Source of the DNA: a virus
Lineage: Duplodnaviria; Heunggongvirae; Uroviricota; Caudoviricetes
DNA: 64,000 nt
Strand: one strand, 5' to 3'
IMG/VR virus record: IMGVR_UViG_3300032156_000002
Coordinates: 9,023-73,022 of that record
The notes below the pieces were generated by a model that was not told the DNA's origin, made no database searches, and worked only from the letters and a program-made list of their open reading frames with translations. Each line of letters starts with the position of its first letter. Positions within the stretch are counted from its first letter, which is position 1. Below, one piece after another: positions 1 through 64,000 of the stretch. The position numbers and the translations under genes are program-made.

Positions 1-1127
1 TATTCGATGTCCTTCGCAACAGCCCCAAGACCCTCGCCGAACTCTCGCGCATCTTCGACCGAAGCCCCGAGACAATTACCAAGCGGCTCGACACCCTTGA
101 GGTTGAGGGCTGGTATCTGATTCGCGAGAACGACCAAATCAGCGTGCCGGTCAGCCTGCGGCCTCGGGTCACGGTGCCCGTCGCGACACTTGCCGATGTC
201 GAGGGCCGCGAAATCAGCCTCGGCGTATCGAGTGACCTTCACGCCGGGTCGCGTTGGGCACAGCCGACGGCATACAACAAGTTCAGGCGCATTGCCTACG
301 ACGAGTTTGGGGTGCGGATGTTCCTTGAGCCGGGCGACAAGACGGCTGGCATCTACGGCTACAAAGGGCAGGACCAAGACCTGATACCCGCGTGCCGCCC
401 CGTGAGCCGTCAGGATAGTTATGGTGCGACCTACAATCAGGTGTGGCTCGCCAGCCAGTGCATGGTACCTCTTGAGGGCGCGACCACTTATATCCTCGGC
501 GGCAATCACGACTGGTTCCACGTGACGGCGAACGGCCACGACCCGGTGAAGATGCTGTGCAGTCAGCGCACCGACGTGATTTACTGTGGCTACGACCATG
601 TGAGCATCCCGCTCACGAAGGACATGGACGTAAGGATGTGGCACCCGAGCGGCGGAATTCCCTATGCCCGGAGTTATCGAATGCAGAAGGGACTTGAGAG
701 CCAAGCCTTCGCCGACTTGCGGACGGCTATCGCCAAGGACAGGACGCCCAAGGTCTCGGCGCTTATCGCCGGGCACTTGCACATTGTCATTCCAGTGCCG
801 ATGATGCCAATTATGGGATTGCACCCCGGATGCTTCGAGGCGCAGAGCAACTACCTCAAGCGCAAAGGACTTGTACCCGACGTGGGCGGCAGTATTCTCA
901 CCTTCCGTCTCACAGAGAATGGCCACGTCCAGCGTATCACGTGGACGTGGATTCCCTTTGACGAGATTGAGGACGACTGGGAGAACTGGCCGCTTCCCGA
1001 GGAACAACACTCGCGATTCGAGCCGGATAACGTCGGCGTGATATTCTCGTTCCAAGAACTTCGTGACCCGAAACTCACGCCCGCCGGACCCGTGCCAAGT
1101 GGCCCCGAATACTCGGGAGCGCACTAG
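1..1127 (+). CDS. 5'-truncated HTH plus calcineurin-like metallophosphoesterase. The reading frame is open to the window start; the listed Met at 144 is internal.
   Basis: Frame open from nt 3 with no stop. N-terminal SPKTLAELSRIFDRSPETITKRLDTLEVEGWYLI is winged-helix like. Downstream motifs DLHAG, GGNHDW and GHLHIVIP match metallophosphatase signatures. Confidence 0.6.
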   Translation, partial: FDVLRNSPKTLAELSRIFDRSPETITKRLDTLEVEGWYLIRENDQISVPVSLRPRVTVPVATLADVEGREISLGVSSDLHAGSRWAQPTAYNKFRRIAYDEFGVRMFLEPGDKTAGIYGYKGQDQDLIPACRPVSRQDSYGATYNQVWLASQCMVPLEGATTYILGGNHDWFHVTANGHDPVKMLCSQRTDVIYCGYDHVSIPLTKDMDVRMWHPSGGIPYARSYRMQKGLESQAFADLRTAIAKDRTPKVSALIAGHLHIVIPVPMMPIMGLHPGCFEAQSNYLKRKGLVPDVGGSILTFRLTENGHVQRITWTWIPFDEIEDDWENWPLPEEQHSRFEPDNVGVIFSFQELRDPKLTPAGPVPSGPEYSGAH

Positions 1128-1223
1128 GTCCGAACGTGTTGGTATTATCAAGGCGGTGGTCTAAACTGTAGGTAGTCATGCGGGCAGGCATGACCTCCCT
1201 CCCTCGCGGGGCTAAGGCCCCCA

Positions 1224-1260
1224 GCGCCGTGTCTTGGCAGAGACGCGGCGCTTCCTTTTC
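1224..1260. terminator. GC-rich hairpin plus T-rich tract between convergent genes, a possible bidirectional intrinsic terminator.
   Basis: gcgccgtgtcttggcagagacgcggcgc followed by ttccttttc, lying between the + gene ending at 1127 and the - gene ending at 1259. Confidence 0.3.
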
Positions 1261-1597
1261 AGTTTGGGCTTGGGGCCAGACCCAGTATCCACATCACCGG
1301 CGGGATTACCAAAGCCGCGTTGGGGACAGGGATGTGGGTGCATTCCCGTCCTATCTGATTCGCGTTCGCCCAGTCCCACCACAACCGGTAGAGGATGGCA
1401 TGCTGGAACATCCCGAGACTCAATCGCGCGCGCATGTAGGCCAGCACAGGGTCGTCGGGGAAGATGATAACGCCGCGGTCGCAGTCCATGCAGTAGATGC
1501 CTAGCGCGTCGCGGCCGTCTTTTTTCACCCAGCCGTGATACTGGCGGACGGGCATGCCCGTTGCGGCGTCACGGAGAGGATAGAAGTCGCGTGTCAC
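1259..1597 (-). CDS. Hypothetical protein, 112 aa. The start may be an internal Met at about 1555, since the ORF overlaps the next gene.
   Basis: ORF track. No recognisable motifs. Confidence 0.35.
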   Translation of the reverse strand: MTRDFYPLRDAATGMPVRQYHGWVKKDGRDALGIYCMDCDRGVIIFPDDPVLAYMRARLSLGMFQHAILYRLWWDWANANQIGRECTHIPVPNAALVIPPVMWILGLAPSPN

Positions 1598-1865
1598 GCT
1601 TGCTCGGCCTCGCGTTGGTCACGGGGTGGCCTGTCTTGCGCGGCTTGGTCTTGAACGCGAGTACGTCCTCGCGGCGCATGTACCACGCGCGCCCAAACCA
1701 CGTGGCGAGCAAACGCTTTTCCTTGATGAAGGCACGCACCCGGCGCGGGCTGACGCCAATCATGTCAGCCGCGGTTGCCACGGTGAGCATGCCCTTCATC
1801 ATGTCGGCGTAGTGGTCGCGTGCGAGCGCGACCAGAAGTTTGTCAGATGAGCGTGAGCGTGTCAT
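1569..1865 (-). CDS. Small HTH DNA-binding protein, excisionase or MerR-like helix-turn-helix.
   Basis: Start is an internal Met (MTRSRSS...) of ORF 1569..2093. The motif MIGVSPRRVRAFIKEKRLLATWFGRAWYMRREDV is typical of an HTH_17/Xis fold. It abuts the upstream NTase gene with a 4 nt gap. Confidence 0.5.
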   Translation of the reverse strand: MTRSRSSDKLLVALARDHYADMMKGMLTVATAADMIGVSPRRVRAFIKEKRLLATWFGRAWYMRREDVLAFKTKPRKTGHPVTNARPSKRDTRLLSSP

Positions 1866-1869
1866 GGGC

Positions 1870-2700
1870 TTATTGTACCACAGTCGGCATGCTTGGCTTG
1901 TCGGGCCAGCCCGCGAGCACCACTTGGACGCACAGGTTGTGGATGGCCTCGCGGTCGGGCTGGGCCGGGAGGGTTGACGCGAGGTAGGCATCCTCGGACC
2001 GCTTGAACAGGTCATCCGACAGCGCCTTGACCCGCTCAAGGCTCCACTCGCCCCGTTTGATTTCCAAGAGTTCGGTCGCGTCCTCGCGTTCAACGTACAA
2101 CTCGCCGTCCTTCAGGAACTCTATGCCCATGCGCAGGAGCCGGACGAGGTGCGCCGCGTTCTTGGTGTCGTAGCCGAACTTCTCCACGAGCGCCTTGCGC
2201 TTTGCGCCCATAAACCCCTCGAAGGCCCCGTGGGTCATGCGGTGAAGTTGGCCATAGGCATAACCTGTGAAGGAGCGGTAGACGTGGCGGCCGACGAACA
2301 GGCGGCGGCTGTCGAGAATCAACTGCCCAGCGGGTTCGACGCGCAGGTAGTATTTCTCGGGGAGCCACAGCATCATCAGGACATTCGGGTTGCCTTGGGC
2401 GAGCAGGCCGATGAACTTGCGGGCCTCATATACGACAATATCCCACTCGTCGTGTTTGATTTCGCGGGTCCCTCGGTGGGCGAACTCCAACAGGCCGACA
2501 TAGTATTCCATCGGCGGCACGCACACGAACATCACATCCTTGTCATCAATGCTCGTGGCATCGGAGTTTGGGCGGTAGGTCCCGTGGGCTATTGAGCCTC
2601 GGTAGCCCGCCAGAATGGCCCACTCACTCAGGAACGGCTTGCCGTCGGTAATCGAGCGCGGGATTGTCATTTTTGTGTCCTCTTCTTTGCCGCCCGCCAA
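1870..2700 (-). CDS. Nucleotidyltransferase-fold protein, Pol-beta-like NTase, possibly RlaP/DUF4037 family.
   Basis: GSIAHGTYRPNSDATSIDDKD matches the hG[GS]...[DE]x[DE] NTase active-site pattern. 276 aa. Confidence 0.5.
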   Translation of the reverse strand: MAGGKEEDTKMTIPRSITDGKPFLSEWAILAGYRGSIAHGTYRPNSDATSIDDKDVMFVCVPPMEYYVGLLEFAHRGTREIKHDEWDIVVYEARKFIGLLAQGNPNVLMMLWLPEKYYLRVEPAGQLILDSRRLFVGRHVYRSFTGYAYGQLHRMTHGAFEGFMGAKRKALVEKFGYDTKNAAHLVRLLRMGIEFLKDGELYVEREDATELLEIKRGEWSLERVKALSDDLFKRSEDAYLASTLPAQPDREAIHNLCVQVVLAGWPDKPSMPTVVQ

Positions 2701-3344
2701 GTCTTACAGGCGACGGACAGTTTTGCACGGGTTTCGGGGCCAAGTGTGCGACCGCGCATTGCGGAACTTATGCGCGCGCGAGTCTCGGCTGTGTGAGTAT
2801 GTCCGCGATGCGCGATACTCATGCGTGCGCGACTCTCGGCTGTAACCGTGTGCCCGCGCAACGCGACGCTAAGGCGCGTGCGCGTTTCGGGGCCGAAGAT
2901 ACGTCCGTGCCGTGTGTTACTCATCCAAGCGCGGGTCTCGGCTGTGTGAGTACGTCCGCGATGCGCGATACTCATGCGTGCGCGACTCTCGGCTGTAACC
3001 GTGTGCCCGTGCAACGCAATACTCATGCGTGCGCGCGTCTCGGCGGTGCGCGTGACGCCCAGCGAGGAGGTCACGCATTTCTTGCAGATGTTGTAGTGCC
3101 CTCGGACGTTTACCAATCCCTGTTCGTAACGTGTGAGTTCGAACGGTTCGCAGATGACGACAGTTCTGAACTCGAATGCGCCCTCACCGTACTTGCGAAA
3201 CGTGGCCTGCAAGTGCCGATTGATATGCGTTCCACGGCGCAGGGCGCGAAGATGACTGAGTAGCCGAGATTCGACGCGACAACTCTGCCCAACATATCCC
3301 CGCCCGTTACGCAGGTTTCGAATGGCATAAACGCCGGTGCTCAT
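2667..3344 (-). CDS. Free-standing GIY-YIG homing endonuclease with tandem NUMOD3 DNA-binding repeats.
   Basis: N-terminus GVYAIRNLRNGRGYVGQS...R...H...E matches the GIY-YIG core. The C-terminal half has at least 5 repeats of TAETRARMS-type NUMOD3 motifs. Confidence 0.8.
   Translation of the reverse strand: MSTGVYAIRNLRNGRGYVGQSCRVESRLLSHLRALRRGTHINRHLQATFRKYGEGAFEFRTVVICEPFELTRYEQGLVNVRGHYNICKKCVTSSLGVTRTAETRARMSIALHGHTVTAESRARMSIAHRGRTHTAETRAWMSNTRHGRIFGPETRTRLSVALRGHTVTAESRARMSIAHRGHTHTAETRARISSAMRGRTLGPETRAKLSVACKTWRAAKKRTQK
2760..3060. repeat. Tandem imperfect direct repeats of about 45-50 bp, coding for the NUMOD3 repeats of the homing endonuclease.
   Basis: gtgtgagtatgtccgcgatgcgcgatactcatgcgtgcgcgactctcggctgtaaccgtgtgcccg recurs with variants. 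Confidence 0.7.
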
Positions 3345-3375
3345 TCGCCTCCCATCAGAGTGCGTGCGCGATTGT

Positions 3376-3525
3376 CATAGCCAGCCGTACTCTAGGGCCA
3401 GTCCGAGCGCGAGCAGGCCCACGAGAAACACGATGGTCAGAATCAGGTTGCGCGTGTTGGCCCGGCGCTCGGCGTCGGTCATCGCACAGTCCTCGGGCGT
3501 GTATTCCATGAAGTTCATTGGCATT
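3376..3525 (-). CDS. Small membrane peptide of about 49 aa, MPMNFMEYTPEDCAMTDAERRANTRNLILTIVFLVGLLALGLALEYGWL. Coordinates are within 1 nt.
   Basis: Not in the ORF track because it is under 60 aa. AGGAG RBS lies 6 nt upstream. One predicted TM helix. Confidence 0.35.
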
Positions 3526-3542
3526 GTCGTTTCTCCTGTTGG

Positions 3543-3746
3543 TTAGACGGATGGCGTCACACCCTTGAAGCGGGCGCGGAGTTCCGTGCGGAGCGCCATG
3601 ATTCGCGCCTCGATACCTTGCATGTCGGCATACTCGGCGGGGTGCGCCAACTTCATGTGGATGCGGAGCAACTCCCCGACCTGATAGCCATGGCCACTCA
3701 CTTCCACTTGGCAGAGCGGGCACTTGCGTAGTTGAAGCATATTCAC
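3543..3746 (-). CDS. Hypothetical 67 aa protein with CxxC.
   Basis: ORF track. Tightly packed with neighbouring genes. Confidence 0.45.
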   Translation of the reverse strand: MNMLQLRKCPLCQVEVSGHGYQVGELLRIHMKLAHPAEYADMQGIEARIMALRTELRARFKGVTPSV

Positions 3747-3776
3747 TCCCGTGGTAAATAAGGGCCTAACGGTAAA

Positions 3777-4304
3777 TTAGGCTCCTGTCTTGTGGATGCG
3801 CAGGGCGATGCGCGCGACGGTCGGGATTTCCGGGGCCACCCTGAACAGCCGGTCCTTGGCCGCCTGAATCTCCGCGTTGTCCTCGTCGGCCAGTAGGCTC
3901 TTGAGAGCCTCGGCCATAGCACCGTCCGAAGTACCGGCGGCCAGAGCCGCGGCGATGTGCTCACGGACGGGATTGGCCGCCCGTGTGGCGGCAATCACTT
4001 CGTCCTCGGAATCGGTGCGCGAGTTGCGGCCCAGTCCGGCATAGGCGCGACCGGCGAGGTACGCGGCCTTGCCAGACAGGTGAGCCAGCGCGGCGAGCGC
4101 CTCTTGCAACAGCATGTCGCGGTCGGTGAGCGGCACGCGCTGGACATTATTGTCAAAGGCGAGGCCGTCGCCAAGTCGCCTCATCTCCGCGTCGTGGATG
4201 ACCACGTTGATTTGGTCAACCACCGGCCGACTCCCCGATGGCCCGCGGCTCGGGTCAACCAGTTCGTCGCGGGCGACTTTCAAGGCAGTCAGTAGGTCAA
4301 TCAT
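3777..4304 (-). CDS. Hypothetical protein, 175 aa.
   Basis: ORF track. Overlaps the next gene by 8 nt. Confidence 0.5.
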   Translation of the reverse strand: MIDLLTALKVARDELVDPSRGPSGSRPVVDQINVVIHDAEMRRLGDGLAFDNNVQRVPLTDRDMLLQEALAALAHLSGKAAYLAGRAYAGLGRNSRTDSEDEVIAATRAANPVREHIAAALAAGTSDGAMAEALKSLLADEDNAEIQAAKDRLFRVAPEIPTVARIALRIHKTGA

Positions 4305-4902
4305 GGGTCTCTCCCTCTACGGACTTCGAGGCCGCGAGCGCGCGGTCAGCGCGCAGTGCGACCATCTTCCAGTTCTTGGCGCGGCGCAGTGCCGCCTTGG
4401 CCTTGCCGTCCCATTCCTTCGCCTTGGCGAGAGCGTGCTCGCGCCGCTCCTCGCGTTTTTCACTCAGGGTCGGCTTGGGCTTGGCGACCGGAATGCGAGG
4501 CTCGACCTTCACCGTTGCGGCCCAGTCATAGACAGGCCCCTCACCGCGCCAGCCGTTGCCCATTTGTTTGTGGGTCAGGCCGCGGATGGCATGGGCCATC
4601 TCGTGCACCACGACATAAGCGAAGGCTTTGCCGTTGAACGTCGCGGTGCTTGTAGCCACGCTCCCAAACTTGCGCGAGCGACGGATGATGGCCGGGCGCG
4701 GCACGCGCACCGTGGCGTCGCGCGAGTTCCGGTAGGCGTAGCCACTATAGGGACCGCGCGAGCGCCAAGCGTTACCCTTGCCGTAGATGACATGCAGAAC
4801 GAAGCGGTCGAGACGCCGCTGTTCGAACTCGCCGCGCGCCACACGGCAGGCGATGGTCTTGAGTGCTCGGGTATCCCAGTCTGTGCGATTGTCAATCTTC
4901 AT
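4297..4902 (-). CDS. SprT-like or zincin-like metallopeptidase domain protein with an HEMAH motif.
   Basis: VVVHEMAHAIRGLTH HExxH motif followed by a lysine-rich charged C-terminus. Confidence 0.5.
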   Translation of the reverse strand: MKIDNRTDWDTRALKTIACRVARGEFEQRRLDRFVLHVIYGKGNAWRSRGPYSGYAYRNSRDATVRVPRPAIIRRSRKFGSVATSTATFNGKAFAYVVVHEMAHAIRGLTHKQMGNGWRGEGPVYDWAATVKVEPRIPVAKPKPTLSEKREERREHALAKAKEWDGKAKAALRRAKNWKMVALRADRALAASKSVEGETHD

Positions 4903-4973
4903 TGGGCCTCCATGTCAGTAGGACCACTCGACTTTCGTCTCCCGGCAAATCCACCGGCAGACCTCGGATAACC

Positions 4974-5005
4974 CTATTGTACCACATGCGGAACACTTTG
5001 TCAAG
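4974..5005 (-). promoter_or_regulatory. Conserved sigma70-like promoter, family copy 1, firing leftward.
   Basis: Reverse complement reads cTTGACAaagtgttccgcatgTGGTACAATagg, with -35 TTGACA, a 17 nt spacer and an extended -10. Confidence 0.5.
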
Positions 5006-5048
5006 TTGAGCGAATCATCAGGGCCGGTTGCCCGGCCCCGATTCGACA

Positions 5049-5291
5049 TTATTTGCCCGTGAAGATTAGACTTGCGCTTGACCAGAACACATAGGCCCAC
5101 ACGGCCACGAGCGCGGCGTCGCCCACGATGAGGACCTTTTGCAGTGTGCGGCGAGCCTTGGCGTTGTCGTTCAAGGTCCCCGCCCTGAGTATGCACACGT
5201 CGTCCACGATGTGCCGCATGCCGATGACGACCATGAGCAAGGCGAAGATTATCAATGCCGCGCGAAGGATTTGCATAACCGATTCGGGCAT
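5049..5291 (-). CDS. Small membrane protein, 80 aa, 2 TM.
   Basis: Hydrophobic stretches LIIFALLMVVIGM and AALVAVWAYVFW. Confidence 0.45.
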   Translation of the reverse strand: MPESVMQILRAALIIFALLMVVIGMRHIVDDVCILRAGTLNDNAKARRTLQKVLIVGDAALVAVWAYVFWSSASLIFTGK

Positions 5292-5300
5292 ATCTCCTCC

Positions 5301-5663
5301 CTATAGTCTCTCGACCCGCGCAAGCCAATTCGCGATTTCGGTCGTGGTGATGAGCAGGTGGTCGCGGTGCGGTGCGATGAAGTGGAACTTGAAGTCGTGA
5401 TGATGCGCCCAGCACTGCGGCGTGGTGTCGCGAAAGTCCTCGCGGCTGGGTCGCTCGCCGAAGTAGTCGGCAAGAATGCTCAGAGCAAGGTCCGCCGGTC
5501 CGCTCCCGCCGTAACCCATCTCGAAGCCGGTCGGGCTGTGCCACACCACGTGGTACAGCGGCCGTCCGTCCACGGTCGCCAGAACCTCAGCGCCCTCGTG
5601 TCCGCGCCTCGCCTCGTATACTTTGTCAACCGGTTTGTCGTTCACGTTCCCTCCAATGCACAA
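5301..5663 (-). CDS. Hypothetical protein, 120 aa.
   Basis: ORF track. Conserved-looking WHSPTGFEMGYGGSGPADLA segment. Confidence 0.5.
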   Translation of the reverse strand: MCIGGNVNDKPVDKVYEARRGHEGAEVLATVDGRPLYHVVWHSPTGFEMGYGGSGPADLALSILADYFGERPSREDFRDTTPQCWAHHHDFKFHFIAPHRDHLLITTTEIANWLARVERL

Positions 5664-5738
5664 TTGCGGATAGTCACTAGGATAAACAGACCACCGGGGC
5701 GCGGCTACCGCACGGCCGCGCCCGGATGGAATGCTTTG

Positions 5739-6398
5739 TTACAGACCTCCGGCCCACGAACTGATGGTAGCGGTGAGACGGTCGAACTCAGGTGAGACCT
5801 TCTCGGCCCAGCGGGTGGCCGACTCCAACTTGGCCAGCCCGCCGTCTACATCGCCGTCCCCGACGAGGCCGATGGCGTCACGCAGGTCACGGACCGAGTT
5901 CTCCATGTAGGTCTGCGCGTTGTCCGCGTCATCACGGAAGCAGGTGGGTATGTTACTGCGGTTCGCCTGCACCCGGCGATAGATGGAGTCGGCTTCGTTG
6001 TACCAACCGGGCCAGTCGAAGTCGGCGGTCGAAGTGATGCGGTCCGTCAGTTGCGCGCCCTCGGTGAACAACGCGGCGCTGGTCTCTGCCCAATTCACGA
6101 TACTCTGCATTTCGCCGATGGTGCACCCGAACGGGCCGGTGGGCGCAGGCACGGCCGTTGGCGGTCGAGCCGTCGGCTTCGCCGCCTGTGCGGGTTTGGC
6201 CGTGGGGACCACCGTGACGTACACAATCTGAGGCTCGCCTTGCACGGACCCTGCGCCGGGGTCGGTGCGAACGATGAGCGCGGTCAACAGACAGATGACG
6301 GTCATCAGGCCGACGAAACCCACGGCCAGCGCGACCCACGCCCAACCCGGTAACTTGCTCTTGGTATTACCAATCCCGTTGCTCGGCATGCTGTTCAT
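5739..6398 (-). CDS. Membrane-anchored protein with an N-terminal TM helix and a Pro/Ala-rich linker.
   Basis: Start at the internal MNSMPSNG of ORF 5739..6527. Followed by WAWVALAVGFVGLMTVICLLTALIV. Confidence 0.5.
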   Translation of the reverse strand: MNSMPSNGIGNTKSKLPGWAWVALAVGFVGLMTVICLLTALIVRTDPGAGSVQGEPQIVYVTVVPTAKPAQAAKPTARPPTAVPAPTGPFGCTIGEMQSIVNWAETSAALFTEGAQLTDRITSTADFDWPGWYNEADSIYRRVQANRSNIPTCFRDDADNAQTYMENSVRDLRDAIGLVGDGDVDGGLAKLESATRWAEKVSPEFDRLTATISSWAGGL

Positions 6399-6426
6399 TG
6401 TTATCTCCTCGGCTGAATGCTCCCGC

Positions 6427-6720
6427 CTATCGGCGGGGCTTCTTGTCCGTGTGGATTGCCCACGGACCCTCGGCCACATGGCCGGGAACGAACCGTTGAC
6501 AGTTGCCGCACTTCTTGCCATGGGCATTGAGCGCCTGCGCCCACGTTCGATTGATGACGTACCCTCGCCCGCACATCGCGGGCAATGTCACGCGGCCCGG
6601 CAGGCCACTCGACTTCCGGTTGCTCCGCGTGCGGGCATCCGGCACGAGCGTCAGATGCAGATTGTGCTCGGTCTCGCCGTCGCCGACCCACTCGGCTTTC
6701 CCAAACTTGGTCTTGACCAT
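6427..6720 (-). CDS. Hypothetical Cys-rich 97 aa protein.
   Basis: ORF track. CGRG...CGNC pattern. Confidence 0.4.
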   Translation of the reverse strand: MVKTKFGKAEWVGDGETEHNLHLTLVPDARTRSNRKSSGLPGRVTLPAMCGRGYVINRTWAQALNAHGKKCGNCQRFVPGHVAEGPWAIHTDKKPRR

Positions 6721-6741
6721 CCCGCGCTCCTCTCAGTGCCT

Positions 6742-6772
6742 AATTATACCGCCTGCGGAACAGTTTGTCAAG
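6742..6772 (-). promoter_or_regulatory. Conserved promoter, family copy 2, firing leftward.
   Basis: Reverse complement reads cTTGACAaactgttccgcaggcGGTATAATtagg. Confidence 0.5.
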
Positions 6773-7028
6773 GGACGCCACAATAGTCCCGTTTTGCGCC
6801 TTCCTTGCGGAGTTGGATGGCGCGGGTCGCGGCCAGTTCCAGCGTTTGGTGCGCAGAGTCGCGCTTCCATGCCCTGTGATAGGCGACCTGCTTTGTCACG
6901 ACCCACCACCCGTGACCGCGGACGCTTTGGGGCGGCGAGTAGGTGATGGCCACGTTCGGAAAGCCGTAGCCTACTTGGATACGGGGCAACGAGTGTCTCA
7001 GTTTCATCAGTCGTTCAATCGCTGTCAT
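6768..7028 (-). CDS. Hypothetical 86 aa protein.
   Basis: ORF track. Confidence 0.4.
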   Translation of the reverse strand: MTAIERLMKLRHSLPRIQVGYGFPNVAITYSPPQSVRGHGWWVVTKQVAYHRAWKRDSAHQTLELAATRAIQLRKEGAKRDYCGVP

Positions 7029-7347
7029 CTTCGTCCTCCTCGGTATCTTCGCAGACTGCGCCCAGCGTTGCGGCTACGCGCCGCCCGTCCTCGTTGAGTG
7101 TATACAAAATATAGTCATGCGTATTCGATTCGTATACGGTCGAGAGGTAGACCTTCATCAACAGGCGCTTGACCGTGGCCGTCCCGACCCGCTCGTTGCC
7201 TAAGTAGTAGACCCCCGCCCCGTCGGCCCACGTCAGGTCGGCCTCGTCGTTCTTGGCCAGCGCGCACAAGACCCATTTCTCCCTCGGAGTCAGGGGAACG
7301 CGCCGGAGAGCGTTTATCAATGCCATGCCTTCCTCGTAGGCGTTCAC
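7015..7347 (-). CDS. Hypothetical 110 aa protein with an acidic C-terminus.
   Basis: ORF track. Confidence 0.45.
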   Translation of the reverse strand: MNAYEEGMALINALRRVPLTPREKWVLCALAKNDEADLTWADGAGVYYLGNERVGTATVKRLLMKVYLSTVYESNTHDYILYTLNEDGRRVAATLGAVCEDTEEDEDDSD

Positions 7348-7736
7348 GTCGTGGTCTCCACGGCACTTGCCACGTCCACGATGCTATCGGCGCGCTCTGG
7401 CATGGTCTGCAACAGCAACAGGACGCTGTTCATGGTCTCCTGTACGGCCATGGGTCCAAGGCCGCGCAACGTCCTGAGCGCGGCGATGGCGCGATGTTTG
7501 AAGTCCAGAGCGCCCAGCCTCAGTGTCTCGTCCAGAGACAGCGGATTGAGCGGCGTAGTGTTGGCGAGTAGTCTCTCGCGCAGAATCGCGAGGTGGCCGA
7601 TAACCACGAGGTCCGCGTCGGCCCCCGAGCCGTGATGGCCGCGCCGCACGTTCGCTCGGTGCTGGCGGTCGGCGCGACCGATACGGCGGTCAATCAGGCG
7701 CAACAGCATCTCTACTTCCTTGGCGGTCAGTTCCAT
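7344..7736 (-). CDS. Hypothetical protein, 131 aa.
   Basis: Start at the internal MELTAKEVEM of ORF 7344..8132. The upstream part of that ORF is Arg-rich junk. Confidence 0.45.
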   Translation of the reverse strand: MELTAKEVEMLLRLIDRRIGRADRQHRANVRRGHHGSGADADLVVIGHLAILRERLLANTTPLNPLSLDETLRLGALDFKHRAIAALRTLRGLGPMAVQETMNSVLLLLQTMPERADSIVDVASAVETTT

Positions 7737-7786
7737 GGGAATCTCTCCCTCTACGAAGGACGGCGTTGCGCATCGCGCAACACAGG

Positions 7787-8290
7787 CTATGCGTGCAACG
7801 GTCCGCCACAACGCGGGCAGGTCTCTCCCCCGCAGTACGGGCAGGCGTCGTGAACATCGGCGGGCAACGGCGGCCCCGGCTTGCGTTCCCACTCGTGATG
7901 CCAGCCATCCTCGCCGGTACCGAACCGACTGTGCACGAGGAAGGCTCCCTCTTCGCGCCAGTCGCCGGACCCGAGTTTCGCGCCCGTGCTCATCTTTGCC
8001 CACACCTTGGCCAGCCAACCCTTGGCCGTGGTGCGCGGGTCGCGCACGGCGTTGTAGTAGTAGTTCGTGACCAGCCGCCAGATACTTCGCGGCCAGCCCT
8101 GAGCGGGCCGTACCGTTCCGCACTTCGGGCACAGCGGCTCATCTGCGGCCTTGTTGTCATCCTCGTCCTTCCACGGATGCGAGCACTTTGGGCACTGGCT
8201 GTAAATCTCCCAAGCCTTTGCCTCGACCCGGACCTTGCGATAGGACCCGTCGGCCAGTTTTTCAATCCCGTTCGGTAGCATCTCGGTCAT
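7787..8290 (-). CDS. Cys-rich, Zn-binding-like protein, 167 aa.
   Basis: CPKCSHPW...CPKCG...CPYCGGETCPRCGG, multiple CxxC pairs. Confidence 0.5.
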   Translation of the reverse strand: MTEMLPNGIEKLADGSYRKVRVEAKAWEIYSQCPKCSHPWKDEDDNKAADEPLCPKCGTVRPAQGWPRSIWRLVTNYYYNAVRDPRTTAKGWLAKVWAKMSTGAKLGSGDWREEGAFLVHSRFGTGEDGWHHEWERKPGPPLPADVHDACPYCGGETCPRCGGPLHA

Positions 8291-8769
8291 GGTTGGCTCC
8301 TCACGGCCTTGCGCGGACGCCGGGCCAGTCGGTCGTGGTGGAGTTCGATGGGCAGGATGGACACGCAGTAGCCCTCGTCGTTGGCTGGGTACGGTGGTCC
8401 GGCTTGGTAGTGAAGGTTCCCGCCGTAGAGTTCCTCGCTCAATTCCGTCTCCACTATCCAGTCCTCGACCTTGACCTGCGGCCTAGCCCGCAGGCACCAC
8501 CCGGCACACCACATGCTGGCCGCGGTGAGGTCGTCGGTCAGATAGTAGGCCACGTCCTCGTGCGGGTCCTCGCCAATGGCGAGGTACAGCCGCCCCGGCT
8601 TTTCGCGCGCGCGCCGGTGATAGTGCTTGGCGATGACCGCGGCGAACCCGCGTATTTCCGTCTCGTCGGGGTATCCCTGCCGCCCGGCGCGAGCGGTCTC
8701 CTGCATGTCGCGCGCCGTGCGCACAAGGTCCTTGGCCGCATTCTCAATCCAATGCGCAAACTTGGTCAT
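8287..8769 (-). CDS. Hypothetical protein, 160 aa.
   Basis: ORF track. 4 nt overlap with its neighbour. Confidence 0.5.
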   Translation of the reverse strand: MTKFAHWIENAAKDLVRTARDMQETARAGRQGYPDETEIRGFAAVIAKHYHRRAREKPGRLYLAIGEDPHEDVAYYLTDDLTAASMWCAGWCLRARPQVKVEDWIVETELSEELYGGNLHYQAGPPYPANDEGYCVSILPIELHHDRLARRPRKAVRSQP

Positions 8770-9095
8770 TGCACCACCTCCGCCTCAGGCTCAAACTCGA
8801 TGCTCCCGCCCACGGGGATTTCCGGGCGGCCCGCTTCGAGCCACTCGTCGTATGGCGTGAAGCCTTCGAGCAGACCGAAAGCGCCGTCCACGCTGTAGGC
8901 GATTTCCTTACCGACCAGCATGGCATTATCAACACAATGACCCGCTCCGATTGCGCCGGGAAACGCATCGTCCAACGAGCGCACGGTCTGACCGTTGTCG
9001 CACGGAATGGCCCGACCACTCACGAGCAGGTAGCCCAGCCCGGACCCCCACGACCCCGCAAAGCCTTCGATGGTTCCTCTGTAAACCGTAGGCAT
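8766..9095 (-). CDS. Hypothetical protein, 109 aa.
   Basis: ORF track. Confidence 0.5.
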   Translation of the reverse strand: MPTVYRGTIEGFAGSWGSGLGYLLVSGRAIPCDNGQTVRSLDDAFPGAIGAGHCVDNAMLVGKEIAYSVDGAFGLLEGFTPYDEWLEAGRPEIPVGGSIEFEPEAEVVQ

Positions 9096-9135
9096 GTCAG
9101 CCTCCCTTGCTTTGTAAACACACGAGCGCGGATTG

Positions 9136-9810
9136 TCAACATTCAGTCCACTCAGCCAGCACGGCGCGCCAAGTCACACGCGGGTCGTTTGGCTGAAGCA
9201 CGTGCTCTCTCGTGAACTCCTCGATGACCGGCTCTCCGGCCTTCTGCCACGGGCACAGTCGCATGCCATGGATGGCCGGGTGTTTATCAATCCGCCCGTC
9301 CTTGTCGAGCGTGCCGCCCTCGAAGTGGGTGATGACCATGCGATACACGTCCATGCCCTGCCACACGCCAAGGAACTCCTCGACCGCGAGCACATCGTCA
9401 GGCTTGAGGCTCCACAGGACCTCGGCGATAAGGTTGTCGGCAATACCCCGGAGGGCTTCAGCCATCTCGGTCTCCTGCTGGGCGTTGTCCTTAGCCGATT
9501 TCGCTTCGGCCTCGTATTCCCCCACCCTATCGAGTATCCGGCGCACTCGTGCCAGTCTCGGGTCAACAGCCGCGTCAGTCATTTTGGCCTCCTGATTGAC
9601 GCGCCTCCAAAAGCCCCATCTGTCCGAGTCCAAGTCATCCGACACGGTGACTCGGTCTGCTCTCCACAGCGTATTGAGTGCCTGCGAAACCGCCGCCCGC
9701 TGGCCCTTGTTGGGGCATGACACACCGTAGTGGGCGCAGGCGAGGTCAACGATTGTCACTTCGCCCTTGAGCGGGATGAGTGCCATGATGGCTGTCTGAA
9801 ACTTGGTCAT
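9136..9810 (-). CDS. Hypothetical protein, 224 aa.
   Basis: ORF track. Confidence 0.5.
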   Translation of the reverse strand: MTKFQTAIMALIPLKGEVTIVDLACAHYGVSCPNKGQRAAVSQALNTLWRADRVTVSDDLDSDRWGFWRRVNQEAKMTDAAVDPRLARVRRILDRVGEYEAEAKSAKDNAQQETEMAEALRGIADNLIAEVLWSLKPDDVLAVEEFLGVWQGMDVYRMVITHFEGGTLDKDGRIDKHPAIHGMRLCPWQKAGEPVIEEFTREHVLQPNDPRVTWRAVLAEWTEC

Positions 9811-10409
9811 TGGGGTTTCTTCCCTTCCGTCGCACGCTTCAGGTCGGCGGCCTGATGCTGGGCGCGCAAGACCTCGTGCTCGTTGATGTCCTCGATAGAC
9901 ACGTCACCTTGGGCGATGCGGGCGATGAAACTCTCGCCCATGTCCACGCCATTTATGTAGGCCGAGGACACAATCCCCTGAATGGCGTTCACCAAGGCGT
10001 TGAGTTCTGCGGCCAACGTGCGCGGCAAAACCCACTCCCGGTAGTAGGGCGTGTCGCCGTAGCGACTGTCATGGTCAACCCTTACCTTTTCGACGCCCGG
10101 AACATCCCACGTCGGCTCGTGGTCCGTCCGGCTCCCGCCAATGGCCCGGAGTAAAGCCTCGAAGGCGCGCGACAATTCCTTTTCGCTATCGCGCCGGTCG
10201 AGAGTACCGGCCTTCTGATGGGCGAAGGAATAGTCCAAGTCGGCAATCCACGTCACGACCGGGCCGGTCTCTGCCTTTTTTTCGCGTACCCGGTGGCCTA
10301 CGTCCGCGTCGTGCACGCATGGGCCGCAGACCGCCGACCGAGTGCGAGTTGGCTTGCCGCAGATGACGCACGGCACATCCTTGCGTCGGCGGGTGCTAAT
10401 GTCAGTCAT
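9807..10409 (-). CDS. Hypothetical protein, 200 aa, with an N-terminal CxxC...CxxC.
   Basis: ORF track. Confidence 0.5.
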   Translation of the reverse strand: MTDISTRRRKDVPCVICGKPTRTRSAVCGPCVHDADVGHRVREKKAETGPVVTWIADLDYSFAHQKAGTLDRRDSEKELSRAFEALLRAIGGSRTDHEPTWDVPGVEKVRVDHDSRYGDTPYYREWVLPRTLAAELNALVNAIQGIVSSAYINGVDMGESFIARIAQGDVSIEDINEHEVLRAQHQAADLKRATEGKKPQ

Positions 10410-10451
10410 TTCGGGTCCGCTCTCTTTAGGATTTTCATTGCGTCAGCCTCC

Positions 10452-10919
10452 CTATATCCAGCGATGGCGCAGGGCGTACCCGCCGTCCCTGTGCCAGTGT
10501 GTATTCACAAGGCGCTGGGTGCCGTCCTTGTCGGAAACCACGCCCTCACGCCAGCGGTTGGGCCTGAAGTCGCGGTCGCCGTTGGTGTGGTCGTTACTCG
10601 GACAGTTCTCTCCGATGCACCCAAAGCCATCCGGATAGAGCGCGCCCGCCAACCGGTAGACCGTCTCAAAGCCCATGTCCATACCGCACCCGCGCATTTT
10701 CACTCCCCAGCGGTCGCGGTCGAAGGACTCGCCGAGCGCCGTGGCGACCAAGAATGCCAGCCCGTAAGGCTCGCCGTCGCCAAACACGAGCGCGTCAATT
10801 ACCCGACTCGTGCCACTGCGCGACACGTGACGCAGAATTGTGTATACAGTGTCGCCCACCTTCACGACCTCTTGCAGTTTCTCAATCGCTTTCCTGCGCG
10901 CAATCTCTTGGGCGTTCAT
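10452..10919 (-). CDS. Hypothetical protein, 155 aa.
   Basis: ORF track. Confidence 0.5.
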   Translation of the reverse strand: MNAQEIARRKAIEKLQEVVKVGDTVYTILRHVSRSGTSRVIDALVFGDGEPYGLAFLVATALGESFDRDRWGVKMRGCGMDMGFETVYRLAGALYPDGFGCIGENCPSNDHTNGDRDFRPNRWREGVVSDKDGTQRLVNTHWHRDGGYALRHRWI

Positions 10920-10957
10920 GGTATCCCTCCTGCGGGAACCGAACTGCCGTCAACGGG

Positions 10958-11113
10958 TCAGGCTTGCCAAATCATGCGTGCCATCTCAACGCCATTCACG
11001 TCCTCGATGTGCATTGTCACCCAGCCCCGCTCGACCAACACCTCCCACTCGTGGCTGTGATACTCGACCCACTGAACCTTTGTCACCCGAACGGACCGGA
11101 CGTAGTTAGCCAT
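10958..11113 (-). CDS. Hypothetical small protein with a probable start at MANYVRSV.
   Basis: Strong AAGGAGG RBS upstream of the internal Met of ORF 10958..11173. Confidence 0.4.
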   Translation of the reverse strand: MANYVRSVRVTKVQWVEYHSHEWEVLVERGWVTMHIEDVNGVEMARMIWQA

Positions 11114-11354
11114 TGGTCGCCTCCTTGGGGTTGCACCCCTCGCACGGGAACTTCGCCTCGGGATTCGCGGCATGCCAGAAGGCGTGGCCGAGATGCCCGG
11201 CCTGCGGCTCGCGCGCGAATGCCTTGCGGAGCAGGTCCAGATACTTGCCGGTGATGTAGACCTGAATGTGACGCCCCTTGTCTGTGTTGCCTTCCGCCGA
11301 AATCATCTCGGTCGGGGTCACGGTCACGTACTCGGCGGTTGCGTATTGACTCAT
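11106..11354 (-). CDS. Hypothetical 82 aa protein.
   Basis: ORF track. Confidence 0.4.
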   Translation of the reverse strand: MSQYATAEYVTVTPTEMISAEGNTDKGRHIQVYITGKYLDLLRKAFAREPQAGHLGHAFWHAANPEAKFPCEGCNPKEATNG

Positions 11355-11869
11355 ATTGGCCTCACTCTCTCAAGGTTGTGCCAGTCCCCGTTGCGGTCGC
11401 GCCACTGGGCGCGTATGACGCAAAGTTGGGTCACGTTGCGCCACCCGCGATGCCCGCGTACCTTGCGGGCCACCTGCCGGGCGGCGTCCAAAAGCGACGT
11501 GGCCTCGACCGGGTAGTAGCCCATGAGGCTCTTGACTTTGCCGTAGTCGTGGGCGTCATTGCGGGTGCCGACCGCCACGTACTGGACATGGAACTCGCAG
11601 GTCGGCGCATTGCGCATCAGGGCGGCGCACGGCTCACAGAAGTTGTCGGGGGCCTTCATAGACAGGCGCGCCTTGGGGATGCTCGGCTCGCCCACGAGCG
11701 TGCCGTGCGTGTCGCAGACCACCGCGTATTTCTCGCCCACGTCCAAGTCCTGCGCGGCGGCCACATAGATGACCACCTTGCCCGCAGTAAACGGATTGCG
11801 GCGCTCTGCGATGTAACCCGGTTCGGTGCTGTGTTGCTTGCGTGGATGAAGCGGGTCCTTGGGTTGCAT
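11351..11869 (-). CDS. Hypothetical protein with a start at the internal MQPKDPL.
   Basis: ORF 11351..11962. The upstream 31 codons are Arg-rich and overlap the next gene. Confidence 0.45.
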   Translation of the reverse strand: MQPKDPLHPRKQHSTEPGYIAERRNPFTAGKVVIYVAAAQDLDVGEKYAVVCDTHGTLVGEPSIPKARLSMKAPDNFCEPCAALMRNAPTCEFHVQYVAVGTRNDAHDYGKVKSLMGYYPVEATSLLDAARQVARKVRGHRGWRNVTQLCVIRAQWRDRNGDWHNLERVRPI

Positions 11870-12180
11870 CAGAGCACCTCTGCCTTGCTCGCCGTCACAT
11901 GACAGAGCGGGCAGTCCGGGTGCGCGGCGGCGTCGTCGTGCCACTCGTGATTGTCGGAGCATTGCTCGGTGCGCCCCTCGTGCTTGCAGGCATTGCCGCC
12001 GCAGAACATTCCGGTGTCGCCCATGTGCATGATGGGGGCTTCGTTGTCATCGGTGTCCGGCATCTCGCCCGACTCGAATAAGTACGTGACCGCGGCGAGC
12101 GTCCGGCGGCATTCGGGGCATAGGTCGGCATAGGTCTCGGGGGCAAGAAACTTGCGTGTAGTGCTCGGGGTATTCGTCAT
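11869..12180 (-). CDS. Cys/His-rich small protein with a start at MTNTPSTT.
   Basis: ORF 11869..12231 would overlap the promoter, so the internal Met with its RBS was chosen. CPECRR...CGGNACKHE...CPLCH. Confidence 0.45.
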   Translation of the reverse strand: MTNTPSTTRKFLAPETYADLCPECRRTLAAVTYLFESGEMPDTDDNEAPIMHMGDTGMFCGGNACKHEGRTEQCSDNHEWHDDAAAHPDCPLCHVTASKAEVL

Positions 12181-12232
12181 GGAGGTCTCCCATCGGAACG
12201 CCTGTCGGCGGGCGGTGCGTGCTTCCTTCATC

Positions 12233-12264
12233 TAATATACCGCGTGCGGAACAGTTTGTCAAGC
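12233..12264 (-). promoter_or_regulatory. Conserved promoter, family copy 3, firing leftward.
   Basis: Reverse complement reads gcTTGACAaactgttccgcacgcGGTATATTag. Confidence 0.5.
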
Positions 12265-12398
12265 CTAAGTTTCGACTTCGGAGGGCGAGTGACTTCGGCC
12301 TTGGTGCCTCGCGGACTGCCTCGGGTTGCGCAATCCCTTTGGCTTCCTGTCCCCTACGGGCCAAGCGCGCGAGTTGCGCCGCTCGCCCTCCACGCTCT

Positions 12399-12428
12399 TA
12401 TTATACCACGTGCGGAACACTTGTCAAG
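12399..12428 (-). promoter_or_regulatory. Conserved promoter, family copy 4, firing leftward, in tandem with copy 3.
   Basis: Reverse complement reads cgcTTGACAagtgttccgcacgTGGTATAATaag. Confidence 0.5.
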
Positions 12429-12624
12429 CGTCAATTGCCGGGCCGCCCGCCCATACGTCGGCGCTCGCCACAGGCCCGGCGGGGGGTCCACTCGGCGCAC
12501 TTTTGCCCATCTTGCCCTGTGCGCCCCGCTCCGGCCCGGCCCGTGCCCTTCTCTGGCACACTGGGGCGCTCCTGTCCGCCCCCCAAAAGACCCAAGTTTG
12601 ACCCAAGCGCCTCCCTGCGCGCAG

Positions 12625-12660
12625 TGTCGCTACACCTGTCGCTACACCTGTCGCGACAGA
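12625..12660. repeat. Tandem 12 bp direct repeat TGTCGCTACACC, 2.5 copies, a possible regulator-binding site in the divergent control region.
   Basis: tgtcgctacacctgtcgctacacctgtcgcgacag. Confidence 0.5.
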
Positions 12661-12714
12661 CTGGAATGCGCCGGTGCTTATTCAAGCCTCGGGCCTTTCG
12701 CTGGAATATGGCGA

Positions 12715-12746
12715 TTCTTATTCATCGTTCCGCTTGTGGTAGAATA
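12715..12746 (+). promoter_or_regulatory. Rightward promoter of the gmd operon, a degenerate member of the conserved family.
   Basis: ttattcatcgttccgcttgTGGTAGAAT with an extended -10. Its spacer resembles that of the other family copies. Confidence 0.35.
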
Positions 12747-12752
12747 GGGGCC

Positions 12753-15035
12753 ATGACCACTCTGCCCCTGCCACTGGACACGCCGGACCCGCGGCCCGAG
12801 CCGCCCGAGCAATGGAGTCAATCGTCGTGGGATGGCACGTTGCCAGACCGGCCAGCGCCCGCGCTGTCGCCCTACGGCGACTTGCCGAGCGACGGGGATA
12901 TTCAATCGGGCAAGGTGGTCCGCCGCGCGCTCATCACGGGCATTACTGGGCAGGACGGCTCGTATCTGGCGGAGCAACTCGTGGCTCGCGGCTACTTTGT
13001 GTACGGCCTCGTTCGCCGCACGTCACATCCCAACTACGAAAACCTGCGCGGCATTCTCACTAACCCCGACCCTTTCGTTCGCGGCCGCCTCACGCTCATT
13101 GCGGGTGATGTGACCGACCCGGCCAGCGTAAGCGGGGCGATGTGTGCCGTCCTTCCGCATGAGGTCTACAACCTTGCGGCCATGTCGTTCGTGGGCGCGT
13201 CGTGGGCGCAAGCCCGGCTCACGTTCGACGTGAACGCCATAGGCTTTCTCAATATCCTCGAGGCGGCCAAGGCGCAGATGGAGCGAGCGCGCAGGCAGGA
13301 CTATCTCAGCCTTACGGCTATCATTCCTGACCCGCGCGTGTATCAGGCCAGCACCTCCGAGATGTTCGGAAAGACAGCGCCGCCTCAGAACGAGGACAGT
13401 CGCCTCAGCCCGCGCAGTCCCTACGGCATCGCCAAACTCGCGGCGCACATGCTGGCGCGTGTCTACCGCGAGTCGTATGGGCTGTATGTCGCGAGTGGGA
13501 TACTTTTCAACCACGAATGTATCTCCGCCAAGACGCCTCTACTCATTCGCCAAGGGGGCACAATTCGGGCGGTCACGCCGTATGACCTTGTGCCCATCAA
13601 GGACAAGAGCAAGGGCAAAGCGAAACAGACATGGGCGTTGGCCGACACGCAAATTTGGGACGGCGACCAATGGGCCGACTTGCGGCACATCACCGCGACG
13701 GCATTGCGCACAGAGGACGCCAGCCACAGAATGCTTGAAGTGAATGCGCGTGGCGGAACAGTTGACGTGACGGCGAGTCATAACATGCTTGACGCCGAGG
13801 GCAATAAGATGCCCGCAGGGGCGATTCGGCACGGAACGCCTATGCCGCGCTTGCTACTTGCTACCCATTGGCCAACACCTTCGGGATGGGCGCGTGTCTC
13901 AGATGAACTAGCGGCATTCCTTGGGTACATGGTTGCCGATGGCTACATCGAGCGAGATGGCAACAAGATTCAGTATACGAAGAACGCCCGCTCTATGCGT
14001 GGGGAGGTGGCTGATTTATGGCATCGACTCTTCGGAGGGACATCGCGTGAGTGGGAGGGGAAATCCGGCTTCTCGACCGGCGGCCCGGTGACACAACTTG
14101 CTTTGACTGGCGTACCCGCCGTGGCCGCTTGGCTACGGGAAATGCTCTACTCTGGCGACCTCAAACAGGTGCCTCCGCTCATTCTGAATGCGACCGCAAG
14201 CGCACGACGTGCATTCCTTGACGCCTATTACGCAGGCGACGGCCTCAAGGCTGGCAACGGATTGTCATTCAAGACGAATAGCCCCGTACTTGCTCTTGGC
14301 CTTATCTACCTCTATGGACTTGAGGGCAATCGCGCATCGGTCTATGTCGAGCACCGCGAGGGCAAACGCTACTACGCCGTCAACCTCCGGTCCAACGACG
14401 CCATCGGCGAAAAAGGACAACATCTCGCGAAAGACCCGGCCGAGGTCATGTCTATCGGCGACGGCGAGCCGACGAACTGGGTATTTGACCTCGAGACATC
14501 CACGGGCAAGTTCATGGCGGGGGTGGGACGGATTGTTGTGGCAAACAGTCCTCGCCGCGGCCTTGAGTTCGTGACCCGCAAGATTGCGCGAGCGATTGCA
14601 CGAATCCAAGCGGGCCGCGAGCGCACCGTCGAACTGGGGGATACATCGGCCCAGCGCGACTGGGGATACGCGCCCGAATACACGGAGGCCATGCGGCTCA
14701 TTCTGCGCCACCGCCTGCCCGAAGATTTCGTCATCGGCACCGGCCAGACCCACAGCGTGCGCGAGTTCACCATCGCGGCTTTTTCCGAGGTGGGCTGTCG
14801 CGACCCGTGGCCCTACGTGATGACGCGCGGAACGCTTATGCGCCCCGCCGAGATTCCTGTGCTTCGTGCGGATTGTCAAAAGGCGAAGCGATTGCTTGGG
14901 TGGTCGCCGCACATCCTCATGCCAGACCTTGCGGCGCTCATGGTTCGCGCCGAGATGGACGCGCTCAATGCGCAACCGTTGGACCCGTTGCGTGTTGAAC
15001 TGACCGAATCAAAGAATCTCCCGCCCATTCAGTAG
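12753..15035 (+). CDS. gmd: GDP-mannose 4,6-dehydratase interrupted by an intein. There is a roughly 50 aa N-terminal extension; a GTG start nearer ITGITGQDG is also possible.
   Basis: ITGITGQDGSYLAEQL, GDVTD, YGIAKLAAH (the YxxxK SDR motif), LFNHE|C...VVAN|SPRRGLEFVTRKI and RDWGYAPEYTEAMRL are classic GMD blocks. Confidence 0.85.
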   Translation: MTTLPLPLDTPDPRPEPPEQWSQSSWDGTLPDRPAPALSPYGDLPSDGDIQSGKVVRRALITGITGQDGSYLAEQLVARGYFVYGLVRRTSHPNYENLRGILTNPDPFVRGRLTLIAGDVTDPASVSGAMCAVLPHEVYNLAAMSFVGASWAQARLTFDVNAIGFLNILEAAKAQMERARRQDYLSLTAIIPDPRVYQASTSEMFGKTAPPQNEDSRLSPRSPYGIAKLAAHMLARVYRESYGLYVASGILFNHECISAKTPLLIRQGGTIRAVTPYDLVPIKDKSKGKAKQTWALADTQIWDGDQWADLRHITATALRTEDASHRMLEVNARGGTVDVTASHNMLDAEGNKMPAGAIRHGTPMPRLLLATHWPTPSGWARVSDELAAFLGYMVADGYIERDGNKIQYTKNARSMRGEVADLWHRLFGGTSREWEGKSGFSTGGPVTQLALTGVPAVAAWLREMLYSGDLKQVPPLILNATASARRAFLDAYYAGDGLKAGNGLSFKTNSPVLALGLIYLYGLEGNRASVYVEHREGKRYYAVNLRSNDAIGEKGQHLAKDPAEVMSIGDGEPTNWVFDLETSTGKFMAGVGRIVVANSPRRGLEFVTRKIARAIARIQAGRERTVELGDTSAQRDWGYAPEYTEAMRLILRHRLPEDFVIGTGQTHSVREFTIAAFSEVGCRDPWPYVMTRGTLMRPAEIPVLRADCQKAKRLLGWSPHILMPDLAALMVRAEMDALNAQPLDPLRVELTESKNLPPIQ
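13518..14546 (+). mobile_element. Intein of 343 aa with a LAGLIDADG homing-endonuclease domain, inserted in the gmd NHE/SPRRG active-site region.
   Basis: Begins with Cys right after LFNHE and ends in ...VVAN followed by Ser+1. Two LAGLIDADG-like motifs, LAAFLGYMVADGYIERDG and FLDAYYAGDGLKAGNG. The extein junction reconstitutes the canonical NHESPRRGE. Confidence 0.8.
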
Positions 15036-15079
15036 TCCGGCGCACGGACCCAACCGCGCCCGGCCAATCGAGAGGACCC

Positions 15080-15820
15080 ATGGACATTATCTTTCGCACT
15101 CTGCAAGGTGGCCGCCGCACCGCCGTGACGGTAGGCGGCATGCTCTGTGGCGTGGCCATACGCGGTCGGAAAGACTCGCCCAACCTGCTACTGGGCATAG
15201 CCGTTGCGATTTTCAAGGCGCGCCCCCACGGCTTTGATTCGTACACCAACCAACTCATTGATGACGAGCGCCCGCCCGTCCACCGGGCAACCCTGAGCGA
15301 GACGGGCATTGGATTCCTGATTCAACTCTGGCATCAATACCATATGGAGTTGATGGCGCAGAATCGCGCCGCGGACGAGGGCGTACACCGGCTCCTGACG
15401 GCCACCGCCCGCCTCGCGAAACTCAAGCAGAATGGGGACTGCGTTTGTGAGGCGTGTCTCGCGCAGGCTCGGGATGAAACCTCGGATGCTATGGAGATTC
15501 TCAATGCTCCTAAGCCCGGCATGACCCTGAGCGAAAAGTACGCGCGCCGCTGGTTGCGCATTACCCCTATCATCGCGTTGGACGGGCAGGCCGACGTATC
15601 CTTCTGGATGGACCGCATGGCTTTGATGCGTGGCGAACCGGACCCGGTGCATGGCGTGCGCGGCATTGCGATGGCGGCGACGAAGGCCCCCGGCATGCTG
15701 ATTTTGGATGACCCGCTCACGGCTACCGGTATTGCGGAAGGGAAGCAACCGGACACACCGCTCACGGTCGCAGAGGTAAGCGGCTACGAAGGAATAATCA
15801 ATCTCGCGGCTGAAGCATAG
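15080..15820 (+). CDS. Hypothetical protein, 246 aa.
   Basis: ORF track. Confidence 0.5.
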   Translation: MDIIFRTLQGGRRTAVTVGGMLCGVAIRGRKDSPNLLLGIAVAIFKARPHGFDSYTNQLIDDERPPVHRATLSETGIGFLIQLWHQYHMELMAQNRAADEGVHRLLTATARLAKLKQNGDCVCEACLAQARDETSDAMEILNAPKPGMTLSEKYARRWLRITPIIALDGQADVSFWMDRMALMRGEPDPVHGVRGIAMAATKAPGMLILDDPLTATGIAEGKQPDTPLTVAEVSGYEGIINLAAEA

Positions 15821-15828
15821 GAGCGCCC

Positions 15829-16584
15829 TTGAAAGTCTCCGTCATACTCACGCTGTACGGGCGCGAGGTTGCCAGCCGCCGGGCGCTCGCGTGCCTGTTG
15901 CGCCAGACGCACCCGCCCGAGCAGATTGTCATTGTGGATGACGAGAATGGGGGTTGGGCTGAGGCCGAGGTCGCCAAGGACCCGCGCCTGCTCTACTTCC
16001 CGTTCAGGCCAAGGGGCGGAGCGTGGCGCGCGTGCAACCTCGCGGTCAATGCCGCATGGCCCAGTGTCACGGGCGATTACATCATTCTCACTTGTGGCGA
16101 TATGCTTGTGCCGACGTTCGCCGTCGAGCGCCATCTTGCCGCGCAGGTGGGCGACTTGCGCACGACGCCCACCGTCTACGGACTGGACGAAAACACAACG
16201 ATGCGGCTGGGCGTGCCCGCGGAGGACGAGCAGGGGCACTGGGCCTTGCCGGATTATCAAGACTGGGTAGACCACGAAAAGTTCAACAACCTGCCGGGCT
16301 TCTGGCAGTGGCCGAGCATATCAACCGCGCCGAACGAGGGTGTACTCAAGGCGGACGGGATTTGGTATGCGTCGGCAAAGGCGTGGCGGCATCACGTGTG
16401 GTTCAGCGGCAACACGCGCGCCGGGTGGGAGTTCTTTGGCCCGCCCCTGATTCCAAGCGACGACCTCGGCGCAGACGAACTGGGCATGCACAAGAACGAA
16501 TGTGGCTATCCCGGCGGACGCCGCCCGCTCACCGACTGCGGGTACGCCATCTATCACCAGTTCCACATACCGGGTGGCCGATGA
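15829..16584 (+). CDS. GT-A fold (GT2-like) glycosyltransferase, paralog 1 of 4, with a TTG start.
   Basis: KVSVILTLYGRE...LLRQTHPPEQIVIVDDENGG resembles the GT2 N-terminal signature. Shares WxGNTREGWE and YHQWH motifs with paralogs 2-4. Confidence 0.55.
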   Translation: MKVSVILTLYGREVASRRALACLLRQTHPPEQIVIVDDENGGWAEAEVAKDPRLLYFPFRPRGGAWRACNLAVNAAWPSVTGDYIILTCGDMLVPTFAVERHLAAQVGDLRTTPTVYGLDENTTMRLGVPAEDEQGHWALPDYQDWVDHEKFNNLPGFWQWPSISTAPNEGVLKADGIWYASAKAWRHHVWFSGNTRAGWEFFGPPLIPSDDLGADELGMHKNECGYPGGRRPLTDCGYAIYHQFHIPGGR

Positions 16585-17366
16585 AAGTCAGCGTCGTCAT
16601 GGCCGCGCGCTACCGTGCGTCCTCGGGGCCGCGTTGCCTCAAAGCCGTGCTTACCCAGTCGCGTCCGCCAGACGAGATTATCATGGTCAACTGCGGCGAG
16701 AACGAATGGGCCGCCCACATCAACAGCCCGCTTGTCGCCGCGGGTGGCCACAAAGTCGCGTTCAAGTACGTGCGCTACCATCCCGCCTCGCCCACGGAAT
16801 ACGCATACACGCGCGGGGTCAACAAGGCGTGGAATCGATGCACTGGCGACTACGTGTTTATCACTCCAACCGATGCACTGGCTCCCTTTCACTGTATCGA
16901 GGCGTCGCTCGCGGTCCAGACAGGCATGCACCGCGTGTGCCATCTCGTGTATGGGCTGGATGAAGGGACCACAAGGCGTCTGGATGACCCGCTATTCCGG
17001 TGGCTGGGTACAGACTTCGAGATTTTCCATACCCTGTCCGGCTTCAGCACGTGGTGGAGGCGCGGCTGGCCGCCGCCCAACAACAGCCCCTTGCAATTGC
17101 AGTGGTGGGGCAACACAGTGTTCAGTTCTAACACGCGCGAGGGTTGGGAGCAATACTGGCCGGGGCAACCCTTCAGCGATGACACGGTTACGGGCAACGA
17201 CGAGATATGCCTGAATATGATGGAGCACGGGGTGGACGTGCCGGACCGTCCTATCAGCGCACCCACGTGGCGCGAGATTACCAAATGTCCAGTTCCGGTC
17301 TATCATCAATGGCACTTGACCCAAGCCGAGGAAGATGCGGCCCACGCTCGCAAGAGGAAAGCCTGA
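16581..17366 (+). CDS. GT-A fold glycosyltransferase, paralog 2.
   Basis: Real gene is in a different frame from the artefactual 447 aa ORF 16023..17366. MKVSVVMAARYRASSGPRCLKAVLTQSRPPDEIIMVNCGENEW. Confidence 0.6.
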   Translation: MKVSVVMAARYRASSGPRCLKAVLTQSRPPDEIIMVNCGENEWAAHINSPLVAAGGHKVAFKYVRYHPASPTEYAYTRGVNKAWNRCTGDYVFITPTDALAPFHCIEASLAVQTGMHRVCHLVYGLDEGTTRRLDDPLFRWLGTDFEIFHTLSGFSTWWRRGWPPPNNSPLQLQWWGNTVFSSNTREGWEQYWPGQPFSDDTVTGNDEICLNMMEHGVDVPDRPISAPTWREITKCPVPVYHQWHLTQAEEDAAHARKRKA

Positions 17367-17369
17367 CCC

Positions 17370-18188
17370 GTGAAGATTAGCGTTGTCATGGCCGCGCGCT
17401 ATCGCTCCGACCATGGCCCGCGCTGTCTCAAGAGCGTGCTGTGGCAGACGCGCCCGCCCCACGAGATTATCATGGTTGACTGCGGCGAGAACGAGTGGGC
17501 GGCGGATATTGGGCCGACAGTGCGAGCCTTGAACGGGTCCGAGGTTGAATTCAAGCGCCATCGTTATGCACCGGCAAGCGTATATGAGTACGCTTACACG
17601 CACGGGGTGAATGCGGCATGGCCGAGGTGCACAGGCGACTACATTTTCATCACGACAACCGACGCGCTCGCGCCTGTGCGTTGTATCGAGGCGTCAATCG
17701 CCATGCAGGTCGGCACGTCGCGCGTGTGTCATCTATGCTATGGGCTAAACCGCGCGACAACAAACCGGCTCGATGACCCCGCCTTCCGCTGGGCAGGAAC
17801 CGACATGCGCCTTTTTCATTCCCTGCCGGGATTCGAGGACTGGTGGAAAGAGGGGCCACGCTGGCCTCATCCGAACAACAGCGTAATCCAACAGGCGTAC
17901 TGGAACCACACCCTGTTCACGAGCAACACGCGCGAGGGCTGGCTCGATTCGCCAGAGTGGCCGGACCTGCCATTCCCTACCCCCGAGTTCATAGCCCGTG
18001 ATACATGGTTTCTGGCCGCCACGGACGAGCGGAGCATGGCCTACCTCGAGGAGAGCGACTCGCTAATCAGGAAGTCCGGCGTTGGGAAGCGTCCGGTCAC
18101 GAAGTGCCCCATTCCGGTCTATCATCAGTGGCATCTTGAGGTCAAAGACGAGAATCGTTTGCACGGCTGGGTCGGCCGGGAGACTTGA
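17370..18188 (+). CDS. GT-A fold glycosyltransferase, paralog 3, with a GTG start.
   Basis: MKISVVMAARYRSDHGPRCLKSVLWQTRPPHEIIMVDCGENEW, about 60% identical to paralog 2. Confidence 0.6.
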   Translation: MKISVVMAARYRSDHGPRCLKSVLWQTRPPHEIIMVDCGENEWAADIGPTVRALNGSEVEFKRHRYAPASVYEYAYTHGVNAAWPRCTGDYIFITTTDALAPVRCIEASIAMQVGTSRVCHLCYGLNRATTNRLDDPAFRWAGTDMRLFHSLPGFEDWWKEGPRWPHPNNSVIQQAYWNHTLFTSNTREGWLDSPEWPDLPFPTPEFIARDTWFLAATDERSMAYLEESDSLIRKSGVGKRPVTKCPIPVYHQWHLEVKDENRLHGWVGRET

Positions 18189-18191
18189 GAC

Positions 18192-19007
18192 ATGGATGAC
18201 ATACGCAAAATGAAAGTGTCCGTCGTAATGGTCGGGCGCTACCGCGCAGAGAATGCGCGCCGCTGTCTGGCCGCGCTCCTCTGCCAGTCGGTCGTACCCG
18301 ACGAGATTGTCATGGCCGATGACGGCGGGAACGCATGGGCGCAGGCCATGCAAAGCCCACTGCCCGGCACGGAGATTGAGTTCAAGTACCACGGGTATCG
18401 CCCGCAGGGCGGCCCAGTGCACGCCTACACGCTCGCGGTCAATGCGGCGTGGCCCAAGGTGACGGGCGACTATGTTTTCATGTGCCCGACCGACATCATC
18501 GCGCCCTATCACGGGATAGAGGCATCGCTCGCTGTACAAGAGGGAACGCACCGAGTCTGCCACATTGTCTACGGCCTGAACGAGGCGATGACCGGGATGC
18601 TGGATGACCCGGCCTTCAAGTGGCTTGGCACGGACTTCGAGATTTTCAAAACCCTCCCCGGCTGGGGCGATGTGATTGGCGCGTCCCCGTTCAACAACGC
18701 GCGCGCCCATGGCTGGTGGCATCACACAATGTTCACGTCCAACACGCGCGAGGGCTGGGAGGAGTTCTGGCCGGGCAAGCCGTTCAGCGACAGCGACCAG
18801 TACGGCAATGACGAACTCTGCCTGTTCGAGATGGAACAGGCCGTCGGGGCGGCATTCAAGGCAGAGGGCGCGACCACGCCTCGCCGTCATCTGACGAAGT
18901 GCGACCTTCCGGTTTATCACCAGTGGCACTACAAGGCGGGCGTCGAGGAGAAGATGTACCGCGGCGAGATGAGTGAGCGAGCGATGCGTGCGTTGGGAGC
19001 ATCCTAG
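18192..19007 (+). CDS. GT-A fold glycosyltransferase, paralog 4.
   Basis: MKVSVVMVGRYRAENARRCLAALLCQSVVPDEIVMADDGGNAW. Same conserved C-terminal motifs. Confidence 0.6.
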   Translation: MDDIRKMKVSVVMVGRYRAENARRCLAALLCQSVVPDEIVMADDGGNAWAQAMQSPLPGTEIEFKYHGYRPQGGPVHAYTLAVNAAWPKVTGDYVFMCPTDIIAPYHGIEASLAVQEGTHRVCHIVYGLNEAMTGMLDDPAFKWLGTDFEIFKTLPGWGDVIGASPFNNARAHGWWHHTMFTSNTREGWEEFWPGKPFSDSDQYGNDELCLFEMEQAVGAAFKAEGATTPRRHLTKCDLPVYHQWHYKAGVEEKMYRGEMSERAMRALGAS

Positions 19008-19807
19008 TGGGCAAACCCACGCCCGCGCAGGCGCGATTCCTCAAGACTATCGCGGAGTATCCGGGGAGCACGGCTGGCAAGTGGGGGTCCGACGCGCGAC
19101 TGTCGGACCCGGAGGGCGTGCGCGACCGCGACAGGCTTCCCCTCAATCTCAAGACCATGATGGTCTGCCTGCGCCTCGGCTGGCTTGACAGCGCCAAGAG
19201 CCGCACGCAGTTGGACTGGGGAGGCGGCCTGCGCACGGTCTATCGCCTGAACGACCGCGGGCGCGCGGCGATTGCGGACCTGCCGCCCGAGGCGTTTATC
19301 AATCCGAGGCGCGTGACCGCCCATACCGTCAAGGGCGAGGCTGGCCGCGTGCTGGATGCGCTCGCCTCCCGTCACCGCTGGCCCGAGTGGGTGTTCATGC
19401 CCGAGGTCAGCCTGCCCGTTCCTGTCCCTCAGGGGTCCTATAGGCCCGCACACAACAAGTCGCATCGCGTTGACGCGCTGGCCGTCAGCATCTACGAGTC
19501 GAGCGGCTACGCGCGCGTGGGTTACGAGGTCAAGGTCACGCGCGCCGATTTTCAAACTGAGATGTGCCGCCCGGAAAAGACACAGGCCAGCGCGATGTGG
19601 TGCAGTGAGTTCTACTTCGCCTGCCCCAAGGGTGTACTTGAGCCGAAGGACGTGCCCGACCCCTACGGCCTTGTGATTATCAACCCAAGGGGTAGCACGC
19701 GCCGGGTGAAGCGCAGTACAATAGAGTCGCGCCCTCCCACGTGGGGCGCAGTGGCATACCTGATTCACCGCATCGTGGACGAAACACAGGAGACCACAAA
19801 TGAGTGA
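19007..19807 (+). CDS. Hypothetical protein, 266 aa, with an N-terminal HTH-like segment and a C-terminal PD-(D/E)XK-like motif.
   Basis: VDALAVSIYE...GYEVKVTRAD fits D..E.K. Weak. Confidence 0.4.
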   Translation: MGKPTPAQARFLKTIAEYPGSTAGKWGSDARLSDPEGVRDRDRLPLNLKTMMVCLRLGWLDSAKSRTQLDWGGGLRTVYRLNDRGRAAIADLPPEAFINPRRVTAHTVKGEAGRVLDALASRHRWPEWVFMPEVSLPVPVPQGSYRPAHNKSHRVDALAVSIYESSGYARVGYEVKVTRADFQTEMCRPEKTQASAMWCSEFYFACPKGVLEPKDVPDPYGLVIINPRGSTRRVKRSTIESRPPTWGAVAYLIHRIVDETQETTNE

Positions 19808-20102
19808 CGCTACGATAGAGATAGGCAAGTCCGACATGATTGGCTCGCCGCCAGCCTTGCCCGAGCCGGTCCTCGAGAAGCACTATGCGGCAATGACATG
19901 GACCGACCGGGAGATGGACGAATTGCGCCGGACGCGGTGCCTGTGTCTGAGGTGCGACCACATGCACTTCAACGCCGCGGGCGAGCAACTCGACAATCAC
20001 TGCCCGTTCGCCGCGACGCTGTTCGCCGTGTGCAAGGCGGCGGACATGGCGACCATGATTACCCGGTGCGGCTACTACCGGCCCAAGGTCCTCGCGACTT
20101 GA
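19800..20102 (+). CDS. Hypothetical Cys-rich 100 aa protein.
   Basis: ORF track. Confidence 0.4.
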   Translation: MSDATIEIGKSDMIGSPPALPEPVLEKHYAAMTWTDREMDELRRTRCLCLRCDHMHFNAAGEQLDNHCPFAATLFAVCKAADMATMITRCGYYRPKVLAT

Positions 20103-20545
20103 CGCCCCCCACGGGCGAGGGGCCGGACCCGCCACGCAATCAATTCGGCAACAAGTTCGACCTCGCACTGAAGGCGGGCGAGGAGTTCGAGGACTTCTTC
20201 CGGGGCCTCGTAGCGAACGCAACGGTGGAGTGCAAGAAGGATTACGTTGCTCGCGAGACCGGCAACCTGTTCGTCGAGTTCGAGTGTCGGAACAAAGCAA
20301 GCGGCCTGTCCGTGACGCAAGCGGATTGGTGGGCGTTCGGAATCGTCGGGGCAGACGGCAACGTGGAGCGCATCGTGCTTGTGTCAACGTCGTGGCTGAA
20401 GCGCGAATGCCGACGCCTGTTTCGACTCGGGCGCATTGCCAAAGGCGGCGATGATGGATTGTCGCGCGGCGTTTTGCTCCCGCTCACCTCTGTCGGGCGC
20501 GAAGGGCAGTCAAACAGGGTAGGCCAACAAGAGTCTGCTCGATAA
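20099..20545 (+). CDS. Hypothetical protein with a TTG start overlapping the upstream stop.
   Basis: In frame with ORF 19898..20545, but its first 67 codons overlap the previous gene. Confidence 0.35.
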   Translation: MTPPTGEGPDPPRNQFGNKFDLALKAGEEFEDFFRGLVANATVECKKDYVARETGNLFVEFECRNKASGLSVTQADWWAFGIVGADGNVERIVLVSTSWLKRECRRLFRLGRIAKGGDDGLSRGVLLPLTSVGREGQSNRVGQQESAR

Positions 20546-20561
20546 CATCGGGGGTGTTAGC

Positions 20562-21956
20562 GTGACATGGGAGATAGTTGTCTCTGACGTGGTGAAGTGG
20601 GCCGCCGAGTACGATGGCCCGCTCTTCCACGCGCTTCTGTGCGACCCGCCCTATCACCTCACCTCGATTGTCAAACGGTTCGGCTCGCCCGACGCGGCTC
20701 CTGCCCAACTAGGGAGCGATGGCCGATTCTCGCGGCTGTCGCGCGGCTTCATGGGCCAGACATGGGACGGCGGCGACGTAGCCTTCCGCCCTGAGACGTG
20801 GGAGGCGCTCGCGCGCGTGTGCACCCCCGGCGCGTACCTGCTCGCGTTCGGCGGCACGCGGACCTTCCACCGGCTCGCCTGTGCCATTGAGGATGCGGGC
20901 TGGGAGATACGGGACACTCTCATGTGGGTGTACGGGAGCGGATTTCCAAAGTCGCACGATGTGAGCAAGGGCATAGACCGCGCCGCGGGCGCGAAGCGCG
21001 AGGTGGTGGGGCGCTCTCCATACTCGTCTCGCAGGCCCAAACCAATCCGCGGCAACGGGGAAATCATAGGCGTCGAAGGGGGCGATAGACATCCGGGCGG
21101 CGCGGTTAGTGTCACCGCCCCCGCCACCGCCCCCGCCAAGCAATGGGATGGCTGGGGCACGGCGCTCAAGCCAGCATGGGAACCCATAATCGTCGCGCGC
21201 AAGCCGCTCGAAGGGACAGTCGCGGCCAACGTCCAGAAGTGGGGCGCGGGCGCGCTGAACATTGACGGATGCAGGGTGGGGACTGAAGCGCATACCTATC
21301 GGGCACGGGGGACGAAAAACCTCGTAGACCAACACGCTTCGAGCGACCGCCCATATATTGCTGGACTTCCGAATCGTGATGAGCCGGAGGTGTCTGTGTC
21401 TGGCCGCTGGCCCGCGAACCTGATACACGACGGGAGCGAGGAGGTCGTGGAGAGGTTCCCGCAAACGACAACGGGAAGCGGACACGTTAGACATGCTGGC
21501 CATGTTAGCAATGGCGGGAGCGGTTACAAGAGCAAGGCGGGCACCGATGCCTATTGGCAAGGCGACTCCGGCTCCGCCGCCCGGTTTTTTTACGAGGCCA
21601 AGGCGAGCGCCGACGAACGCGAACAGAATCTACTTGGGAGCATTCCGTGCGTCCATTGCGGAGGACTTGACACAGTGACGCACAAGGATGACGAGGGACG
21701 GAATGTGCCGTGTCGGCGCAACGTCCATCCCACGGTCAAACCGATTGCGCTCGCGCAGTACCTCGCTCGACTCATCCTGCCCGCGCCGGTGGCCGCGCCG
21801 CGCCGCATCCTTGTGCCGTTCAGCGGGTCTGGCAGTGAGATGCTGGGCGCGTTGTACGCGGGGTGGGAGATGGTCCTTGGCATAGAAATCTCGCCCGAGT
21901 ACGCGGACATCGCGCGCGCCCGGCTTGCGCGGGATATTCAAGCACCACTATTGTAG
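20562..21956 (+). CDS. DNA methyltransferase, beta-class N6A/N4C (DPPY then FxGxG), probably an orphan. GTG start.
   Basis: LLCDPPYHL near the N-terminus and VPFSGSGSEMLGA near the C-terminus. 464 aa with a large insertion. Confidence 0.8.
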   Translation: MTWEIVVSDVVKWAAEYDGPLFHALLCDPPYHLTSIVKRFGSPDAAPAQLGSDGRFSRLSRGFMGQTWDGGDVAFRPETWEALARVCTPGAYLLAFGGTRTFHRLACAIEDAGWEIRDTLMWVYGSGFPKSHDVSKGIDRAAGAKREVVGRSPYSSRRPKPIRGNGEIIGVEGGDRHPGGAVSVTAPATAPAKQWDGWGTALKPAWEPIIVARKPLEGTVAANVQKWGAGALNIDGCRVGTEAHTYRARGTKNLVDQHASSDRPYIAGLPNRDEPEVSVSGRWPANLIHDGSEEVVERFPQTTTGSGHVRHAGHVSNGGSGYKSKAGTDAYWQGDSGSAARFFYEAKASADEREQNLLGSIPCVHCGGLDTVTHKDDEGRNVPCRRNVHPTVKPIALAQYLARLILPAPVAAPRRILVPFSGSGSEMLGALYAGWEMVLGIEISPEYADIARARLARDIQAPLL

Positions 21957-21974
21957 GTCATATCGCCAACACAG

Positions 21975-22259
21975 TTGGTTCAGGAGGATAGCATGCCGAA
22001 CACACCGATGGGATTACTGGAATACCTGCCTGAGTTCGTCAGGGCATTCACGGAACAAATCACGAACGATGACGCGCGCTGGGGGGCGACATGGCGCAAT
22101 CGCCCGCGCGCAGGGCAGGTCGAGCGCATGTGGGCGCGCCTCGCCGACTACAAGGACCAATTCGACAACGCGGGCACGCCTATCCCGTGGCTCAAGGTTG
22201 TGGGCGAGGCGTTCGTCGGCTGGGTGCGTGACACCTATCCTGATTATCAAACGCGGTAG
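21975..22259 (+). CDS. Hypothetical 94 aa protein.
   Basis: ORF track. Confidence 0.4.
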   Translation: MVQEDSMPNTPMGLLEYLPEFVRAFTEQITNDDARWGATWRNRPRAGQVERMWARLADYKDQFDNAGTPIPWLKVVGEAFVGWVRDTYPDYQTR

Positions 22260-22277
22260 CGGGCATGGAGTAGGTCA

Positions 22278-22505
22278 ATGGACAGACTGCGCCACTGGCT
22301 CCTGAAACATTGGAACTGGAAGTACACCGGCGTGGGCGTCATCCTTGAGGTGAACGCCGGGCCGCACGGGGATTATCAATTGTGCCTGCGCCTATGGCCG
22401 CTGATGTGGGACTTGGACGCCTTCCGGTCCAGCGTCGTAGTGCCGTTTGTCTTGCACATTGGCCCGATTGAGGCGACGGTCGAGCGCCACGGCGACGAGT
22501 CTTGA
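22278..22505 (+). CDS. Hypothetical 75 aa protein.
   Basis: ORF track. Confidence 0.35.
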   Translation: MDRLRHWLLKHWNWKYTGVGVILEVNAGPHGDYQLCLRLWPLMWDLDAFRSSVVVPFVLHIGPIEATVERHGDES

Positions 22506-22535
22506 CATTGGTCCGCGGACGGTATACTATTGTCA
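22504..22535 (+). promoter_or_regulatory. Promoter-like element at the start of a roughly 770 bp non-coding region.
   Basis: cTTGACAttggtccgcggacggTATACTatt. The spacer resembles the ccgcacg family. Confidence 0.35.
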
Positions 22536-23281
22536 TGTGGTCACGCCGGTGCGCTTCGCATCGCCCGACTCCTCGGAGCCAGCGCACATGCGACTGGCGC
22601 TAGGCGCGGCCACTGGTCATGCTCTGCGCCGACCCCGGTACACTCGTCCCTACGGTGCCGCGGTCACAACCGCCGCATTCAGTGGCAGTCCCTACGGGGC
22701 GGCGCGGAGCAATCATACGGGAAGGGAGGGCGCATGTTCACAAGGATGTACGGAGCATTGGCCGGAGCAGTCTATTGGCTGGGGCAACGGATGATGGGTA
22801 TTCGGTCTTGGCGGTAGGCATCGTTGGTCGTTGGGTGTGTCCCCGCACAACTATCGGGGGCGTGGAAGGCGAGAATCCCCGAGCACCCGTCTGGCGGCCC
22901 GTCTCACAAGGCGCGCAGAGGTAAGCGGCTACGCGGGTGCCCGGCTCCTGCGGGCAGTCGCTCCCGCCGCGGCGATTGAGCGCCTGCATTCGCAAACGCA
23001 GGAGCCGGGAACTAACAGGGCGGCCCTACGCTAACAAAAGGGCCTTGAGCCACCGAGCCATAGTCGCTACCCCCGGCAACGGAAGTTGTGTGCCGGGCTA
23101 CCCGACCTCGGCGTGGCAGGGCCGCCCAACTGACAGGGACAAGTCTGCGATGCGTTGACTTGCTTGTTGCCATAGGGTGCGCCAGCCAAGGGTACCCGGA
23201 GAGGCAATCTAGCCAACCCTGATGGAACGCTGAGAGCAGACACACAAGTGCACGCTTCAAGGCGCGCGCGGGAGATGTGGG

Positions 23282-23854
23282 ATGCAAACACTGTGCGTTG
23301 ACATTGACGGCCCGCTCGCCAATTTTGAACAGGCGGCCACCGACCGATTCGGAATCGGGCGTGGCCGCGAATCGTATTCGCTCGAAGCGCGCTTCCCCGA
23401 CCGGACCGCCGCTGTTCGCAAGTGGGCAGACAACCCCGACACGTACCGCGACCTATCCGTTGTTGATGGTGCGCGCGATGGCCTCGCCGCGATTGTCAAA
23501 CTCTGCCCTTGCCTCGAAATCCTCGCCGTGAGCGCACGGCCCCACGAGTCCTACGACATCACCTACGCATGGCTCAATCGCCATCACCTGCTTGCCCTCC
23601 TGAGCGGCTTGACGATTGTCAACTTTCAAGTGAAGCCCGAGGTCATCTGCTCGCTGGACCCCGTGGCCGCCATCGAGGATAGCCCGGCTCAGGCGCAGGC
23701 ACTCGCGGTCAAGGGCGTGCCAGTTATCCTATTCGACGCGCTCTACAACCAAGAACTCTGGACCGACATGCCGCCGGGTCACGCGCGTGCACGCGGCTGG
23801 CTTGAGGTCGCATCCATTGTGCCTGTGTGGGTCAGGGAGCGGGAGGCCCCTTGA
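23282..23854 (+). CDS. HAD-superfamily 5'(3')-deoxyribonucleotidase-like protein.
   Basis: VDIDGPLANFE is the DxDG HAD motif I in the NT5C arrangement. 190 aa. Confidence 0.55.
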   Translation: MQTLCVDIDGPLANFEQAATDRFGIGRGRESYSLEARFPDRTAAVRKWADNPDTYRDLSVVDGARDGLAAIVKLCPCLEILAVSARPHESYDITYAWLNRHHLLALLSGLTIVNFQVKPEVICSLDPVAAIEDSPAQAQALAVKGVPVILFDALYNQELWTDMPPGHARARGWLEVASIVPVWVREREAP

Positions 23855-23855
23855 G

Positions 23856-24146
23856 ATGTTGCTTGTGACGATTCAACTTATCCCGCAAGGAAACGTAGAG
23901 AACGCCCGGACGTTGGCGACCATCGAGATTGCCAATCTCGGAACGGGCAACGCGAAGATAGGCAACTACGCCTACCACGTTGTGTCAGATAGGCGGTCGG
24001 CGTCGGGGTGCAGGGCAACCGGGTTGCTCGTGGGATGGAGGCGCGACCGAAATCTGTTTCCGTTCATCGCCCGCATACTCGAACGCATGAAGCACGAGAT
24101 GCCCGAGATGTACGATGCGCCGTGGCTCGACCGGGAGGCCGGATGA
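23856..24146 (+). CDS. Hypothetical 97 aa protein.
   Basis: Internal Met of ORF 23787..24146, placed just after the upstream stop. Confidence 0.4.
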   Translation: MLLVTIQLIPQGNVENARTLATIEIANLGTGNAKIGNYAYHVVSDRRSASGCRATGLLVGWRRDRNLFPFIARILERMKHEMPEMYDAPWLDREAG

Positions 24147-24703
24147 AAAGTCTGTGTGAGCGGTGCCGCAAGCCATACACGCGCAAGACCCGTTCGAAGT
24201 ATTGCTTGACCTGCCGCCCGATTGTCAAGAGGGAGTACGCCGTGGTCGGCAGGGGCACGGTCCGCTGTCACAAAGACGCTGTGCCTATCCCCTCGATTAT
24301 CAATGCCCACTACGTGGACCGCGATGCCTCCACGCTCGGGCGCGAGAAACTGCGCGACCTGTTGCGGCGCGTTGTGCCTACGGGCGCATATGCGGTCATG
24401 GCGACGCGCGAGGACTCGACCTACGCTATCGGCGCGACCTTCGCGCAGAACGAAATCATCGAGACCCTGATAGACGGCTTTTGGGAGCGGGGCATCATTC
24501 TCAAGGGGCCGGGCGGGATACTCCGCGTCACGGGTGAGGGCGCGCCCCAACGGTTGGAGCGGTGGTGCCTGAGATGCAACCAGTACCGGAGCATCGCGGA
24601 CTTCTACACCGTGCACGGGATGCTCACGCCCTACTGTGCTCACTGTACGCCGCGCAAGTTGCCGCGCAATGTGGCGCTCGCAGAACTGGCGGGAGGGACA
24701 TGA
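24143..24703 (+). CDS. Zn-ribbon protein, 186 aa, ending in ...LAGGT.
   Basis: CERCRKPY...CLTCRP...CLRCNQY...CAHC. The start overlaps the previous stop (ATGA). Confidence 0.5.
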   Translation: MKSLCERCRKPYTRKTRSKYCLTCRPIVKREYAVVGRGTVRCHKDAVPIPSIINAHYVDRDASTLGREKLRDLLRRVVPTGAYAVMATREDSTYAIGATFAQNEIIETLIDGFWERGIILKGPGGILRVTGEGAPQRLERWCLRCNQYRSIADFYTVHGMLTPYCAHCTPRKLPRNVALAELAGGT

Positions 24704-25266
24704 TGGACGCGAAGCCAAGTGGCGAAGTCTGTCAATCTTGTGGTCGTGCCTACGATACGGTTTATCACGTCCCCGACTCTGTGTGGGCACGACTGTTGCC
24801 CAACAAGGCACCGGCTGGCCTTCTCTGTATTCCATGTGCCATCCGCATTGCGGGAGAGAAAGGGATTGACTTGTGGTGGGATGCGGCGGAGAACGATTTT
24901 CCAACCGCCGCCCTCGAATCGCAGGTGGCGGAGGCGCTAGGCAGGGAGCAACTCGCTAACATCCGCGTCGAGGCCATGATGGATGGCATGCGCAAGACGG
25001 ACGCGCGACTCATGGATGCTCGCAGGATGCTCTCGGACGATTACAACATCATGGTCGCCATACACACCAAGCGGAGGGATGCCGAGCGCCAACTTTCGGA
25101 GATGCAGAATACGGCGAAAGAGAATGGTTGGATGAAGCGCATCCTGTTAGCCATGTCCCCGGCCTACTGGATGGGGTGGGTCGAGGGGCCTCACTATGCG
25201 ACAGGCGACTTCGACGAACTGGCATTCTTTCGCGCACTGCGGAATATCAATGCGGCAGGAGGTTGA
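24700..25266 (+). CDS. MMDAK-family small protein, 188 aa.
   Basis: Starts MMDAKPSGEVCQSCGRAY immediately after the conserved GGAGGGACATGATGGACGCGAAG junction. Confidence 0.5.
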   Translation: MMDAKPSGEVCQSCGRAYDTVYHVPDSVWARLLPNKAPAGLLCIPCAIRIAGEKGIDLWWDAAENDFPTAALESQVAEALGREQLANIRVEAMMDGMRKTDARLMDARRMLSDDYNIMVAIHTKRRDAERQLSEMQNTAKENGWMKRILLAMSPAYWMGWVEGPHYATGDFDELAFFRALRNINAAGG

Positions 25267-25267
25267 C

Positions 25268-25579
25268 GTGGGAACGAAGTGTGCCGCAGTCGTGTGGCTC
25301 GACTCTGTGATGGTAAAGCCGGGTTGGTTGCCACCCGGCGGGATTGAGGCGTTTGAGGCGAAGGCCAGCATGATACACGTCTCTGTCGGGATGCTCGTGG
25401 AGGGGGCAGACTACATCCTTCTTTTTCAATCAGCGAGCGCAGAGTGGCAGGATGGCCGGAAAGAGCATGCCAATCTCATCAAAATCCCGCGCGTGTCTGT
25501 GCTCAGGTGCTCGTACTTCGACATTGACTTCGAGAAACTAACCAGTCTGAGCACAGGACAACCAGAGGTGAAGCGATGA
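25268..25579 (+). CDS. Hypothetical protein with a GTG start and a GGAGG RBS.
   Basis: ORF 25196..25579. gcaggagg lies 5 nt upstream of the GTG. Confidence 0.4.
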   Translation: MGTKCAAVVWLDSVMVKPGWLPPGGIEAFEAKASMIHVSVGMLVEGADYILLFQSASAEWQDGRKEHANLIKIPRVSVLRCSYFDIDFEKLTSLSTGQPEVKR

Positions 25580-25689
25580 AGATGATGAAGATTTGGAAGT
25601 GGTTGCGATGGTTTGTGCGCACCTGTTGGGGAGATTACTTCAGGCCGGGCGCGTATATGGAACTTCCTTTCGAGCCGTGGGAGTAGTCC

Positions 25690-26064
25690 ATGCCTAACCT
25701 AATCCGCTACGTGAACGAATGCGAACGCATCCCGACTGGGTGGGGATTGGCATGGCGCGACTGGACGTGCCAGCGCGCGGCGGTCATGCCCATCCCTCTC
25801 AACCTGCTCGCATGGGTGGGCATTGCCGCCTACCGATGGCTGACCATGCTACCGCCGACGCGCCTCGAACGTGCCATGTCGGAGCAATACAGCGCCGGTC
25901 GCAGGCGCGGTTATCACGAGGGGCATCAGGCGGCGATGGCACTCTTGTTAGAGATGACCGAATTGCATAGGGTAGCCGACCTGATGCGCGCCGACGAGCA
26001 CGGGCCAGTGATGTCGCCGCCGGTGAAGAGGGGAGATGCGCATGCCGAACTCGACACTGCCTGA
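25690..26064 (+). CDS. Hypothetical 124 aa protein.
   Basis: ORF track. Confidence 0.45.
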   Translation: MPNLIRYVNECERIPTGWGLAWRDWTCQRAAVMPIPLNLLAWVGIAAYRWLTMLPPTRLERAMSEQYSAGRRRGYHEGHQAAMALLLEMTELHRVADLMRADEHGPVMSPPVKRGDAHAELDTA

Positions 26065-26383
26065 AGGCCAAATCCGCCTCGGCTCCGACGCCGCGAATGC
26101 CTTGGGCTTTACCAAGGACAAGTTCACCGGCTACCTGTGGCACGACGGCAACGCCATTTACATATCGCTCATCGAGTCGCTGGACCAAGGCAAGGGGCAT
26201 CTCAAGGCGCTGTTCGACCGCATCTTCGAACTGGGCTACGCCGTGAAAGTGCCGACGCCCTTGCCGCTCATGGAGGCGATTCTCAAGCACGAGGGATTTG
26301 TCCACACGATGGAGTTTGACCCGCTCGTTGGCGACAACTGCGACGTGTGGTGCAAGGCGAGCGAAGCCGCGGTGCCGATATGA
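26036..26383 (+). CDS. Possible minimal GNAT-like acetyltransferase.
   Basis: IESLDQGKGHLKALFDRIFELGYAVKV resembles GNAT motif A, Q/RxxGxG/A. Weak. Confidence 0.3.
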   Translation: MRMPNSTLPEGQIRLGSDAANALGFTKDKFTGYLWHDGNAIYISLIESLDQGKGHLKALFDRIFELGYAVKVPTPLPLMEAILKHEGFVHTMEFDPLVGDNCDVWCKASEAAVPI

Positions 26384-27018
26384 CCATCGAGTTGCATCAC
26401 GGCGAATTCCAGACCGCGGACATTCAGCCCGAGTCGGTGGATGTCATCGCCACCGACCCGCCCTACCCGAAACCCTACCGGGGCCTGTGGCCGGACCTCG
26501 CCGTGTTCGCACAGCGCGTGCTCAAGCCCGGCGGGAGCCTGCTTGCTATCACCCCGCACTACCTGTTGCCTTGGGTCATCCAACAGTGGGGCGAGGCCGG
26601 GCTGAAGTACCGCTGGATTCTCAAGATGGACCAAGAGGCCGGACCGCACCCGCGCATGGCCATGGGAGTCGAGGTCACGTGGAAGCCGATTCTCTGGTAC
26701 GTCAAGGGAAACTTCCCGCGTGGGCGCGGCTTTGTGAAAGACGGATTTGAGTCTGTGACGAAGGGCGAACTCCTCGCCGTGCGCGGCCAGCCCTTCGAGT
26801 GGATGCAATCGCTGAACTGGGCCGAACACATGATGAGGTTTGTCAAGCCCGGCGAGTTGGTCGTGGACCCCATGATGGGCGTCGGCACCCTGCCCCTCGT
26901 AGCAGGCCAGCACGGAGTTGATGTCATCGGAGTCGAGAAGGACGAGGACGTTTATCAATTCGCCGTGGACCGGCTCCTCAAGGCAAACCTGTTCGTAACA
27001 GAAAAGAGGCTGACATGA
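26380..27018 (+). CDS. DNA methyltransferase, beta-class DPPY, probably a second orphan MTase.
   Basis: VIATDPPYPKP and VVDPMMGVGTLPLVA. Start at the internal MTIELHHG of ORF 26347..27018. Confidence 0.7.
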   Translation: MTIELHHGEFQTADIQPESVDVIATDPPYPKPYRGLWPDLAVFAQRVLKPGGSLLAITPHYLLPWVIQQWGEAGLKYRWILKMDQEAGPHPRMAMGVEVTWKPILWYVKGNFPRGRGFVKDGFESVTKGELLAVRGQPFEWMQSLNWAEHMMRFVKPGELVVDPMMGVGTLPLVAGQHGVDVIGVEKDEDVYQFAVDRLLKANLFVTEKRLT

Positions 27019-27371
27019 GGTACACCTTCAAAAAGAACAAGGGCAACACCTACGAGATAGAGGTCTCGGGCATGTGGCCGGGCAAGATTCTCTGCCCAAG
27101 CATCCGCGAGAGCATCGCCAAGTGGCGAGCCATCGTGCGGTTCCTCACGGCCAACAACAGTGCGGTGCTGGTGAAGGCGGGGGGCGGTTGCGCCCTCTGC
27201 CATTCCTACCTCGACATTCTCCTGATTGACCCGTGCTATCACTGCCCGATTTTCAAGGTAACGCACATCAACAAGTGCTTGAGTACGCCCTTCCGCCAGC
27301 GCCCCGAACTCCGTCACGCTGAGGCCGAGGTGCTGTTTCTGCGCGCTATCCTGAAGTTGAACGGCGGATGA
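27015..27371 (+). CDS. Hypothetical Cys-rich 118 aa protein.
   Basis: ORF track. Confidence 0.45.
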   Translation: MRYTFKKNKGNTYEIEVSGMWPGKILCPSIRESIAKWRAIVRFLTANNSAVLVKAGGGCALCHSYLDILLIDPCYHCPIFKVTHINKCLSTPFRQRPELRHAEAEVLFLRAILKLNGG

Positions 27372-27442
27372 CGGTTGTCTATGTTGCCCCTCATTCTCGT
27401 GGGTATCATTGTCTTTTTCCTGCTACTTTTGGCGATTGACCC

Positions 27443-27733
27443 ATGAGCGACAGTTACTTCGAACTCGCGCCGCTTCCGAAATACAGCACTGTGGTGGCGA
27501 CCCTACCTGCGCCAGCGAATTGCATGACCAAGGAGACGTTGGCGGAGCGCGGGCTTTTTCTGTGCTCACGGTGTCACGGCGACCGCTGGATACAGGTGCC
27601 GCATCCCCAGCCCGAGCGCCCCGACTGGCGCGTGAGGCAGGGATGCCCGCGATGCGGTGGCCACGGGGTCATGGGCCTGATTCGCGTGACCCCGGTGCCC
27701 GTGGAAACCAAACGTAAGGAGAGTGATAGATGA
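27443..27733 (+). CDS. Hypothetical Zn-ribbon 96 aa protein.
   Basis: CSRCHG...CPRCGGHG. Confidence 0.45.
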   Translation: MSDSYFELAPLPKYSTVVATLPAPANCMTKETLAERGLFLCSRCHGDRWIQVPHPQPERPDWRVRQGCPRCGGHGVMGLIRVTPVPVETKRKESDR

Positions 27734-28533
27734 ACCACCAAGGGATTTTCAAACTACTATTCGGGGCCGCAGTTGCGGCGGCCATCGCGCTCATCCTTGT
27801 CGTGATTGGGGTGCCTGCGCCTTCGGCCTGCGCTGGCGTTGCGGCGTGTGACCCTCCGGCCACATTCACGCCCATTCCACCCCCGCCTACGGCCACATTT
27901 ACGCAACCCCCGCCTCCGCCAACGGCGACCGACACACAGCCGCCGCCTCCTCCTCCACCGACAGCCACCGACACACAGCCGCCACCTGAGTCGACTCCAA
28001 CCTTCACGCCGCCGCCGCCGCCCCCTCCACCCCCTCCACCGCGTTATCCAACGCGCACTCCTCGCCCGACGGCCACGCCTACGCGCGCGCCTGCGCCTTG
28101 CGCGTGTGCGTGTTGCGAGGCAGGCTGGGTCGAGTTCGACACTGGCCTCGAGGGCACGACTGTCAGGGCGCGCGTCGCAGACATTGCCATTGTCGAGTAC
28201 GCAGAGGATGCCAACGGCCACCCATTCGCTTTCGTGGGCATGGTCGGCGGTAAAGAGAATGTCGCCGATGGGCCGCAAGCCGTGGTGTTGGTCCAGAACG
28301 CAATCAACTCAGTGCCCGCTTGCCCGGCCGTTGACCTGACCATAATCTCCTACACGGCCATTGGCCCGGTGGCGCGCAGGGCCGAGGTGGCGGTCCGCCA
28401 TATCGTATCGGTCGCCTTCGCGACCGGGGAGGACGGCGCACAGAAGGCAACCATTTACTTCGGGAATCTTGCGCCCACAATCGTAACTGACCCGGCGAGC
28501 ATCGCACTGCTCAGGGCTATCACGGCCCCGTAG
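27730..28533 (+). CDS. Membrane-anchored protein with a long Pro/Thr-rich linker and a Cys cluster.
   Basis: N-terminal TM, then PPPTATxTQPPPPP repeats and PPPPPPPPPPPRYPTRTPRPTATPTRAPAPCACACCEAG. Confidence 0.55.
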   Translation: MNHQGIFKLLFGAAVAAAIALILVVIGVPAPSACAGVAACDPPATFTPIPPPPTATFTQPPPPPTATDTQPPPPPPPTATDTQPPPESTPTFTPPPPPPPPPPPRYPTRTPRPTATPTRAPAPCACACCEAGWVEFDTGLEGTTVRARVADIAIVEYAEDANGHPFAFVGMVGGKENVADGPQAVVLVQNAINSVPACPAVDLTIISYTAIGPVARRAEVAVRHIVSVAFATGEDGAQKATIYFGNLAPTIVTDPASIALLRAITAP

Positions 28534-28689
28534 GGCTTTGTGTCGCGACACTTGTCTTGACACTTGTCGCGACATTGGCGTGTTTTGAGTGGACGCAAGA
28601 ATCTCGATTCGGCCTTTTTCAAGCGCATCGTGGCCGCGGGAGTGCATTTCGCCTTGACACGCCAAACGAATGACTGCTATTCTGCGGCC

Positions 28690-29733
28690 ATGATGCGTCC
28701 AATCAGACGGCACGAAACGCTCGCGGTCTGCTTGCTTGCGCTACTGTTGCTCGCGCTCGCGCTCGCGCAATCTGCCGTTGTGCCGGTCGAGACCACAGCG
28801 CCCGCGGCGCAGGTGCGGCCGACGCCCGCGGCTACCGAACTGCCCGCCCCGGCATTGTCAATCGCCCCGGCCATTGCGCCGCCGGTCGCGCCTTCGACAT
28901 GGCGGCCGCGCGCGCAAGTCCCCGCCCTGCCCGGCTCGGCCGATGACCCCTTCCTTCTGACCAACTTCGACATGCGTTTCGAACTCGGCGAGGATGATTC
29001 GAGTGTCTACAACGGTTACTACTGGGTGCTCGAAAAGGGGTCATGGATACCGGGCATGATTTCCAATCGCAGTTGGTTCCTTGCCAGCCCACAGCACACT
29101 ATCGGCGCGGCGACCTACTACGCCAATGGCGTCATGGAGGCAACGGCGCGGTCGCGCGGCATGAGTCTCAGCGGCTTTGTGGGCGGCGTATCTCTTATCA
29201 GTCCGGCCGACATCGGCCAGACTGTGTATCTGCGCAGACAGACCGAAGACTGGGAAGGTCCATTCCTCGTCGTGGACTGTGCGCGGCGTTCGGATATGTG
29301 GGGCGTTGTCTACTACCGCGGCGAAGTGGTCGAGGTAGATTTTCATACTGCCATTCGCTGGGGCATGGTCAATCCGACAACCTACAAGCGCATCTCCTAT
29401 CGCATGGACGGCGTGGAGGTGTGGAAGGGCAGACACCCGCCCGAGGACGGCGGCCAGCCACTAGACCTGCGCCAATACTGGATACCGCGAGTCGAGTGGG
29501 TATGGGGCTACGAAGCGCCGCCTCTCTACATGGGCGACGGCCAGTGGCGGCAACCCTATCGCCATGTTGTGGACGGCCTATGGGTCAATACCCCCTTCAT
29601 CGTGACGGACCCGGACACGGTGACGCCTCACCCTGTCGTACCCGGCCCGCTTACGCCCGGCGAGGTGTGTCTGCCCACAGACCGGGCGTGCGGCGAAGCG
29701 CGGGAGACTCTGATTCGCTGGGGGGTTTATTAG
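28690..29733 (+). CDS. Secreted protein, possibly a cell-wall hydrolase with a 3D/DPBB-like C-terminal segment.
   Basis: Signal peptide LAVCLLALLLLALALAQSA at the internal Met of ORF 28564..29733. VVDCARRSDMWG...GEVVEVDFHTA weakly resembles 3D-domain acidic motifs. Confidence 0.45.
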   Translation: MMRPIRRHETLAVCLLALLLLALALAQSAVVPVETTAPAAQVRPTPAATELPAPALSIAPAIAPPVAPSTWRPRAQVPALPGSADDPFLLTNFDMRFELGEDDSSVYNGYYWVLEKGSWIPGMISNRSWFLASPQHTIGAATYYANGVMEATARSRGMSLSGFVGGVSLISPADIGQTVYLRRQTEDWEGPFLVVDCARRSDMWGVVYYRGEVVEVDFHTAIRWGMVNPTTYKRISYRMDGVEVWKGRHPPEDGGQPLDLRQYWIPRVEWVWGYEAPPLYMGDGQWRQPYRHVVDGLWVNTPFIVTDPDTVTPHPVVPGPLTPGEVCLPTDRACGEARETLIRWGVY

Positions 29734-29750
29734 GCCACCCGTGGTATAAT
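29717..29750 (+). promoter_or_regulatory. Promoter-like element with an extended -10, a partial family member.
   Basis: ggtttattaggccacccgTGGTATAATtg. Weak -35. Confidence 0.3.
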
Positions 29751-29793
29751 TGCGATACGCGCGGCTCCAAGGTCGCGCGGGGAGGATGTAGCG

Positions 29794-30069
29794 ATGTTTT
29801 GGTCTAGACTCTGGCAAGTCCTCAATTCGTTCCTCATCGGCATTCTCATTCTCTTTTACTTCCTCATGGCTCTCTACTTGACCAGCCTGCTCGTGGTCCT
29901 GACGCCCACGTTGCGAGGCTGGGGTGCCGCGCTGAGTGCCATTGGCGCGTTCATCATGGCGATATGCGTTGCCGTCGTCTTTGTGGGCGTTGGCCATCTT
30001 TTCGCCATGGGCTGGAAAACCTCCGGCTGGAAGGCATCCTCGCCGCCGACACAGGAGAACGCGAAATGA
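29794..30069 (+). CDS. Small membrane protein with 2-3 TM, holin-like topology.
   Basis: LIGILILFYFLMALYLTSLLVVL and AIGAFIMAICVAVVFVGVGHLF. Confidence 0.45.
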   Translation: MFWSRLWQVLNSFLIGILILFYFLMALYLTSLLVVLTPTLRGWGAALSAIGAFIMAICVAVVFVGVGHLFAMGWKTSGWKASSPPTQENAK

Positions 30070-30302
30070 AGATTGTCCTCGATTGCATTGGTGGCTTTTT
30101 CATGGGGCTGTTCGTCCTCACGGGAGTGGCGGGGTGCTGGGGCGTTGCGTGGGTGTTCTTCCATGGCATGCTCGTATTGACCGGATGGGGCGCGCTATGT
30201 TTGGGCCTCGGCGGACTTATCGTTGCCGCTCTCGGGGCGGTGCAAGTCGCGTTTATCGGTTCTTCCTACTTTGAGCCGCTTCGCCTAAGTCAGAGGAGAT
30301 GA
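30066..30302 (+). CDS. Small membrane protein of 78 aa, 2-3 TM.
   Basis: Internal Met of ORF 29964..30302. GGFFMGLFVLTGVAGCWGVAWVFF... Confidence 0.45.
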   Translation: MKIVLDCIGGFFMGLFVLTGVAGCWGVAWVFFHGMLVLTGWGALCLGLGGLIVAALGAVQVAFIGSSYFEPLRLSQRR

Positions 30303-30306
30303 CCCA

Positions 30307-30590
30307 GTGATTGAGACCACCGATACTCGCATCCCCGTGAAGCGTTGGGTGACAGGCCTCGACGAGGGAACAGAGCGCCAGATACGCGACATTGCCAATC
30401 TGTCGGTCTCGCGCGCGGTCGCTATCATGCCCGACGCGCACGTTGGGTACGGCATGCCCATCGGCGGCGTGCTGGCGACCTCGACGAAGCGCCGGGCGCG
30501 TACAAGCCGATAGATGAGGTCATGGAGAATCAGCGCGACCTCGTATCCGCGATGGTCAAACTGACGCCCATCGCGAACATAAAGGGATAA
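30307..30590 (+). pseudogene. rtcB: RtcB RNA-ligase remnant. The N-terminal roughly 60 aa and the C-terminal roughly 30 aa are joined out of frame, with about 1 kb of internal sequence deleted.
   Basis: ORF 30307..30513 ends ...VAIMPDAHVGYGMPIGGVLATS, the RtcB metal-site motif. The -1 frame ORF 30345..30590 ends ...LDEAPGAYKPIDEVMENQRDLVSAMVKLTPIANIKG, the RtcB C-terminal signature. Confidence 0.6.
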
Positions 30591-30685
30591 TCACATGCGC
30601 ACTCCACAATGCAGAACGTGTCGGCACGCGAAATCAAAACACAACGTCGCCGCAGGTTGTCTGCACAGCGTCGGCGGGATGTATT

Positions 30686-31126
30686 GTGACTGTCTTGCCT
30701 TTGTTGCCCCGCGCAAGAAGCAAAAGACTCGGCGCGCATGAAAGGACTCCCCAACTCCTAATGGCCACCTACTACGACCTCGTTCGCCGCATCATGCGCA
30801 AGCCCGACATGCCAGAGGAACTGGCGGAGTTCATCCTATGGAATGGGACATGCTACCCGTTCGGTAGCGCGCTTCAGGTCGCGCGGCAACTGCGTGACAC
30901 GCGCGAAGCGCACGCACGCGGGATGAGTGTGTGTTGCATGTGCGGCGCAGAGTACCGCGACCCGGACGGCAGGATTGTCCTCGGAGGCGAGTGCGGCGCT
31001 GGCGGCAACTGTGCGGAGTTGGTGAGGATTGCCAAGGACCAGCGCGTGCGCGACAACGTGAAGCATCCGGCCCGCTGGGCGTGGGTCGCGAAGGTCCTCG
31101 GCAATCTCAAGGCGAGGGTCTTGTGA
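30686..31126 (+). CDS. Hypothetical Cys-rich protein, possibly starting at MATYYDL.
   Basis: ORF track. CCMCG...CGAGGNC. Confidence 0.4.
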   Translation: MTVLPLLPRARSKRLGAHERTPQLLMATYYDLVRRIMRKPDMPEELAEFILWNGTCYPFGSALQVARQLRDTREAHARGMSVCCMCGAEYRDPDGRIVLGGECGAGGNCAELVRIAKDQRVRDNVKHPARWAWVAKVLGNLKARVL

Positions 31127-31680
31127 TGCACACGTTCTTCACCGCGGACCCCCACCTCGGGCATGCCAATATCGTCCGGTATTGCAGTCGCCCGTTCACC
31201 CCGGAGACGATGGACAACGCGCTCATCGCCAACTTCAATGAGCGCGTGTCGAACGATGATACGGTCTACCTCCTCGGCGACTTCACGTTGGGCGGCCCGC
31301 AACTCGCGGCGGCCTACTTCGCGCGGCTCAATGGCCACATCCTCGTCGTTCCCGGCGGCCACGACCGCCGCTGGATTGATACGCCCATGACCAGCGGGTG
31401 CGGAGCGCAGGTGGTCATCCTTCCGGCGCTGGTCGAAGTGGAGCACGAACTGCTGGGTCGGGTCACGCTTTGTCATTACCCGTTGGCCAGTTGGCCGCGC
31501 TCACACTACGGGGCGTGGCACCTCCACGGTCACTGCCACGGGACCATCGGAATCTCGAACGTCAGCGCCGACAGACTCTTGCCGCCAGAGAATCATCGCG
31601 GTGTGCGCGTGGATGTTGGCGTGGACTGTTGGGACTACTACCCCGTATCCGCAGAACAACTCGCAGGGATTGTGCCATGA
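31126..31680 (+). CDS. Calcineurin-like metallophosphoesterase, 184 aa.
   Basis: MHTFFTADPHLGH, LLGDF, GGHD and WHLHGHCH metallophosphatase motifs. The start overlaps the upstream stop. Confidence 0.7.
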   Translation: MHTFFTADPHLGHANIVRYCSRPFTPETMDNALIANFNERVSNDDTVYLLGDFTLGGPQLAAAYFARLNGHILVVPGGHDRRWIDTPMTSGCGAQVVILPALVEVEHELLGRVTLCHYPLASWPRSHYGAWHLHGHCHGTIGISNVSADRLLPPENHRGVRVDVGVDCWDYYPVSAEQLAGIVP

Positions 31681-32624
31681 GCAAGTACGCTGGCCGTGCG
31701 TCGCCAAGGGCGCGCGGCGTTCCTTCGGAGGACACAGTGAAAGCCAAGGGTCAAGCAGGGACCGTTATTTCCATTACGCTCGGCGTCGTAGCGTTTCTCG
31801 CAATTCTACTGGTGCTGGGGTCGTGCAGTCCGGTCGAGTACGGCAACGTCCGGCTCGTCACGCAGTTCGGCGCGCTGACCGGCACGGTGTTCCACGAAGG
31901 GATGAACTGGAAAACGCCGTTCATCCAAGGGACAGTCGAGGTGCCTATCATGGTCCGCTCCTACGAGACCAGCGACCATCCCGAAAGCACGCAAGCGAAC
32001 TACCCGGACTACACCGTGGATGCGCAGACCTCGGACGGCCAGCAAATCACCGTCAGTTACACGGTCCTGTTCCGCATCCCGGCGGACCGCGCCATTGAAA
32101 TCGTGCGCAATGTCGGGCCGATGAAGATGGTCGTGGAGAACGTGGTGAAGGCGCACAGTCGCAACCTCGTGCGCATCCTTGCTCAGAACTACAAGGCGGG
32201 CGACCTCTACAGCGGCGTGGGCATTGCAGAGTATGAGGCCGAGGTGGGCAAGGCCCTCGAATTCGAATATGGCCGCTACGGCGTGATTCTCGACAGTTTC
32301 CTCGTGCGCAAGGTATCCTTCGACGCCGACTACGTGACCGCGATGGAGCAAAAGCAGATTGCCCTCGAAGCGGTCACGACCGAAAAGCACAAGGCCGAGG
32401 CCGCCGAATACCAGAAGCAACAGAAGATTCGAGACGCAGAGGCGAATGCCCAGTCAACCAAGTTGGGCGCGGACGCGGAAGCCTACAGCATCACGGTGCG
32501 CGGCAAGGCGCTTGCGGACAACCCGGACATCATCAAATGGGAGTTCGTGCATAACCTCGCCACCGCCAAGTGGCTGATGATTCCAAGTGACGGTCTGATA
32601 CCGATGCTCAATCTCGGTGAATGA
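31677..32624 (+). CDS. SPFH/band-7 (prohibitin/HflC-like) domain membrane protein.
   Basis: N-terminal TM, then an SPFH-like core and a Glu/Ala/Lys-rich coiled coil. Internal Met of ORF 31398..32624. Confidence 0.65.
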   Translation: MSKYAGRASPRARGVPSEDTVKAKGQAGTVISITLGVVAFLAILLVLGSCSPVEYGNVRLVTQFGALTGTVFHEGMNWKTPFIQGTVEVPIMVRSYETSDHPESTQANYPDYTVDAQTSDGQQITVSYTVLFRIPADRAIEIVRNVGPMKMVVENVVKAHSRNLVRILAQNYKAGDLYSGVGIAEYEAEVGKALEFEYGRYGVILDSFLVRKVSFDADYVTAMEQKQIALEAVTTEKHKAEAAEYQKQQKIRDAEANAQSTKLGADAEAYSITVRGKALADNPDIIKWEFVHNLATAKWLMIPSDGLIPMLNLGE

Positions 32625-32681
32625 TTGTCATTCGCCTCGTGAATGGGGCCGGGTATATATACCCGGCCCTCGGAGGGACCA

Positions 32682-33035
32682 ATGCCAGACAAGCCGTGGG
32701 AGAAATGGTTGCCGCAGGTGAACGCGGCAGAGATGAGGCGGTCGCGCGGCGAAGAACTGACGGAATCGCAGGCGGCGCTTATCGAAGTCTACAACTGCAT
32801 CCTCGAACTGGATAAGCAGTTTGAGCCTTTCCAGAGAATTCGGTGGGCGGAATCGGACGTAGCCCGCGCGACGCCCGAGTTGCTCCGGCACCTGCGTTCT
32901 ACGCGCGACCCACTCGCACTCACTTGGACGAACATGCTGGCGGACTTGCACAAGGCGGCGGCGACGGCCTACACCGAGGAGGAAATGGCGCAATACCGCG
33001 CCGCCATCGCGCCCGGTCCCGGTGAGGAAGGATGA
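32682..33035 (+). CDS. Hypothetical 117 aa protein.
   Basis: GGAGGG RBS. Internal Met of ORF 32643..33035. Confidence 0.4.
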   Translation: MPDKPWEKWLPQVNAAEMRRSRGEELTESQAALIEVYNCILELDKQFEPFQRIRWAESDVARATPELLRHLRSTRDPLALTWTNMLADLHKAAATAYTEEEMAQYRAAIAPGPGEEG

Positions 33036-33041
33036 CATCCA

Positions 33042-33269
33042 ATGCCCGACAGTCTGACACAGCGGCTCGTTCGGCTCTCCGGCGTCTACCAGAAGATGGC
33101 AGTGCAGACATTTCCAAAAGGCGGCGTTGTCGTCTGTGAGTTGTGCGGAGACGAAAAGGCGTTCACGGTCGAGCAGGCCGCCCACTACCTCAAGTCGGGC
33201 TGGCCGACGTGCACATGCTGTAACCGCGAGATGCGCGCCATGGCCTGCCCGCGCGAGATGACGAAGTGA
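33042..33269 (+). CDS. Hypothetical Zn-finger 75 aa protein.
   Basis: CELCGDE...CTCCNREMRAMACP. Confidence 0.45.
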   Translation: MPDSLTQRLVRLSGVYQKMAVQTFPKGGVVVCELCGDEKAFTVEQAAHYLKSGWPTCTCCNREMRAMACPREMTK

Positions 33270-33985
33270 GCCGCATCATTGCACTGGCCAACGCGCGCAA
33301 TGAAGCGCGGAACATAGACCGCTTCTGCCGGTCCTACCAGTGGGCGGACCGGATTATCATTGCCGACTGCGGGTGCGAGGATGACACTGTACAGCGCGCC
33401 ATGTGCTACGAGAACGTAGAGGTGCGCCCGTTCCAAGTGCGTGTTCACCTGCCCGGCGCGACCGGCTGGCGCACGCCGCAGGGCAAGTGCCTTGAGACCC
33501 TCATTGGCTGGGCCAGCGATTATCAACCCGACTTCCTCGTCTACGAGGACGTGGACTGCGTGCCCAACGGGCTGTTGCGGAACGAAGCGCGCCAGCGTAT
33601 CGAGGCCGCGACCCGACCTGTCATGCTGGCGCAACGCATCTACCTGTGGGGCGAGGACCAATGGTTCCCGAATCTCTCCACCCCGTGGGACCATGCGCAA
33701 CACACGCACTGGTTCCCGACGTTGTGGGCATGGCGCGCCGACTGGGACCTTGGCCCCTTTGACTTTATAGAGCGCGAGATTCATTACCGCAACTTGCCCG
33801 AGCCTGAGCAATGCGAACGCTTTACGCCGCCACTGTGCACGCTCCACTACACGTGGCCGGACATAGCCGAGGTTCAGCGCAAACTTGACTTCCTGCGCCA
33901 CGTGAGCGGCGAGCAACCGAACGCGATGCACCCGCTCAAGTTCGGCGGCCCGCTCGCGCCCTTGCCGGACTGGGCGCACATTTAG
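33266..33985 (+). CDS. GT2-family glycosyltransferase-like protein with a GTG start.
   Basis: IIALANARNEARNIDRFCRSYQWADRIIIADCGCEDDT matches the GT2 N-terminal beta-alpha-beta plus DxD-region signature. Confidence 0.5.
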   Translation: MSRIIALANARNEARNIDRFCRSYQWADRIIIADCGCEDDTVQRAMCYENVEVRPFQVRVHLPGATGWRTPQGKCLETLIGWASDYQPDFLVYEDVDCVPNGLLRNEARQRIEAATRPVMLAQRIYLWGEDQWFPNLSTPWDHAQHTHWFPTLWAWRADWDLGPFDFIEREIHYRNLPEPEQCERFTPPLCTLHYTWPDIAEVQRKLDFLRHVSGEQPNAMHPLKFGGPLAPLPDWAHI

Positions 33986-34058
33986 GAGGCCCAATGAAGC
34001 GTCGGAGTCTTATCATGCGAGAGGGAATGCTCGGGACGGTGCCGGGCGACCGACAGCC

Positions 34059-34394
34059 GTGGAGCCTAGAGGCCCTCGGCGTAGAATGGCGGCACTGGAT
34101 TTTGGGTCTTGTCCTGCATCTGAATCAAGGTGGCTAGTGGAAAAAGCCATAGGAATATTCCTCCTTTGTGTGTGCTGGGAGACATTGGCTATACTCTACA
34201 CTCGCACCGTTGCCCATTCCCTGCGCGATAGGCGTGGCTACGTCCGCGTCTTTGTTTTTGCCACGACCATCGCGTTGCTGGGCATCCTGCCGAGCGCGAT
34301 GACGATTCTCAATCTCACTGTCGTGAACGTCGCCGCATGGGGACTAGGGAGCGGCGTCGGTGCGGTGGTGGGCCTTGCTATTTGGAGGTCGTGA
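34059..34394 (+). CDS. Small membrane protein. Start uncertain, possibly GTG at about 34137.
   Basis: Two hydrophobic helices. Confidence 0.35.
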   Translation: MEPRGPRRRMAALDFGSCPASESRWLVEKAIGIFLLCVCWETLAILYTRTVAHSLRDRRGYVRVFVFATTIALLGILPSAMTILNLTVVNVAAWGLGSGVGAVVGLAIWRS

Positions 34395-35057
34395 ATGAAT
34401 AGCATTCAGGGCGCGAATAAAATGCCACCCGTTCCCGTTTGGTATTTCCCTAATAGGCAACCATGGGTAGAACTTATCCTGCGGAGCGCCATCACGACCA
34501 AGACCCGCGACTACCCGCGCCCACTCCCGTACCCCGGCTCGATTGTCGTGCTGTACGCGAGTACAAGGGCATGGGTCGGCGCAGGCGACCTGACCTTCAT
34601 GCTCCGCAATCCCCTCGACATGCGCAAACTCGTGCGGGGCGCTGTTGCGGGCTTCGCCCTTGTGACGGAGGTTGGCCCCACGGCGACGGTCATGCCCCTT
34701 GCCGACGCGGAGTATTTCCAAGACGTGTTCGGCTATAATTACGCAGGGACCTACAGCATCCGGGTGGCGCATCCCTTCCGGCTCCCCGTGCCCATGAAGT
34801 GGAGTGGGCGGGGCAATCCGGGGGTCAAGCCGCACCAGCGCGTGCCGCCCGACATTCTCAATGCCGCCGCCGACTACTTCGATACCTTGCCCGCGAATGT
34901 TCGCAAGCGGCTGGCCCAGTATCAGGCCGAGGTCGAGGATGCGGCCAGTCAACTTGAGCGGCGACTTGAGCACGCACTCTTTCCCCACGAGGCCAAGTCC
35001 CTTGAGGCCGCGGGGCAGTTCGGCGGTATCGAGGAACAGATAGCGACTGGGAGGTAG
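34395..35057 (+). CDS. Hypothetical protein, 220 aa, possibly with an ASCH/PUA-like fold.
   Basis: ORF track. Weak resemblance only. Confidence 0.45.
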   Translation: MNSIQGANKMPPVPVWYFPNRQPWVELILRSAITTKTRDYPRPLPYPGSIVVLYASTRAWVGAGDLTFMLRNPLDMRKLVRGAVAGFALVTEVGPTATVMPLADAEYFQDVFGYNYAGTYSIRVAHPFRLPVPMKWSGRGNPGVKPHQRVPPDILNAAADYFDTLPANVRKRLAQYQAEVEDAASQLERRLEHALFPHEAKSLEAAGQFGGIEEQIATGR

Positions 35058-35066
35058 GAGGAGCCT

Positions 35067-35555
35067 ATGCCCTACGTTTTTCAAACTCCGCTTCACATGG
35101 ATGACGCCGAGGAGCGCGCGCGCATTCTGCGCGAGGCGATTGCGGACATCGAGATGCAACTCGGCGACCGTGACCGGCGGGGTTTGGACGGCGAGCGATT
35201 GGACGGCGAGGACTACTTCGCGTGGCGCAAGCGTGCCCGTATCGCACTGCGCATGAAACAGGCGGAACTCGGGTTTATCAAAGGTTGGGTCAAGAGCCGC
35301 AGAGAAGCCGCCTCCGAGGCGTGGCTCGCGCGCTATGCGAGCGCACCGAACGCCTGCGAGGTGCTGTTGCGTAACATGGTGAACCTCGTGGGTGCGCTGA
35401 TTGCCGAACACCGGTACACCCTATCGGACGATGAGCGCGGACTCATGGGAGCGGCGCGCCTCCTCCAAGGACACTACTCGCCCGTGACCGTCATCACCGG
35501 GTCCGCGGTCATCGAGTCGTTCGCGCCCACCGGGAGTTTCGATTATGCCCACTGA
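35067..35555 (+). CDS. Hypothetical protein, 162 aa.
   Basis: ORF track. Confidence 0.5.
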   Translation: MPYVFQTPLHMDDAEERARILREAIADIEMQLGDRDRRGLDGERLDGEDYFAWRKRARIALRMKQAELGFIKGWVKSRREAASEAWLARYASAPNACEVLLRNMVNLVGALIAEHRYTLSDDERGLMGAARLLQGHYSPVTVITGSAVIESFAPTGSFDYAH

Positions 35556-36270
35556 CGACAGCATTATCAATCGGGTCGTTGTCGAGTTTCCGGTCAACGG
35601 GCCGGGCTATGGCGCGTTCGTGCTAGACACCCTGCGCGCCAACTACGGGCTGGCGGTCGAGATACGCGCGCTGTGGGACCGGCACAAACGTGTGCTGGGC
35701 GATGTTGTCCGCGGCGAGGGATTATCAACCGGCCTCGGTACGGTACCCCTCGGCGTTGCGCGCAACCTCGCGGTCGCCCTGCTCATGTCGGTCTACACCC
35801 AGTCGCCCGGTTCGTGGGGATTCATGTCGGAGCGCGATGCGCTCGAATGCCTGTCGCACTTGTCGGAGATACTGGGCGACGTGACCGGCTACAAGCACCC
35901 CGTGACCAATCCTGTCGGGAATCTCTCTCTCTTGATGCGGCGCTACCGCCGGGCCGCGGCGGCGGTTTTCAAACTCAGGGCGCAGGTGATGCGACTTCGG
36001 TGGGAACGCGAAACAGTCGCGGCAATCATGCGCGTTGGCGTGGACGATGCGGCGCGCCTGCGCCTGCGTATAGAGAATCAGCGCAAGGAACTGGATGACC
36101 GGCTCAAGGAACGGCAGGTGATGCGTAATGCAATCCGCGGGCTGGGGTTGTTGCGCGTGTGGGCAAAGCGCCTCGCCGAGAAACAGACGGGCGAGATGGC
36201 TGAGGCGCAAGAGGCCCTCATGGTCAAGGACTTCGCAGACCGAATGGACTGGACGAAAAAATACGAGTGA
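35545..36270 (+). CDS. Hypothetical protein, 241 aa.
   Basis: ORF track. Confidence 0.5.
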   Translation: MPTDDSIINRVVVEFPVNGPGYGAFVLDTLRANYGLAVEIRALWDRHKRVLGDVVRGEGLSTGLGTVPLGVARNLAVALLMSVYTQSPGSWGFMSERDALECLSHLSEILGDVTGYKHPVTNPVGNLSLLMRRYRRAAAAVFKLRAQVMRLRWERETVAAIMRVGVDDAARLRLRIENQRKELDDRLKERQVMRNAIRGLGLLRVWAKRLAEKQTGEMAEAQEALMVKDFADRMDWTKKYE

Positions 36271-36279
36271 GGAGGACGT

Positions 36280-36621
36280 ATGGCTAAACCGATTACAATT
36301 ATCCCGGCAAGTGGTCAGATGGCCGCGTTCGCAAGCATGACCACGGGCAAGAAACCCGAGGCCGGAGTCGTCAGCATTCCTCTGGCATGCTTCGCCCTCG
36401 TCCAGTACGGCCCCGGCGAAAGCGAGCACGAGTTCGGCGTGGTCGGCTACGTGCTGGGCGAGGAGATATACTGCCCCGAGGGCGGTGACGACTTCCTCGG
36501 CTACCTTGGCACCGGCGAGGACGGAGTCGCGGTCTACGGCAAGGCATCCGAGGCCCGCATGGCCGAGAAACACTCTGCGCCCGTTGATGCCAAGGAAGCG
36601 GACGAGAGAGTTGACAAGTAG
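36280..36621 (+). CDS. Hypothetical protein, 113 aa.
   Basis: ORF track. Confidence 0.5.
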   Translation: MAKPITIIPASGQMAAFASMTTGKKPEAGVVSIPLACFALVQYGPGESEHEFGVVGYVLGEEIYCPEGGDDFLGYLGTGEDGVAVYGKASEARMAEKHSAPVDAKEADERVDK

Positions 36622-36638
36622 ACCGCCCGTGGTACAAT
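36611..36638 (+). promoter_or_regulatory. Conserved promoter, family copy, firing rightward.
   Basis: gTTGACAagtagaccgcccgTGGTACAATaa. Confidence 0.5.
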
Positions 36639-36728
36639 AACTGCGTGTGTCCTCTAGGTGTAGGCGCAAGGGGTCACGGCTTCTAATCCTTTCACGTGGC
36701 CCCTTGCACCGCCTAGCGCGGAGGCTTC

Positions 36729-37151
36729 ATGGACCGACGCGATGACCTGAGTGTAAGCGATGACTTCGCCGCGGCTGTCCTTGCGACGGTCCTTCCCCAC
36801 GTAGGCTTTGACAATACCATAGGGCGCGCAGACCTGCTCACGCGATTGATGGCGCGCGGCTACACGACCGTAGACCTCGACCGCAAAATGCGCATTGCTA
36901 TCCATGACCTCCGCAACCAAGGGCACGACATCATTACCAATCCGGCGGGCGACGGCTACTGCATGGCGGGCAGTGCGGCCGAGGCGATTGCGTGGGCCGA
37001 GCACAAGATGCTCCCCAGCGCGCGTGATATGTTCCGCACGGTCAACGCCGTGATGCGGACCGTCCAACGCAAGTACCCGCTCAAGCAACTGGCGATGGAC
37101 AACATTCTGGCGGAAACTGGCCGACCGGGCCTGCCTACAATAGTTTCATAA
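36729..37151 (+). CDS. Hypothetical protein, 140 aa.
   Basis: ORF track. Lies downstream of the conserved promoter. Confidence 0.5.
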   Translation: MDRRDDLSVSDDFAAAVLATVLPHVGFDNTIGRADLLTRLMARGYTTVDLDRKMRIAIHDLRNQGHDIITNPAGDGYCMAGSAAEAIAWAEHKMLPSARDMFRTVNAVMRTVQRKYPLKQLAMDNILAETGRPGLPTIVS

Positions 37152-37165
37152 AGGAACCATAATAG

Positions 37166-37396
37166 ATGCTGTCAGGAAACAAGCCGAGCGCGGCTCCCGA
37201 GGTGAGGGGACAGGGCCTCAACCGAAAATACAATCTCTACCGGTACGGCTGGGGCAACAACGAGGTGTGCAAGGCGTGGATGGGTGCGGTCGTGCGGGTG
37301 CTTGCCGTTGGCCGGAAGCAGACGGCGCTCATTGAGCGAATCGGCGACGGCGCGCGCATGACTACGAGCCTGCGCGCGCTCAGGAGAATCAAGTGA
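37166..37396 (+). CDS. Hypothetical 76 aa protein.
   Basis: ORF track. Confidence 0.4.
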   Translation: MLSGNKPSAAPEVRGQGLNRKYNLYRYGWGNNEVCKAWMGAVVRVLAVGRKQTALIERIGDGARMTTSLRALRRIK

Positions 37397-37578
37397 GAGC
37401 CTTCTACCCCGGCGGCCCCAACAGACTGCCCGACCCCGAGTCGGGCGAGCATCTCGACTACGGGGTGATGCTCGGATGCGTGGATGTGCTGGCCCTGATT
37501 ATCATTGGCCTCGTGGCGACCGTCACGCTCTATGGCCTGTGGTACACGATTCGCGAAATTGGACAATTGATTCACTAG
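37393..37578 (+). CDS. Small membrane protein, 61 aa.
   Basis: VLALIIIGLVATVTLYGLWY. Confidence 0.4.
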   Translation: MRAFYPGGPNRLPDPESGEHLDYGVMLGCVDVLALIIIGLVATVTLYGLWYTIREIGQLIH

Positions 37579-37586
37579 GAGGCAAC

Positions 37587-37823
37587 ATGGCAGACGAGTT
37601 TAGTTGGGAAGGCAAGGAAGCGCAGTTCCCCAAGACCATCTATGCGGGCATTCCCGACTCGGACGAGGACGGTGCGTATGTCCCGGCATTCTCGAAGATG
37701 GTTGAGGTCGAGGACATAAAGCCGGGCACGGAATGCCTTGTAGGGGTCTACCAGTTGGCTGAAATCCGGCACATCACCGTGGACGTGAATATCCGCGCGG
37801 CGATGCAAGTCGAGCCGGAGTAG
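37587..37823 (+). CDS. Hypothetical acidic 78 aa protein.
   Basis: Internal Met of ORF 37476..37823. Confidence 0.4.
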   Translation: MADEFSWEGKEAQFPKTIYAGIPDSDEDGAYVPAFSKMVEVEDIKPGTECLVGVYQLAEIRHITVDVNIRAAMQVEPE

Positions 37824-37851
37824 CGCAAACATTTTCAATAGGAGATAGCAC

Positions 37852-38385
37852 ATGAAGCGAATAGCACTGATTGCCGCATTGCTCGTACTGATGGTTGGCT
37901 GTCTGCCTTCGCCAGTGCTCGTGGCCACGCCGAATGTCGTGGTCATCACGTCGCCGCCCATCGAGGTGACGCGGGAGGTACAAGTCACGCGCGTGGTCCC
38001 GGCGACCCCGCTCCCGGCGACCGTCGCGCCGACCGTCCTTCCGACCTACATGGCGACCGAGCCGGTCGTGCAATTCACCGACATCACATGGACGCGCGAC
38101 GCGAAGGTTCCTCGTATCTGCATCAATCAGGGCGTCGCCTTCAAAATGGTTCTCGAAGGCAAGCCGGGGCTGGATGTGGTTTATCACATCAACCACTATG
38201 ACGGCGCGGGCGTCAAGACCTATCGTAGCAAGGACTTCGCAGGCACCATCGAAGCCGACGGCAAGTTGGTCAAGTCCTTCCAAGAGTCGTTCACGTATCA
38301 GAGCAAGTGGCGCGTGCAACTGGTCATCACGTGGCCGCTTCCGCTGGTCACGCGGAACGCAAGCATCACTGTGGACTGCAACTAG
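37852..38385 (+). CDS. Lipoprotein.
   Basis: MKRIALIAALLVLMVGC gives a signal peptide with an L-M-V-G-C lipobox. Confidence 0.6.
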   Translation: MKRIALIAALLVLMVGCLPSPVLVATPNVVVITSPPIEVTREVQVTRVVPATPLPATVAPTVLPTYMATEPVVQFTDITWTRDAKVPRICINQGVAFKMVLEGKPGLDVVYHINHYDGAGVKTYRSKDFAGTIEADGKLVKSFQESFTYQSKWRVQLVITWPLPLVTRNASITVDCN

Positions 38386-38692
38386 GAAGCGCCTCACGGC
38401 GCAATGCAACTGACTTTGGCTCCGGGTCTCGTCAAACAGGCCCGGAGCACATGGGGCCGAGGGCGCGCTTCGGCGCAAGGGACTACTGTCCCTCACGGTA
38501 GGCACTCGACCCCAGTATGACCGGGCTGGGCGCAAACGGCGACGGCTCTCGTAGCATGTTACGAGGTAAAGACGCCGGACGGTCGCTCCGATAAGCGCCC
38601 GGCCCGAGGGGCTAGGTAGGAGTCGCCTAACGAGCGACTCCGGTGGTCGCCTTGCGACCTAAGCCGCGCGAGCGGGGGAGCCTAGCCCCTAC

Positions 38693-38776
38693 GGAGAGAT
38701 AGCCAAGCGGCGAAGGCACCCGTCTGATACGCGGGTGGGCGTAAGCCCCTCGGGCGTTCGAATCGTCCTCTCTCCA
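38693..38776 (+). tRNA. Class-II tRNA-like gene with a long variable arm, a Ser-type acceptor and D arm, and a predicted anticodon GAU.
   Basis: Cloverleaf reads GGAGAGA-TA-GCC-AAGCGGCGAA-GGC-A-CCCGT-CTGATAC-GCGGG-[TGGGCGTAAGCCCCTC]-GGGCG-TTCGAAT-CGTCC-TCTCTCC-A. T-loop TTCGAAT, G18G19, U33, 7/7 acceptor pairs, 84 nt. Confidence 0.5.
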
Positions 38777-38918
38777 CTAGCGGGGCGGCAAATCCAAAGG
38801 CTGGCGTGGGTGATGATTGTCGGGGTGAGGGGAACACTCAATCCCGGCACAAGCGGCGGTGGCCGCCGTCTCGGGGTGAGGCCACAAGAACGCCAACCTT
38901 GCCGCCCCGCTTTCTGAT

Positions 38919-38947
38919 TTGACAAACTATTCCGCACGTGGTATGAT
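38919..38947 (+). promoter_or_regulatory. Conserved promoter, family copy, firing rightward.
   Basis: tTTGACAaactattccgcacgTGGTATGATagg. Confidence 0.5.
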
Positions 38948-38983
38948 AGGGATGCTCACAGACTAGCGAGCGGAGGTGATGCG

Positions 38984-39547
38984 ATGAACGAGGTCCTTGA
39001 GAACACAATCACCCCGTGCGATTCGGCAAGCCGAGTTATTGCCAATTTCTATGTGCAACTCGGGCGCGATGACTGGGAGAATGCGCGCCGCATTGGCATC
39101 GAGCGCAGGGACCGCGACCGGGAGGAGGGTATCGTGGAACTCGCCACTCACCCGGAGATTTGTCTCGACCCCGACGAAACAGCCACCAACTACGGCGCGG
39201 AGATGGCGGCGGCGATGTGGCTCAAGGTGCCATTCGACGAGAACACCGACCCGCGCAAAGCCCTGAAGTTCGACCTGCTGTTTCGTGGCCTGAAGATTGA
39301 CGTGAAGCGTCCGCACGTTCGGGCCAAGGCGCTGTCCATTCCGCCACACACGCGCGACGGCTGGTGCGACATCTACTTGGTTGTCCAGTGCGTCGGCCGC
39401 CGCTACAAGGTAACGGGGTGGATGCGGGCGGCGGAGGCGCGGACAGAGAAATACTGGAACGATGGTTGCGCGAAGCCGTGCTGGCAGGTTCCGTTCGGGG
39501 ACCTGCGCGACCCGATTGACCTGCTCCTCGCGGAGGGACTGCCATGA
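38984..39547 (+). CDS. Hypothetical protein, 187 aa, with a possible PD-(D/E)XK-like motif.
   Basis: FDLLFRGLKIDVKRP fits D...(D/E)xK. Weak. Confidence 0.45.
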   Translation: MNEVLENTITPCDSASRVIANFYVQLGRDDWENARRIGIERRDRDREEGIVELATHPEICLDPDETATNYGAEMAAAMWLKVPFDENTDPRKALKFDLLFRGLKIDVKRPHVRAKALSIPPHTRDGWCDIYLVVQCVGRRYKVTGWMRAAEARTEKYWNDGCAKPCWQVPFGDLRDPIDLLLAEGLP

Positions 39548-39834
39548 AGCAACCCGACGGCGGCATGCGCATCACAGCGGTTTCCGTGCTCGCGCTTATG
39601 GCCATCGGCCTAACCTCCGTGCTCGCCGCGCTCAACTTTGCGGGGATTATCAATGTGTCGTGGTGGGTCGTTACCGCGCCGGTGTGGATTATCCCCGTCA
39701 TCACCGTCGCGCTCGTCCTCGTTTCCCTCACACTCCTCGGCCCCGACATTATCAAAACCTACCGTTCCGAGAGCGCCTACAGGCGGTCAATTCGTCAGAA
39801 GATTGCCGAATTCCTGCGTCGTCCCAAGCCTTGA
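39544..39834 (+). CDS. Membrane protein, 96 aa, 2 TM.
   Basis: Hydrophobic helices. Confidence 0.45.
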   Translation: MKQPDGGMRITAVSVLALMAIGLTSVLAALNFAGIINVSWWVVTAPVWIIPVITVALVLVSLTLLGPDIIKTYRSESAYRRSIRQKIAEFLRRPKP

Positions 39835-39858
39835 CAACTATTCCGCCTGTGGTATAAT
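39831..39858 (+). promoter_or_regulatory. Conserved promoter, family copy, firing rightward.
   Basis: cTTGACAactattccgcctgTGGTATAATaagg. Confidence 0.5.
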
Positions 39859-39893
39859 AAGGTCAGTCTAAAGCCTACCGACGGGAGGGCGGA

Positions 39894-40295
39894 ATGACTA
39901 CCAAAAAGGAACGTCAAGAAGCGATGTTCAAGGATTTGTTTGAGAAGGCGCACGAGGCCGGGACGGCCGCGGCGTTTCTCACTCAGCCGGTGCCGATGGT
40001 TGTCGAGGAGCACCGGAGTATGCTCGATGACGCCTCGCCGGTTGTCAAGCAATGGTATGTTCCGGGCGGCGTGTGCGGCTTTGCGTGGGTGAGTATCAAG
40101 CCCGCCAATGGTCCGGCGGCTCACTACGCGGTCAAGAACTGCGGCGCTCGCCCCGACTCGTACTACGGCGGCGTGAGCATTTGGGTCAGCGACTTCGGCC
40201 AGTCCATGCAAATCAAAGAGGCTTACGCGCAGGCTTACGCGCGCGTGCTGGCTGATGGCGGAGTCAAAGCCTACCCCATGTCGAGGATAGACTGA
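39894..40295 (+). CDS. Hypothetical protein, 133 aa.
   Basis: ORF track. RBS gggagggcgg. Confidence 0.5.
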   Translation: MTTKKERQEAMFKDLFEKAHEAGTAAAFLTQPVPMVVEEHRSMLDDASPVVKQWYVPGGVCGFAWVSIKPANGPAAHYAVKNCGARPDSYYGGVSIWVSDFGQSMQIKEAYAQAYARVLADGGVKAYPMSRID

Positions 40296-40325
40296 CGGCC
40301 CGCGCTTCGTGATAAGGGGCAAACC

Positions 40326-40535
40326 ATGACTGTACCGATGATTGTCGCCCTGTGCGTTCTTGCGGGCATTGCCTGCCTGATGCTGGCGAACGCCAACTTT
40401 CCGCATCGGTGCGAGGGCATGGTCACGCGCACCACGGCGACCGGTCTGAGCCAGAAGCAGTGCGCGCGCATTGCCGTGAACGGGCGCATCTACTGCGAGG
40501 CACACCTGCGCGCCATGAACGACGGAGCAAAGTGA
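40326..40535 (+). CDS. Small membrane or Cys-containing protein, 69 aa.
   Basis: ORF track. Confidence 0.4.
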   Translation: MTVPMIVALCVLAGIACLMLANANFPHRCEGMVTRTTATGLSQKQCARIAVNGRIYCEAHLRAMNDGAK

Positions 40536-40816
40536 TGAGTTTCGCTAAGGGCAGTCAGGATTGGGGAGGGCGGCGAAAGGAAAACCCGGAGGGCGCGCCG
40601 CGCGTGACGAGACAGGACGTACTCGACCGCGCGCGCGAGTTGGGCCTTCAGGTCAAGCGCGACGGCCTATACGGTATGTCCGGCAGATGGTTGTACCTCG
40701 ATGGCAAGGCGTGGCGGGGTCTCGGCAACACAAACTTTCGCGCCGTCGAGAGGATGCGCGCTATGATTGGTGGCCCGGATTGGATTCTGCCGGATGGAGG
40801 GGCCGATGCTAACTAG
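40535..40816 (+). CDS. Hypothetical 93 aa protein.
   Basis: Internal Met of ORF 40352..40816. Confidence 0.4.
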   Translation: MSFAKGSQDWGGRRKENPEGAPRVTRQDVLDRARELGLQVKRDGLYGMSGRWLYLDGKAWRGLGNTNFRAVERMRAMIGGPDWILPDGGADAN

Positions 40817-41144
40817 ACGCGAGAGCGAGGAACTCGACCGGCACATCACCGGCAACTATGGCGAGGACCAGTTCCGCGACTGGAACCGATTTGACGGCCT
40901 CGACCCGGACGGTCCGATTCCCGAAGAGGACTACATCCCACGCCACAAACAGAAGGGCCGCGGCAAGCGCGTGAGCAAGTGTTATCACAAAGGTAGCGGT
41001 GCGCGCAAGGGCGGGGAGCCTAAGCGGTCCAACCCGTTCCCCGAGGATACCTACGAGTTCTACGAGTGGCGCGCCGGATGGCTGGGTATGGACAAGTGGG
41101 CGCGCGAGAATCCCCAAGAGCAATGGCCGGAGCCACGACAATGA
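40806..41144 (+). CDS. Hypothetical 112 aa protein.
   Basis: Internal Met of ORF 40767..41144. Confidence 0.4.
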   Translation: MLTRRESEELDRHITGNYGEDQFRDWNRFDGLDPDGPIPEEDYIPRHKQKGRGKRVSKCYHKGSGARKGGEPKRSNPFPEDTYEFYEWRAGWLGMDKWARENPQEQWPEPRQ

Positions 41145-41362
41145 TGCAGGTCGGGTGGTGGGGCGTTCCCGGCTCACACCGGGATGGCACGCAGGTCCAC
41201 ATCTCCGCGAGCGCGCACAAGGCGCTCTGCGGCGACACGTTCGTGCCGCACTCCGAGTTCCAGTGGTGCGCACACGACGTGGCCTTCGGTCTGTACCTTG
41301 TCGAGTGCGAGCGGTGCGTCAAGAAATACGTGTACGTCTCTCAGTTGGAGGTGAAGCAATGA
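41141..41362 (+). CDS. Hypothetical 73 aa protein.
   Basis: Internal Met of ORF 41066..41362. Confidence 0.4.
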   Translation: MMQVGWWGVPGSHRDGTQVHISASAHKALCGDTFVPHSEFQWCAHDVAFGLYLVECERCVKKYVYVSQLEVKQ

Positions 41363-41601
41363 GCGAACACACACGAGACTATCGCTCGGTTACTCTTGGC
41401 ATGACGGAGGGCGATGGCATGGGGGTCCAGCGCATCAGGGCCGTCGCGGCGATAAACCTCATTGACGGCATGCCGTTCGATTGGGGAGTCTATATCGGCA
41501 CCGGGAGCGACGAGCACATTGCGGCCTACGGCATGAAGCAACCGCCGAATGTCGGGGCGGCCCTGTTCCTCGACCTGCCCGCGGCCCTCTACCGAAAGTA
41601 A
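41359..41601 (+). CDS. Hypothetical 80 aa protein.
   Basis: In frame with ORF 40999..41601. ATGA overlap with the upstream stop. Confidence 0.4.
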   Translation: MSEHTRDYRSVTLGMTEGDGMGVQRIRAVAAINLIDGMPFDWGVYIGTGSDEHIAAYGMKQPPNVGAALFLDLPAALYRK

Positions 41602-41624
41602 GAGGGGAGAACAAAACGAATCCC

Positions 41625-41900
41625 ATGCGCCGTTGGATTCCGAACTCGGAGTTTGAGGATTACAAGTGGCATCGTCGCGCCGAACGCATCGCGGCCCGCA
41701 ACCAGCCGCCTGCGCCAAAGGCCGCGCCGCCGCCGCCGGACCCGCCACCGACACTGCGCCAATGGTGGTGCCTCAGGTGCAACAACGCGGTGTTCGGGGG
41801 CAAGGCGATGCGCCAAGTAGTGCGCACCAAGGACGGCCGCGATGTGCATTGCTACTGCGGTGGAGACTGCGAGTTGAGGATTGTGGAGGGGCGAGGATGA
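41625..41900 (+). CDS. Hypothetical 91 aa protein with Cys pairs.
   Basis: RBS agaggggaga. CLRCNN...CYCGGDC. Confidence 0.4.
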   Translation: MRRWIPNSEFEDYKWHRRAERIAARNQPPAPKAAPPPPDPPPTLRQWWCLRCNNAVFGGKAMRQVVRTKDGRDVHCYCGGDCELRIVEGRG

Positions 41901-42283
41901 CCAACCAACCGAAGCCGCCGGGCGAAACACCGCTTGAATTGAAAAGATACATCGCATTGAGGGCGCACACCGTCGCGCGTTGGGGGCGGAGTATGCCACA
42001 TGGCGCAAAGCGGCGGGAGGATGAGATGAGCGAGAAGCCGGATGCCCCCATGAGCGACAAGGAGCGCGCCGACCGCCTTGAGGGGATGTTAGATAGATGC
42101 CTAGATACTATCGTTGACCTCAAGGCGGAGAACGCGGCGCTGAGGGATGAGCGCATTGTGCTTGAGAAGGCCTTGCGATTTGCCACATGTAGATGTGAGG
42201 GTGCGCCATACTCCGATACATCCATGCACGATGACGAATGCCCATACACCGCAATTCTACGCAAAGCCGCAGGAGGGACATGA
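41897..42283 (+). CDS. Coiled-coil small protein of the MSEKPDAPMS paralog family, ending in AAGGT. The true start may be the internal MSEK at about 42026.
   Basis: Shares MSEKPDAPMS[DE]xERADRLE.M.D...VDLKAENAAL with the gene at 42716. Confidence 0.45.
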   Translation: MTNQPKPPGETPLELKRYIALRAHTVARWGRSMPHGAKRREDEMSEKPDAPMSDKERADRLEGMLDRCLDTIVDLKAENAALRDERIVLEKALRFATCRCEGAPYSDTSMHDDECPYTAILRKAAGGT

Positions 42284-42714
42284 TGGACGCGAAGGAAACA
42301 CTGGAACTTTGGCGCGATGCCAGAGAGCACTTTGAGACTGGCGACCTCCAGCACAAAGAAGGCGAGTGCATTGCCGCATTGCGAACTCTGTGGGATGCGC
42401 TTTCGGAAACCCTCGCGGCCAAGTTCGCCCTCGAAGCGCAGGTGGCGGAGACGGAGAAAGAATTGGCCGAGGGTGACTATTGGATGATGCGGGCCAAGGA
42501 CTTCGCCGCAAACGGAGGGTGTCCATCCTGCTTTGCCTCCGACGAGGCTGGGCACAAGGACGGATGCGAAGTCGCCGCCCTCGAAGCGCAGGTGGCGGCC
42601 ATGCGGAAGGCGGGGGGCAAGTTGGCCGACAGACTCATCGGCCTTCACAAACCGTTGGTAGGCAGGCCAATAGACCGCGAACTTGCGGATTGGCGCAAGG
42701 CGGCGGGAGGGTGA
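42280..42714 (+). CDS. MMDAK-family small protein, 144 aa.
   Basis: Starts MMDAKETLELW after the conserved junction. Contains two EAQVA coiled-coil repeats. Confidence 0.45.
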   Translation: MMDAKETLELWRDAREHFETGDLQHKEGECIAALRTLWDALSETLAAKFALEAQVAETEKELAEGDYWMMRAKDFAANGGCPSCFASDEAGHKDGCEVAALEAQVAAMRKAGGKLADRLIGLHKPLVGRPIDRELADWRKAAGG

Positions 42715-42715
42715 G

Positions 42716-43456
42716 ATGAGCGAGAAGCCGGATGCCCCCATGAGTGAAGAGGAACGGGCCGACCGCCTCGAAAGAATGGTAGACACACTGGCGGGCACCG
42801 TCGTTGACCTCAAGGCGGAGAACGCGGCGCTGGTGGCAGAGTGCGACATGGCCTTGGCCGTGACAGTAGAACGGGATGGCCTCAGCGGTAGGTTGACGAA
42901 TGCCCTCGCCCGCATTCAGGCATTGGAGCCTTTGATAACCGAGAACGCGGCGCTGAGGGAGGCGGCGGCAAATCTCGTGGCCGGTGCCATCTTCAATCAG
43001 ACCGGCGTAGTGATAACCAACGCGGCGCTGTATGCACTACGCGCCGCCCTGCGCCCCCGGACGCACGGCGCGATGGCGAGTGAATGTCAAGAGTGGCGCG
43101 AGATGCTTGAGAAAGCCGCGAGGAGGGACATGATGGACGCGAAGGATAAGCACAGTTGCGCCGAGCCACGTTACTTCATGGACACAGCCGTTGTTGAAAC
43201 GGATGACGGGCCTCCTCAACCAAGGCAGGCCGCATTCCTGATGTGTACCCAAGAGGGCTGTGCTTTTCATCTCGGCGATTATGGGGAAATTGTCGCATAC
43301 ATTCGTGGCCTCGAAACCGCCAAGTCCTCCCTCGAATCGCGGGTGGCGGAGTTGGAGACACTTCTGCGCGACGCCGACAATTGGGTGAATTGGCCTCGAG
43401 GAATTGCCAAGCGGGTGCGCGCCGCCCTCCGCTCCGCCGATAAGGGAGGGACATGA
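42716..43456 (+). CDS. MSEKPDAPMS-family coiled-coil protein, apparently fused in frame to an MMDAK-family module at about 43132.
   Basis: The junction at about 43115-43145 reads gcgaggagggacATGATGGAC. One extra nt relative to the other copies removes the stop. Confidence 0.4.
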   Translation: MSEKPDAPMSEEERADRLERMVDTLAGTVVDLKAENAALVAECDMALAVTVERDGLSGRLTNALARIQALEPLITENAALREAAANLVAGAIFNQTGVVITNAALYALRAALRPRTHGAMASECQEWREMLEKAARRDMMDAKDKHSCAEPRYFMDTAVVETDDGPPQPRQAAFLMCTQEGCAFHLGDYGEIVAYIRGLETAKSSLESRVAELETLLRDADNWVNWPRGIAKRVRAALRSADKGGT

Positions 43457-43785
43457 TGGACGCGAAGCCGCAAACTGCACTCGTGATGTGGCAGGACAGC
43501 GTTGACCTGAGCCGCAGGTGTGCCAACTACAACCCGAGTCGCCAAGCACTCATTGACGTTGCAGACTATGCCCTCGCCCTCGAATCGCAGGTAGCGGAGT
43601 TGGAGAGGATAACGGAGGTAGCACTCAAGATTGTCGCCCAAACTTTGAACGAGGCACGCTTTACGCATGTGCGCTGGCAAGCATGTGAGCGCATCAATGA
43701 GAAGTTGGGGAGAGCACACATCCCGCTTTGTCTGTTCGACCACGGCGGGATTGCCGACGCTGGGCATTGCATGGCGGGAGGGTGA
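43453..43785 (+). CDS. MMDAK-family small protein, 110 aa.
   Basis: MMDAKPQTALVMWQ after the conserved junction. Confidence 0.45.
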   Translation: MMDAKPQTALVMWQDSVDLSRRCANYNPSRQALIDVADYALALESQVAELERITEVALKIVAQTLNEARFTHVRWQACERINEKLGRAHIPLCLFDHGGIADAGHCMAGG

Positions 43786-43787
43786 CG

Positions 43788-44222
43788 ATGCCCCGACTGA
43801 ATGAAGGTCGGGCCGTTGCTTTGCACTGTGGCTATTGCGGCGACCCCGTGTGGGAAAACAACGGGCACCTGTGCAAGAAATGTAGGAAGTACGAGGAGGA
43901 ACTCAGGAGCGCCGAAAGGATACGCGAGCGGAACCTGAAGTTCTCGGAGCGCGCCCTTCACTTTCTCCTTGTGAGGGACGCAATGGCTGACTGCCCTCTG
44001 TCGCCGGGTTTGCCGATGAGCGTTGTTGAATTGCATACGATGCTCAAGGATGGGGTCCTTTCGCCGGGGTCGTTGATATGCGAGGGGGACAGTCCCAAAA
44101 AGGTCTTTAGGGTCCGTGCGAATCCGCTTCCGCACAAGGTACTGCCACACGAGGTATCGGACCGCATGAGACGCAAGGCGGAGGTGTTTCGCTGGCTTGC
44201 CCCCGTGAAGGCGACTCGTTAG
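43788..44222 (+). CDS. Zn-ribbon protein, 144 aa.
   Basis: CGYCGDPVWENNGHLCKKCRKYEEE. Confidence 0.45.
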   Translation: MPRLNEGRAVALHCGYCGDPVWENNGHLCKKCRKYEEELRSAERIRERNLKFSERALHFLLVRDAMADCPLSPGLPMSVVELHTMLKDGVLSPGSLICEGDSPKKVFRVRANPLPHKVLPHEVSDRMRRKAEVFRWLAPVKATR

Positions 44223-44420
44223 GACTTCACTTTTCAAGCCTACTTGCGTCTATCCCAAAGTTGGGGTATTCTGTAAGGGTGGCCCGTAGCGTTGGCGGCC
44301 CAGCGCGCCGACTGGGCAGGGGTGGTGTATGGCGTGGCTGATTGTCGGGGTCCTGTTTATCATTGCCGGAGCGGTTGGCTGGCTGAATGAGCGGCGTCGG
44401 CGCAACCTGAAAGGCCATGG

Positions 44421-44792
44421 ATGACCATTGACCGTCAGTACGCGGAATCCGACAACGAGCGCGGGCGGACCTACCAAGTCCATACGGCACTCGTCTGCCC
44501 GGACTGCGGCGATGTCACGGACCTGAACGCTCCGTGCCAAGGCACCGGCTATCACTACATCACCGCCAAAGGCGAAGTGGTGGCGATGTTCGAGCGGCCC
44601 TTTTATCACCCAGCGTGCGAGCACAGACCCATCGTGATATTCGGCGTACTGACCACGAGCATCGGGTCTGGCAGTTGGTTCGACCTGTTCAGGCGCGTAG
44701 TAGAAATCATGGCGGGCGGGAGAGACGGGCAGGATGCCAAGAATGGCGAGGGAGCCACGGGGCGCTCTGACGCTGACGGTCCCGCGTCCTAG
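44421..44792 (+). CDS. Hypothetical protein, 123 aa.
   Basis: ORF track. CPDCG...C. Confidence 0.45.
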   Translation: MTIDRQYAESDNERGRTYQVHTALVCPDCGDVTDLNAPCQGTGYHYITAKGEVVAMFERPFYHPACEHRPIVIFGVLTTSIGSGSWFDLFRRVVEIMAGGRDGQDAKNGEGATGRSDADGPAS

Positions 44793-45309
44793 TCTTGAGG
44801 GCGGGGAGCCTGTTGTCTTTGCCTACGCGGGGATTGTCATTCCCCCGAGCGAGAGCACGCGATTCTTCGGCCAGTGGGTCTACCTGCGCATACGCGAGCC
44901 GGAGATGGAAGTGGTCACGCAGGTGAGTTCGTTCTACGACCTCGCCGTGCTCGGCTATCTGGTCGGGCGCGGGATTACCAATCTCATCGAGGTCAACTAC
45001 GGGCCGCTCCAACTCTACCGATGGATTGGGATGGATGCGTTCCTGCGGAACGCCGTGGTCGGCACCGTGCTCGACCGTACCGTACTCAGGACCCCCTACT
45101 CGTGCTGGACGCTACTGCAACTTGACTTTCAACTACCCAGCGGCAAGCCGCCCGTGCGTCACCTGTACTGGCACGAGGTGAAGCCGCTGTTGGAATACGT
45201 CCGGGCCGCAGGGATTATCATTCCGGGCGTGTCGAGCGCGGATGCTTTCGACCTGCCCACGCCCCGCTACGAACCGGCGCGCGACTACACAGATGGAGGC
45301 GCAGAATGA
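44734..45309 (+). CDS. Hypothetical protein, 191 aa.
   Basis: ORF track. Confidence 0.4.
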   Translation: MPRMAREPRGALTLTVPRPSLEGGEPVVFAYAGIVIPPSESTRFFGQWVYLRIREPEMEVVTQVSSFYDLAVLGYLVGRGITNLIEVNYGPLQLYRWIGMDAFLRNAVVGTVLDRTVLRTPYSCWTLLQLDFQLPSGKPPVRHLYWHEVKPLLEYVRAAGIIIPGVSSADAFDLPTPRYEPARDYTDGGAE

Positions 45310-45572
45310 GCATCCCGCTGTTGCCTGTCCTGAAGCCGGTCCTGAAACCGGTCCTTTGCTCAGTTGTAGGCCACGACTGGAAAGACGAAACAATCACCGA
45401 AGGCATCAAACGCCTGCGGTGCGCCCGTTGCAGTGAACTCGGATACCCGGTGCCAAATGGCATGGAGCGCCCTGACTCCAACCTGAGTGGTGCCAATGGC
45501 ACAACGGAAGCCGAAGTCTCGCAAGACGGCCAAGAGTCGCGCGCCCCTGACGGGCGCGGCATCCAACCGTAG
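45306..45572 (+). CDS. Hypothetical 88 aa protein.
   Basis: ORF track. Confidence 0.35.
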   Translation: MSIPLLPVLKPVLKPVLCSVVGHDWKDETITEGIKRLRCARCSELGYPVPNGMERPDSNLSGANGTTEAEVSQDGQESRAPDGRGIQP

Positions 45573-46446
45573 ACCAACCAAGCCAACGCGCACGCGCCGG
45601 GAGGTAGCCGCTACCGTCAAAGAGCGGCTGGACTACCCCTCGCCTCCCCCCGCGCCACTGCCCGGCATTCGTCCCCCCGATTTTCAATCAGAGATTGCAT
45701 CGAGCGATTCCGAGCGATGTACGGCTCGGCGCAAGGTGTGCCGCAATCCCGCGACCGGGTGCGAGTACCGCTACCCGCGTGGCGACCCCTCGACAGTATG
45801 CCCCGTGTGCGGATTTCCGCGCCGGTGCAAGAACCACGTTGCGCCGGGTTTCAGTGTATGTCGCATGCACGGGGCGAATCCGAAAGGTATCAAATCTGCT
45901 AAATATATGGTTTCGTCCCAAATCAGTGCGGCATTCAACCGCATCATAGCGCACCCGTCGCTCCTCGAACTCAGCCAAGAGATTGCCCTCGCGGCCACGC
46001 GCACCGACCAAATCATGGAGATGATGAACGACAACAACCCGGCGGCCAGCGTGGATGTCATCATGCAGGCCGCCAACATGATTGAGGTCGGCATTGTCAC
46101 GCATCAGGACTCGCAGGTACGAGCGGGCATGGCTCTGTTGCGCGCCGCGCTCGACCCGGCCTTTATCACTAAGCGGCTGTGGGAGGAGTTCCGCGAGAAC
46201 ACCGAACTCATCCGGCGCTTGAGTGAGACGGAACGTAAGTGGGGTTTCGCCAACAAGCAGGCGGTCCCCATCAATCAGGTCCTCGAATTCACCGTGTGGC
46301 TTCAGCAGTTGGTGCTCAAGTACATCCCCAACCCCGTAGACCGAGGCGCGTTCGCGCGCGAAATCCGCTCAGTGTTCCCCGTAGCCGCCGCCGAGGCCGC
46401 CGGGATACGCACAGGAGGCATCGTAGATGTCGTCAAGAGAGATTAG
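45487..46446 (+). CDS. Possible terminase small subunit or DNA-binding protein. Assigned by position only. Start uncertain.
   Basis: Lies immediately upstream of the large terminase. Basic N-terminus, Zn-finger-like CPVCGF...C..H, and a helical C-terminus. Confidence 0.3.
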   Translation: MVPMAQRKPKSRKTAKSRAPLTGAASNRRPTKPTRTRREVAATVKERLDYPSPPPAPLPGIRPPDFQSEIASSDSERCTARRKVCRNPATGCEYRYPRGDPSTVCPVCGFPRRCKNHVAPGFSVCRMHGANPKGIKSAKYMVSSQISAAFNRIIAHPSLLELSQEIALAATRTDQIMEMMNDNNPAASVDVIMQAANMIEVGIVTHQDSQVRAGMALLRAALDPAFITKRLWEEFRENTELIRRLSETERKWGFANKQAVPINQVLEFTVWLQQLVLKYIPNPVDRGAFAREIRSVFPVAAAEAAGIRTGGIVDVVKRD

Positions 46447-46582
46447 GCCGTGGTGGGCCAAGTGGCCCATCGCCCGTCTGTTGTGCTTTTTCAATCGCCA
46501 CGTCTACATCATCCGCTCCAACCCAACCGGAATCGGATTGGGTTTCTGCTATCACTGCGGCGAGTACGTCGGAGGTTAGCCC

Positions 46583-48172
46583 GTGGTTGTCCGCGACACG
46601 CAGTACAAATTCCGCATCCCGCCCGAGGACTGGATAAGCGACAGGGCGGTTGGAATCGCGCAAGCCGCCGACCCGCCGGAACCGAACGACCCGGCAGTGG
46701 CGGCCAAGATGCGTGCCGCCCGCACGTCGCTCATTGATTTCACCGAGCATACCTACCCGACCTACAAGACCGAGGAGTTTCATCGGCACCTTGCCGGGGC
46801 GTTGCAGAAGGTCGTCATCCCGCGCGCGGACGGCACGCGCGAGATTCCCAAACTGATGATTTTCGCGCCGCCCCAGCACGGCAAGTCGGAACTGGTGAGC
46901 ATCCGCACGCCGCCCTTCTGGCTGGCGCACAACCCGGACTTGCCCGTTGCGCTCATTTCCTACGCGGCGGCCAAAGCCTACGACAACAGCCGACGCGCGC
47001 GCAGTGTCCTTGAGTCCGACGCCTACCGCGACATCTTCCCGTACATCAACGGGGACCCGAACAACCGGCGCGTCACAGATTGGCACATCCTCGGGCGCAA
47101 GGGCTATGCGCTGGCCGCGGGCCTCGGCGGCCCTATCACCGGCCACGGGTTCGGCCTTGGCATCATTGATGACCCGTTCGAAAGTTGGGCGGACGCGCAA
47201 TCGGAGACCATGCGCGAGGGGGCGTGGAGTTGGTACGACGGCACGTTCCGCACCCGCATGTGGGAGAACAGCGCGGTCATCTTTATGATGACGCGCTGGC
47301 ATCTCGACGACCTCGCGGGCCGCCTGCTCGAATCCGAGGGCGAGGTAACAGAGGGCGGGGAGTGGACTGTCCTGCGCTATCCGGCGCTCGCAGAGGAAGG
47401 CGACATTCTCGGGCGCGAGATTGAAGCGCCTTTGGCCCCCAAGCGATTTTCAAAGACGTTCTTGCTCGACCTCAAAGAGAAGGCCAGCCCGTTCGTCTGG
47501 AATGCTGAATACCAACAGCACCCGATTGCCAGCACCGGCGACGTTTTCAATATCGCCCGGCTTCAGATTGTGGACGCACTGCCTGCGGAGGTCGCCGAAG
47601 TTGATGCCCCTGACGAGCCGGGCAAACCTCCGCGCATAGTCGAAGTCCACAAGGGCACACGCTACTGGGACCTCGCGGGTACAGAGGCCAAGACATCCAA
47701 GAGCGACCCGGACTGGACCGTAGGTACAGGTCTGACAACGTTCGAGGCCAAGTCGTTCATTTGGGATGTGGTGCGCATGCGCGCGTCACCCGAGGGCGTG
47801 CGCGCGACCATCGGGTTGACGGCGCAGACGGATGGACGCAGGGTGCGGGTCCGCATCGAGCAAGAAGGTGGGCAGGCGGGCAAGGCGCAGGTGCAGGACT
47901 ACATTGGCTTCCTCCAAGGATTCGACGTTGACGGCGACCTGCCAAGCGGCGACAAGCGGGTACGCGCCATGCCGCTCGCCGCTCAGGTGAACGCTGGCAA
48001 CGTGTTCCTGCTCCGCGGACCATGGAACAAGCAGTTCATGGCCGAACTTGCCGAGTTTGACCACGGCAAGCACGATGACCAAGTGGACAGTGCCGACGGA
48101 GCGTTCAACATCGAGACCGGCCAGCCGAAGTGGCGCAAGATTGGATTCAAGGCAATTTCGGGGCCAAGATAG
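46583..48172 (+). CDS. terL: Terminase large subunit with a GTG start.
   Basis: Walker A in IFAPPQHGKSEL. DDPFE and MMTRWHLDDL ATPase and nuclease-type motifs. 529 aa. Confidence 0.85.
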   Translation: MVVRDTQYKFRIPPEDWISDRAVGIAQAADPPEPNDPAVAAKMRAARTSLIDFTEHTYPTYKTEEFHRHLAGALQKVVIPRADGTREIPKLMIFAPPQHGKSELVSIRTPPFWLAHNPDLPVALISYAAAKAYDNSRRARSVLESDAYRDIFPYINGDPNNRRVTDWHILGRKGYALAAGLGGPITGHGFGLGIIDDPFESWADAQSETMREGAWSWYDGTFRTRMWENSAVIFMMTRWHLDDLAGRLLESEGEVTEGGEWTVLRYPALAEEGDILGREIEAPLAPKRFSKTFLLDLKEKASPFVWNAEYQQHPIASTGDVFNIARLQIVDALPAEVAEVDAPDEPGKPPRIVEVHKGTRYWDLAGTEAKTSKSDPDWTVGTGLTTFEAKSFIWDVVRMRASPEGVRATIGLTAQTDGRRVRVRIEQEGGQAGKAQVQDYIGFLQGFDVDGDLPSGDKRVRAMPLAAQVNAGNVFLLRGPWNKQFMAELAEFDHGKHDDQVDSADGAFNIETGQPKWRKIGFKAISGPR

Positions 48173-48339
48173 CCTATCGCAAGGTGCAAACATGCTTTAT
48201 CAATCATTCCTGCACTGGTATGCTTTTCTCGACAGGCAGTTCCTTGGCCCCCCGGATTCGGGGTGCTCGCGCAAGCCCGCCTACGGCGGGCGCACGGTCG
48301 TTAGCCTAAATCCTCGCACAGCGAGGTTGGAGAATCCAC

Positions 48340-50766
48340 ATGGCAAAGCCTACTGACCCAACCGATAACGCGCGCGCCCTGCATCTGCCCGCGTACCTCA
48401 ACCGCGTGGTCCCCTACTGGGGGCATCCGGGCTGGCTCATGGCCGAGCGGTGGCGCTCGTTCGTGCGCAATCAGGCGCTCTGCCTCGTCTGTCGCGACAC
48501 ACTCATTCAGAACGTATTATCAACCCCGTGGGATGTCGTGGCGAAGGACCCCGGCGACAAGCAAAGCCCCAGCCTCAAGAAGTCCATTGACCGAATCAAG
48601 AAAGTCCTCGAGGACGCCGAGGGCGACTTCGACACATTCTGCGAACTCGTATTGCAGGACATGCTCGACATTCCGTTCGGCGGCGCGTTCGAGGTGGGCC
48701 GCGAGGACGACTCGCCCGACGGCGATGTGCTGTGGATAGAACACATTGACGGTGCGACACTTCTGCCCACTGGCGACCCGGATGACCCGGTTGAACAACG
48801 GGTCAAGCAGATGCCCACGCGCACCGTCAGATTTCCAAAGTATGCCATCGAGCGGTTGTACGTGACGCCGCGCCCGGAGATTGACCGCAAGGGATGGGGC
48901 ATGGCCCCGCCTGAGAAGGCGTACCTCGCCATTGAGATGCTGTTCCGCGGCGACCGCTATTACGCGAATCTCTTGCTCGACACGCCCGAGGCGGGCATCC
49001 TCGACCTGATTGACATGGAGGAACAGGATGCCGAGGATTGGATTGCCAATGCCAAGGCTCTGTTCACTGGAATCGACGGATTCAAGGTGCCCGTTCTCTA
49101 TCAGCACACAAAACCCGCCGTGTGGATTCCTTTCAACCGCCCTCCCACCGACCTGCTATACGACAAGACAACCATCAAGTACGCGCAAATCCTTGCCGCG
49201 GCTTACGGGATGCGACTCTCTGACATCGGCATGGAGGACATGGGCGGCGAGAAAACTCTTGCGGGCGTTATCCGGGGAGAGCGGCAATCGAGGCGCAGTG
49301 GACAGGCACTTGTCCGAACCAAACTTGAGAACGCCATGGACCGCGTTGTTGGAGACAAACTCAAATTCATCTGGAAGATAGACGATGACGAAGTGACGCT
49401 CGGCAAGGGCCGCGCCGTGATGACATACGTGCAAGGGCTGACGGCCGCCAAGGAAGCGGGTTTCATTGACGCGGCGGAAGGGCGGCGCGAATTGGTCGCG
49501 ACCGGCGTGCTCAAGGTCGAGATTGACCCCGAGGCTTTGCCTCCGCCTCCGGCGATGCCCGGCGCTATTGACCCGGCGACCGGCCTTCCCATCATGCCGC
49601 CGAATCCTCTTGAGGCGGCGGCCAGCGGCACGTCATCCGCGGAGTTGGGCGGGGTCCCCGTGAGTCAGGGCGGGCGAGGCGATAGTGGACTGCTGACACA
49701 GCGCGGTATTGCCGGAACGCGAACCACAGAGCAACTGCAAGCCGAGATGGCGCGGATTATCAAACCGGCGCTCACCCTCGTGGTCGAGCGCGCCGAGGAA
49801 CCGCGATTGCGCAGGCTTGTGCGCGCGGTAACAACGGCCATGGTCCCCAAGGTGGAGCGAACTTTCCTCGACCTCACCGATGAACAAATCGAGGAAACGT
49901 GGCTCCCCGAGATGCTGGCCTTCGACTTCGACGAGCCGAACGAGGTCGAGAACGCCGTGTTGCGAAGTGAGGCCGACGAACTGCGGGTCGAGGTCGAAAA
50001 GCATCTGGCCGATGACCCGTGGTGGAGAACAGCCACCGACGCCCGCAAGGACGAAATCATGGTCGTGATGCGCGCGGCGGCGGAGGCCGGGGCGGTGAAC
50101 GCGGGCTATGCCATCGTGCACGCGCTGTACGAGGCGGGCCAGCGGCGTGACTACGCCATGACGGGATATTCATTCAACCTCAGGAACAGGGCGACCATCG
50201 CCTTGCTTGAGGAGCGCGCGGCTAATCTCGTGCGCTGGGTGGACGAAGCGACCAAGACCTTCATCCGGCGTGTCGTGGTAGCCGGTGTGCGGCAGGGTTT
50301 GAGTTCGCCGGAGATTGCGCAGGCCATTCGTGACGGCGCGACCGCCGAACACATCCTGCAAGTAGATGGCTTCATCGGCGATGTCACGAAACTCATCCGC
50401 GAGGGACTCGTGGAGATGAGCGAGGCGCGGAGCAACTCGATTGTCAATACCGAAATCGCGCACGCCGAAACGACCGGGCGACTCGTGCAGTTCAAGATGT
50501 CCGGCCTGACCACGAAGGCGTGGGTCCACCGCGGCAAACGCGGCGTAACAGCCAAGGGCAACGTGCACCCATGTCCCCTGTGCGCGGGCAACGAGGCCAT
50601 GGGTTTTGTGCCGATTGACTTTGCGTACCCGACCGTGTTCCGCAATGAACCGTCGCCCGTGCCGCCCGCGCATCCGAGCGTGTGCCACTGCGACATCATG
50701 TTCAACGAGGCCGAACTTCTGGCCAAGGTGGGGACGAACGAATACCGTCCGTGGAACGGGCGGTAG
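48340..50766 (+). CDS. Portal protein fused to a C-terminal phage Mu F-like head-morphogenesis domain.
   Basis: Lies after terL. The C-terminal roughly 150 aa, with IVNTEIAHAETTGR...CPLCAGNEAMGFVPIDFAYPT, matches the Mu F/SPP1 gp7 family. The N-terminal roughly 500 aa has portal-like size and position. Confidence 0.7.
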   Translation: MAKPTDPTDNARALHLPAYLNRVVPYWGHPGWLMAERWRSFVRNQALCLVCRDTLIQNVLSTPWDVVAKDPGDKQSPSLKKSIDRIKKVLEDAEGDFDTFCELVLQDMLDIPFGGAFEVGREDDSPDGDVLWIEHIDGATLLPTGDPDDPVEQRVKQMPTRTVRFPKYAIERLYVTPRPEIDRKGWGMAPPEKAYLAIEMLFRGDRYYANLLLDTPEAGILDLIDMEEQDAEDWIANAKALFTGIDGFKVPVLYQHTKPAVWIPFNRPPTDLLYDKTTIKYAQILAAAYGMRLSDIGMEDMGGEKTLAGVIRGERQSRRSGQALVRTKLENAMDRVVGDKLKFIWKIDDDEVTLGKGRAVMTYVQGLTAAKEAGFIDAAEGRRELVATGVLKVEIDPEALPPPPAMPGAIDPATGLPIMPPNPLEAAASGTSSAELGGVPVSQGGRGDSGLLTQRGIAGTRTTEQLQAEMARIIKPALTLVVERAEEPRLRRLVRAVTTAMVPKVERTFLDLTDEQIEETWLPEMLAFDFDEPNEVENAVLRSEADELRVEVEKHLADDPWWRTATDARKDEIMVVMRAAAEAGAVNAGYAIVHALYEAGQRRDYAMTGYSFNLRNRATIALLEERAANLVRWVDEATKTFIRRVVVAGVRQGLSSPEIAQAIRDGATAEHILQVDGFIGDVTKLIREGLVEMSEARSNSIVNTEIAHAETTGRLVQFKMSGLTTKAWVHRGKRGVTAKGNVHPCPLCAGNEAMGFVPIDFAYPTVFRNEPSPVPPAHPSVCHCDIMFNEAELLAKVGTNEYRPWNGR

Positions 50767-50769
50767 CAC

Positions 50770-51072
50770 ATGCGGACTTTCACGGAGAGCAGGGATTATC
50801 AACCTGCGTCATGGCGGGATGTGAAGTTCAGGTCGCCGCGCGGTCGGCAGACTGAGCGAACGGCGAGCGTAACCTGCCCGTGCGGGCGGGTGTATGGATT
50901 GCGAGAGGGAGAGGTCGAGCACGACGGAACCGTGAGGACGCGGCTGGTTTGTCAGTGCGGTTTCGATGACATGATTCGCCTTTCAGGCTGGGAGGCGAGC
51001 GCCGAGGGAGGCGTTAGCGAGGGACGGCCAGCCCAGTTGGCCAGCGCGCCAACAAATCTGACGGGAGGTTAG
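50770..51072 (+). CDS. Hypothetical Zn-finger 100 aa protein.
   Basis: CPCGRV...CQCG. Confidence 0.4.
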   Translation: MRTFTESRDYQPASWRDVKFRSPRGRQTERTASVTCPCGRVYGLREGEVEHDGTVRTRLVCQCGFDDMIRLSGWEASAEGGVSEGRPAQLASAPTNLTGG

Positions 51073-51073
51073 C

Positions 51074-51580
51074 ATGCCAAGGGCAACAGCAACAGCAACA
51101 AGCAAGGCGGCGAAGGACGCGACGGAACCGAAGGCGACGGACACCACGAAGGTCCTGCCCGACGATGGGCCGTCGAAGGTACCGCCGGAACACGCGACGG
51201 AGATTTACCACATCCGGCGCACCCTAGCGCGCGCGAGCAACCCTGCCGCGGGCGCGTGGACTGGACCGGACGCCGACGAGGGAATAGGTAAGATGCTCAA
51301 AGAGGGTTGGGGCGTCAAGGATTTTCAAATCCTTGGCATCAACCCGGAAGGTGTACTCGCGCTGTGGATTCTGACCCGCTCGGAAGAGGGAGCGGGGCTG
51401 TCGGAAGCCAAGCACATCGTCCGCACGTTGTCGGGCGGCGGCCAACTTGGCACGGTCACGGGCTTTCAGGCCGATGCCGTGCTGTCGGGCTACCTGTCGG
51501 ACGGCTGGCGGCTTGAGTTCGTGCGCAACATCGGCTTCGACACCAACGGCATCAACATGGCGTGGATGCTCGTGCGATGA
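51074..51580 (+). CDS. Hypothetical protein, 168 aa.
   Basis: ORF track. Confidence 0.45.
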   Translation: MPRATATATSKAAKDATEPKATDTTKVLPDDGPSKVPPEHATEIYHIRRTLARASNPAAGAWTGPDADEGIGKMLKEGWGVKDFQILGINPEGVLALWILTRSEEGAGLSEAKHIVRTLSGGGQLGTVTGFQADAVLSGYLSDGWRLEFVRNIGFDTNGINMAWMLVR

Positions 51581-51873
51581 ACCTTATCGCCTATGCGGTC
51601 GTGGGGCGGCTCCTGATATGGCTCTGGCAGACATCCGGCCCCACGACTCGCATCTGGAAGTTGCATCCGTTTCTCACTGAGCAAGCGGAGTGCGACTTTT
51701 GCACCGGCTGTTGGGTGTACTTCGCGCTGGCCTTTCTGTTCGGGCAGAACTGGCTTGCGCCCATCTACGTGCCTGTGCTCAGTGAGTTCGTCACGGGCGT
51801 TGTGGCGAGTTTCATTGCCCACCTCGCATCGGCCGGGTGGCAAATGAAGTGGGGAGTGGTCGAGTTGCGCTAG
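51577..51873 (+). CDS. Membrane protein of about 98 aa.
   Basis: Internal Met of ORF 51562..51873. ATGA overlap with the upstream stop. Confidence 0.4.
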   Translation: MNLIAYAVVGRLLIWLWQTSGPTTRIWKLHPFLTEQAECDFCTGCWVYFALAFLFGQNWLAPIYVPVLSEFVTGVVASFIAHLASAGWQMKWGVVELR

Positions 51874-51885
51874 AAAGAGGCGGCC

Positions 51886-54800
51886 ATGCACATGCCCTCG
51901 TGGGCGGCGCAGATTATCAACAGGGCGGCGTTAGCGGAAGCCAATCGCGCCGCCTATGCCTGCGCGTTCCTGTCGCGCTACGGCGACGACGATGTTGACG
52001 AGGCGGCGCTTGCGAAGATTGCCGCCTACCAGCGCCGTGTCTCCGGCATTGCCGGTGTTCTCAAGCGCCCGTTCGAGCCGCAGGAGCCGGGCACCTTCCA
52101 CATCTCGCTGGCCTACTTCCCCGACGCGACCGACGAACAGATAGCGGCTCTGAAAGAGAACCTGTCGCTTCCGATTCCGTTCATCGTGACCGCGCGCGGG
52201 ATAAAGGTCTTTCCGCCCAATGGCGAGGGCCTGAGCGCCGTCGTGTTGGACGTGACCGCAACGCCCGCCCTCCTGCGCCTGCAATCGGAGATTATCAATC
52301 GGGCACTCTCGATGGACCTGAAACTGGGCGACTTCGCGGACCCGACAATCTACAGTCCCCATGTCACCCTTGGGTATAGCACCCTTGAGCAGAAGGACGT
52401 ACCGACCAGCATCGAGCCGTTCGAGTTGTGGGTCCGCGGATTTTCAATCACGCGCCACGACTACGACGTACAGTTGGATGTACGACTACCGCTCGTGCGC
52501 GAGCGCGGGCCGCTCGTGACCAGCGGCGGCCCCGGCTCCGGGCACTTCGGCCACGAGGGTAGGCCGGGCGAGGTCGGCGGCAGTCTGCCCGGCGGAAAAC
52601 TCTCTGTAGTTTATGACGAGCACCTAACAACCGAGGCCGAATACCGGAACGGAGTTATTGCCGTCGGGCCGAAGTTTTACGAACTCGACGATGCGGGACG
52701 GGCGCAAGTCATGGCGCACGAGGAAGGTCACGCCCTGAGCGACCAAATGCTGGCCGATGGGCGGGCGTTCGCGCTTCAAGACCAAGGTGCATTCACGGGA
52801 AAATTCGGCGACGAGACGGTTGATGGAATCAACGGACAACTTACTCCGGGCGAGAACGTAGCCGAGGCCTATGCTGTATGGAAACTCGACCCCGATTGGT
52901 TGTTGGAGCACTACCCACTTGCGCATCAGGCTATCGCCGAAGCGATGGCGCGCGGCGGATTGTCCACTGGGGAGCCGGGCGAGGGTGGATTATCCGAGGA
53001 GCACCAGAAGATATGGGAGGAGACCCGCGCCTCCTACGAGACTGCTCTCGCCGAGAAGTACGGAGTCGCCGAGGAACAGCACTGGGACACGGGGACATGG
53101 ATTGGGAGTGACGGCCGACTGCTTGCGCCCAACCAAGACCATCAGGCAATGGCCCTCGACGTATTGGGCTGGGGTAAGGACCTGACGCCCGGAACGAAGG
53201 AATGGGACGATAAGGGCGAGGCCGCGACGAACGAACTCGTGGCCGCCGGGTTGATTCGGTACAACGTGGCCGAGGCGGAGGTGTTCTTCGACATTCCCTC
53301 GAGGGAGGAAACGACGCATAAGCAGAAGGACGCCATGGCGCGCATCTTGACGATGCTTGCCGCCCGCAATGGGCAATGGCCATATCTTGCCATCAATGTC
53401 GGCCCGCCGTTTGAGGAACATGATTACGAGGGAAGCATCATGGGCGTGAGGGAAGGATACAGATTCCTCGGCCTGTCGGAAATGGGCTATGGCGACAAGG
53501 TTATCACACGCGGCGGACCCGGAAGTGGTCACTTTGGCCACGAGGGTAGGCCGGGCGAGGTCGGCGGAAGCGCACCCTCGGGCGGATTGTCAACTGGCGA
53601 GGCGGGCGCGCCCATTCGCCTGACGAAGGCGGCGCTGAATCGAATCCTCACGTGGTCATCCAGCCGCTACAATATGTACCCCAAACACGTCGCGGTGCAA
53701 CTTGCCTACGAGGTCCTGAACGGGGAGCGACCTGACGCCCCGTACCTGCTCCTCGAATCCGGCAACTACACGGAGGCGGCGGGCGGATTGTCATACGGCG
53801 AGTACATGGTCAATGGCCCCGAGGGCTACATTGTCGGCGGCAAGTACAAGGGGAGCGGGAACACTATAACGAACCCGGCCGACTTCGAGGAACTTGGCCC
53901 GCGCACCTACTTCGACATCGGCCTGAGGACGGGCGAGCCGTGGGCAGTGCACGGCGCGCGGCCGGACCTGTACGATTGGCAAGACGAGACCGTAGAACAC
54001 ATCCCGAAGGAAATGACCGACCGGGTGTGGGGCTACCATGCCGAGGCCGCGGGCGACATTTTCCGCGAGGTGGCCTTGCACGGTTCGGACGCGCCAGATG
54101 GCGGCTACCTGACGGAGAAACTGAAACGGGTCGAGAAGTCCTACCGAACCAGCGACCGCGACATCATCTTTTCCAATCCCCTCGCCCCCGATGACGAGGC
54201 GCGCCGGGTCGAGATGCTCGATGCGTGGCGGTCGGTAGACTATACCGAATTGCCCAAGCAACTGCGACTGGCCATTGGCGTGAATATCGGCCTGTTGGAA
54301 CGCGACCCGAGTGCCGTGCAGTCTGCGATTGAGTCGCTTCGCGCAATGCAGGCGAGCGAGTATGTCGAGCGCGGAGGTGAGGGGTCGGGCCACCACGGAC
54401 ACAAGGGCGTCCCCGGACATCGAGGCGGCAGTGCGCCGTCTGGATTATCAACCGGCGGGACCGAAATCGAGATGCACTTGACGGAAGGCGCGCTGTACGA
54501 TTCTGCCGCTCAGAGCGCATGGATTAGAGCAATCAAGGGAGCGGTGGACCGGCTTTCGGAGCGGGGCATCAAATTACCCGGAAGGCTAATTGTCAGCGAC
54601 TCGTTCCTCGACATCGGAAAGTTCGCCGAGATACGGATGCAGGATAAGTCGGTCGTGACGGACGAGATGGCCGAGTCTTGGGCGCGGGGAAACTTCGAGT
54701 ATACGATTGCCGCCATGTGCGTGCAGACCCACGACAAGAACGACGCCATGTTCTTTGTCAATCCGTCGTGGCGCAGACGTTCGCACGGCATCGTCCCCGA

Positions 54801-57705
54801 CGAAAGAAGGGACCGGACAATAGAGGCGATGCTTTCCGATGACGGCCTGAACTTCATGGCCGCTCACGAGTTCGGCCACGCGCTTGACTTCATCGCTGAC
54901 GGCGAGAAGCAAAAATGGGTCGGACCGGTACCGGAAGCCTATAGCGACGCACTGGACACAATCTGTCACTACGACCGCGACAAACTGGATAACGAGTACC
55001 GCGCCGATGTCATTGCCGCGGCGCTGATGGGAAGGCCGCCAGAGCGCGTGACCGCAGTAGGGGGCACCTTCACAGAGGACATGACTAAGGTCGGGCAGAG
55101 GCTTTTGGGCATGGCCGAGACCCGCCTGACAACGCGCACCGCGCCCGGAATGATTGACGAGGAATATGTCACCGGCATGCGTCTCGCGTTTATCCCGGTC
55201 CCGAGCGGCATTATGTACGAGCCAGTTGTGGAGCGTGGCGGACCGGGTAGCGGCCACTTCGGCCACGCCGGTCGGCCCGGCGAGGTGGGCGGGAGTGCGC
55301 CGAGTGAAGGATTGTCAACTGGCGAGCCGGGCAAGCGAATCGTCAAGGTCCTATCGGTTGAGGACACGCGCGAGTACGTCGAGGGCAGGGACGATAAATT
55401 CCGCCCCGTGCCCGGCTCCGGCACAGAGCATACTTGCGACCGATGCGGGCGCTCGCACGAGGTGCACGCAACTGTCGAGTTAGAGGACGGTTCGGAGATG
55501 GTTGTTGGCACCGGGTGCATGAACGCCGAATTCAGCGAGGCTGTGCGCAGGCAGATGCAGAACAAGGAACGGGCGGCAAGGCGTGTACGGATTCTTGAGG
55601 CCGAGATGGCCGCAAAAAAGGTGGAACGAGAAAAGTGGGACGCGGAATACGAAAAGGTAAAGCAACTGCCGATGCCGGAAATAACCGAGAAGGAATTGGA
55701 GACTGGGCGCTATCCCGTCACTGAGTATCGCATGGGCGATGCCGATGTCTGGAATGACCCGCGGTATGGCCTGACCGATGAGCGGCGCAGGCTCTTGTAC
55801 TCGAACTGGTGGCGCAAGCGAATGTTTGAGCGCGGCTTCGAGAGCAACCGACCGGCGTATGATGAGGCGGATTATCTGAAGCGCATTGCGCGCGCACGAG
55901 CCGTCCTAGAAGCCGATGTGGCACCCGAGGTCGTGGAGCGCGGCGGACCCGGCAGTGGCCACTTCAAGCACAAGGGTGTGCCGGGGGAGCGTGGCGGCAG
56001 TGCTCCGAGCGGACGCGCGCCTGCACCGGGGGCCAAGGGTAGCGTCGAGCCTATCCTCTCGCGCCTGTATTCGCCCGAGGCGGGAGTGGCGTTCGTCAAC
56101 TTCAGGGGCAAGTACGCACTGGCCGACGTGGAGCACGGAGCGATTATCAATCGTCAGGGCAAGGTCCTCATCGAACGCACAGACCACAACCCCAAGGAAA
56201 TCTTCTGGCCCTACAGCATGATAGCCCGAATGGAAGGCAAGGTGATGGTCCACAACCACCCGACCGGGGCCGTTCTATCGGATTCGGACGTGATGTTCAT
56301 GCTCAAGAGCAAGTGCTCGGCGATTGTGGCCACGGGGCGGTGGGGTACCTACATCGCAAGCGTGGACCCCGGAGCCGACTCGCTACAGATTATCAATGCC
56401 CTCGGTCGGGCAAACGAGGAAATCTACTCGACCATGAAGGCGTTACCCGACTTCGAGAAAATGTCCGAGGCGGACAAGTGGACAATTCACTTGTCGGAGG
56501 TCTTTGAAACAGTGGAGGACACGACGGATGGAAAGTTCAGATTCGATTGGGAGCCGCCAGCGCCGGAGAATCAACCTGCGGAGCCGCTGGGATACGCTAA
56601 GGCCGAGACGGTCCAGCGCATGGACATCGAGGCTGGCGTGACACTGGACGGCCTCGAGGACGGCGATTACGAGAAGGCAACGATTATCACTGCCGACCAG
56701 ATGTGGGCGCTGATGCAGGGCAAGACCATCACCGCGAATGGCAAGACCATGACCCGCGCGGACGGCCCGTACATGCTCGGAGAGGCGGAGGCCGAGGCCG
56801 TGGAGCGCGGCGGAGCGGGGAGCGGCCATCACAAGCACAAAGGCATCATTGGCCATCGCGGAGGGAGCGCGCCGTCGAATCTTCCGAATGTCGAACCGCC
56901 GCCCGGATACGAGCAAGCACGAGGATTGCGCAAGGCGATTGACATTCTCAATCCGCCGAGAACGAGGAAGTTCGCGAGGGTTATCGGTGCGCTTGAGGCG
57001 ATTGGCCGCGTTCACGGCGTTACCATGTGGCCCATACCGCTCACCACAACGTCATCGAAAACGAAAGGCGGGGCCTACAGGCGCGAGGAATACACCCACA
57101 AGCCACTAGGGATAGCCCTCGTCACCGGGAAGGCCGACCTCGGGGTTGCCGCCGTGCACGAGTTCGGTCACTACATGGATGACTGGGGGCTGGGTCGCGG
57201 ATTCTTCGCAAGCAACAGGCCGGACATCACGAACCTGCCAGAGGAAGCGGGCCTCCACGGACCGTCGGTTTATGAGCAGAACACGGAACTACGCGAGGCG
57301 CTTGATGAGTGGTATCAGGCCGTCATAGATAGCAAGGCGGCGAAGGACTTGGAGCGCGGCGTGTTCAACTCGACGACCATGAAGAAGATTGTCGCCGCGG
57401 ACGGAACGACGACATGGCATGCCGTCCGTGAATCGGGCGTGGGCGGCCAACACAGGTTCTTGGCCAACGTTCGGCAGACGCACGAGTATTTTGCGCGGTC
57501 GTATTCCCAATACATCGCCTTGCGCGGCGGCGACGCCGAGTTGAAGGGCGAAATAGACGGCATCCTGCGCGATGCCAAGAACCCGCCGAGCGTGCCCGGC
57601 TACAAAACCATGGCCTTCACTCAATACTGGGAGTGGGATGACTTCGAGCCAATCGCGAGCGCGTTCGATAAGATTTTCAGGAGTACACAATGGGCGAGCC
57701 AATAG
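51886..57705 (+). CDS. Giant polyvalent protein, 1939 aa. It has an N-terminal 2H (LigT-like) phosphoesterase, three HExxH zincin-like peptidase domains, a Zn-ribbon and a RadC-like JAB/MPN domain. Its modules are separated by 6 copies of the RGGPGSGHFGHxGRPGxVGGS linker.
   Basis: 2H motifs HISLAY at about 52100 and HVTLGY at about 52360. HEEGH at about 52716, HEFGH at about 54865 and HEFGH at about 57157. VHNHPTGAVLSDSD at about 56251. Linker copies at about 52525, 53511, 54370, 55234, 55933 and 56803. Confidence 0.7.
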   Translation: MHMPSWAAQIINRAALAEANRAAYACAFLSRYGDDDVDEAALAKIAAYQRRVSGIAGVLKRPFEPQEPGTFHISLAYFPDATDEQIAALKENLSLPIPFIVTARGIKVFPPNGEGLSAVVLDVTATPALLRLQSEIINRALSMDLKLGDFADPTIYSPHVTLGYSTLEQKDVPTSIEPFELWVRGFSITRHDYDVQLDVRLPLVRERGPLVTSGGPGSGHFGHEGRPGEVGGSLPGGKLSVVYDEHLTTEAEYRNGVIAVGPKFYELDDAGRAQVMAHEEGHALSDQMLADGRAFALQDQGAFTGKFGDETVDGINGQLTPGENVAEAYAVWKLDPDWLLEHYPLAHQAIAEAMARGGLSTGEPGEGGLSEEHQKIWEETRASYETALAEKYGVAEEQHWDTGTWIGSDGRLLAPNQDHQAMALDVLGWGKDLTPGTKEWDDKGEAATNELVAAGLIRYNVAEAEVFFDIPSREETTHKQKDAMARILTMLAARNGQWPYLAINVGPPFEEHDYEGSIMGVREGYRFLGLSEMGYGDKVITRGGPGSGHFGHEGRPGEVGGSAPSGGLSTGEAGAPIRLTKAALNRILTWSSSRYNMYPKHVAVQLAYEVLNGERPDAPYLLLESGNYTEAAGGLSYGEYMVNGPEGYIVGGKYKGSGNTITNPADFEELGPRTYFDIGLRTGEPWAVHGARPDLYDWQDETVEHIPKEMTDRVWGYHAEAAGDIFREVALHGSDAPDGGYLTEKLKRVEKSYRTSDRDIIFSNPLAPDDEARRVEMLDAWRSVDYTELPKQLRLAIGVNIGLLERDPSAVQSAIESLRAMQASEYVERGGEGSGHHGHKGVPGHRGGSAPSGLSTGGTEIEMHLTEGALYDSAAQSAWIRAIKGAVDRLSERGIKLPGRLIVSDSFLDIGKFAEIRMQDKSVVTDEMAESWARGNFEYTIAAMCVQTHDKNDAMFFVNPSWRRRSHGIVPDERRDRTIEAMLSDDGLNFMAAHEFGHALDFIADGEKQKWVGPVPEAYSDALDTICHYDRDKLDNEYRADVIAAALMGRPPERVTAVGGTFTEDMTKVGQRLLGMAETRLTTRTAPGMIDEEYVTGMRLAFIPVPSGIMYEPVVERGGPGSGHFGHAGRPGEVGGSAPSEGLSTGEPGKRIVKVLSVEDTREYVEGRDDKFRPVPGSGTEHTCDRCGRSHEVHATVELEDGSEMVVGTGCMNAEFSEAVRRQMQNKERAARRVRILEAEMAAKKVEREKWDAEYEKVKQLPMPEITEKELETGRYPVTEYRMGDADVWNDPRYGLTDERRRLLYSNWWRKRMFERGFESNRPAYDEADYLKRIARARAVLEADVAPEVVERGGPGSGHFKHKGVPGERGGSAPSGRAPAPGAKGSVEPILSRLYSPEAGVAFVNFRGKYALADVEHGAIINRQGKVLIERTDHNPKEIFWPYSMIARMEGKVMVHNHPTGAVLSDSDVMFMLKSKCSAIVATGRWGTYIASVDPGADSLQIINALGRANEEIYSTMKALPDFEKMSEADKWTIHLSEVFETVEDTTDGKFRFDWEPPAPENQPAEPLGYAKAETVQRMDIEAGVTLDGLEDGDYEKATIITADQMWALMQGKTITANGKTMTRADGPYMLGEAEAEAVERGGAGSGHHKHKGIIGHRGGSAPSNLPNVEPPPGYEQARGLRKAIDILNPPRTRKFARVIGALEAIGRVHGVTMWPIPLTTTSSKTKGGAYRREEYTHKPLGIALVTGKADLGVAAVHEFGHYMDDWGLGRGFFASNRPDITNLPEEAGLHGPSVYEQNTELREALDEWYQAVIDSKAAKDLERGVFNSTTMKKIVAADGTTTWHAVRESGVGGQHRFLANVRQTHEYFARSYSQYIALRGGDAELKGEIDGILRDAKNPPSVPGYKTMAFTQYWEWDDFEPIASAFDKIFRSTQWASQ

Positions 57706-59606
57706 AAATCAACCTGTCTGATGACGGCCTCGCGGATGATGTCGAAGATGTCCGCGCGCGCCTCGCTGTCTCCCGCGGTCTTCACCGGATTGTCATTCGC
57801 GGCGGGCCGGGCAGTGGATTTGCTGGCCACGAAGGCGTGCCCGGACATCTTGGCGGAAGCGCACCCAGCGCGACCGGCCCCAAAGAGGAAGCGCCTGCGG
57901 TTCCGGCGGCTGGCAAGACTGGCGAAGTGGCGCAAGCGGGCGGAAAGAAAAAGGGCCACGTGAAGGGCTACACTGACCTGCACTCGAAATTCGAGCACGG
58001 GCCTGCGCTCGATGACTACTTGGTTGGAGCCGGGGGACCGCTGGGCCTGCGCCTCGCATCGCCGGACAAGGATGCCTTCCTCTCGAAGGATTCGGAGGAC
58101 CTGCGCAGTCGAAACGCGAAGTTGTGGTGGGAGCAGGTCGAGACCTCCTACCGCGAGTGGATTCAGCAACAGTTTGGGGCCAACCCTTGGGAGCAAGCCC
58201 GAGACCCTGAGACGAATCAGGCCAAATCGAGCGACGCATTCGCGACCGCCTACTACGCGAATCTTGAACACCTCGCGCCGTACATGAAGCAGTACACAGA
58301 CATGACCAAGGGCACGGTTGACGGAAGCGCCGCGGAGGCGGCACAGGCCGACTTCGAGGTAGCCCGCAATCTCGGACCCTACATGGTCAATGCGGAGCGT
58401 GTTTTCAATCAGGCCGCCGGTGGTGGTCGTCCCACGCGAGATGCAGTCAAGGCGCTTGTGGATGCCGACGAGTCAATCCCGCGGGCGCTCAAACCCCGCG
58501 CCACAGCGTTTGCCATCCTGAGTCTGATGCGCAAGTATTCGGCCAGTGACCCGGCCTACGCCATGACCATGCGCGGGGGTCCCCTGCGCAGGATTGTCAT
58601 TACTCGCGGCGGAGCCGGTAGCGGCCACTTCGGGCACGAGGGCGTCCCCGGCCACCTTGGCGGGAGCAAGGATAGTCCGGGTAAAGGGAATGACGCTCCC
58701 AAGACGGGAGCAACGCCCGGCCAGAAGGTCACGGCCACGGGCCGCCCGGTGCCGCCGAACGCGGCGTTGATTGACTCGTCTGACAAGCACCTGCTTGAGC
58801 AGGGGTCACAGCGCATCGGCGAAACGGTCGAGTCTTACGCCTACACGACCGAGGAGTGGTTGGACGCGGCAGAGGAAGTCATGGCCGAGCAACCGCCCGA
58901 GGTTGCGAAGAAGATTGCCGACGTGGAGGCGGCACTCAAGACGGGCGAGCCGACATCGAGACTCTACTCTGACGGCAAGGGCAATTACGACGGCGAGCGT
59001 GCCAAGTTGCACGATGGCATTCTGGAAAAAATGTTTGGCCGCGCGACGCCCGTTGCCGAGGGCGAGACGCCGCGCATGACACTAACGGGCGGTTTGCCCG
59101 GCTCTGGCAAGAGCACCGTGCTTTCGGCGAGGCGCGAGCAGGGTTTGGCCGACCTCGAGGGCGCGGTTCACATTGACTCGGACTGGGTGAAGGAACAGTT
59201 GCCCGAGTACGAGGGCTGGAACGCGGCGCTTGTGCACGACGAAGCCTCTGACATCATCTCGCGGGCAATGACGCGCGCGCGCGCAGAGCACTACAGCGTG
59301 GTCTACGACACGACCATGAAAACCACCCAAGAGACGGTGAACTTCGTGAACGCGGCCAAGGAAGCGGGTTACAGCGCGCACGTCATCTATGTGGACGTTC
59401 CGATGAAGATGAGTATGCGCCGCGCCATCAGTCGCTTCATGGACCCGAAATCAGGGCGTTACGTCAGCCCGTATTACATTGCGTCGAACGATAGCAAGAA
59501 CGTAGGAACCTTTGGAACGCTCAAGGCTCTCGTGGACACGTGGGAGCACTGGGACAACGCGACGCCGGGCGGCACGCCGACCCTCATCGCATCGAGCAAG
59601 CCGTAG
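57690..59606 (+). CDS. Polyvalent protein, 638 aa, with 2 linker motifs and a C-terminal P-loop kinase domain of the zeta-toxin or polynucleotide-kinase type.
   Basis: Linkers at about 57797 and 58603. Walker A TGGLPGSGKST at about 59088 followed by a kinase-like fold. Confidence 0.65.
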   Translation: MGEPIEINLSDDGLADDVEDVRARLAVSRGLHRIVIRGGPGSGFAGHEGVPGHLGGSAPSATGPKEEAPAVPAAGKTGEVAQAGGKKKGHVKGYTDLHSKFEHGPALDDYLVGAGGPLGLRLASPDKDAFLSKDSEDLRSRNAKLWWEQVETSYREWIQQQFGANPWEQARDPETNQAKSSDAFATAYYANLEHLAPYMKQYTDMTKGTVDGSAAEAAQADFEVARNLGPYMVNAERVFNQAAGGGRPTRDAVKALVDADESIPRALKPRATAFAILSLMRKYSASDPAYAMTMRGGPLRRIVITRGGAGSGHFGHEGVPGHLGGSKDSPGKGNDAPKTGATPGQKVTATGRPVPPNAALIDSSDKHLLEQGSQRIGETVESYAYTTEEWLDAAEEVMAEQPPEVAKKIADVEAALKTGEPTSRLYSDGKGNYDGERAKLHDGILEKMFGRATPVAEGETPRMTLTGGLPGSGKSTVLSARREQGLADLEGAVHIDSDWVKEQLPEYEGWNAALVHDEASDIISRAMTRARAEHYSVVYDTTMKTTQETVNFVNAAKEAGYSAHVIYVDVPMKMSMRRAISRFMDPKSGRYVSPYYIASNDSKNVGTFGTLKALVDTWEHWDNATPGGTPTLIASSKP

Positions 59607-59617
59607 GAGGCAGGACC

Positions 59618-61363
59618 ATGGCAGACAAAGAAATCAAACCCACGGAGCCAACGCCGGAGCCGACTGGCCCCAGCGGGTCAGCGCCACGGGGTGAGCAACC
59701 CGGCGGCCCAAGCGGGTCCACGGCGGGCGCATCGCGGCGCGTGGTGAAGATTCAGTTTGTGGATGACGGGGATGATGCCGAGTTGACTAAGGCGCTTGCG
59801 GGCTTCCGCAGTTCGGACACGGAGGCGCAGACCGGGCATTCTCAAAAGGGTGTTGTCATCCCGCCAGCCGAGGCCGAGACCGCCAAGCAACCTGCGAAAC
59901 CTCGGGGTCTACTACGGCGCGTCAGTTTGACCGAGCGACTCATGCCCGCGCAGACAGACCCGCGCCAGCCGGTCGCAGAACCGATGCGCGGCAGTGTGCT
60001 CACGCTGGACGAGATGGCGGCTATCCTGCGCGCGCGCCTGCGTGTGCTAGGCGAGAATATCGGTATCGAGGAGGCGCGTATACGCGAGGCGGCGGAGATT
60101 CTCACCGCTGTATGCGGCGGCGTGATTGACCTTGACATGGCGTTGCAGTGGGCCGAGGAGGGACAGAAGGCGGGCGTGTGGGCGCGTGACCCGTGGGGAT
60201 ACATTATCACTCCCACGCTCGTGCATGAAGCCGCGGCCCTGATTGCGTGGCAGGACGCGGGACTGACCGTGCGTGGCGGGCCGGGGTCCGGGCACTTTTC
60301 ACACAAAGGCCGACCGGGGCAGGTCGGCGGTAGCGAGGACACGCCCGGCAAGGGCGATGATGCGCCTCAGACCGGAGGCGTAGGCGGTAGCCCGAGCGAA
60401 AGTCAGAGTTTTGCCGCTGGCATGAAGGACAAGGACTATGACGCATGGGTAACGAAACTCTCTGTGATGCCCATGAGGAAACTGCGCGCATGGCAGGATG
60501 TGGTGATGGCGCAGTTAGAGGAATTGGACAAGCAACCGCAGGGCGAGGCAAACAAGACTGCGGGCATCGAGCAACAGTTGTGGCAAGAGGCACTGGCGAA
60601 CGCCGTGGCCCGCAAGAACTGGCCCAAGGATTACACCGACCCATTCTCATTGCCCGGTTGGTTTGCTGAATATCAGGCTGGCCAAGGCGCGGCAATCGGC
60701 GAACCCCAACCCTCCAAGGCGCAGGAGGGATTATCAACCGGCGAGCCGGTGTCCGGGGACACCACGCGCGTCGGGCTTACGAGTGCGCGACCGGGCCGAA
60801 CGAACGAGGAAGTGTTCGCCGCGATGCGTGAATTCGATGACCAACTCGGAGGCATCGAGACCGTAACATCGCACCGCGTCCAGCCGGGCGTCGGCGGGTA
60901 TATGGGCGACCACGAGGCGACGTGGATTATCGAGTACACGGGTAATGGCGAGGCCAAGAAACTCGTGGCCGCCACGGCTAAGAAGTGGAATCAGGACAGC
61001 GCCTTGCTTATTACCGGACCCGACAAGGGACAGGCGACCATCTCTACGGACTTCGAATTCGATGACCCGGTGACGCCGACCGAACGCAAGGCAGTCGAGA
61101 CAGCGATGATTGCGGCGGCGGAAAAAACAGGACAGTTCCGGGGTTGGCAGTGGTACCGCCAGCCGCACAAGTACAGCGTGCTCCGCGCCGTGTGCGTCCC
61201 TCAGTGGAAGGGTGTACCGGAGACACACAAGCAGGTTGCGGGAACGCTGGCAGACTTTTTCAAACAGATGGGTATGAACCACACCCTTCACGAGTACGAA
61301 GTGGGCGTGGAAGTGCTCGAAAAGGAGGGCGACAATGCCTACGACACCGTTCTCAGTCAGTGA
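59618..61363 (+). CDS. Polyvalent protein, 581 aa, with 1 linker motif and unknown domains.
   Basis: Internal Met of ORF 59540..61363 with a GGAGG RBS. Linker VRGGPGSGHFSHKGRPGQVGGSEDTPGKGDDAPQTG at about 60272. Confidence 0.55.
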   Translation: MADKEIKPTEPTPEPTGPSGSAPRGEQPGGPSGSTAGASRRVVKIQFVDDGDDAELTKALAGFRSSDTEAQTGHSQKGVVIPPAEAETAKQPAKPRGLLRRVSLTERLMPAQTDPRQPVAEPMRGSVLTLDEMAAILRARLRVLGENIGIEEARIREAAEILTAVCGGVIDLDMALQWAEEGQKAGVWARDPWGYIITPTLVHEAAALIAWQDAGLTVRGGPGSGHFSHKGRPGQVGGSEDTPGKGDDAPQTGGVGGSPSESQSFAAGMKDKDYDAWVTKLSVMPMRKLRAWQDVVMAQLEELDKQPQGEANKTAGIEQQLWQEALANAVARKNWPKDYTDPFSLPGWFAEYQAGQGAAIGEPQPSKAQEGLSTGEPVSGDTTRVGLTSARPGRTNEEVFAAMREFDDQLGGIETVTSHRVQPGVGGYMGDHEATWIIEYTGNGEAKKLVAATAKKWNQDSALLITGPDKGQATISTDFEFDDPVTPTERKAVETAMIAAAEKTGQFRGWQWYRQPHKYSVLRAVCVPQWKGVPETHKQVAGTLADFFKQMGMNHTLHEYEVGVEVLEKEGDNAYDTVLSQ

Positions 61364-61637
61364 CCTCAAGGACATCCTTGACGGACATCGCAAGGCACAG
61401 GTGAGCGACAAAGAAGCCAAGGTCGAGGATTTCCCCGAGGCTCCTGCGATGCCCACGGGCGACCAGACCGTGGCGGTGTTCTTTTCCAAGCCACAGGCAC
61501 CCGGTGGTGAAGAAACTGAGGCACCAGACTGGGTGAGTGCGACAGAGGCGGGCGATGCGGAAGGTGATGTCGAGGGTTGGCCGCAGAAGCCGGAGACGGA
61601 CCAATCGGGCGGTCCGACATTCAGCGAGGAGTCCTAA
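61335..61637 (+). CDS. Hypothetical acidic 100 aa protein.
   Basis: ORF track. Confidence 0.35.
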   Translation: MPTTPFSVSDLKDILDGHRKAQVSDKEAKVEDFPEAPAMPTGDQTVAVFFSKPQAPGGEETEAPDWVSATEAGDAEGDVEGWPQKPETDQSGGPTFSEES

Positions 61638-61638
61638 C

Positions 61639-62574
61639 ATGCTTGGCAAAGGTGTCTATCTGTGGAAGGTCTACACGATTGACGGTGGCGACGCGCGCGT
61701 TCTCGCGCGCCGTCTCCATTCGATGCAGGTCCAGCGCCTCGACGTGAAGGTGGCCGACGGCGCGAAGGTCCACGCCATCGCGGCATGGGAGAAGCCCGGC
61801 TGGGGCGAGAACGTCAAGGCCGAGTGGGTCGCCACCTTGCGCGACGAGTGTGCACGCCTGAACTGGCCGATGGAAGTGTGGGGCTTCGGCTTCGACTACG
61901 GATACGACGCAGTGGGCGAGGGAGCAATCCTCGGGTCGCAGGTCAACCGGCTCGGCTTGGACGGTGCCATTGCCGACCCCGAGGGCGTGTTCGAGGGACA
62001 AGTCAATGCGGTTGGCAAGGCGCGCGATATGGGAAGCGCCTACCATGCCGTCTGCCAGAAGCCAATAGCGATTGCCACGTGGGCGCTTTGGAGAAATCCT
62101 GTCACACTCGCACCCTATCACAATGTCGAGTGGGGCAAGGCGCTCATGGAGTGGGCCGACTATGGCGCGCCGATGGTCTACTGGCAAGGGCAAGGCGCAA
62201 AGGCCGCAGTCTCCTACCTCGACAATTGCATTGCTCAGTGGCGGTCTCTCATAACGAAGAAGCCTCTCCTGCCCGCAGGTCGCGCCTACGTGGGCGACGG
62301 TGGGACGGTGGATGTTCCCGGCATCACGGCATTCGGCCAGCGCGTGCGAGAACTCGCCGCGGCGACTGGCATCGTGGCCAGTCCCATCGCAGGTGAGTCG
62401 TGGTGGAATCTCGGGAGTGTCATCAAGTACCCGGACTGCTTGGCCGCTCTCTCGGCCTTGCCGCCCTACGCCACTGGCGTACAACCCTATCCGACCGCGC
62501 CACTTGCCGAATGGGCCGCGGCCTTGACCGCGCACGCGCGAACTCAGGGATACAGGGGACCGAGCCTCGCATGA
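61639..62574 (+). CDS. Hypothetical protein, 311 aa.
   Basis: Internal Met of ORF 61537..62574. No confident domain assignment. Confidence 0.45.
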   Translation: MLGKGVYLWKVYTIDGGDARVLARRLHSMQVQRLDVKVADGAKVHAIAAWEKPGWGENVKAEWVATLRDECARLNWPMEVWGFGFDYGYDAVGEGAILGSQVNRLGLDGAIADPEGVFEGQVNAVGKARDMGSAYHAVCQKPIAIATWALWRNPVTLAPYHNVEWGKALMEWADYGAPMVYWQGQGAKAAVSYLDNCIAQWRSLITKKPLLPAGRAYVGDGGTVDVPGITAFGQRVRELAAATGIVASPIAGESWWNLGSVIKYPDCLAALSALPPYATGVQPYPTAPLAEWAAALTAHARTQGYRGPSLA

Positions 62575-64000
62575 AAACTCTGTCCGGTGCACTCCGCAGG
62601 ATTATCAATCGCGGTGGTCCCGGCTCGGGTCACTATGGCCATCGTGGCCGTCCGGGCCGGGTTGGCGGGAGTCTGGCCGAGGACGGTCTCTCGACAGGCG
62701 AGCCGTCGGCGTGGGCCTCGAAATACAGAACGGGAAGCGGGCCGCTCAATGCGGAGGCGCTTGGCGAGGACGTTCGCCGCGCGGTCGATGAGCGCCCAAG
62801 TCGCGCGACGCATGGGAACACAGGCAAAAACGCATTCTTCCTCGTTGATGGCAAAATCTACTCGTGGGACAAGTGGCAGGAAATACCGAAGGCCGACCTC
62901 CCCCGTGCGGTGCCCGTTCATTCGCACGGCGGCGACAATTGGGAGTGGTTCGTAAAGCAACAGGGACAACTTGAGGACTTCCAACCGCAAAATCCCGCCG
63001 ACATAAAGTTGTGGCTCAAGGGTTTTGCCGCCGGTCACATGGGTCCTATTGCGGCGCTCATCATGCCCGACGGAAGGATGGAGACGCTTGAGATAACCGA
63101 CGCTGTTGACCCTGCGGTGTTCCGCATGAGCATGGCGAAAATAGAGAGCATCATCTATCGAAAGTACCCGGAGAGGTCCGCCTATTACCAAGAACACAAA
63201 TCTGACGCGGACTACCACAACTATAAGCAAGAGGTCGAACTCCTGACGAAGTTCGCACGGGACTACGGGCTACGCTATACCCGGAACCTGCGCTGGCGCG
63301 ACAATCCGACACCCTATTCTTCGCGCGAGATTTTTCTCGAAATGCGTGGCGGCCCCGGCTCAGGTCACTTTGGCCATGCTGGACGACCGGGCGAGGTGGG
63401 CGGGAGTGCGCCGAGCGGAGGATTATCAATCGGTGAGCCGCGCGAGTACGACCCGACTGAGCCGAAATACGGTGTTGAGTTCAAGATGACGGACGACGCC
63501 ATTGGCAGGGCTTGCCGCAAGGGTTGCATTGAGGCGTTGAAAGAGTTTGCCAGCGCCATGCACGCGAGACCGCGCGGCCTGTTGATTACCAATGATGTAG
63601 GATTGTTCTTCGGCGTCTCACCGAACGCCGATGTCGCGCAGAAAATCGAAGGTGGAGCATTCGGGTGCGCCGACGGCCGGAAGATTTGGGTGCAGGACAG
63701 ACTCGATACACAGAAACAGAAAACCTCGTGGATTGAGATGTCCGGCGGCCTCATGCCGGAAGAATTCTCTCCCGGCCACAAGGCGTGGAAGCGAATGGTC
63801 TACCACGAACTGGCCCACATCGCCACGATGTCCGATGTCATGGGCGACATGAGCGGCCTGCAACTCCTGACCGACCCATCCCTAGACCCGGAACCAGCCT
63901 ATAAGGAAGGGGCAGTGAGGCGCTACGGGGATGACATCACCACCATCCAAACCGAATACGTTGCCGACCTCGTTGCGGCCTACGTTGCGAAGGCAAGTGG
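62571..64000 (+). CDS. 3'-truncated polyvalent protein running off the window, with 2 linker motifs and an HExxH zincin-like domain.
   Basis: The frame is open from ATG 62571 to the window end, and is absent from the ORF track because it has no stop. Linkers at about 62610 and 63345. YHELAHI at about 63802. Confidence 0.6.
   Translation, partial: MKTLSGALRRIINRGGPGSGHYGHRGRPGRVGGSLAEDGLSTGEPSAWASKYRTGSGPLNAEALGEDVRRAVDERPSRATHGNTGKNAFFLVDGKIYSWDKWQEIPKADLPRAVPVHSHGGDNWEWFVKQQGQLEDFQPQNPADIKLWLKGFAAGHMGPIAALIMPDGRMETLEITDAVDPAVFRMSMAKIESIIYRKYPERSAYYQEHKSDADYHNYKQEVELLTKFARDYGLRYTRNLRWRDNPTPYSSREIFLEMRGGPGSGHFGHAGRPGEVGGSAPSGGLSIGEPREYDPTEPKYGVEFKMTDDAIGRACRKGCIEALKEFASAMHARPRGLLITNDVGLFFGVSPNADVAQKIEGGAFGCADGRKIWVQDRLDTQKQKTSWIEMSGGLMPEEFSPGHKAWKRMVYHELAHIATMSDVMGDMSGLQLLTDPSLDPEPAYKEGAVRRYGDDITTIQTEYVADLVAAYVAKAS

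Follow-up and report, generated by a model that had tools for sequence, protein, structure and literature searches.

A LAGLIDADG endonuclease-bearing intein in a phage gmd gene and its same-site relatives in bacteria

Introduction

Inteins are catalogued overwhelmingly in proteins of replication, recombination and repair and in phage terminases. The locus analyzed here raises the question of whether an endonuclease-bearing intein resides in a phage nucleotide-sugar dehydratase, and whether it would still splice and move. The gene lies in a 64,000-nucleotide stretch of a tailed-phage record from IMG/VR (the window, to which all positions refer). A preliminary description had proposed a LAGLIDADG-carrying intein in the GDP-mannose 4,6-dehydratase (Gmd) of this phage, a reading now supported by the predicted fold, the conserved residues and the presence or absence of the element in a related phage.

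The phage context of the locus is given by the genes of the terminase large subunit (46583-48172, PHROG E = 3.6e-82) and the portal protein (48340-50766). The best matches of the terminase, only 34-38% identical, belong to Acetobacter, Bradyrhizobium and Acinetobacter phages. Nucleotide searches of the GenBank phages returned a single match, 119 bp long, in a faecal-metagenome phage record that lacks annotation (the gene as query, distant mode) and no match at all (the first 25 kb, near mode), so the phage is without a sequenced close relative among the GenBank phages.

Results

Organization of the interrupted gmd gene

The open reading frame occupies positions 12753..15035 of the plus strand, encodes 760 amino acids plus a stop codon from an ATG at 12753, and is nested in a longer stop-to-stop frame starting at 12219. 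The same 760-residue product was found in public gene calls from two independent assemblies, with which the window agrees at 99.95% identity over 8.2 kb and at 100% over 3.65 kb; since the identical sequence occurs in both, the insert is no assembly artefact. The start codon is uncertain: the ATG at 12753 gives a proline-rich leader of 57 residues, present also in a homologue (P0091), while the start annotated for the closest homologue (P0090) aligns with a TTG at 12882.

The N-extein (255 residues, 12753..13517, plus strand) ends in GILFNHE at 13517 and is followed by the insert of 343 residues, or 1029 bp (13518..14546, plus strand), which begins with Cys1 and ends with Asn343. The C-extein (162 residues plus stop, 14547..15035, plus strand) opens with the nucleophile Ser+1, encoded by AGT at 14547-14549 and followed by PRRGLEFVTRKI, within the stretch SPRRGLEFVTRKI (SPRRGLEF). 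The canonical Gmd flanks, the boundary residues and the two LAGLIDADG blocks reported in the preliminary description are thus all confirmed at their positions, far beyond chance expectation.

Both the Rossmann motif GxxGxxG of extended SDR proteins and the GMD catalytic signature [ST]SE...Yx3K (PMC8987622) were found in the extein, as GITGQDG (12939-12959), STSEMFG (within 13350-13370) and SPYGIAK (within 13416-13436). With the insert present, Pfam GDP_Man_Dehyd matches in two parts, broken at profile position 186, and upon removal of the insert a single match is obtained (positions 1-330 of 332, E = 5.1e-104), which bears out the earlier claim that excision restores the Gmd block. The spliced extein aligns contiguously across the junction to the solved GMD structures 1n7g and 1rpn (E about 2e-80), and the extein aligns to 6gpj as well (E about 1e-80). 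The placement of the insert in the "active-site region" is approximate: it interrupts the conserved NHE/SPRRG motif 25 residues past the catalytic Lys, while the TSE and YxxxK elements lie wholly in the N-extein. For the NHE/SPRRG motif, the review of nucleotide-sugar dehydratases gives no residue-level role (PMC8987622). The NCBIfam equivalog model TIGR01472 ("gmd") scored the spliced sequence at 319.5 bits, below its cutoff of 415. The phage extein is thus a diverged member of the Gmd family, so that GDP-mannose is its putative substrate, for which conversion to GDP-4-keto-6-deoxymannose is predicted.

Fold and conserved residues of the insert

The AF2 model of the insert (pLDDT 90.8, pTM 0.91) predicts an intein fold, its splicing domain adopting the Hint (horseshoe) fold, and was matched by Foldseek to the TliVMA intein (E = 5e-20), PI-PkoII, PI-PfuI and PI-SceI. 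The sequence aligns with the TliVMA intein over blocks B, F and G (profile E = 7e-13). The features of class-1 inteins are present, namely Cys1 as the block A nucleophile (TGT, 13518..13520), which is the sole cysteine of the intein; a TxxH block B, T85-A-S-H88 (13770..13781), aligned to that of TliVMA; block F, WVFDLET (14478..14498), with Asp324 aligned to the block F Asp of TliVMA; block G, AGVGRIVVAN (14517..14546), with the terminal Asn343; and Ser+1. In a 19-sequence family alignment C1, T85, H88, D141, D241, D324 and N343 are invariant.

Two histidines that usually assist asparagine cyclisation were not found. The usual position of the F-block His, an assisting residue that is not universal among inteins, is occupied by Gly330 (14505-14507), and it is Gly in 19 of the 19 aligned gmd inteins. 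At the penultimate position, Ala342 stands in for the usual His (Ala342-Asn343 being encoded by GCA-AAC, with the AAC at 14544-14546), a residue unseen among 72 relatives with resolvable junctions, in which this position holds His (46), Ser (25) or Lys (1). In the search for Hint blocks called for earlier, blocks A and B, the F-block Asp and the terminal Asn are in place, and the histidines of blocks F and G are missing. At E up to 10 the phage insert was matched by none of the Pfam and NCBIfam intein models (PF14890 Intein_splicing; N- and C-terminal models). Six of the 19 family members matched PF14890, weakly (best E = 0.0027), and an artificial mini-intein, with a linker in place of the endonuclease, gave no NCBIfam matches. 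Assignment to the bacterial intein-like (BIL) domains was considered and rejected in view of the nested endonuclease, the terminal Asn with a +1 nucleophile and the precise restoration of the host protein. A methyltransferase gene of the window (20562-21956), whose product contains a long insertion not represented in the Pfam model, was examined as a second intein and discarded, as it carries no intein hallmarks.

Between the splicing blocks, two stretches of the insert match Pfam LAGLIDADG_3 (E = 5.9e-10; 39.7 bits against a cutoff of 22.5). Motif 1, LAAFLGYMVADGYI (13908..13949), contains MVADG with the catalytic Asp141, and motif 2, AFLDAYYAGDGLK (14211..14249), contains YAGDG with the catalytic Asp241; Gly142, Gly242 and Lys244 are likewise invariant. 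From this curated profile and from the fold, in which the endonuclease domain is modelled at high confidence, the insert is predicted to carry a monomeric two-motif LAGLIDADG homing endonuclease.

An empty site in a sibling phage

A sibling phage contig (L087) is collinear with positions 2225-22219 of the window, including three consecutive GT2-like glycosyltransferase genes downstream of gmd (15829..18188, plus strand in the window). The alignment breaks exactly at 13517/14547, the sibling lacking precisely the 1029 bp of the intein. Its Gmd (P0090), 80% identical to the extein, reads uninterrupted through the junction LFNHESPRRGLEF (NHESPRRGLEF), and its empty-site DNA is TTCAACCACGAA/AGCCCCCGCCGTGGC, also written GGCATTTTGTTCAACCACGAA/AGCCCCCGCCGTGGCCTCGAA, with the slash at the insertion point. 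Such presence/absence polymorphism at a conserved target is a signature of homing, and among 75 alleles the target-site DNA is strongly conserved.

The composition of the intein differs from that of its host, as its GC3 is 0.66 vs 0.759 +/- 0.034 in the phage genes, which suggests foreign origin and recent acquisition. Toward its bacterial counterparts the intein is about as similar (about 49% identity) as the extein (about 50%), while a regression over the family predicts 43% for the intein, and intein identity equals or exceeds extein identity in only 2% of pairs. As family inteins are normally much more diverged than their exteins, this may be read as a signal of horizontal transfer. No clear co-conversion tract was detected, the sliding-window nucleotide identity to the empty-site allele being flat at the junction, with neither dip nor peak. 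The only hint of such a tract is post hoc and weak: the 21 nt 5' of the junction contain the codons GGG-ATA-CTT, as in the consensus of bacterial intein-bearing genes and unlike both empty phage alleles.

The extein evolves at a dN/dS of about 0.17 relative to the intein-less sibling allele, which does indicate constraint. Lineage-specific amino-acid changes number 22 in the intein-bearing extein and 12 in the sibling (p = 0.086); this is no significant acceleration and leans only slightly, and not significantly, toward relaxed constraint. The notion that the intein implies strong purifying selection on gmd has to be reworded: the presence of an intein implies nothing of the kind, and it is the dN/dS value that speaks for constraint.

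A same-site intein family in gmd

Homologous inteins occupy the same NHE/SP site of gmd in at least 203 bacterial species genomes of GTDB, mostly Solirubrobacterales, and the carriers are described as soil-bacterial genomes, in the hundreds. In a search with the intein only, 89 of the 89 protein clusters found were Gmd, one of them, at 100% identity, being the phage's own, which leaves 88 further metagenomic clusters. Four IMG/VR viral contigs also carry the element; scanning IMG/VR with a single sequence brought up no relative, and these were recovered with an alignment-based query. The junction NHE/[C/S]...N/SP was found in all 72 loci with resolvable junctions, which were drawn from 80 kept of the 203 GTDB hits plus the viral loci. 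Ser1 replaces Cys1 in one bacterial subclade, some gmd genes of the family hold two inteins, and one member (P0051) has an insert of only 217 residues, suggesting that loss of the endonuclease domain happens in the family. At E <= 1e-30 the intein profile matched 137 representative protein clusters (50% identity); among those listed, Gmd-sized proteins form the majority and the others are larger, PolB for instance.

None of the 50,697 GenBank phage records holds a gmd intein, and tblastn of the intein against them gave distant endonuclease-domain matches only; the best one, LR756508, was dismissed as a PolB intein, ending in VVHN/TDS. The element is therefore unusual, as had been stated, with respect to the literature and to cultured phages; it is not unusual in sequence space, given the bacterial genomes, metagenomic clusters and viral contigs just enumerated. 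The part of the preliminary description that the data back best is its alternative suggestion, that the phage gene and gmd alleles of bacteria have a conserved target in common.

In a neighbour-joining tree the phage intein falls outside the bacterial cluster and groups with the other viral copies. The four viral copies, this one included, branch deepest in the family and are its most diverse members, and the bacterial ones form a shallow crown that spans at least six phyla (Actinomycetota, Myxococcota, Planctomycetota, Acidobacteriota, Chloroflexota and Armatimonadota).

Comparison with known inteins

The nearest relatives are the same-site gmd inteins of Solirubrobacterales, other MAGs, Beggiatoa sp. 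PS, Thiospirillum jenense and the four IMG/VR contigs, all with the identical insertion point GILFNHE/SPRRG. They share with the phage copy a length of about 340 residues, the architecture and the conserved catalytic positions at 31-53% identity. The phage copy differs from them in that none is closer than about 53%, in that its terminal Asn is preceded by Ala where they have His, Ser or Lys, and in residing in a diverged Gmd about 50% identical to the bacterial exteins. The database entries of these proteins are labelled only GDP-mannose 4,6-dehydratase. A full-length endonuclease-containing gmd intein has been mentioned, as a lineage-specific insertion, in Thermosynechococcus sp. TA-1 / CL-1 (PMC9403480); compared by its description, it resides in a bacterial gmd like members of the family, in a cyanobacterium and not a phage. 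The archaeal LAGLIDADG inteins PI-PkoII (PolB, 2cw7/2cw8), TliVMA/PhoVMA (7qsu/7qst) and PI-PfuI (1dq3) are 12-22% identical to the phage intein, occupy other host proteins and sites, and keep the block F or G His that it lacks. Judged by the description of its host, an intein of the euryarchaeal UDP-glucose/GDP-mannose dehydrogenase (UDP-GlcDH, COG1004; Novikova et al., 2016, PMC4760082) likewise interrupts an enzyme of nucleotide sugars and not a protein of DNA metabolism, though this dehydrogenase belongs to another enzyme family than the SDR dehydratase Gmd.

Discussion

We consider it probable that the 1029-bp insert is a class-1 Hint-fold intein with a nested double-motif LAGLIDADG endonuclease, which entered the phage gmd by homing at the NHE/SPRRG-coding site, and we infer that it both splices and cleaves DNA. 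On this reading gmd would be translated as the 760-residue precursor, in which Cys1 would form a thioester with Glu255 of the N-extein. Attack by Ser+1 on this Cys1-Glu255 thioester, cyclisation of Asn343 with release of the intein and an O-to-N shift would then yield a contiguous Gmd of 417 residues (374 if translation starts at TTG 12882), which may feed the phage glycosyltransferases encoded downstream. The freed endonuclease would cut intein-less gmd alleles at the reconstituted site, and repair from the intein-bearing copy would spread the element.

The atypical terminus of the intein bears on whether the precursor is spliced at all. The element could be a true intein by descent in which Ala342, found in none of the 72 resolvable relatives, and Gly330 at the position of the F-block His slow or block asparagine cyclisation, so that gmd would be inactivated or strongly reduced and the insert would persist only through recent arrival. 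Since gmd is an accessory gene in the phage, a non-splicing insertion is not necessarily lethal, and since the low GC3 suggests recent arrival, the intact frame is only weak evidence for selection on the intein; the 22 against 12 lineage-specific changes fit such impairment as well. Nevertheless, the nucleophiles, T85, H88 and D324 are all intact, the difference in changes is not significant beside the low dN/dS of the extein, and the 25 relatives with penultimate Ser combine it with the same F-block Gly and are maintained in numerous species genomes, where no other gmd was seen at the locus. Functional inteins devoid of the penultimate His exist, as the Ssp and Npu DnaE split inteins are efficient and end in Ala-Asn and Ser-Asn. 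Impaired splicing appears accordingly unlikely to us. The same atypical block G could give slow or condition-dependent splicing, and a precursor whose catalytic N-domain is separated by the intein from its C-terminal domain would presumably be inactive, so the intein might have been co-opted to gate Gmd activity, and with it phage glycan synthesis, post-translationally upon a cellular cue. This is very improbable: the intein has no second Cys for a redox trap, the sibling phage does without the element, and the sequence bears no sign of regulation.

Mobility is a separate matter. Decayed endonucleases are common among inteins, and the 217-residue insert mentioned above suggests such loss within the family, so that a splicing-competent intein with an inactive endonuclease, fixed, vertically inherited and no longer mobile, has to be weighed. 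Against it stand the invariance of both LAGLIDADG Asp residues and of Lys244 across the family, the confidently modelled endonuclease domain, the GC3 not yet ameliorated, and the empty site in the closest phage relative, an indication that the element was gained once the two phages had diverged or that gain and loss still alternate in cycles; we regard this inactivity as rather doubtful, and prefer an intein that is still capable of homing. As for a lineage-specific insertion domain of Gmd other than an intein, or an assembly chimera, the failure of the Pfam and NCBIfam intein models to match is the one point in their favour, and both are effectively refuted by the results obtained.

The case thus presents an endonuclease-bearing intein in a phage nucleotide-sugar dehydratase, for which the empty-site sibling genome makes homing experimentally testable, and whose natural Ala-Asn terminus, combined with the lack of the F-block His, offers a useful test case for the catalysis of asparagine cyclisation. 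It also exposes a large same-site family of gmd inteins, members of which are missed by curated intein models; annotation pipelines will mis-size the intein-bearing Gmd proteins, and surveys based on Pfam or NCBIfam will under-count them. The current understanding of inteins is unchanged by this finding, the phage intein being a real and fairly ordinary member of a widespread, largely unannotated family. We advance, tentatively and as a rather unlikely proposal, that phage-borne gmd genes serve as a reservoir and shuttle of the gmd intein. If this were true, the near-universal NHE/SPRRG-coding site would allow an accessory phage gene to carry a selfish element from one bacterial chromosome to another, unrelated one, providing a concrete route of cross-phylum intein spread via a metabolic rather than a replication gene.

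The interrupted gmd gene and its empty-site counterpart

The window is phage DNA, carrying genes for a terminase large subunit (46583-48172; PHROG E 3.6e-82) and a portal protein (48340-50766). Nucleotide search of the GenBank phages (50,697 records) gave no match beyond one 119-bp fragment. Two independent public assemblies matched the window (99.95% over 8.2 kb and 100% over 3.65 kb), both with an identical 760-aa gene call, and an assembly artefact was rejected on these grounds. This gene, the gmd precursor ORF, occupies 12753-15035 of the plus strand, beginning with an ATG and closing with the stop codon; the stop-to-stop frame around it is longer. Its N-extein of 255 aa (12753-13517, plus strand) ends with ...ASGILFNHE and is followed by an insert of 343 aa (13518-14546, plus strand), which starts with the codon TGT (Cys) and terminates with GCA-AAC (Ala-Asn); the C-extein opens with AGT (Ser) and continues with PRRGLEFVTRKI. 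The span, terminal residues, Ser+1 and two LAGLIDADG blocks reported in the preliminary description were confirmed in every detail.

Deletion of the insert restores Gmd, as had been claimed: the Pfam profile GDP_Man_Dehyd matched the unspliced ORF in two pieces, with the break at profile position 186, and the joined exteins in one stretch (1-330/332, E 5.1e-104). Search with the spliced extein revealed a 371-aa Gmd (P0090), uninterrupted and 80% identical over the full length, encoded on a 33-kb contig of a sibling phage (L087). This contig is collinear with window positions 2225-22219 at 65-84% nucleotide identity, the leftward small-ORF block, the divergent intergenic region, gmd and the downstream glycosyltransferases being common to both. 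The blastn alignment ends at 13517 and restarts at 14547, which correspond to the adjacent L087 bases 10627 and 10628; therefore, the sibling phage has an empty site, ...TTCAACCACGAA|AGCCCCCGCCGTGGC..., at which our phage carries exactly 1029 extra bases. P0091, an intein-less relative at a greater distance (59% identity), has the identical reading across the site.

The extein retains GITGQDG together with the T-S-E and Y-x3-K residues that form the catalytic signature of GMD (PMC8987622), and its alignment with solved GMDs runs end to end across the insertion point (E about 1e-80). Its NCBIfam equivalog score (319.5) is below the cutoff of 415, so the extein represents a diverged Gmd. All catalytic residues lie within the N-extein; the intein interrupts the conserved NHE|SPRRG motif, 25 residues past the catalytic Lys, on the border of the C-terminal domain. 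The proposed placement in the active-site region thus holds for the neighborhood and the conserved motif, but not for the catalytic residues themselves. We infer that an unspliced precursor would be inactive. Purifying selection acts on the gmd family in these phages: dN/dS of the extein against the empty-site sibling was 0.17 (at dS of 0.88, near saturation). The relative-rate test with P0091 as an outgroup gave 22 vs 12 lineage-specific changes (p = 0.086), and there was no significant sign of pseudogene decay in the intein-bearing gmd. The purifying selection suggested earlier finds support in direct measurement, not in the presence of the intein.

Genomic surroundings

At the gmd start, TGGTAGAAT (12735-12755, plus strand) forms an extended -10-like element ending 7 nt before the ATG; therefore, the gmd mRNA could be leaderless. 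No good Shine-Dalgarno spacing was evident upstream of this ATG. The divergent intergenic region upstream of gmd (790 bp) contains two promoter-like sites on the minus strand (12400-12427 and 12234-12262), both directed leftward, one with the perfect sigma-70 consensus TTGACA-16-(TG)TATAAT and the other matching it at 11/12 positions. Such a match, striking in a 62% GC genome, may help host inference. The ORF adjoining gmd on the 3' side (15080-15820, plus strand; L087:11156-12109) is conserved in both sibling phages and matched no Pfam family. Among the ORFs scanned around gmd (10218-21956), none was recognisable as a 4-reductase, epimerase or aminotransferase that could act on the Gmd product. 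Two N6/N4 DNA methyltransferase genes are present on the plus strand (20562-21956 and 26347-27018); a second intein was considered in the former, where an insert of ~200 aa is absent from the Pfam model, and was rejected as intein hallmarks are lacking. The only tRNA in the window, tRNA-Ile (GAT) at 38693-38777 (plus strand), is unusually long for its kind (about 85 nt). Directly past the portal region, the plus strand encodes two proteins that are probably large virion-associated or ejected effectors: one of 1939 aa (51886-57705), bearing a 2H-phosphoesterase/LigT-like domain at its N-terminus, and one of 638 aa (57690-59606), in which a Zeta-toxin kinase domain (Pfam E 7e-27) lies at the C-terminus.

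Identity and predicted activity of the insert

Pfam LAGLIDADG_3 matched the insert in two stretches (E 5.9e-10, 39.7 bits vs cutoff 22.5), and its PDB sequence matches were the endonuclease domains of the archaeal TliVMA intein and PI-PkoII; the Pfam and NCBIfam intein-splicing models gave no match. Taken alone, the sequence of the insert would thus identify only an endonuclease. As the splicing domain was missed by these searches, relatives were collected: an intein-only search yielded 89 protein clusters, 89/89 being Gmd, and the one at 100% identity being the phage's own protein. In the alignment of 19 complete inteins (A1), the invariant residues are Cys1, Thr85 and His88 of the block B TxxH, Asp141-Gly142 and Asp241-Gly242 of the two LAGLIDADG motifs as well as Lys244, Asp324 of block F, and Asn343. 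The AlphaFold2 model built on A1 was confident (pLDDT 90.8, pTM 0.91), and its top Foldseek matches in PDB were full-length endonuclease-bearing inteins, TliVMA (E 5e-20) followed by PhoVMA, PI-PkoII, PI-PfuI and PI-SceI. The A1 profile also matched the TliVMA sequence (E 7e-13), the paired elements being blocks B, F and G and the two LAGLIDADG motifs. Together with the empty site of L087, these data support the original interpretation: the insert is almost certainly a genuine intein that arrived by homing.

The canonical blocks comprise Cys/Ser/Thr in A, Thr and His in B, Asp and His in F, and a penultimate His with a terminal Asn in G (PMC7765530). The proposed block search succeeded for blocks B, F and G and for Cys1, but not for the curated models, the F-block His or the penultimate His. 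All canonical class-1 splicing residues are found (Cys1, T85/H88, D324, Asn343, Ser+1), whereas the assisting F-block His is replaced by Gly in 19/19 aligned family members, including this one. The penultimate residue is Ala here; among relatives (72 loci with parsed junctions) it is His in 46, Ser in 25 and Lys in one. Since the Ser-Asn terminus is kept across many bacterial species, the family tolerates losing the penultimate His. Two efficient DnaE split inteins, Ssp and Npu, end in Ala-Asn and Ser-Asn. The intein likely splices, and its endonuclease, with both catalytic Asp intact, is probably still active.

In a Solirubrobacteraceae subclade (L006, L008-L011, L016, L017 and other loci), Cys1 is replaced by Ser1, and all these inteins (16/16) have the penultimate Ser (S...SN|S), found overall in 25/72; this pairing of the two intein ends may reflect co-variation. 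The same-site intein of P0051 has just 217 aa and is apparently a natural mini-intein which lost most of its endonuclease domain.

Distribution of gmd inteins

An alignment-based scan with one genome per GTDB species detected relatives of the intein in 203 genomes. The best 80 of the 203 were analyzed, the bulk of them being Solirubrobacterales and Thermoleophilia MAGs, alongside some Myxococcales, Planctomycetota, Pyrinomonadaceae, Armatimonas and Chloroflexota. The insertion point was the same, NHE|[C/S]...N|SP, in 72/72 loci with parsable junctions, and the data bear out the suggested alternative, a conserved target shared with bacterial gmd alleles. In IMG/VR, four viral contigs carry a same-site intein, 31-46% identical to ours. 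One of them (L001; IMGVR_UViG_3300014205_000240) contains two inteins in its gmd (8300-11479), followed by a GDP-fucose-synthase-like ORF (11476-12417). Two-intein gmd was also observed in the proteins P0230 and P0313, the second insertion site being YNLAAQ|S...VVHN|SHVRVSF besides NHE|SPRRG.

None of the 50,697 GenBank phage records had a same-site gmd intein; the only match over most of its length (25% identity) was an intein of a family-B DNA polymerase fragment in a 484-kb uncultured phage (LR756508.1; L089:1318-3183), ending with ...VVHN|TDS. Database names of the intein-bearing proteins are only 'GDP-mannose 4,6-dehydratase' or 'NAD-dependent epimerase/dehydratase'. A single mention of a gmd intein was found in the searchable literature, for Thermosynechococcus sp. 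TA-1 and CL-1 (PMC9403480); a 2016 census counts UDP-glucose/GDP-mannose dehydrogenase among the hosts of inteins, and its main text contains no mention of GDP-mannose dehydratase (PMC4760082). The label 'unusual', given at the outset to an intein in gmd, fits the literature and cultured phages; in MAGs and metagenomes, such inteins are common.

History of the element

The composition of the intein is foreign and not ameliorated: its GC3 is 0.659 (0.628 in the endonuclease part), compared with 0.771 and 0.736 in the exteins and 0.759 +/- 0.034 in phage genes (mean of 19). Against bacterial intein-bearing alleles, the intein is 47-53% and its extein 45-53% identical. Within the family, inteins normally diverge far more than their exteins do (mean identity 60% vs 78%; of 500 pairs, just 2% have intein identity at least equal to extein identity), and the intein identity expected from regression is 43% where the exteins share 50%; the modest excess seen here fits acquisition independent of the extein. 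Midpoint-rooted neighbour-joining placed the four viral inteins on long branches at the base of the tree, with a crown of bacterial copies, a topology subject to a bacterial sample biased to best matches and to long-branch and rooting uncertainty.

Sliding-window comparison with the empty allele detected no clear co-conversion tract. Within 21 nt 5' of the junction, our phage differs from L087 at four positions, and at all four it agrees with the consensus of bacterial intein-bearing alleles (GGG ATA CTT); GGC ATT TTR is common to both empty phage alleles. The phage uses ATA, CTT and GGG at 13%, 14% and 19% within their respective codon families. This match, a post hoc observation, is suggestive of a co-conversion trace.

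Elements of this kind are known; the member residing in phage gmd is new. The analysis brings to light a large gmd intein family missed by curated models. The copy in this phage offers a natural Ala-Asn terminus on a background lacking the F-block His, and the phage and its empty-site sibling make up a testable homing pair.

Follow-up and report, generated by a model that had tools for sequence, protein, structure and literature searches.

Among tailed phages, virion glycosylation has to our knowledge been demonstrated so far in a few mycobacteriophages, where it shields the particles from antibodies. Capsid and tail-tube proteins are the reported substrates of the Che8-type enzymes. In the chlorovirus PBCV-1, the GDP-mannose 4,6-dehydratase (GMD) itself reduces its intermediate to GDP-D-rhamnose, and the Rhizobium tropici GDP-L-fucose:O-antigen fucosyltransferase WrtF (PDB 9omh) is metal-independent and carries, in place of the DxD motif, a GAD that makes room for the fucose C6 methyl group. 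Analysis of a 64,000-nucleotide stretch of a tailed-phage genome of ~96 kb (hereafter, the window) uncovered a locus, gmd-X-G1-G2-G3-G4, that we read as a glycan-assembly cassette fed by GDP-6-deoxyhexose (probability roughly 0.7). The whole proposal, in which this cassette acts on virion proteins, is advanced tentatively, at slightly less than even odds.

The core of the locus is an array of four consecutive paralogous genes of 251–272 aa on the plus strand (15829–19007), as had been claimed from a sequence-only reading of this DNA: G1 (15829–16584; 251 aa, TTG start), G2 (16581–17366; 261 aa, ATG start), G3 (17370–18188; 272 aa, GTG start), and G4 (18192–19007; 271 aa, ATG start). The G2 start codon overlaps the G1 stop codon (ATGA), the G4 stop and the start of the following gene share 1 nt, and ribosome-binding sites lie 5′ of the G1 TTG (AGGAG) and of the G4 ATG at 18192 (GGGAG). 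These binding sites, together with the 1–4-nt overlaps, indicate a single operon, which the cassette opens and which continues into genes for a PD-(D/E)XK protein, DNA methylases, and a 5′-deoxynucleotidase. G1 is 38–43% identical to the other three copies, while G2, G3, and G4 share 45–58% identity, and the alignment of all four retains 60 invariant columns, including NTRxGW and YHQ.H. When G2 was used as the query against a database of 5.8 billion sequences, G3 and G4 were recovered at E = 5e-90 and 5e-81, which places their paralogy far beyond chance. The reading frames are intact, residues invariant in the family are retained in all four copies, and the GC3 of the cassette resembles that of the remaining genome. 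From their acidic to neutral isoelectric points (5.6–6.8), and the absence of any hydrophobic segment in G1–G4 or X (maximum 19-residue Kyte-Doolittle mean ≤1.3), the four proteins are predicted to be soluble cytoplasmic enzymes.

The N-terminal ~100 residues of every copy match the Pfam domain PF00535 (Glycos_transf_2; profile positions 1 to ~100 of 168), in agreement with the GT2-like N-terminus noted earlier, although at 27.9 bits only G1 exceeds the gathering score of 23.3 bits (G2, 21.9; G3, 19.4; G4, 14.8). A profile of the family matches GT2 structures in the PDB at 1e-20 to 1e-8, K4CP among them at 1.9e-20, and the predicted structure of G2 (pLDDT 84) is a single Rossmann-like α/β/α domain that superposes on solved GT-A enzymes. 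The proposed GT-A fold was thus borne out by structure prediction, and the four genes almost certainly encode active-looking GT-A glycosyltransferase paralogs. The anticipated DxD site, by contrast, was not found in canonical form. At the position aligned to the DSD of K4CP, the sequences read CGD, PTD, TTD, and PTD in G1, G2, G3, and G4, respectively, and across the family this site is x-x-D/E, with just the last acidic residue retained. The DDG motif that follows β2, whose first Asp occurs in 90% or more of the 21 aligned family sequences, is kept in G1 (VDDENG) and G4 (ADDGGN), reduced to one Asp in G3 (VDCGEN), and replaced in G2 (VNCGEN), where the DD nucleotide-binding motif has become NC. 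Since G2 lacks both of these Asp residues and G3 lacks one, a common donor or activity in all copies is not required. The best structural matches include the polysaccharide and O-antigen enzymes K4CP, WrtF, TarP, and RmlT; K4CP, a UDP-sugar enzyme, matches better than WrtF, so that the fold tells nothing of donor specificity.

An additional GT2-like gene had been suggested at 33266–33985 (plus strand, 239 aa). It contains an EDVD motif and matches PHROG 13126 (beta-1,4-glycosyltransferase) at 5.1e-6 over residues 5–49 only, which is in line with that suggestion, while searches of Pfam (E ≤0.5), the PDB, and GenBank phages returned no match, and its alignment to the G1–G4 family with hhalign reached a probability of 56%. 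We therefore keep it, outside the G1–G4 family, as a possible, weakly indicated GT-A-like gene.

The position of the array, downstream of an intein-containing gmd and one further gene, was likewise confirmed. The gmd gene (12753–15035, plus strand) is a 760-aa open reading frame that matches the Pfam domain GDP_Man_Dehyd (1.3e-97) in two stretches, separated by a LAGLIDADG intein (13518–14546, plus strand; 343 aa, residues 256–598 of the frame; Pfam LAGLIDADG_3, 8.5e-9). Alignment with the intein-less ortholog of a sister phage places the intein boundaries at NHE/CISAKT...VVAN/SPRRG, within the conserved GMD motif LFNHE/SPRRG, and predicted splicing restores NHE/SPRRG. The spliced protein of 417 aa begins with a Pro-rich extension of ~55 aa at its N-terminus. 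It aligns collinearly with the sister-phage enzyme at 80% identity, and its catalytic regions are intact by sequence; an active GMD is predicted to need intein splicing. Gene X (15080–15820, plus strand), conserved between gmd and the array, encodes a 246-aa orphan without a match in Pfam, PHROG, or the PDB, and its single-sequence AF2 model (pLDDT 38) is unusable. Its sole homolog is a 317-aa protein (60% identity) at the same place in the sister phage.

The family was compared with sequenced genomes and metagenomic contigs. Full-length members were seen only on phage-like metagenomic contigs; none were recovered from 50,697 GenBank phage records, IMG/VR, or PHROGs, nor from 185,579 representative bacterial and archaeal genomes (one per species), where matches were confined to the generic GT2 N-terminal half and where the C-terminal half had no match in bacterial genomes. 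The sister phage (L001/L002) keeps the order gmd-X-G1-G3-G4 without G2 and has a lipoprotein-like open reading frame inserted within the cassette. Orthologs in L002 are 82% (G1), 68% (G3; P0002), and 79% (G4) identical to those of the window, and dN/dS ratios of 0.14 (G1), 0.16 (G3), 0.14 (G4), and 0.27 (X) indicate purifying selection. G2 is thus an extra copy, yet the duplication that gave rise to it predates the split of the two phages. Given that dS among the paralogs is saturated and that the sister phage carries three copies, the copies are old and diverged; the tandem quadruplication proposed earlier stands as regards paralogy and operon layout, but not as a simple recent event. The copies differ in loop insertions in the C-terminal half, where G3 has a lineage-specific insertion, and G4 retains the C-terminal S.R..R tail of the family, which is alignable to distant members.

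Two more distant relatives (L006 and L007) encode one family member each. The L006 protein finds G1 as its best match in the window (E = 1.9e-17, full length), and G1 is the copy closest to the single-copy members of these relatives. The portal proteins of the window phage and the distant relatives are 37.6% identical, and a 310-aa ChaB-domain protein encoded just beyond the right end of the window (L010) shares 42% identity with a 533-aa protein of L006 over the C-terminal half of the latter; both findings tie the distant relatives to the window phage. L006 carries, besides the family glycosyltransferase, an RmlD-like 4-reductase (6e-38), a GT2 gene unrelated to the family, and a rhamnosyl-O-methyltransferase-like gene. 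Its family member lies two genes after a putative major head protein, a weak call (phrog_212, E = 3e-5) without Pfam or PDB support. In L007, the glycosyltransferase and a GMD are neighbours inside the head and packaging module, immediately 5′ of the TerL and portal genes. Phages related to the window phage by TerL infect alphaproteobacteria, and the lineage is one of uncultured phages, probably of proteobacteria.

These arrangements bear out the functional tie between the array and gmd that the sequence-only reading had drawn. The gmd-X-glycosyltransferase order is kept in the sister phage, GMD or an RmlD-type reductase stands beside the single-copy members, and in four related phages such 6-deoxyhexose enzymes accompany family members. 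A link to GDP-6-deoxyhexose as the donor is thus well supported. No 4-reductase or 3,5-epimerase-4-reductase accompanies gmd in the ~65 open reading frames scanned in the window and about 11 kb of flanking sequence (L009 and L010), where Pfam searches and tblastn with the L006 RmlD-like enzyme revealed no second SDR, in accordance with the absence reported before; L006 and L007 each carry a second SDR. The missing reductase need not imply a 4-keto donor: by analogy with the self-reducing GMD of PBCV-1, or through host or other phage genes, the step could be supplied.

Under the proposed mechanism, GMD would convert host GDP-mannose to GDP-4-keto-6-deoxymannose, which GMD itself, a host enzyme, or a phage gene beyond the scanned stretch may reduce to a GDP-6-deoxyhexose of the rhamnose, fucose, or 6-deoxytalose type. 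This donor would then serve at least a subset of the glycosyltransferases, the CGD/PTD/TTD/PTD change being of the same kind as the GAD of WrtF. In G2–G4, conservation is higher in the N-terminal donor-side half than in the C-terminal half, which is rich in indels; the copies therefore most likely differ in acceptor, and they would either add sugars one after another to give a short oligosaccharide or each start on a protein of its own. The virion proteins of the phage itself (capsid and/or tail) would be the likeliest acceptors, with modification taking place in the cytoplasm, either ahead of assembly or in its course. A virion target, which we favour over a host surface glycan, is consistent with the location of the L006 and L007 members near head and packaging genes and has precedents in mycobacteriophage Che8 and chlorovirus PBCV-1. 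Against it counts the position of the cassette in the window, which does not adjoin structural genes; the major capsid gene of this phage is located outside the sequence covered.

Alternatively, the enzymes may work at the inner face of the membrane on undecaprenyl-linked intermediates of host O-antigen, capsule, or exopolysaccharide, to which they would attach 6-deoxyhexoses, and so change the surface of the infected or lysogenic cell such that superinfection is blocked or progeny are not trapped on debris. We consider remodelling of the host envelope unlikely but worth serious attention, given that the structural matches are rich in polysaccharide and O-antigen enzymes (TarP is prophage-encoded, and WrtF acts on the O-antigen of Rhizobium), that the alphaproteobacterial hosts of the TerL relatives have O-antigens rich in fucose and other 6-deoxy sugars, and that phage-borne GMD is catalogued in viromes as a surface or virulence gene. 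The lipoprotein-like open reading frame inside the sister-phage cassette points the same way, as does the basic S.R..R tail of many members including G4, which could form a membrane-surface helix. However, neither the cassette nor its surroundings encode a flippase, a polymerase, an initiating phosphoglycosyl transferase, GtrA/GtrB, or any other membrane protein, and the Pfam families of a gtrABC-type seroconversion cassette (GtrA flippase, GtrB bactoprenol transferase, and GtrC) do not occur in the window. The glycosyltransferases are acidic and devoid of hydrophobic segments, no integrase was seen, and the genes of the relatives sit in the head module. In addition, the lack of any full-length match in bacteria or archaea (one genome per species) differs from what is expected of a captured O-antigen gene and counts against recent acquisition from a host.

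A second alternative concerns how the copies work together. Each paralog may initiate on an acceptor of its own (capsid, tail tube, decoration protein, or packaged giant proteins), or some copies, G2 especially, may serve as non-catalytic specificity subunits, in which case the array would widen the range of targets and not the length of the glycan. The sister phage manages with three copies and the distant relatives with one family member, plus the unrelated GT2 in L006; the NC of G2 and the differing C-terminal loops would also fit such parallel action. We nonetheless judge it rather improbable. Although its duplication predates the separation of the two phages, G2 has an intact frame and has lost none of the residues invariant in the family, and in Che8 three tandem glycosyltransferases constitute one virion-glycosylation system.

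The translational coupling of G4 to a basic PD-(D/E)XK 'DNA repair' protein, followed by two N6/N4 DNA methylases and the 5′-deoxynucleotidase, might suggest glycosylation of a hydroxylated DNA base against restriction (as by the T4 glucosyltransferases, the GT-A enzymes associated with phage TET, or RB69 arabinosylation), but we judge this very improbable. The ~65 open reading frames scanned include no thymidylate-synthase homolog, TET/JBP dioxygenase, or C5-cytosine methylase, which leaves the idea unsupported, and all methylases among them belong to the N6/N4 type. The enzymes are acidic and lack the R...DDD...EDY/F motif set of DNA GT-A enzymes. Reported phage DNA glycosyltransferases point predominantly to UDP-sugar donors, whereas the present family is accompanied by GDP/6-deoxyhexose enzymes and by head genes. 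An equally improbable variant, in which a GDP-derived 6-deoxyhexose is placed on phage DNA, would amount to a chemistry of DNA glycosylation that draws on no UDP-sugar and on no known hydroxylated-base pathway.

The cassette suggests a practice more widespread and more ancient than the mycobacteriophage cases: a phage lineage has its own supply of 6-deoxy sugar together with a GT-A family private to it, of which one branch carries three or four copies. Should the virion be the target, the reading that we prefer, phage protein glycosylation would extend beyond actinobacteriophages, and compact soluble enzymes of ~250 aa would be available for building deoxy-sugar glycans. Among tailed phages other than actinobacteriophages, the locus may then be the first system for virion glycosylation, built on a GT-A family that is confined to phages, lacks DxD, and comes with a GDP-6-deoxyhexose supply of its own, a claim to which we give somewhat less than an even chance. 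Were the host surface the target instead, the locus would represent an unusual rewriting of O-antigen by enzymes without a bacterial counterpart. In either case, the family offers, beside WrtF, a testable case of a GT-A enzyme without DxD.

Compared with known systems, the family shares with the inverting GT-A enzymes of PF00535 and CAZy GT2 (K4CP, SpsA, TarP, and ppGalNAc-T-like) the fold, the acidic residue at the end of β4, and, in G1 and G4, the β1-α-β2 DDG motif, but only ~100 of its ~260 residues match the PF00535 profile, G1 alone of the four copies reaches the gathering score, and DxD is lacking. WrtF scores below K4CP and is 15% identical, with sequence similarity confined to the first ~85 residues; its C-terminus is a helical bundle of its own, whereas the phage family has NTRxGW...DE...YHQWH in the C-terminal half. 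In PBCV-1 (GMD A118R, GMER A295L, and the GT-A enzymes A064R and A111/114R), a viral GMD feeds GDP-6-deoxyhexoses to cytoplasmic GT-A enzymes, as is proposed here, and several GT-A modules act in series on a virion (capsid) protein. That system differs in belonging to a eukaryotic giant virus, in the fusion of its modules into multidomain proteins, and in the presence of GMER, and the structural likeness of G2 to giant-virus glycosyltransferases is generic (TM ≤0.63). Che8 gp108–110, grouped with the virion glycosylation genes of Corndog and Myrna, are likewise tandem small soluble phage glycosyltransferases, encoded as here in a non-structural region beside nuclease and homing-endonuclease genes. 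Common to gp109 and the family is the GT-A N-terminal half, including the (T)ESDLIVP segment (hhalign probability 92% over 85 N-terminal columns), while gp108 (5%) and gp110 (0.7%) are unrelated to it, so that the likeness holds at the level of the GT-A superfamily only. Che8 belongs to phages of a different host clade, and no nucleotide-sugar enzyme is annotated beside its glycosyltransferases in the stretch read; here, the copies are true paralogs of one family and stand beside gmd.

Four consecutive plus-strand genes, G1 (15829–16584, 251 aa), G2 (16581–17366, 261 aa), G3 (17370–18188, 272 aa), and G4 (18192–19007, 271 aa), are encoded precisely where the sequence-only reading had placed a glycosyltransferase (GT) array. 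As that reading also described, the array lies downstream of an intein-containing gmd gene (12753–15035) and one hypothetical gene, X (15080–15820, 246 aa). G1 and G2 overlap as ATGA, the G2/G3 and G3/G4 spacings are 3 nt each, recognizable ribosome-binding sites precede G1, G3, and G4, and the G4 stop codon shares one base with the start of the following gene. The GC3 of the cassette is in line with that of the remaining genome (62% GC in the window). The block from gmd to G4 and onward reads as one operon, with a divergent promoter region immediately to its left. Within the ~500 bp that separate gmd from the leftward gene block, the minus strand carries two near-perfect sigma-70-type promoters pointing left (12400–12427, scoring 12/12 and with an extended −10 TG; 12234–12262, scoring 11/12), and no comparable plus-strand promoter was found for the cassette. 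Farther downstream, the same rightward block encodes two N6/N4-type DNA methylases (20562–21956, which carries a large insertion, and 26347–27018) and a 5′-deoxynucleotidase (NT5C, 23282–23854).

The four proteins are glycosyltransferases and, as proposed, paralogs of one another: a search with G2 recovers G3 at E = 5e-90 and G4 at E = 5e-81, and the four-way alignment contains 60 invariant columns. The Pfam GT2 domain covers the first ~100 residues of every copy, passing the curated threshold in G1 only; PHROGs returned no match for G1–G4 or X, and BFVD fold matches are to generic GT-A proteins only. The sequence-only reading had anticipated a GT-A fold with a DxD site, and the fold is borne out by an AlphaFold2 model of G2 built from a 21-sequence family alignment (pLDDT 84.4, pTM 0.88) and by a sequence match of the family profile to K4CP in the PDB (1.9e-20). 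The DxD site is not: the position aligned to the K4CP DSD motif reads CGD in G1, PTD in G2, TTD in G3, and PTD in G4, and x-x-D/E in the wider family, so that the canonical motif is absent and the last acidic residue alone is kept. G1 and G4 retain the nucleotide-binding DDG, which reads DC in G3 and NC in G2. An Arg, two Trp, an Asn, and a C-terminal H-Q-x-H are invariant across the family and kept in all four copies, as is a nearly invariant D/E-E pair, a candidate catalytic base. With no hydrophobic segment, a pI of 5.6–6.8, and 3.4–4.8% Trp, G1–G4 look like soluble cytoplasmic enzymes.

A word-indexed search of 5.8 billion proteins returned only the window's own copies and those of a sister phage, while an exhaustive profile search recovered 59 proteins at E ≤ 1e-10. 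Roughly half of these are full-length relatives (~230–300 aa) with the NTRxGW...DE...YHQWH signature, and the remainder match only via GT2 N-terminal modules within long multidomain proteins; past this threshold, hits are generic GT2 domains. All family proteins from the profile search come from metagenomes, and none of the 59 has a specific name, the sole label being the generic “glycosyltransferase involved in cell wall biosynthesis”. The family was not detected in 50,697 GenBank phage records (searched with the region DNA, G1, and G4), in IMG/VR (searched with two GT-family alignments), or in PHROGs. Among 185,579 representative genomes of bacteria and archaea, matches were confined to the generic GT2 N-terminal half, and the C-terminal halves found nothing better than E = 0.3. 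On this evidence, the family is phage-restricted.

The sister phage carries, in order, an intein-less gmd, X, a small lipoprotein-like ORF, G1, G3, and G4, and lacks G2. Orthologs in the two phages share 82% (G1), 68% (G3), 79% (G4), and 60% (X) amino acid identity, with dN/dS values of 0.14, 0.16, 0.14, and 0.27, respectively. The closest copy to G2 is G3 (58%), and dS between them is saturated; the duplication that produced them is therefore older than the split of the two phages. Since dS between paralogs (1.3–1.8) equals or exceeds that between orthologs (0.9–1.4), the proposed tandem quadruplication stands as an arrangement of four paralogs and falls as a recent event. The N-terminal (donor) halves of G2–G4 are 52–69% identical and the C-terminal halves 41–48%, with indels clustered in the latter; G1 is equally far from the other copies in both halves and is, of the four, closest to the single-copy enzymes of distant relatives. 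We do not claim G2 as a G3/G4 recombinant, as its sliding-window pattern fits divergence within the G3 lineage plus one loop insertion more simply. The 102-aa lipoprotein-like ORF between X and G1 in the sister phage (L002, 8968–9276) encodes a signal peptide and an LLAAC lipobox-like sequence, has no counterpart in the window, and may be a superinfection-exclusion lipoprotein.

The gmd product is a genuine GDP-mannose 4,6-dehydratase (GMD; 1.3e-97), interrupted in its active-site motif (LFNHE|SPRRG) by a 343-aa LAGLIDADG intein (13518–14546); the spliced sequence is 80% identical to the intein-less sister-phage ortholog. Ala occupies the penultimate intein position, where His is usual (VVAN|S). 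A Pro-rich N-terminal extension of ~55 aa (MTTLPLPLDTPDPRPEPPEQWSQSSW..., 12753–12920) precedes the Rossmann fold and is conserved between the two phages. A GIY-YIG/NUMOD homing endonuclease gene (2667–3344, minus strand) adjoins an RlaP-family nucleotidyltransferase (1870–2700) and, together with the gmd intein, gives this phage at least two mobile endonuclease elements. X has no homologs beyond the sister phage and no PDB match, and its single-sequence structure model is unusable (pLDDT 38).

Linkage to sugar-nucleotide enzymes recurs in two distant relatives, L006 and L007, whose capsid candidates are 73% identical. In L007, the family GT adjoins a GMD, the pair sits directly upstream of the terminase and portal (the latter 37.6% identical to the window portal), and a second SDR lies three genes past the putative capsid gene. 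In L006, the family GT lies two genes past a protein of 398 aa that weakly matches a major head protein, and the next 3 kb encode an RmlD-type 4-ketoreductase (6e-38), a classical GT2, and a rhamnosyl-O-methyltransferase-like product. The family would use a 6-deoxyhexose from a nucleotide-activated precursor, with co-inheritance in four phages as the strongest argument. Immediately before the family GT, both relatives invariably encode a conserved protein of 193–202 aa (L006, 9420–10001), which is duplicated in L007 (749–1357 and 1366–1959). This protein is unrelated to X, matches nothing in Pfam, PHROGs, or the PDB, and could be a partner or acceptor of the GT, possibly a head decoration protein. 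The GT-A enzyme WrtF, whose donor for L-fucose transfer is GDP-fucose, is metal-independent and carries GAD instead of DxD, the missing first Asp leaving space for the C6 methyl of the sugar. The xxD of the present family resembles this by analogy and does not constitute proof, because K4CP, which uses a UDP-sugar, is structurally the closer match. The reported lack of a 4-reductase or epimerase near the cassette holds across the window, 5.8 kb to its left, and 5.6 kb to its right (of the ~96-kb genome), where no second SDR was found. This gap does not force GDP-4-keto-6-deoxymannose as the donor, since the GMD of PBCV-1 carries the intermediate on to GDP-D-rhamnose by its own reductase activity, hosts commonly have Rmd or GMER enzymes, and X is uncharacterized.

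A further GT2-like gene noted at 33266–33985 remains a GT candidate only, with a PHROG match over 45 residues, an hhalign probability of 56%, and an EDVD motif; it does not belong to the G1–G4 family, and it has no support in Pfam, PDB, or the 50,697 GenBank phage records.

This uncultured tailed phage encodes its large terminase at 46583–48172 and portal at 48340–50766. No nucleotide similarity to the window was detected in the GenBank phage records, and a window-end DNA pattern scan of IMG/VR found no relatives, nor did two DNA scans of metagenomes for the remainder of the genome give a match; the closest terminases, at about 36–38% identity, are those of Acetobacter and Bradyrhizobium phages. 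The ~5.8 kb left of the window encode Myb, Rad52, SSB, and regulators, and the ~5.6 kb to the right encode giant proteins and a 310-aa ChaB-domain protein, just past the window end, with 42% identity to a 533-aa L006 protein. At least eight copies of a 17–21-aa motif, RGGPGSGHFGHEGRPGEVGGS, occur in the giant post-portal proteins (52534–52584, 53521–53571, 54382–54432, 55246–55296, 57810–57860, 58617–58667, 62622–62672, and 63357–63407). Its carriers in the window are a 1939-aa LigT-like ORF, a 638-aa zeta-toxin ORF, and a 1663-aa ORF running past the window end; ORF 59618–61363 holds a variant, and the motif recurs beyond the right end and in a 1028-aa L006 protein (1611–2261). Its appearance suggests a signal that marks domain boundaries or protease processing in packaged “polyvalent” proteins.

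We infer that virion proteins are the favored target of the cassette, with a probability of about 40%, because the enzymes are soluble and lack an accompanying membrane or export component, the family has no bacterial counterpart, relatives carry these genes in the head module, and two working precedents exist in Che8 and PBCV-1. Against these points, the main rival, a doubtful but possible remodeling of the host O-antigen or capsule, can set the many polysaccharide enzymes among the top structural matches, the likely alphaproteobacterial hosts with O-antigens rich in deoxy sugars, and the lipoprotein gene inside the sister-phage cassette. DNA glycosylation is very improbable: the operon runs on into DNA-modifying genes, but the ~65 ORFs scanned include no hydroxylated-base pathway, TET, C5-methylase, or thymidylate-synthase homolog, and G1–G4 are acidic and lack the motif set typical of DNA GT-A enzymes.

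The biological significance of the cassette would be decided by its target. For modification of virion proteins, Che8 offers a comparable tandem array, in which three GTs (four here) encoded in the non-structural arm glycosylate the capsid and tail tube. PBCV-1 shares with the cassette a virus-encoded GMD and GT-A enzymes, which are cytosolic in PBCV-1 and act on its capsid protein. The glycosylation-cassette reading is supported in part: GT identity and gmd linkage hold, and a DxD site and a recent origin of the four copies are set aside. The combination of a virus-encoded nucleotide-sugar enzyme with GT-A transferases is already known; what sets this cassette apart is an apparently phage-only GT-A family that lacks the DxD motif, the growth of this family to four long-diverged paralogs, and the repeated linkage of its members to 6-deoxyhexose enzymes.

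Follow-up and report, generated by a model that had tools for sequence, protein, structure and literature searches.

Why do small phage genes at two separate loci begin with one and the same stretch of DNA, and what could pass between genes that share it? The genes lie at 24.7 kb and 41.9-43.8 kb of the window, by which we mean the whole 64,000-nucleotide stretch analysed here, which belongs to a phage genome of roughly 96 kb. Together they make up a mosaic family of small Zn-ribbon/coiled-coil ORFan genes, and the array proteins gave no matches in Pfam or PHROG. A predicted TG-extended promoter, which agrees with the sigma-70 consensus in 12/12 positions and is followed further downstream on the + strand by just two weak terminator-like matches, probably drives a small-gene operon (39894-44222) that would include the array at the second locus. 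The family is probably expressed early, as we infer, and any roles of its proteins would be inferred likewise.

Junction cassettes and in-frame motifs

The first shared element, E1, has as its core an exact 23-mer, GGAGGGACATGATGGACGCGAAG, found four times in the window and always in the same orientation (Table 1); no further copy was found in the window even with mismatches allowed, shuffled sequence gave 0 matches, and neither E1 nor the second cassette, E2, is expected by chance. The original prediction had placed a cassette of 23-26 bp with a leading GC(A/C) at four sites: the four sites and the exact core stand, but the 3-4 nt 5' of it vary among the copies. As also predicted, every copy contains a Shine-Dalgarno (SD) sequence (GGAGG, then ACATGATG), closes an upstream gene with a ..GGT* tail (LAGGT*, AAGGT* or DKGGT*, the asterisk marking the stop) whose TGA overlaps the first ATG, and opens a gene beginning with MMDAK. 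An alignment of 11 independent junctions, from four lineages or more, shows 90-100% conservation of the 23-nt block, with both flanks at background; the conserved part reaches 15 nt into the ORF, GAC is kept as the 3-nt spacer in 11/12 junctions, and the D, A and K codons are the same in eight independent copies, where genome-wide codon usage predicts ~0.25 per copy. A translational-coupling regulon marked by the cassettes is another matter: the ATGA stop/start overlap occurs at 21 same-strand junctions genome-wide, and coupling is therefore not specific to them. The SD GGAGG is a genome-wide feature too.

E2, predicted to occur twice, does so, and starts S1 and S2, two clear tandem paralogues with MSEKP heads (77% identical over the first 39 aa). 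Its two window copies form the core of a longer repeat, which spans 93 nt at 87% identity and another 44 nt at 89%. A duplication with identity running on into the coding flanks, the alternative named beforehand, thus holds for E2 inside the window, but it fails for E1 and for E2 in other lineages, where this flanking identity is absent. The gene D tail and the SD that follows (GGCGGGAGGGTGA), ahead of a conserved gene at 43788-44222, resemble the left part of E2.

Two further elements lie inside the genes. E3, a 21-nt motif (CTCGAA(T/G)CGC(A/G)GGT(G/A)GCGG..) encoding LE(S/A)(Q/R)VA, is present in all MMDAK genes and in the same reading frame in 11/11 copies; among the unique copies its Glu codon is GAA, a minor one (29% of Glu codons), in 11/11 and CTC is kept in 10/11, even though the amino-acid replacements S/A, Q/R and E/A do occur. 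E1 and E3 are conserved at the level of DNA and not merely of the peptide, their synonymous sites being invariant. E4 (ENAALRD) recurs in S1 and S2, and a related 28-nt stretch is 100% identical in different proteins of two other lineages (L001 and L013).

The genes, once described as otherwise unrelated and as encoding proteins that diverge completely after residue 5, are one mosaic family with further internal joints: they have in common E3 (LESQVAE), the ENAALR motif and a ...KAAGG tail, and the MMDAK genes share the ..AGG(T)* tail and partial, domain-wise similarities besides E3. Gene A runs from an MMDAK head through a Zn-ribbon-like CxxC..CxxC N-domain, a LESQVAE joint and a helical C-part to an ..AAGG* tail (its AF2 model is of low confidence, pLDDT 56). 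Gene B, whose full extent is supported by one long contig, is by its sequence a two-module composite. S1, the gene into which the ORF with the MTNQPKP head continues in frame, has its own start at 42026 and ends in ..RKAAGGT*, and positions 42001-42024 encode, out of frame, a WRKAAGG* tail.

The predicted fusion at the third E1 copy is also seen. Upstream of this copy the DNA reads AAAGCCGCGAGGAGGG, compared with AAAGCCGCAGGAGGG at the 42272 copy; the difference is one extra nucleotide within the tail stretch GCCGCGAGGAGGG (about 43116-43128), and the frame therefore reads ...EKAARRDMMDAK... without a stop. Independent assemblies of a sister strain (P0002) show the same S2 read-through (EKAARRDMMDAK), fused there to another gene, X, and the fusion is therefore not one assembly's error.

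Table 1. Elements, genes and promoter of the two loci, with positions counted in the window.
Feature	Position	Strand	Remarks
E1 copy 1	24692..24714	+	joins gene 24143-24703 (..LAGGT*) to gene A; exact 23-mer, junction alignment
E1 copy 2	42272..42294	+	S1 / gene B junction; exact 23-mer, junction alignment
E1 copy 3	43122..43144	+	within fusion ORF; SD and AUG for gene C retained
E1 copy 4	43445..43467	+	gene C / gene D junction; exact 23-mer, junction alignment
E2 copy 1	42012..42054	+	tail ..AAGG, SD, MSEKPDAPMS start; extended repeat 42001-42093
E2 copy 2	42702..42744	+	gene B / S2 junction; extended repeat 42691-42783
E3 (LESQVAE)	24913..24933	+	in-frame joint, gene A
E3 copies	42430-42450, 42580-42600	+	two joints, gene B
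E3 (LESRVAE)	43331..43351	+	joint, gene C
E3	43579-43599	+	joint, gene D
E4 (ENAALRD)	42128..42147	+	in-frame motif, S1
E4, further copies	42818-42837, 42941-42960	+	in S2
Gene A, 188 aa	24700..25266	+	translation
ORF with head MTNQPKP (E5)	41897..42283	+	continues in frame into MSEKP gene S1
Gene B, 144 aa	42280..42714	+	MMDAK head, two E3 joints, ..WRKAAGG* tail
Fusion ORF, 246 aa	42716..43456	+	MSEKP gene S2 read through into MMDAK gene C
Gene C	43130-43456	+	MMDAK gene started from E1 copy 3
Gene D, 110 aa	43453..43785	+	MMDAK head, E3 joint, ..CMAGG* tail
Predicted sigma-70 promoter	39831..39858	+	consensus TTGACA-16-TATAAT

Rearrangement ends in close and distant relatives

The relatives compared are metagenome contigs. 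Strains 99-100% identical to the window differ from it at these loci by indels only (690, 351, 63 and 424 nt), and each indel is bounded by a short element. Within the array, exactly three of them separate the window from L002 and L010, whose flanks are 99.2-100% identical to it: the crossover of the 690-nt indel lies inside the 33-nt perfect core of E2, a 17-nt repeat within E1 at the 43122 site (ATGATGGACGCGAAGGA) bounds the 351-nt extra MMDAK gene X, and AATCGCGGGTGGCG, 14 nt of the E3 in gene C, bounds the 63-nt indel. At the gene A locus, L015 (99% identical) carries a 424-nt insert with two genes, bounded by E1 copy 1. The single other difference in the compared stretches is a homing-endonuclease insertion. 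The elements make up about 16% of the 1.9-kb array, and all 6/6 independent breakpoints mapped there fall on them, for which simple arithmetic (0.16^6) gives a chance of about 2e-5; this count may overstate how many events are truly independent, because the relatives were drawn from a few metagenome projects, probably related ones (Ga03152xx, SRR96179xx, SRR9651192, ERZ272477xx-ERZ272481xx), and many are short contigs. The cassettes had been proposed as sites of illegitimate recombination, but the crossovers lie within 14-33 nt of identity and are therefore homology-guided.

Could an assembler, jumping between repeats, have produced the variants as chimeric metagenome contigs? Contigs of SRR9617952 do end at window position 42051 and start at 42803, both within repeats, L019 begins exactly at E1, and many of the variant contigs are short. 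However, the arrangements repeat in independent assemblies and samples (L002 from Logan, L010 from ENA; P0006 in ENA, JGI and Logan contigs; P0010 in three assemblies), and the repeats, at 14-33 nt, fall far short of 141, the final k to which the ENA contig names (k141_) point; the reads, too, were probably longer than the repeats. Sequence peculiar to the variants, such as gene X, the 63-nt insert and the pair of genes in L015, is unique DNA rather than re-joined window sequence. An artefact of this kind is extremely unlikely.

What otherwise unrelated phage lineages share with the window is confined to the cassettes, or to half-genes that are 100% identical and have their ends at cassettes. 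The C-half of gene B, from E3 to E2 (42571-42722, a 152-nt block with E2 copy 2 as its right end), is 100% identical in L013, L016, L017 and L018 with another N-half in front; L019 matches the N-half, from E1 to E3 (42271-42445), at 100% identity and has a different sequence after it, and the L019 C-part recurs in L027 behind yet another N-half, with the same motif as the joint. Heads are swapped as well: the gene C domain carries MMDAK in the window, MTNQPKP in L003 and L004 and MPDQPKP in L001, and the gene A N-domain occurs with MMDAK, MSEKPLSD or MSDKLSET and also with other C-parts (P0008-P0010), while the gene A C-domain stands alone in P0011. L001 and the window have 0.8% of 14 kb of DNA in common, all of it elements. 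In a phage of about 38-42% GC (L024, L025 and L026), an island of 53-56% GC starts at E2 and has E1 inside. The cassettes thus are, as predicted, module boundaries at which genes shuffle, and array modules appear from these comparisons to be transferred between lineages.

A passive origin would consist of ordinary tandem duplication and fast divergence, with the peptide and the SD/overlap geometry under purifying selection and recombination incidental. The tandem paralogy of S1 and S2, with DNA identity reaching into the genes, the genome-wide SD and ATGA overlaps, and GAC, GCG and AAG being the commonest D, A and K codons all fit this account. It is at odds with synonymous sites that stay invariant despite amino-acid replacements, with the minor codon in every E3 copy and with the GAC spacer kept in 11/12 junctions; nor does it fit the same heads on unrelated bodies, the same body with different heads, half-genes without a single difference in unrelated genomes, and elements in a phage of about 40% GC. 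We regard it as unlikely.

Proposed in-phase adaptors and a candidate enzyme

The explanation that we consider likely is that the elements are in-phase adaptors, serving translation and at the same time providing joints for short-homology recombination. A gene would be composed of five interchangeable kinds of piece: a head (MMDAK, MSEKP or MTNQPKP, and MSDKLSET elsewhere), an N-domain, an in-frame joint (LESQVAE or ENAALR), a C-part and a ..KAAGG(T)* tail, and the conserved short DNA between the pieces would form the seams at which related phages swap, gain and lose them. E1 and E2 each hold the last codons of the upstream gene, an SD sequence, a stop and a start that overlap or abut, and the first 5-10 codons of the gene that follows, so that a crossover within them would always give two intact, translationally coupled genes; E3 and E4 are always in one reading frame, and a crossover there would therefore give in-frame domain hybrids. 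Tandem paralogues and co-infecting phages would be the partners, and modules would be deleted, duplicated, inserted or swapped, with the seams held identical across lineages.

Which enzyme could recombine identities of 14-33 nt? In recombineering, 23 nt is at the low end of the homology lengths that annealing proteins use efficiently. The most likely catalyst would be the phage's own Erf/Rad52-type single-strand annealing protein: an Erf-like gene (phrog_1097, E 7e-30; Pfam Rad52_Rad22, 29.4 bits against a cut-off of 20.3) lies about 0.5 kb outside the window, and together with an SSB gene it occupies 0.5-2 kb left of it, as located on a contig 99.9% identical to window positions 1-3534. Rad52-like phage recombinases, Erf included, recombine diverged sequences via short identical stretches, and this relaxed homologous recombination produces mosaics (Martinsohn et al. 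2008, PMC2327257; De Paepe et al. 2014, PMC3945230).

The coincidence of the breakpoints with the elements shows that they are used for recombination; that they are maintained for this purpose does not follow, because homologous recombination is visible only where homology exists. The perfect conservation of E1 could reflect a function at the RNA level, for example as the operator of a translational regulator, with recombination as a by-product. E1, and perhaps E2, would then mainly be an mRNA site through which a phage or host factor co-regulates initiation, by analogy with T4 RegA operators and with the role proposed for the start-associated sequences (SAS) of cluster K mycobacteriophages. 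E1 covers the SD, the spacer, two AUGs and the first codons, its conservation goes far beyond the needs of 16S pairing, and all copies sit at gene starts in one orientation. Yet E3 and E4 are likewise conserved as DNA and used as joints although they are intragenic and far from starts; the halves of E1 occur separately, as GAGGTGACGCC and then ATGATGGACGCGAAG in L002 and as a hybrid junction of E1-left and E2-right in L024; and no common RNA structure, no Rfam family match and no candidate regulator was found. As the main explanation we hold such an operator to be rather unlikely, although it would be compatible with in-phase adaptors.

The SAS had also been invoked as a likeness. SAS and ESAS (Pope et al. 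2011, PMC3203893) are, like E1, asymmetric, contain an SD core a few nt before the ATG of non-structural genes of different families, keep one orientation and are conserved past 16S pairing needs, from which the same argument for translation is made there. E1 is not one of them, however: the cluster K consensus GGGATAGGAGCCC is absent here, and E1, conserved into the ORF, gives a shared N-terminal peptide. SAS number 11-19 against four copies of E1 and have associated 17-bp inverted repeats that are missing here, and a role in translation initiation is proposed for them, whereas a role as recombination joint is documented here.

Comparison with known systems

A small promoterless gene array with a conserved site between its units also has the layout expected if the elements were sites of a recombinase, as in integrons, or targets of a homing-type nuclease, with exchange stimulated by the breaks it makes. 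The phage has homing elements of the GIY-YIG and LAGLIDADG types, and a small ORF directly after the array in L012, L013 and L016, using the E2 start, encodes a putative PD-(D/E)XK-like nuclease, judged by motifs and a weak PHROG endonuclease match (E 0.003; Pfam none). The junctions, however, lack both inverted repeats and attC-like structure, a scan of roughly 55 window proteins turned up no integrase, and crossovers at varying positions in four sequences form a pattern of homology and not of a fixed cleavage site; a dedicated system is very unlikely. Integron gene cassettes and the pilE/pilS and vls mini-cassettes generate combinatorial diversity from variable units set between short conserved sequences that guide exchange. 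The array has such units and sequences, but it differs from integrons in the points just given and from the antigenic-variation systems in lacking a silent-donor/expression-site architecture, as all copies appear to be expressed operon genes.

The polymorphic internal-protein loci of T-even phages reportedly (Repoila et al. 1994) hold genes that share a capsid-targeting leader. There too, unrelated small proteins at a variable locus have a short conserved N-terminal leader, but here it comprises only 5-8 residues, its synonymous sites are conserved, and several leaders can replace one another on a single domain.

An older idea of linker or boundary sequences in lambdoid phages is said to go back to Susskind and Botstein and to Clark et al. 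2001. As in relaxed recombination by Rad52-like proteins, recently exchanged blocks here are flanked by short identity above background and an Erf/Rad52-family protein is encoded; in contrast to both, the flanking identities are discrete, reused, phase-preserving elements common to many genes and lineages rather than remnants of ordinary homology.

By analogy, the elements would work like the promoter-early stem-loop (PeSL) cassettes of T4-type phages (Arbiol et al. 2010, PMC2839356; Comeau et al. 2014, PMC4122927), without being members of that family. Both are short regulatory cassettes between small non-essential ORFan genes in hyperplastic regions, both bound the indels and replacements among close phages, both finish with the next gene's SD and start codon, and in both, recombination carries a gene with its expression signals and avoids broken genes. 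Unlike PeSLs, which are about 100 nt long, the elements here measure 23-43 nt, have neither promoter nor stem-loop, and extend into the coding sequence on either side, taking in tail codons, the stop/start overlap and the next gene's first 5-10 codons; with intragenic in-frame joints in addition, domains are shuffled here as well as genes.

Start cassettes and in-frame motifs of the small-gene array

The main array of this phage (41897-43785) lies within a run of small genes directly upstream of the packaging genes; it holds two genes starting MSEKP (S1 and S2) and three starting MMDAK (B, C and D), and a further MMDAK gene, A, sits at a second locus at about 24.7 kb. Each type of start belongs to a cassette at the gene junction, E1 for MMDAK and E2 for MSEKP. 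The exact 23-mer GGAGGGACATGATGGACGCGAAG of E1 occurs four times, at 24692, 42272, 43122 and 43445, on the + strand only, and E2 twice, at 42012 and 42702, both in the numbers that the original prediction had given. The 23-mer had no match in 100 shuffles, and a relaxed pattern revealed no further E1 copy in the window. E1 consists of GGAGG followed by ACATGATG, with 3 nt between GGAGG and the first ATG and 6 nt to the second; the upstream TGA overlaps the first ATG and abuts the second, and conservation extends through ATGATGGACGCGAAG, 15 nt of the ORF. Genes ahead of E1 end in ..LAGGT, ..AAGGT or ..DKGGT before the stop, and those after it start MMDAK, so that the predicted anatomy of a strong SD between an ..AGGT-stop and an MMDAK start is what we read in the sequence, the stop being lost at one copy through an extra nucleotide. 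Since most genes carry a GGAGG-type SD and 21 same-strand junctions show an ATGA overlap (in a gene set of 96 from our own codon-bias call), SD and overlap are general features of this phage; the cassette stands out by its exact spacer, its double ATG and the codons that it uses for DAK.

The MMDAK proteins had been described as unrelated after residue 5, which proved wrong: all of these genes share an ..AGG(T)-stop tail and an in-frame 21-nt motif, E3, that encodes LE(S/A)(Q/R)VA(E/A) and has the same reading frame in each of its five copies. The MSEKP genes have an ENAALR motif, E4, in common (three copies). All-against-all BLASTP of the family gave a network of partial, domain-wise similarities rather than a whole-gene tree. 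None of the array proteins has a significant match in Pfam or PHROGs; they feature Cys/His pairs and predicted long helices, and the AlphaFold2 model, obtained for gene A alone, has a pLDDT of 56, which does not suffice for searching by fold. With gene C and its relative P0003 as the profile query, the N-domain turned up in this phage group only; the many matches obtained belong to P0003's C-part, a region that the window lacks. That C-terminal half of P0003 (contig L003, 2349-2816), ..NPYPEGGNLYCGWSFGFW.., is a widespread small domain, for which a search of 1.84 billion proteins gave 15 more representatives at E <= 1e-10. The products of the genes directly upstream of the two cassette loci, 24143-24703 and 41625-41900 (+), each have, close to the C-terminus, a W(W)CLRCN motif reminiscent of a zinc ribbon; neither has a significant family match.

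One junction is fused, as predicted, by a single extra nucleotide. The tail before the E1 copy at 43122 reads AAAGCCGCGAGGAGGG, compared with AAAGCCGCAGGAGGG in the paralogous tail before 42272; the extra base brings the MSEKP gene into frame with the MMDAK gene and creates ORF 42716-43456, and the same +1 fusion is present in two sister strains. With an SD and an AUG kept inside it, this ORF is probably translated in two ways, as the fusion and, from the internal start, as gene C alone. Ahead of the first E2 copy, in 41897-42026 (+), a WRKAAGG-stop tail is encoded out of frame (stop 42022-42024), and an ORF that starts at 41897 with the head MTNQPKP (E5) runs in frame into S1. Here a frameshift may have fused two genes a second time, unless S1 in fact starts at 42026; the codon statistics were not decisive.

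What sets the elements apart is their conservation at the DNA level. In an alignment of 11 independent junctions, a 23-column block is 90-100% identical, with background on either side. The three synonymous sites of D-A-K are invariant in 8 independent copies, for which codon usage predicts about 0.25 per copy. In E3, Glu is encoded by the minor codon GAA (29% of Glu codons) in all 11 unique copies and the CTC codon is kept in 10 of them, and single-base amino-acid changes (S/A, Q/R, E/A) are tolerated. Fixed synonymous sites combined with tolerated replacements are the reverse of what selection on the peptide alone would leave. Within E3, GCAGGTGG is one base off the E. coli Chi sequence; its position differs among copies.

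Rearrangements at the elements in sister strains and distant phages

The sister strains L002 (Logan, SRR9617949) and L010 (ENA, a 42-kb contig) match the window at 99.2-100% identity on either side of the array and differ from it by three indels inside. First, 690 nt comprising the S1 body and gene B are missing; L002 tracks the first E2 copy up to GGAGGATGAG and the second from ATGAGTGAAG, which places the crossover within the 33-nt perfect core of E2. Second, an additional 351-nt MMDAK gene, X, lies between 17-nt direct repeats, ATGATGGACGCGAAGGA. Third, gene C has gained 63 nt bounded by AATCGCGGGTGGCG, which is E3. At the gene A locus, contig L015 is 99% identical to the window and carries an additional 424 nt, flanked on either side by GGAGGGACATGATGGACGC (E1) and holding two small genes whose products begin MMDAY.. 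and MMHSH... All mapped rearrangement ends fall in perfect identities of 14-33 nt, and the six breakpoints mapped inside the array all lie on elements, which make up about 16% of it; by our own arithmetic, random placement would achieve this with a probability of about 2e-5. What these data show is that the elements exist, that different lineages conserve them as DNA, and that each mappable rearrangement end lies at one of them. Over the ~27 kb compared, the only other structural difference among strains is a free-standing homing endonuclease gene of the GIY-YIG/NUMOD type (L010 2189-2818), where ~630 nt replace 61 nt between window positions 38381 and 38443.

Assembly chimeras are an unlikely source of the variant arrangements: identical arrangements recur across independent assemblies, the repeats are far shorter than assembly k-mers, and the DNA specific to the variants is unique. 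We regard a site-specific or nuclease-targeted system as highly improbable, as crossovers occur at several sequences and positions, the junctions have no inverted repeats (the sole pair in 41500-44300, 14 nt long and spaced by 201 nt, has no relation to them) and no tyrosine-recombinase integrase was found among the ~55 window proteins scanned of this 96-kb genome. Integron cassettes possess attC-like imperfect inverted repeats, whereas the junctions in 41500-44300 do not, which speaks against an integron or other inverted-repeat architecture.

Close and distant relatives alike derive from a few metagenome projects that are probably related; many are short contigs, and the single metagenome scan for elements relied on exact matches. 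The array had no blastn match in 50,697 GenBank phage records, the 23-mer was not found in one genome per bacterial or archaeal species, and the flanking gene 43788-44222 had no relatives in IMG/VR. Four IMG/VR loci retrieved with a relaxed E1 pattern (L005-L008) were dropped as probable chance matches encoding different proteins; L007 has a single stretch of 128 nt in common with the window, unrelated and distant from the array, and the other three have none.

In the relatives retained, the elements recur in otherwise different DNA. On a 62-kb IMG/VR contig (L001/L014), the array lies between DNA polymerase I and a 174-aa ORF that is putatively uracil-DNA-glycosylase-like; at the DNA level, L001 has 0.8% of 14 kb in common with the window, exclusively elements. 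Three contigs of one lineage with a terminase type other than the window's (L012, L013, L016) share the elements and a 152-nt block 100% identical to window 42571-42722, spanning the internal motif to E2; the N-half before the block differs, and the small ORF after it reads as nuclease-like. L019 matches window 42271-42445 at 100%, from E1 to the internal motif, and continues with another C-part, which recurs in L027 behind a different N-half joined at the same motif. Heads are exchanged as well: P0003 contains the gene C N-domain at 91% identity behind the head MTNQPKP, and L001 has it behind MPDQPKP, while the Zn-ribbon domain of gene A is found behind MMDAK, MSEKPLSD and MSDKLSET and, after a ..TAALE.. 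joint, is followed by three different C-parts. Finally, L024-L026 derive from a phage of ~38-42% GC, with a primase-like gene adjacent, as compared to ~62% GC in the window. In L024 (2420-3100), and likewise in L025 and L026, an island of 53-56% GC begins at E2; it holds a gene with the gene A domain, a perfect E1 of 26 nt and a junction of hybrid type, with E1 on the left and E2 on the right, indicating that cassette-bounded genes move between phages of very different composition.

Plain paralogy combined with selection on the peptides accounts for S1 and S2 within the window, where the repeat around E2 is longer than the cassette, with 93 nt at 87% identity and a further 44 nt at 89%. Such identity running into the coding flanks had been named as the mark of a recent local duplication; it is found for E2 in the window, but not for E1, whose copies all have flanks at background, nor for E2 in L001, L024 and L027. 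Paralogy does not explain why synonymous sites stay fixed, why heads are swapped, how unrelated genomes come to hold identical half-genes or why the low-GC phage has its island, and we consider it quite unlikely as an explanation of the whole.

A probable adaptor role and its relation to known systems

Phage genomes are mosaics, and since the late 1970s it has been debated whether they arise by random exchange followed by selection or through conserved 'linker' sequences at module boundaries. To our knowledge, clear examples of linkers are scarce, those of the T4-type phages (PeSLs) being the best documented. The locus described here is a compact and unusually clean linker case: translation-initiation cassettes and in-frame motifs inside genes serve as the linkers, their conservation can be demonstrated at the DNA level, and population snapshots capture gain, loss, duplication and the swapping of heads and domains at precisely those sequences, including one transfer to a phage that differs greatly in base composition.

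From these sequence comparisons, we propose that the elements probably function as adaptors that preserve phase. Whole genes would be exchanged by crossovers in E1 or E2, with the stop of the gene before, the SD, the stop/start coupling and the start of the gene after all preserved; crossovers in E3 or E4 would create in-frame hybrids in a helical segment; and recurrent exchange would itself hold the seams identical. In its full form, the proposal is a doubtful but possible one: that a maintained, phase-preserving 'adaptor code' may exist, made up of several heads, a pair of coiled-coil joints in frame and a single tail, by which a guild of otherwise unrelated phages (~40% to 62% GC) would continuously exchange and recombine genes and domains of an early small-protein family. 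Evolvability, and not translation signals with diversification as their by-product, would then be what selection acts on in this combinatorial system. The family plausibly serves host takeover or anti-defence, and the code, if true, would resemble antigenic-variation cassettes in its logic.

The likely catalyst would be the phage's own Erf/Rad52-family annealing protein together with SSB. No recombinase was found among the ~30 window proteins scanned with PHROGs; both genes lie 0.5-2 kb to the left of the window on L020, a contig 99.9% identical to window 1-3534. The Erf-like ssDNA annealing protein (L020 4012-4659) matches phrog_1097 with E 7e-30 and Pfam Rad52_Rad22 with 29.4 bits (cut-off 20.3), and the SSB gene is located nearby (L020 5095-5517). 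Beside these two genes lies that of a 491-aa Myb-domain protein, which extends into the window (174-1127). Rad52-like recombinases, Erf included, join diverged DNA via short identical stretches, with lambdoid mosaics as the result (PMC3945230). The presence of an Erf-like recombinase and exchange blocks ending in 14-33 nt identities fit this model of relaxed recombination, to which the present locus adds seams that are discrete, reused and in phase, some of them inside genes.

E1 and E2 presumably serve translation too; the AUGA and UGAUG arrangements fit termination-reinitiation. This raises the alternative that E1 is a translational operator, RegA-like or SAS-like, which could coexist with the adaptor role and which we rate as unlikely: it fails for E3 and E4, which show the same behaviour inside genes, the cassettes have no shared RNA fold (z-scores -1.2 to +1.3), and no Rfam family except tRNA was found in the window. 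The locus renders the linker hypothesis directly testable.

Closest in function among known systems are the PeSLs, which lie between ORFans in hyperplastic regions and recombine with each other, explaining the indels between phi1 and RB49 (PMC2839356). Likewise, the four indels seen here (690, 351, 63 and 424 nt) are bounded by E2, E1, E3 and E1, respectively, in a region of small ORFans. However, each PeSL contains a strong sigma-70-like early promoter and a stable stem-loop acting as terminator or attenuator. The elements described here are not PeSLs, because they have neither: the only promoter-like match at the cassettes is a weak 9/12 site at one copy (43107-43134), and no terminator was found at the junctions. 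The start-associated sequences (SAS) of cluster K mycobacteriophages are asymmetric SD-core repeats in one orientation, 3-7 bp before the ATG and conserved beyond the SD (PMC3203893), all of which E1 fits; conservation of the SAS is restricted to the region upstream of the start codon, whereas that of E1 enters the ORF. Taking the 13-bp consensus GGGATAGGAGCCC from this source, we found it in the window only at 14663, with 2 mismatches and inside a gene (1.5 expected by chance), and rejected membership. The predicted likeness to start-associated or module-boundary sequences stands in that gene shuffling ends at the elements, and falls short with respect to the SAS consensus and the extent of conservation. 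A practical warning also follows from the locus: ORFans with a common start cassette risk being mis-clustered or mis-called, the signs here being fusion ORFs, alternative starts and contigs broken at seams.

Genomic surroundings

Two sigma-70 promoters precede the small-gene run (see table). Both lie outside the array, embedded in a 27-nt repeat, AACTATTCCGCnnGTGGTATrATAnGG, and probably mark the starts of early operons in a host with a canonical sigma-70; no convincing terminator was found between the promoter nearer to the array and 44222.

Features annotated in the window outside the array
Feature	Position	Strand	Remarks
GIY-YIG gene	2667-3344	-	internal repeat of ~160 nt at 83% identity; related to the L010 homing endonuclease
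GDP-mannose 4,6-dehydratase / NAD-epimerase gene	12219-15035	+	catalytic domain split by a LAGLIDADG_3 domain
tRNA-Ile(GAT)	38693-38777		directly before both promoters
Near-perfect sigma-70 promoter, TTGACA-17-TATGAT, TG-extended	38919-38947	+
Consensus sigma-70 promoter, TTGACA-16-TATAAT, TG-extended	39831-39858	+	upstream of the small-gene run with the array
T4-type large terminase	46583-48172		followed by very large proteins, probably structural
1939-aa protein	51886-57705	+	N-terminal 2'-5' RNA ligase/LigT-like domain
638-aa protein	57690-59606	+	Zeta-toxin/AAA_33 kinase domain

The genes for the LigT-like and Zeta-toxin proteins look like part of the virion gene block. The LAGLIDADG_3 insertion in the dehydratase gene looks like an intein or homing element, and this split gene is followed, in 15829-19007, by four tandem paralogues with similar N-termini (..KVSVV(M/I)..RYR).
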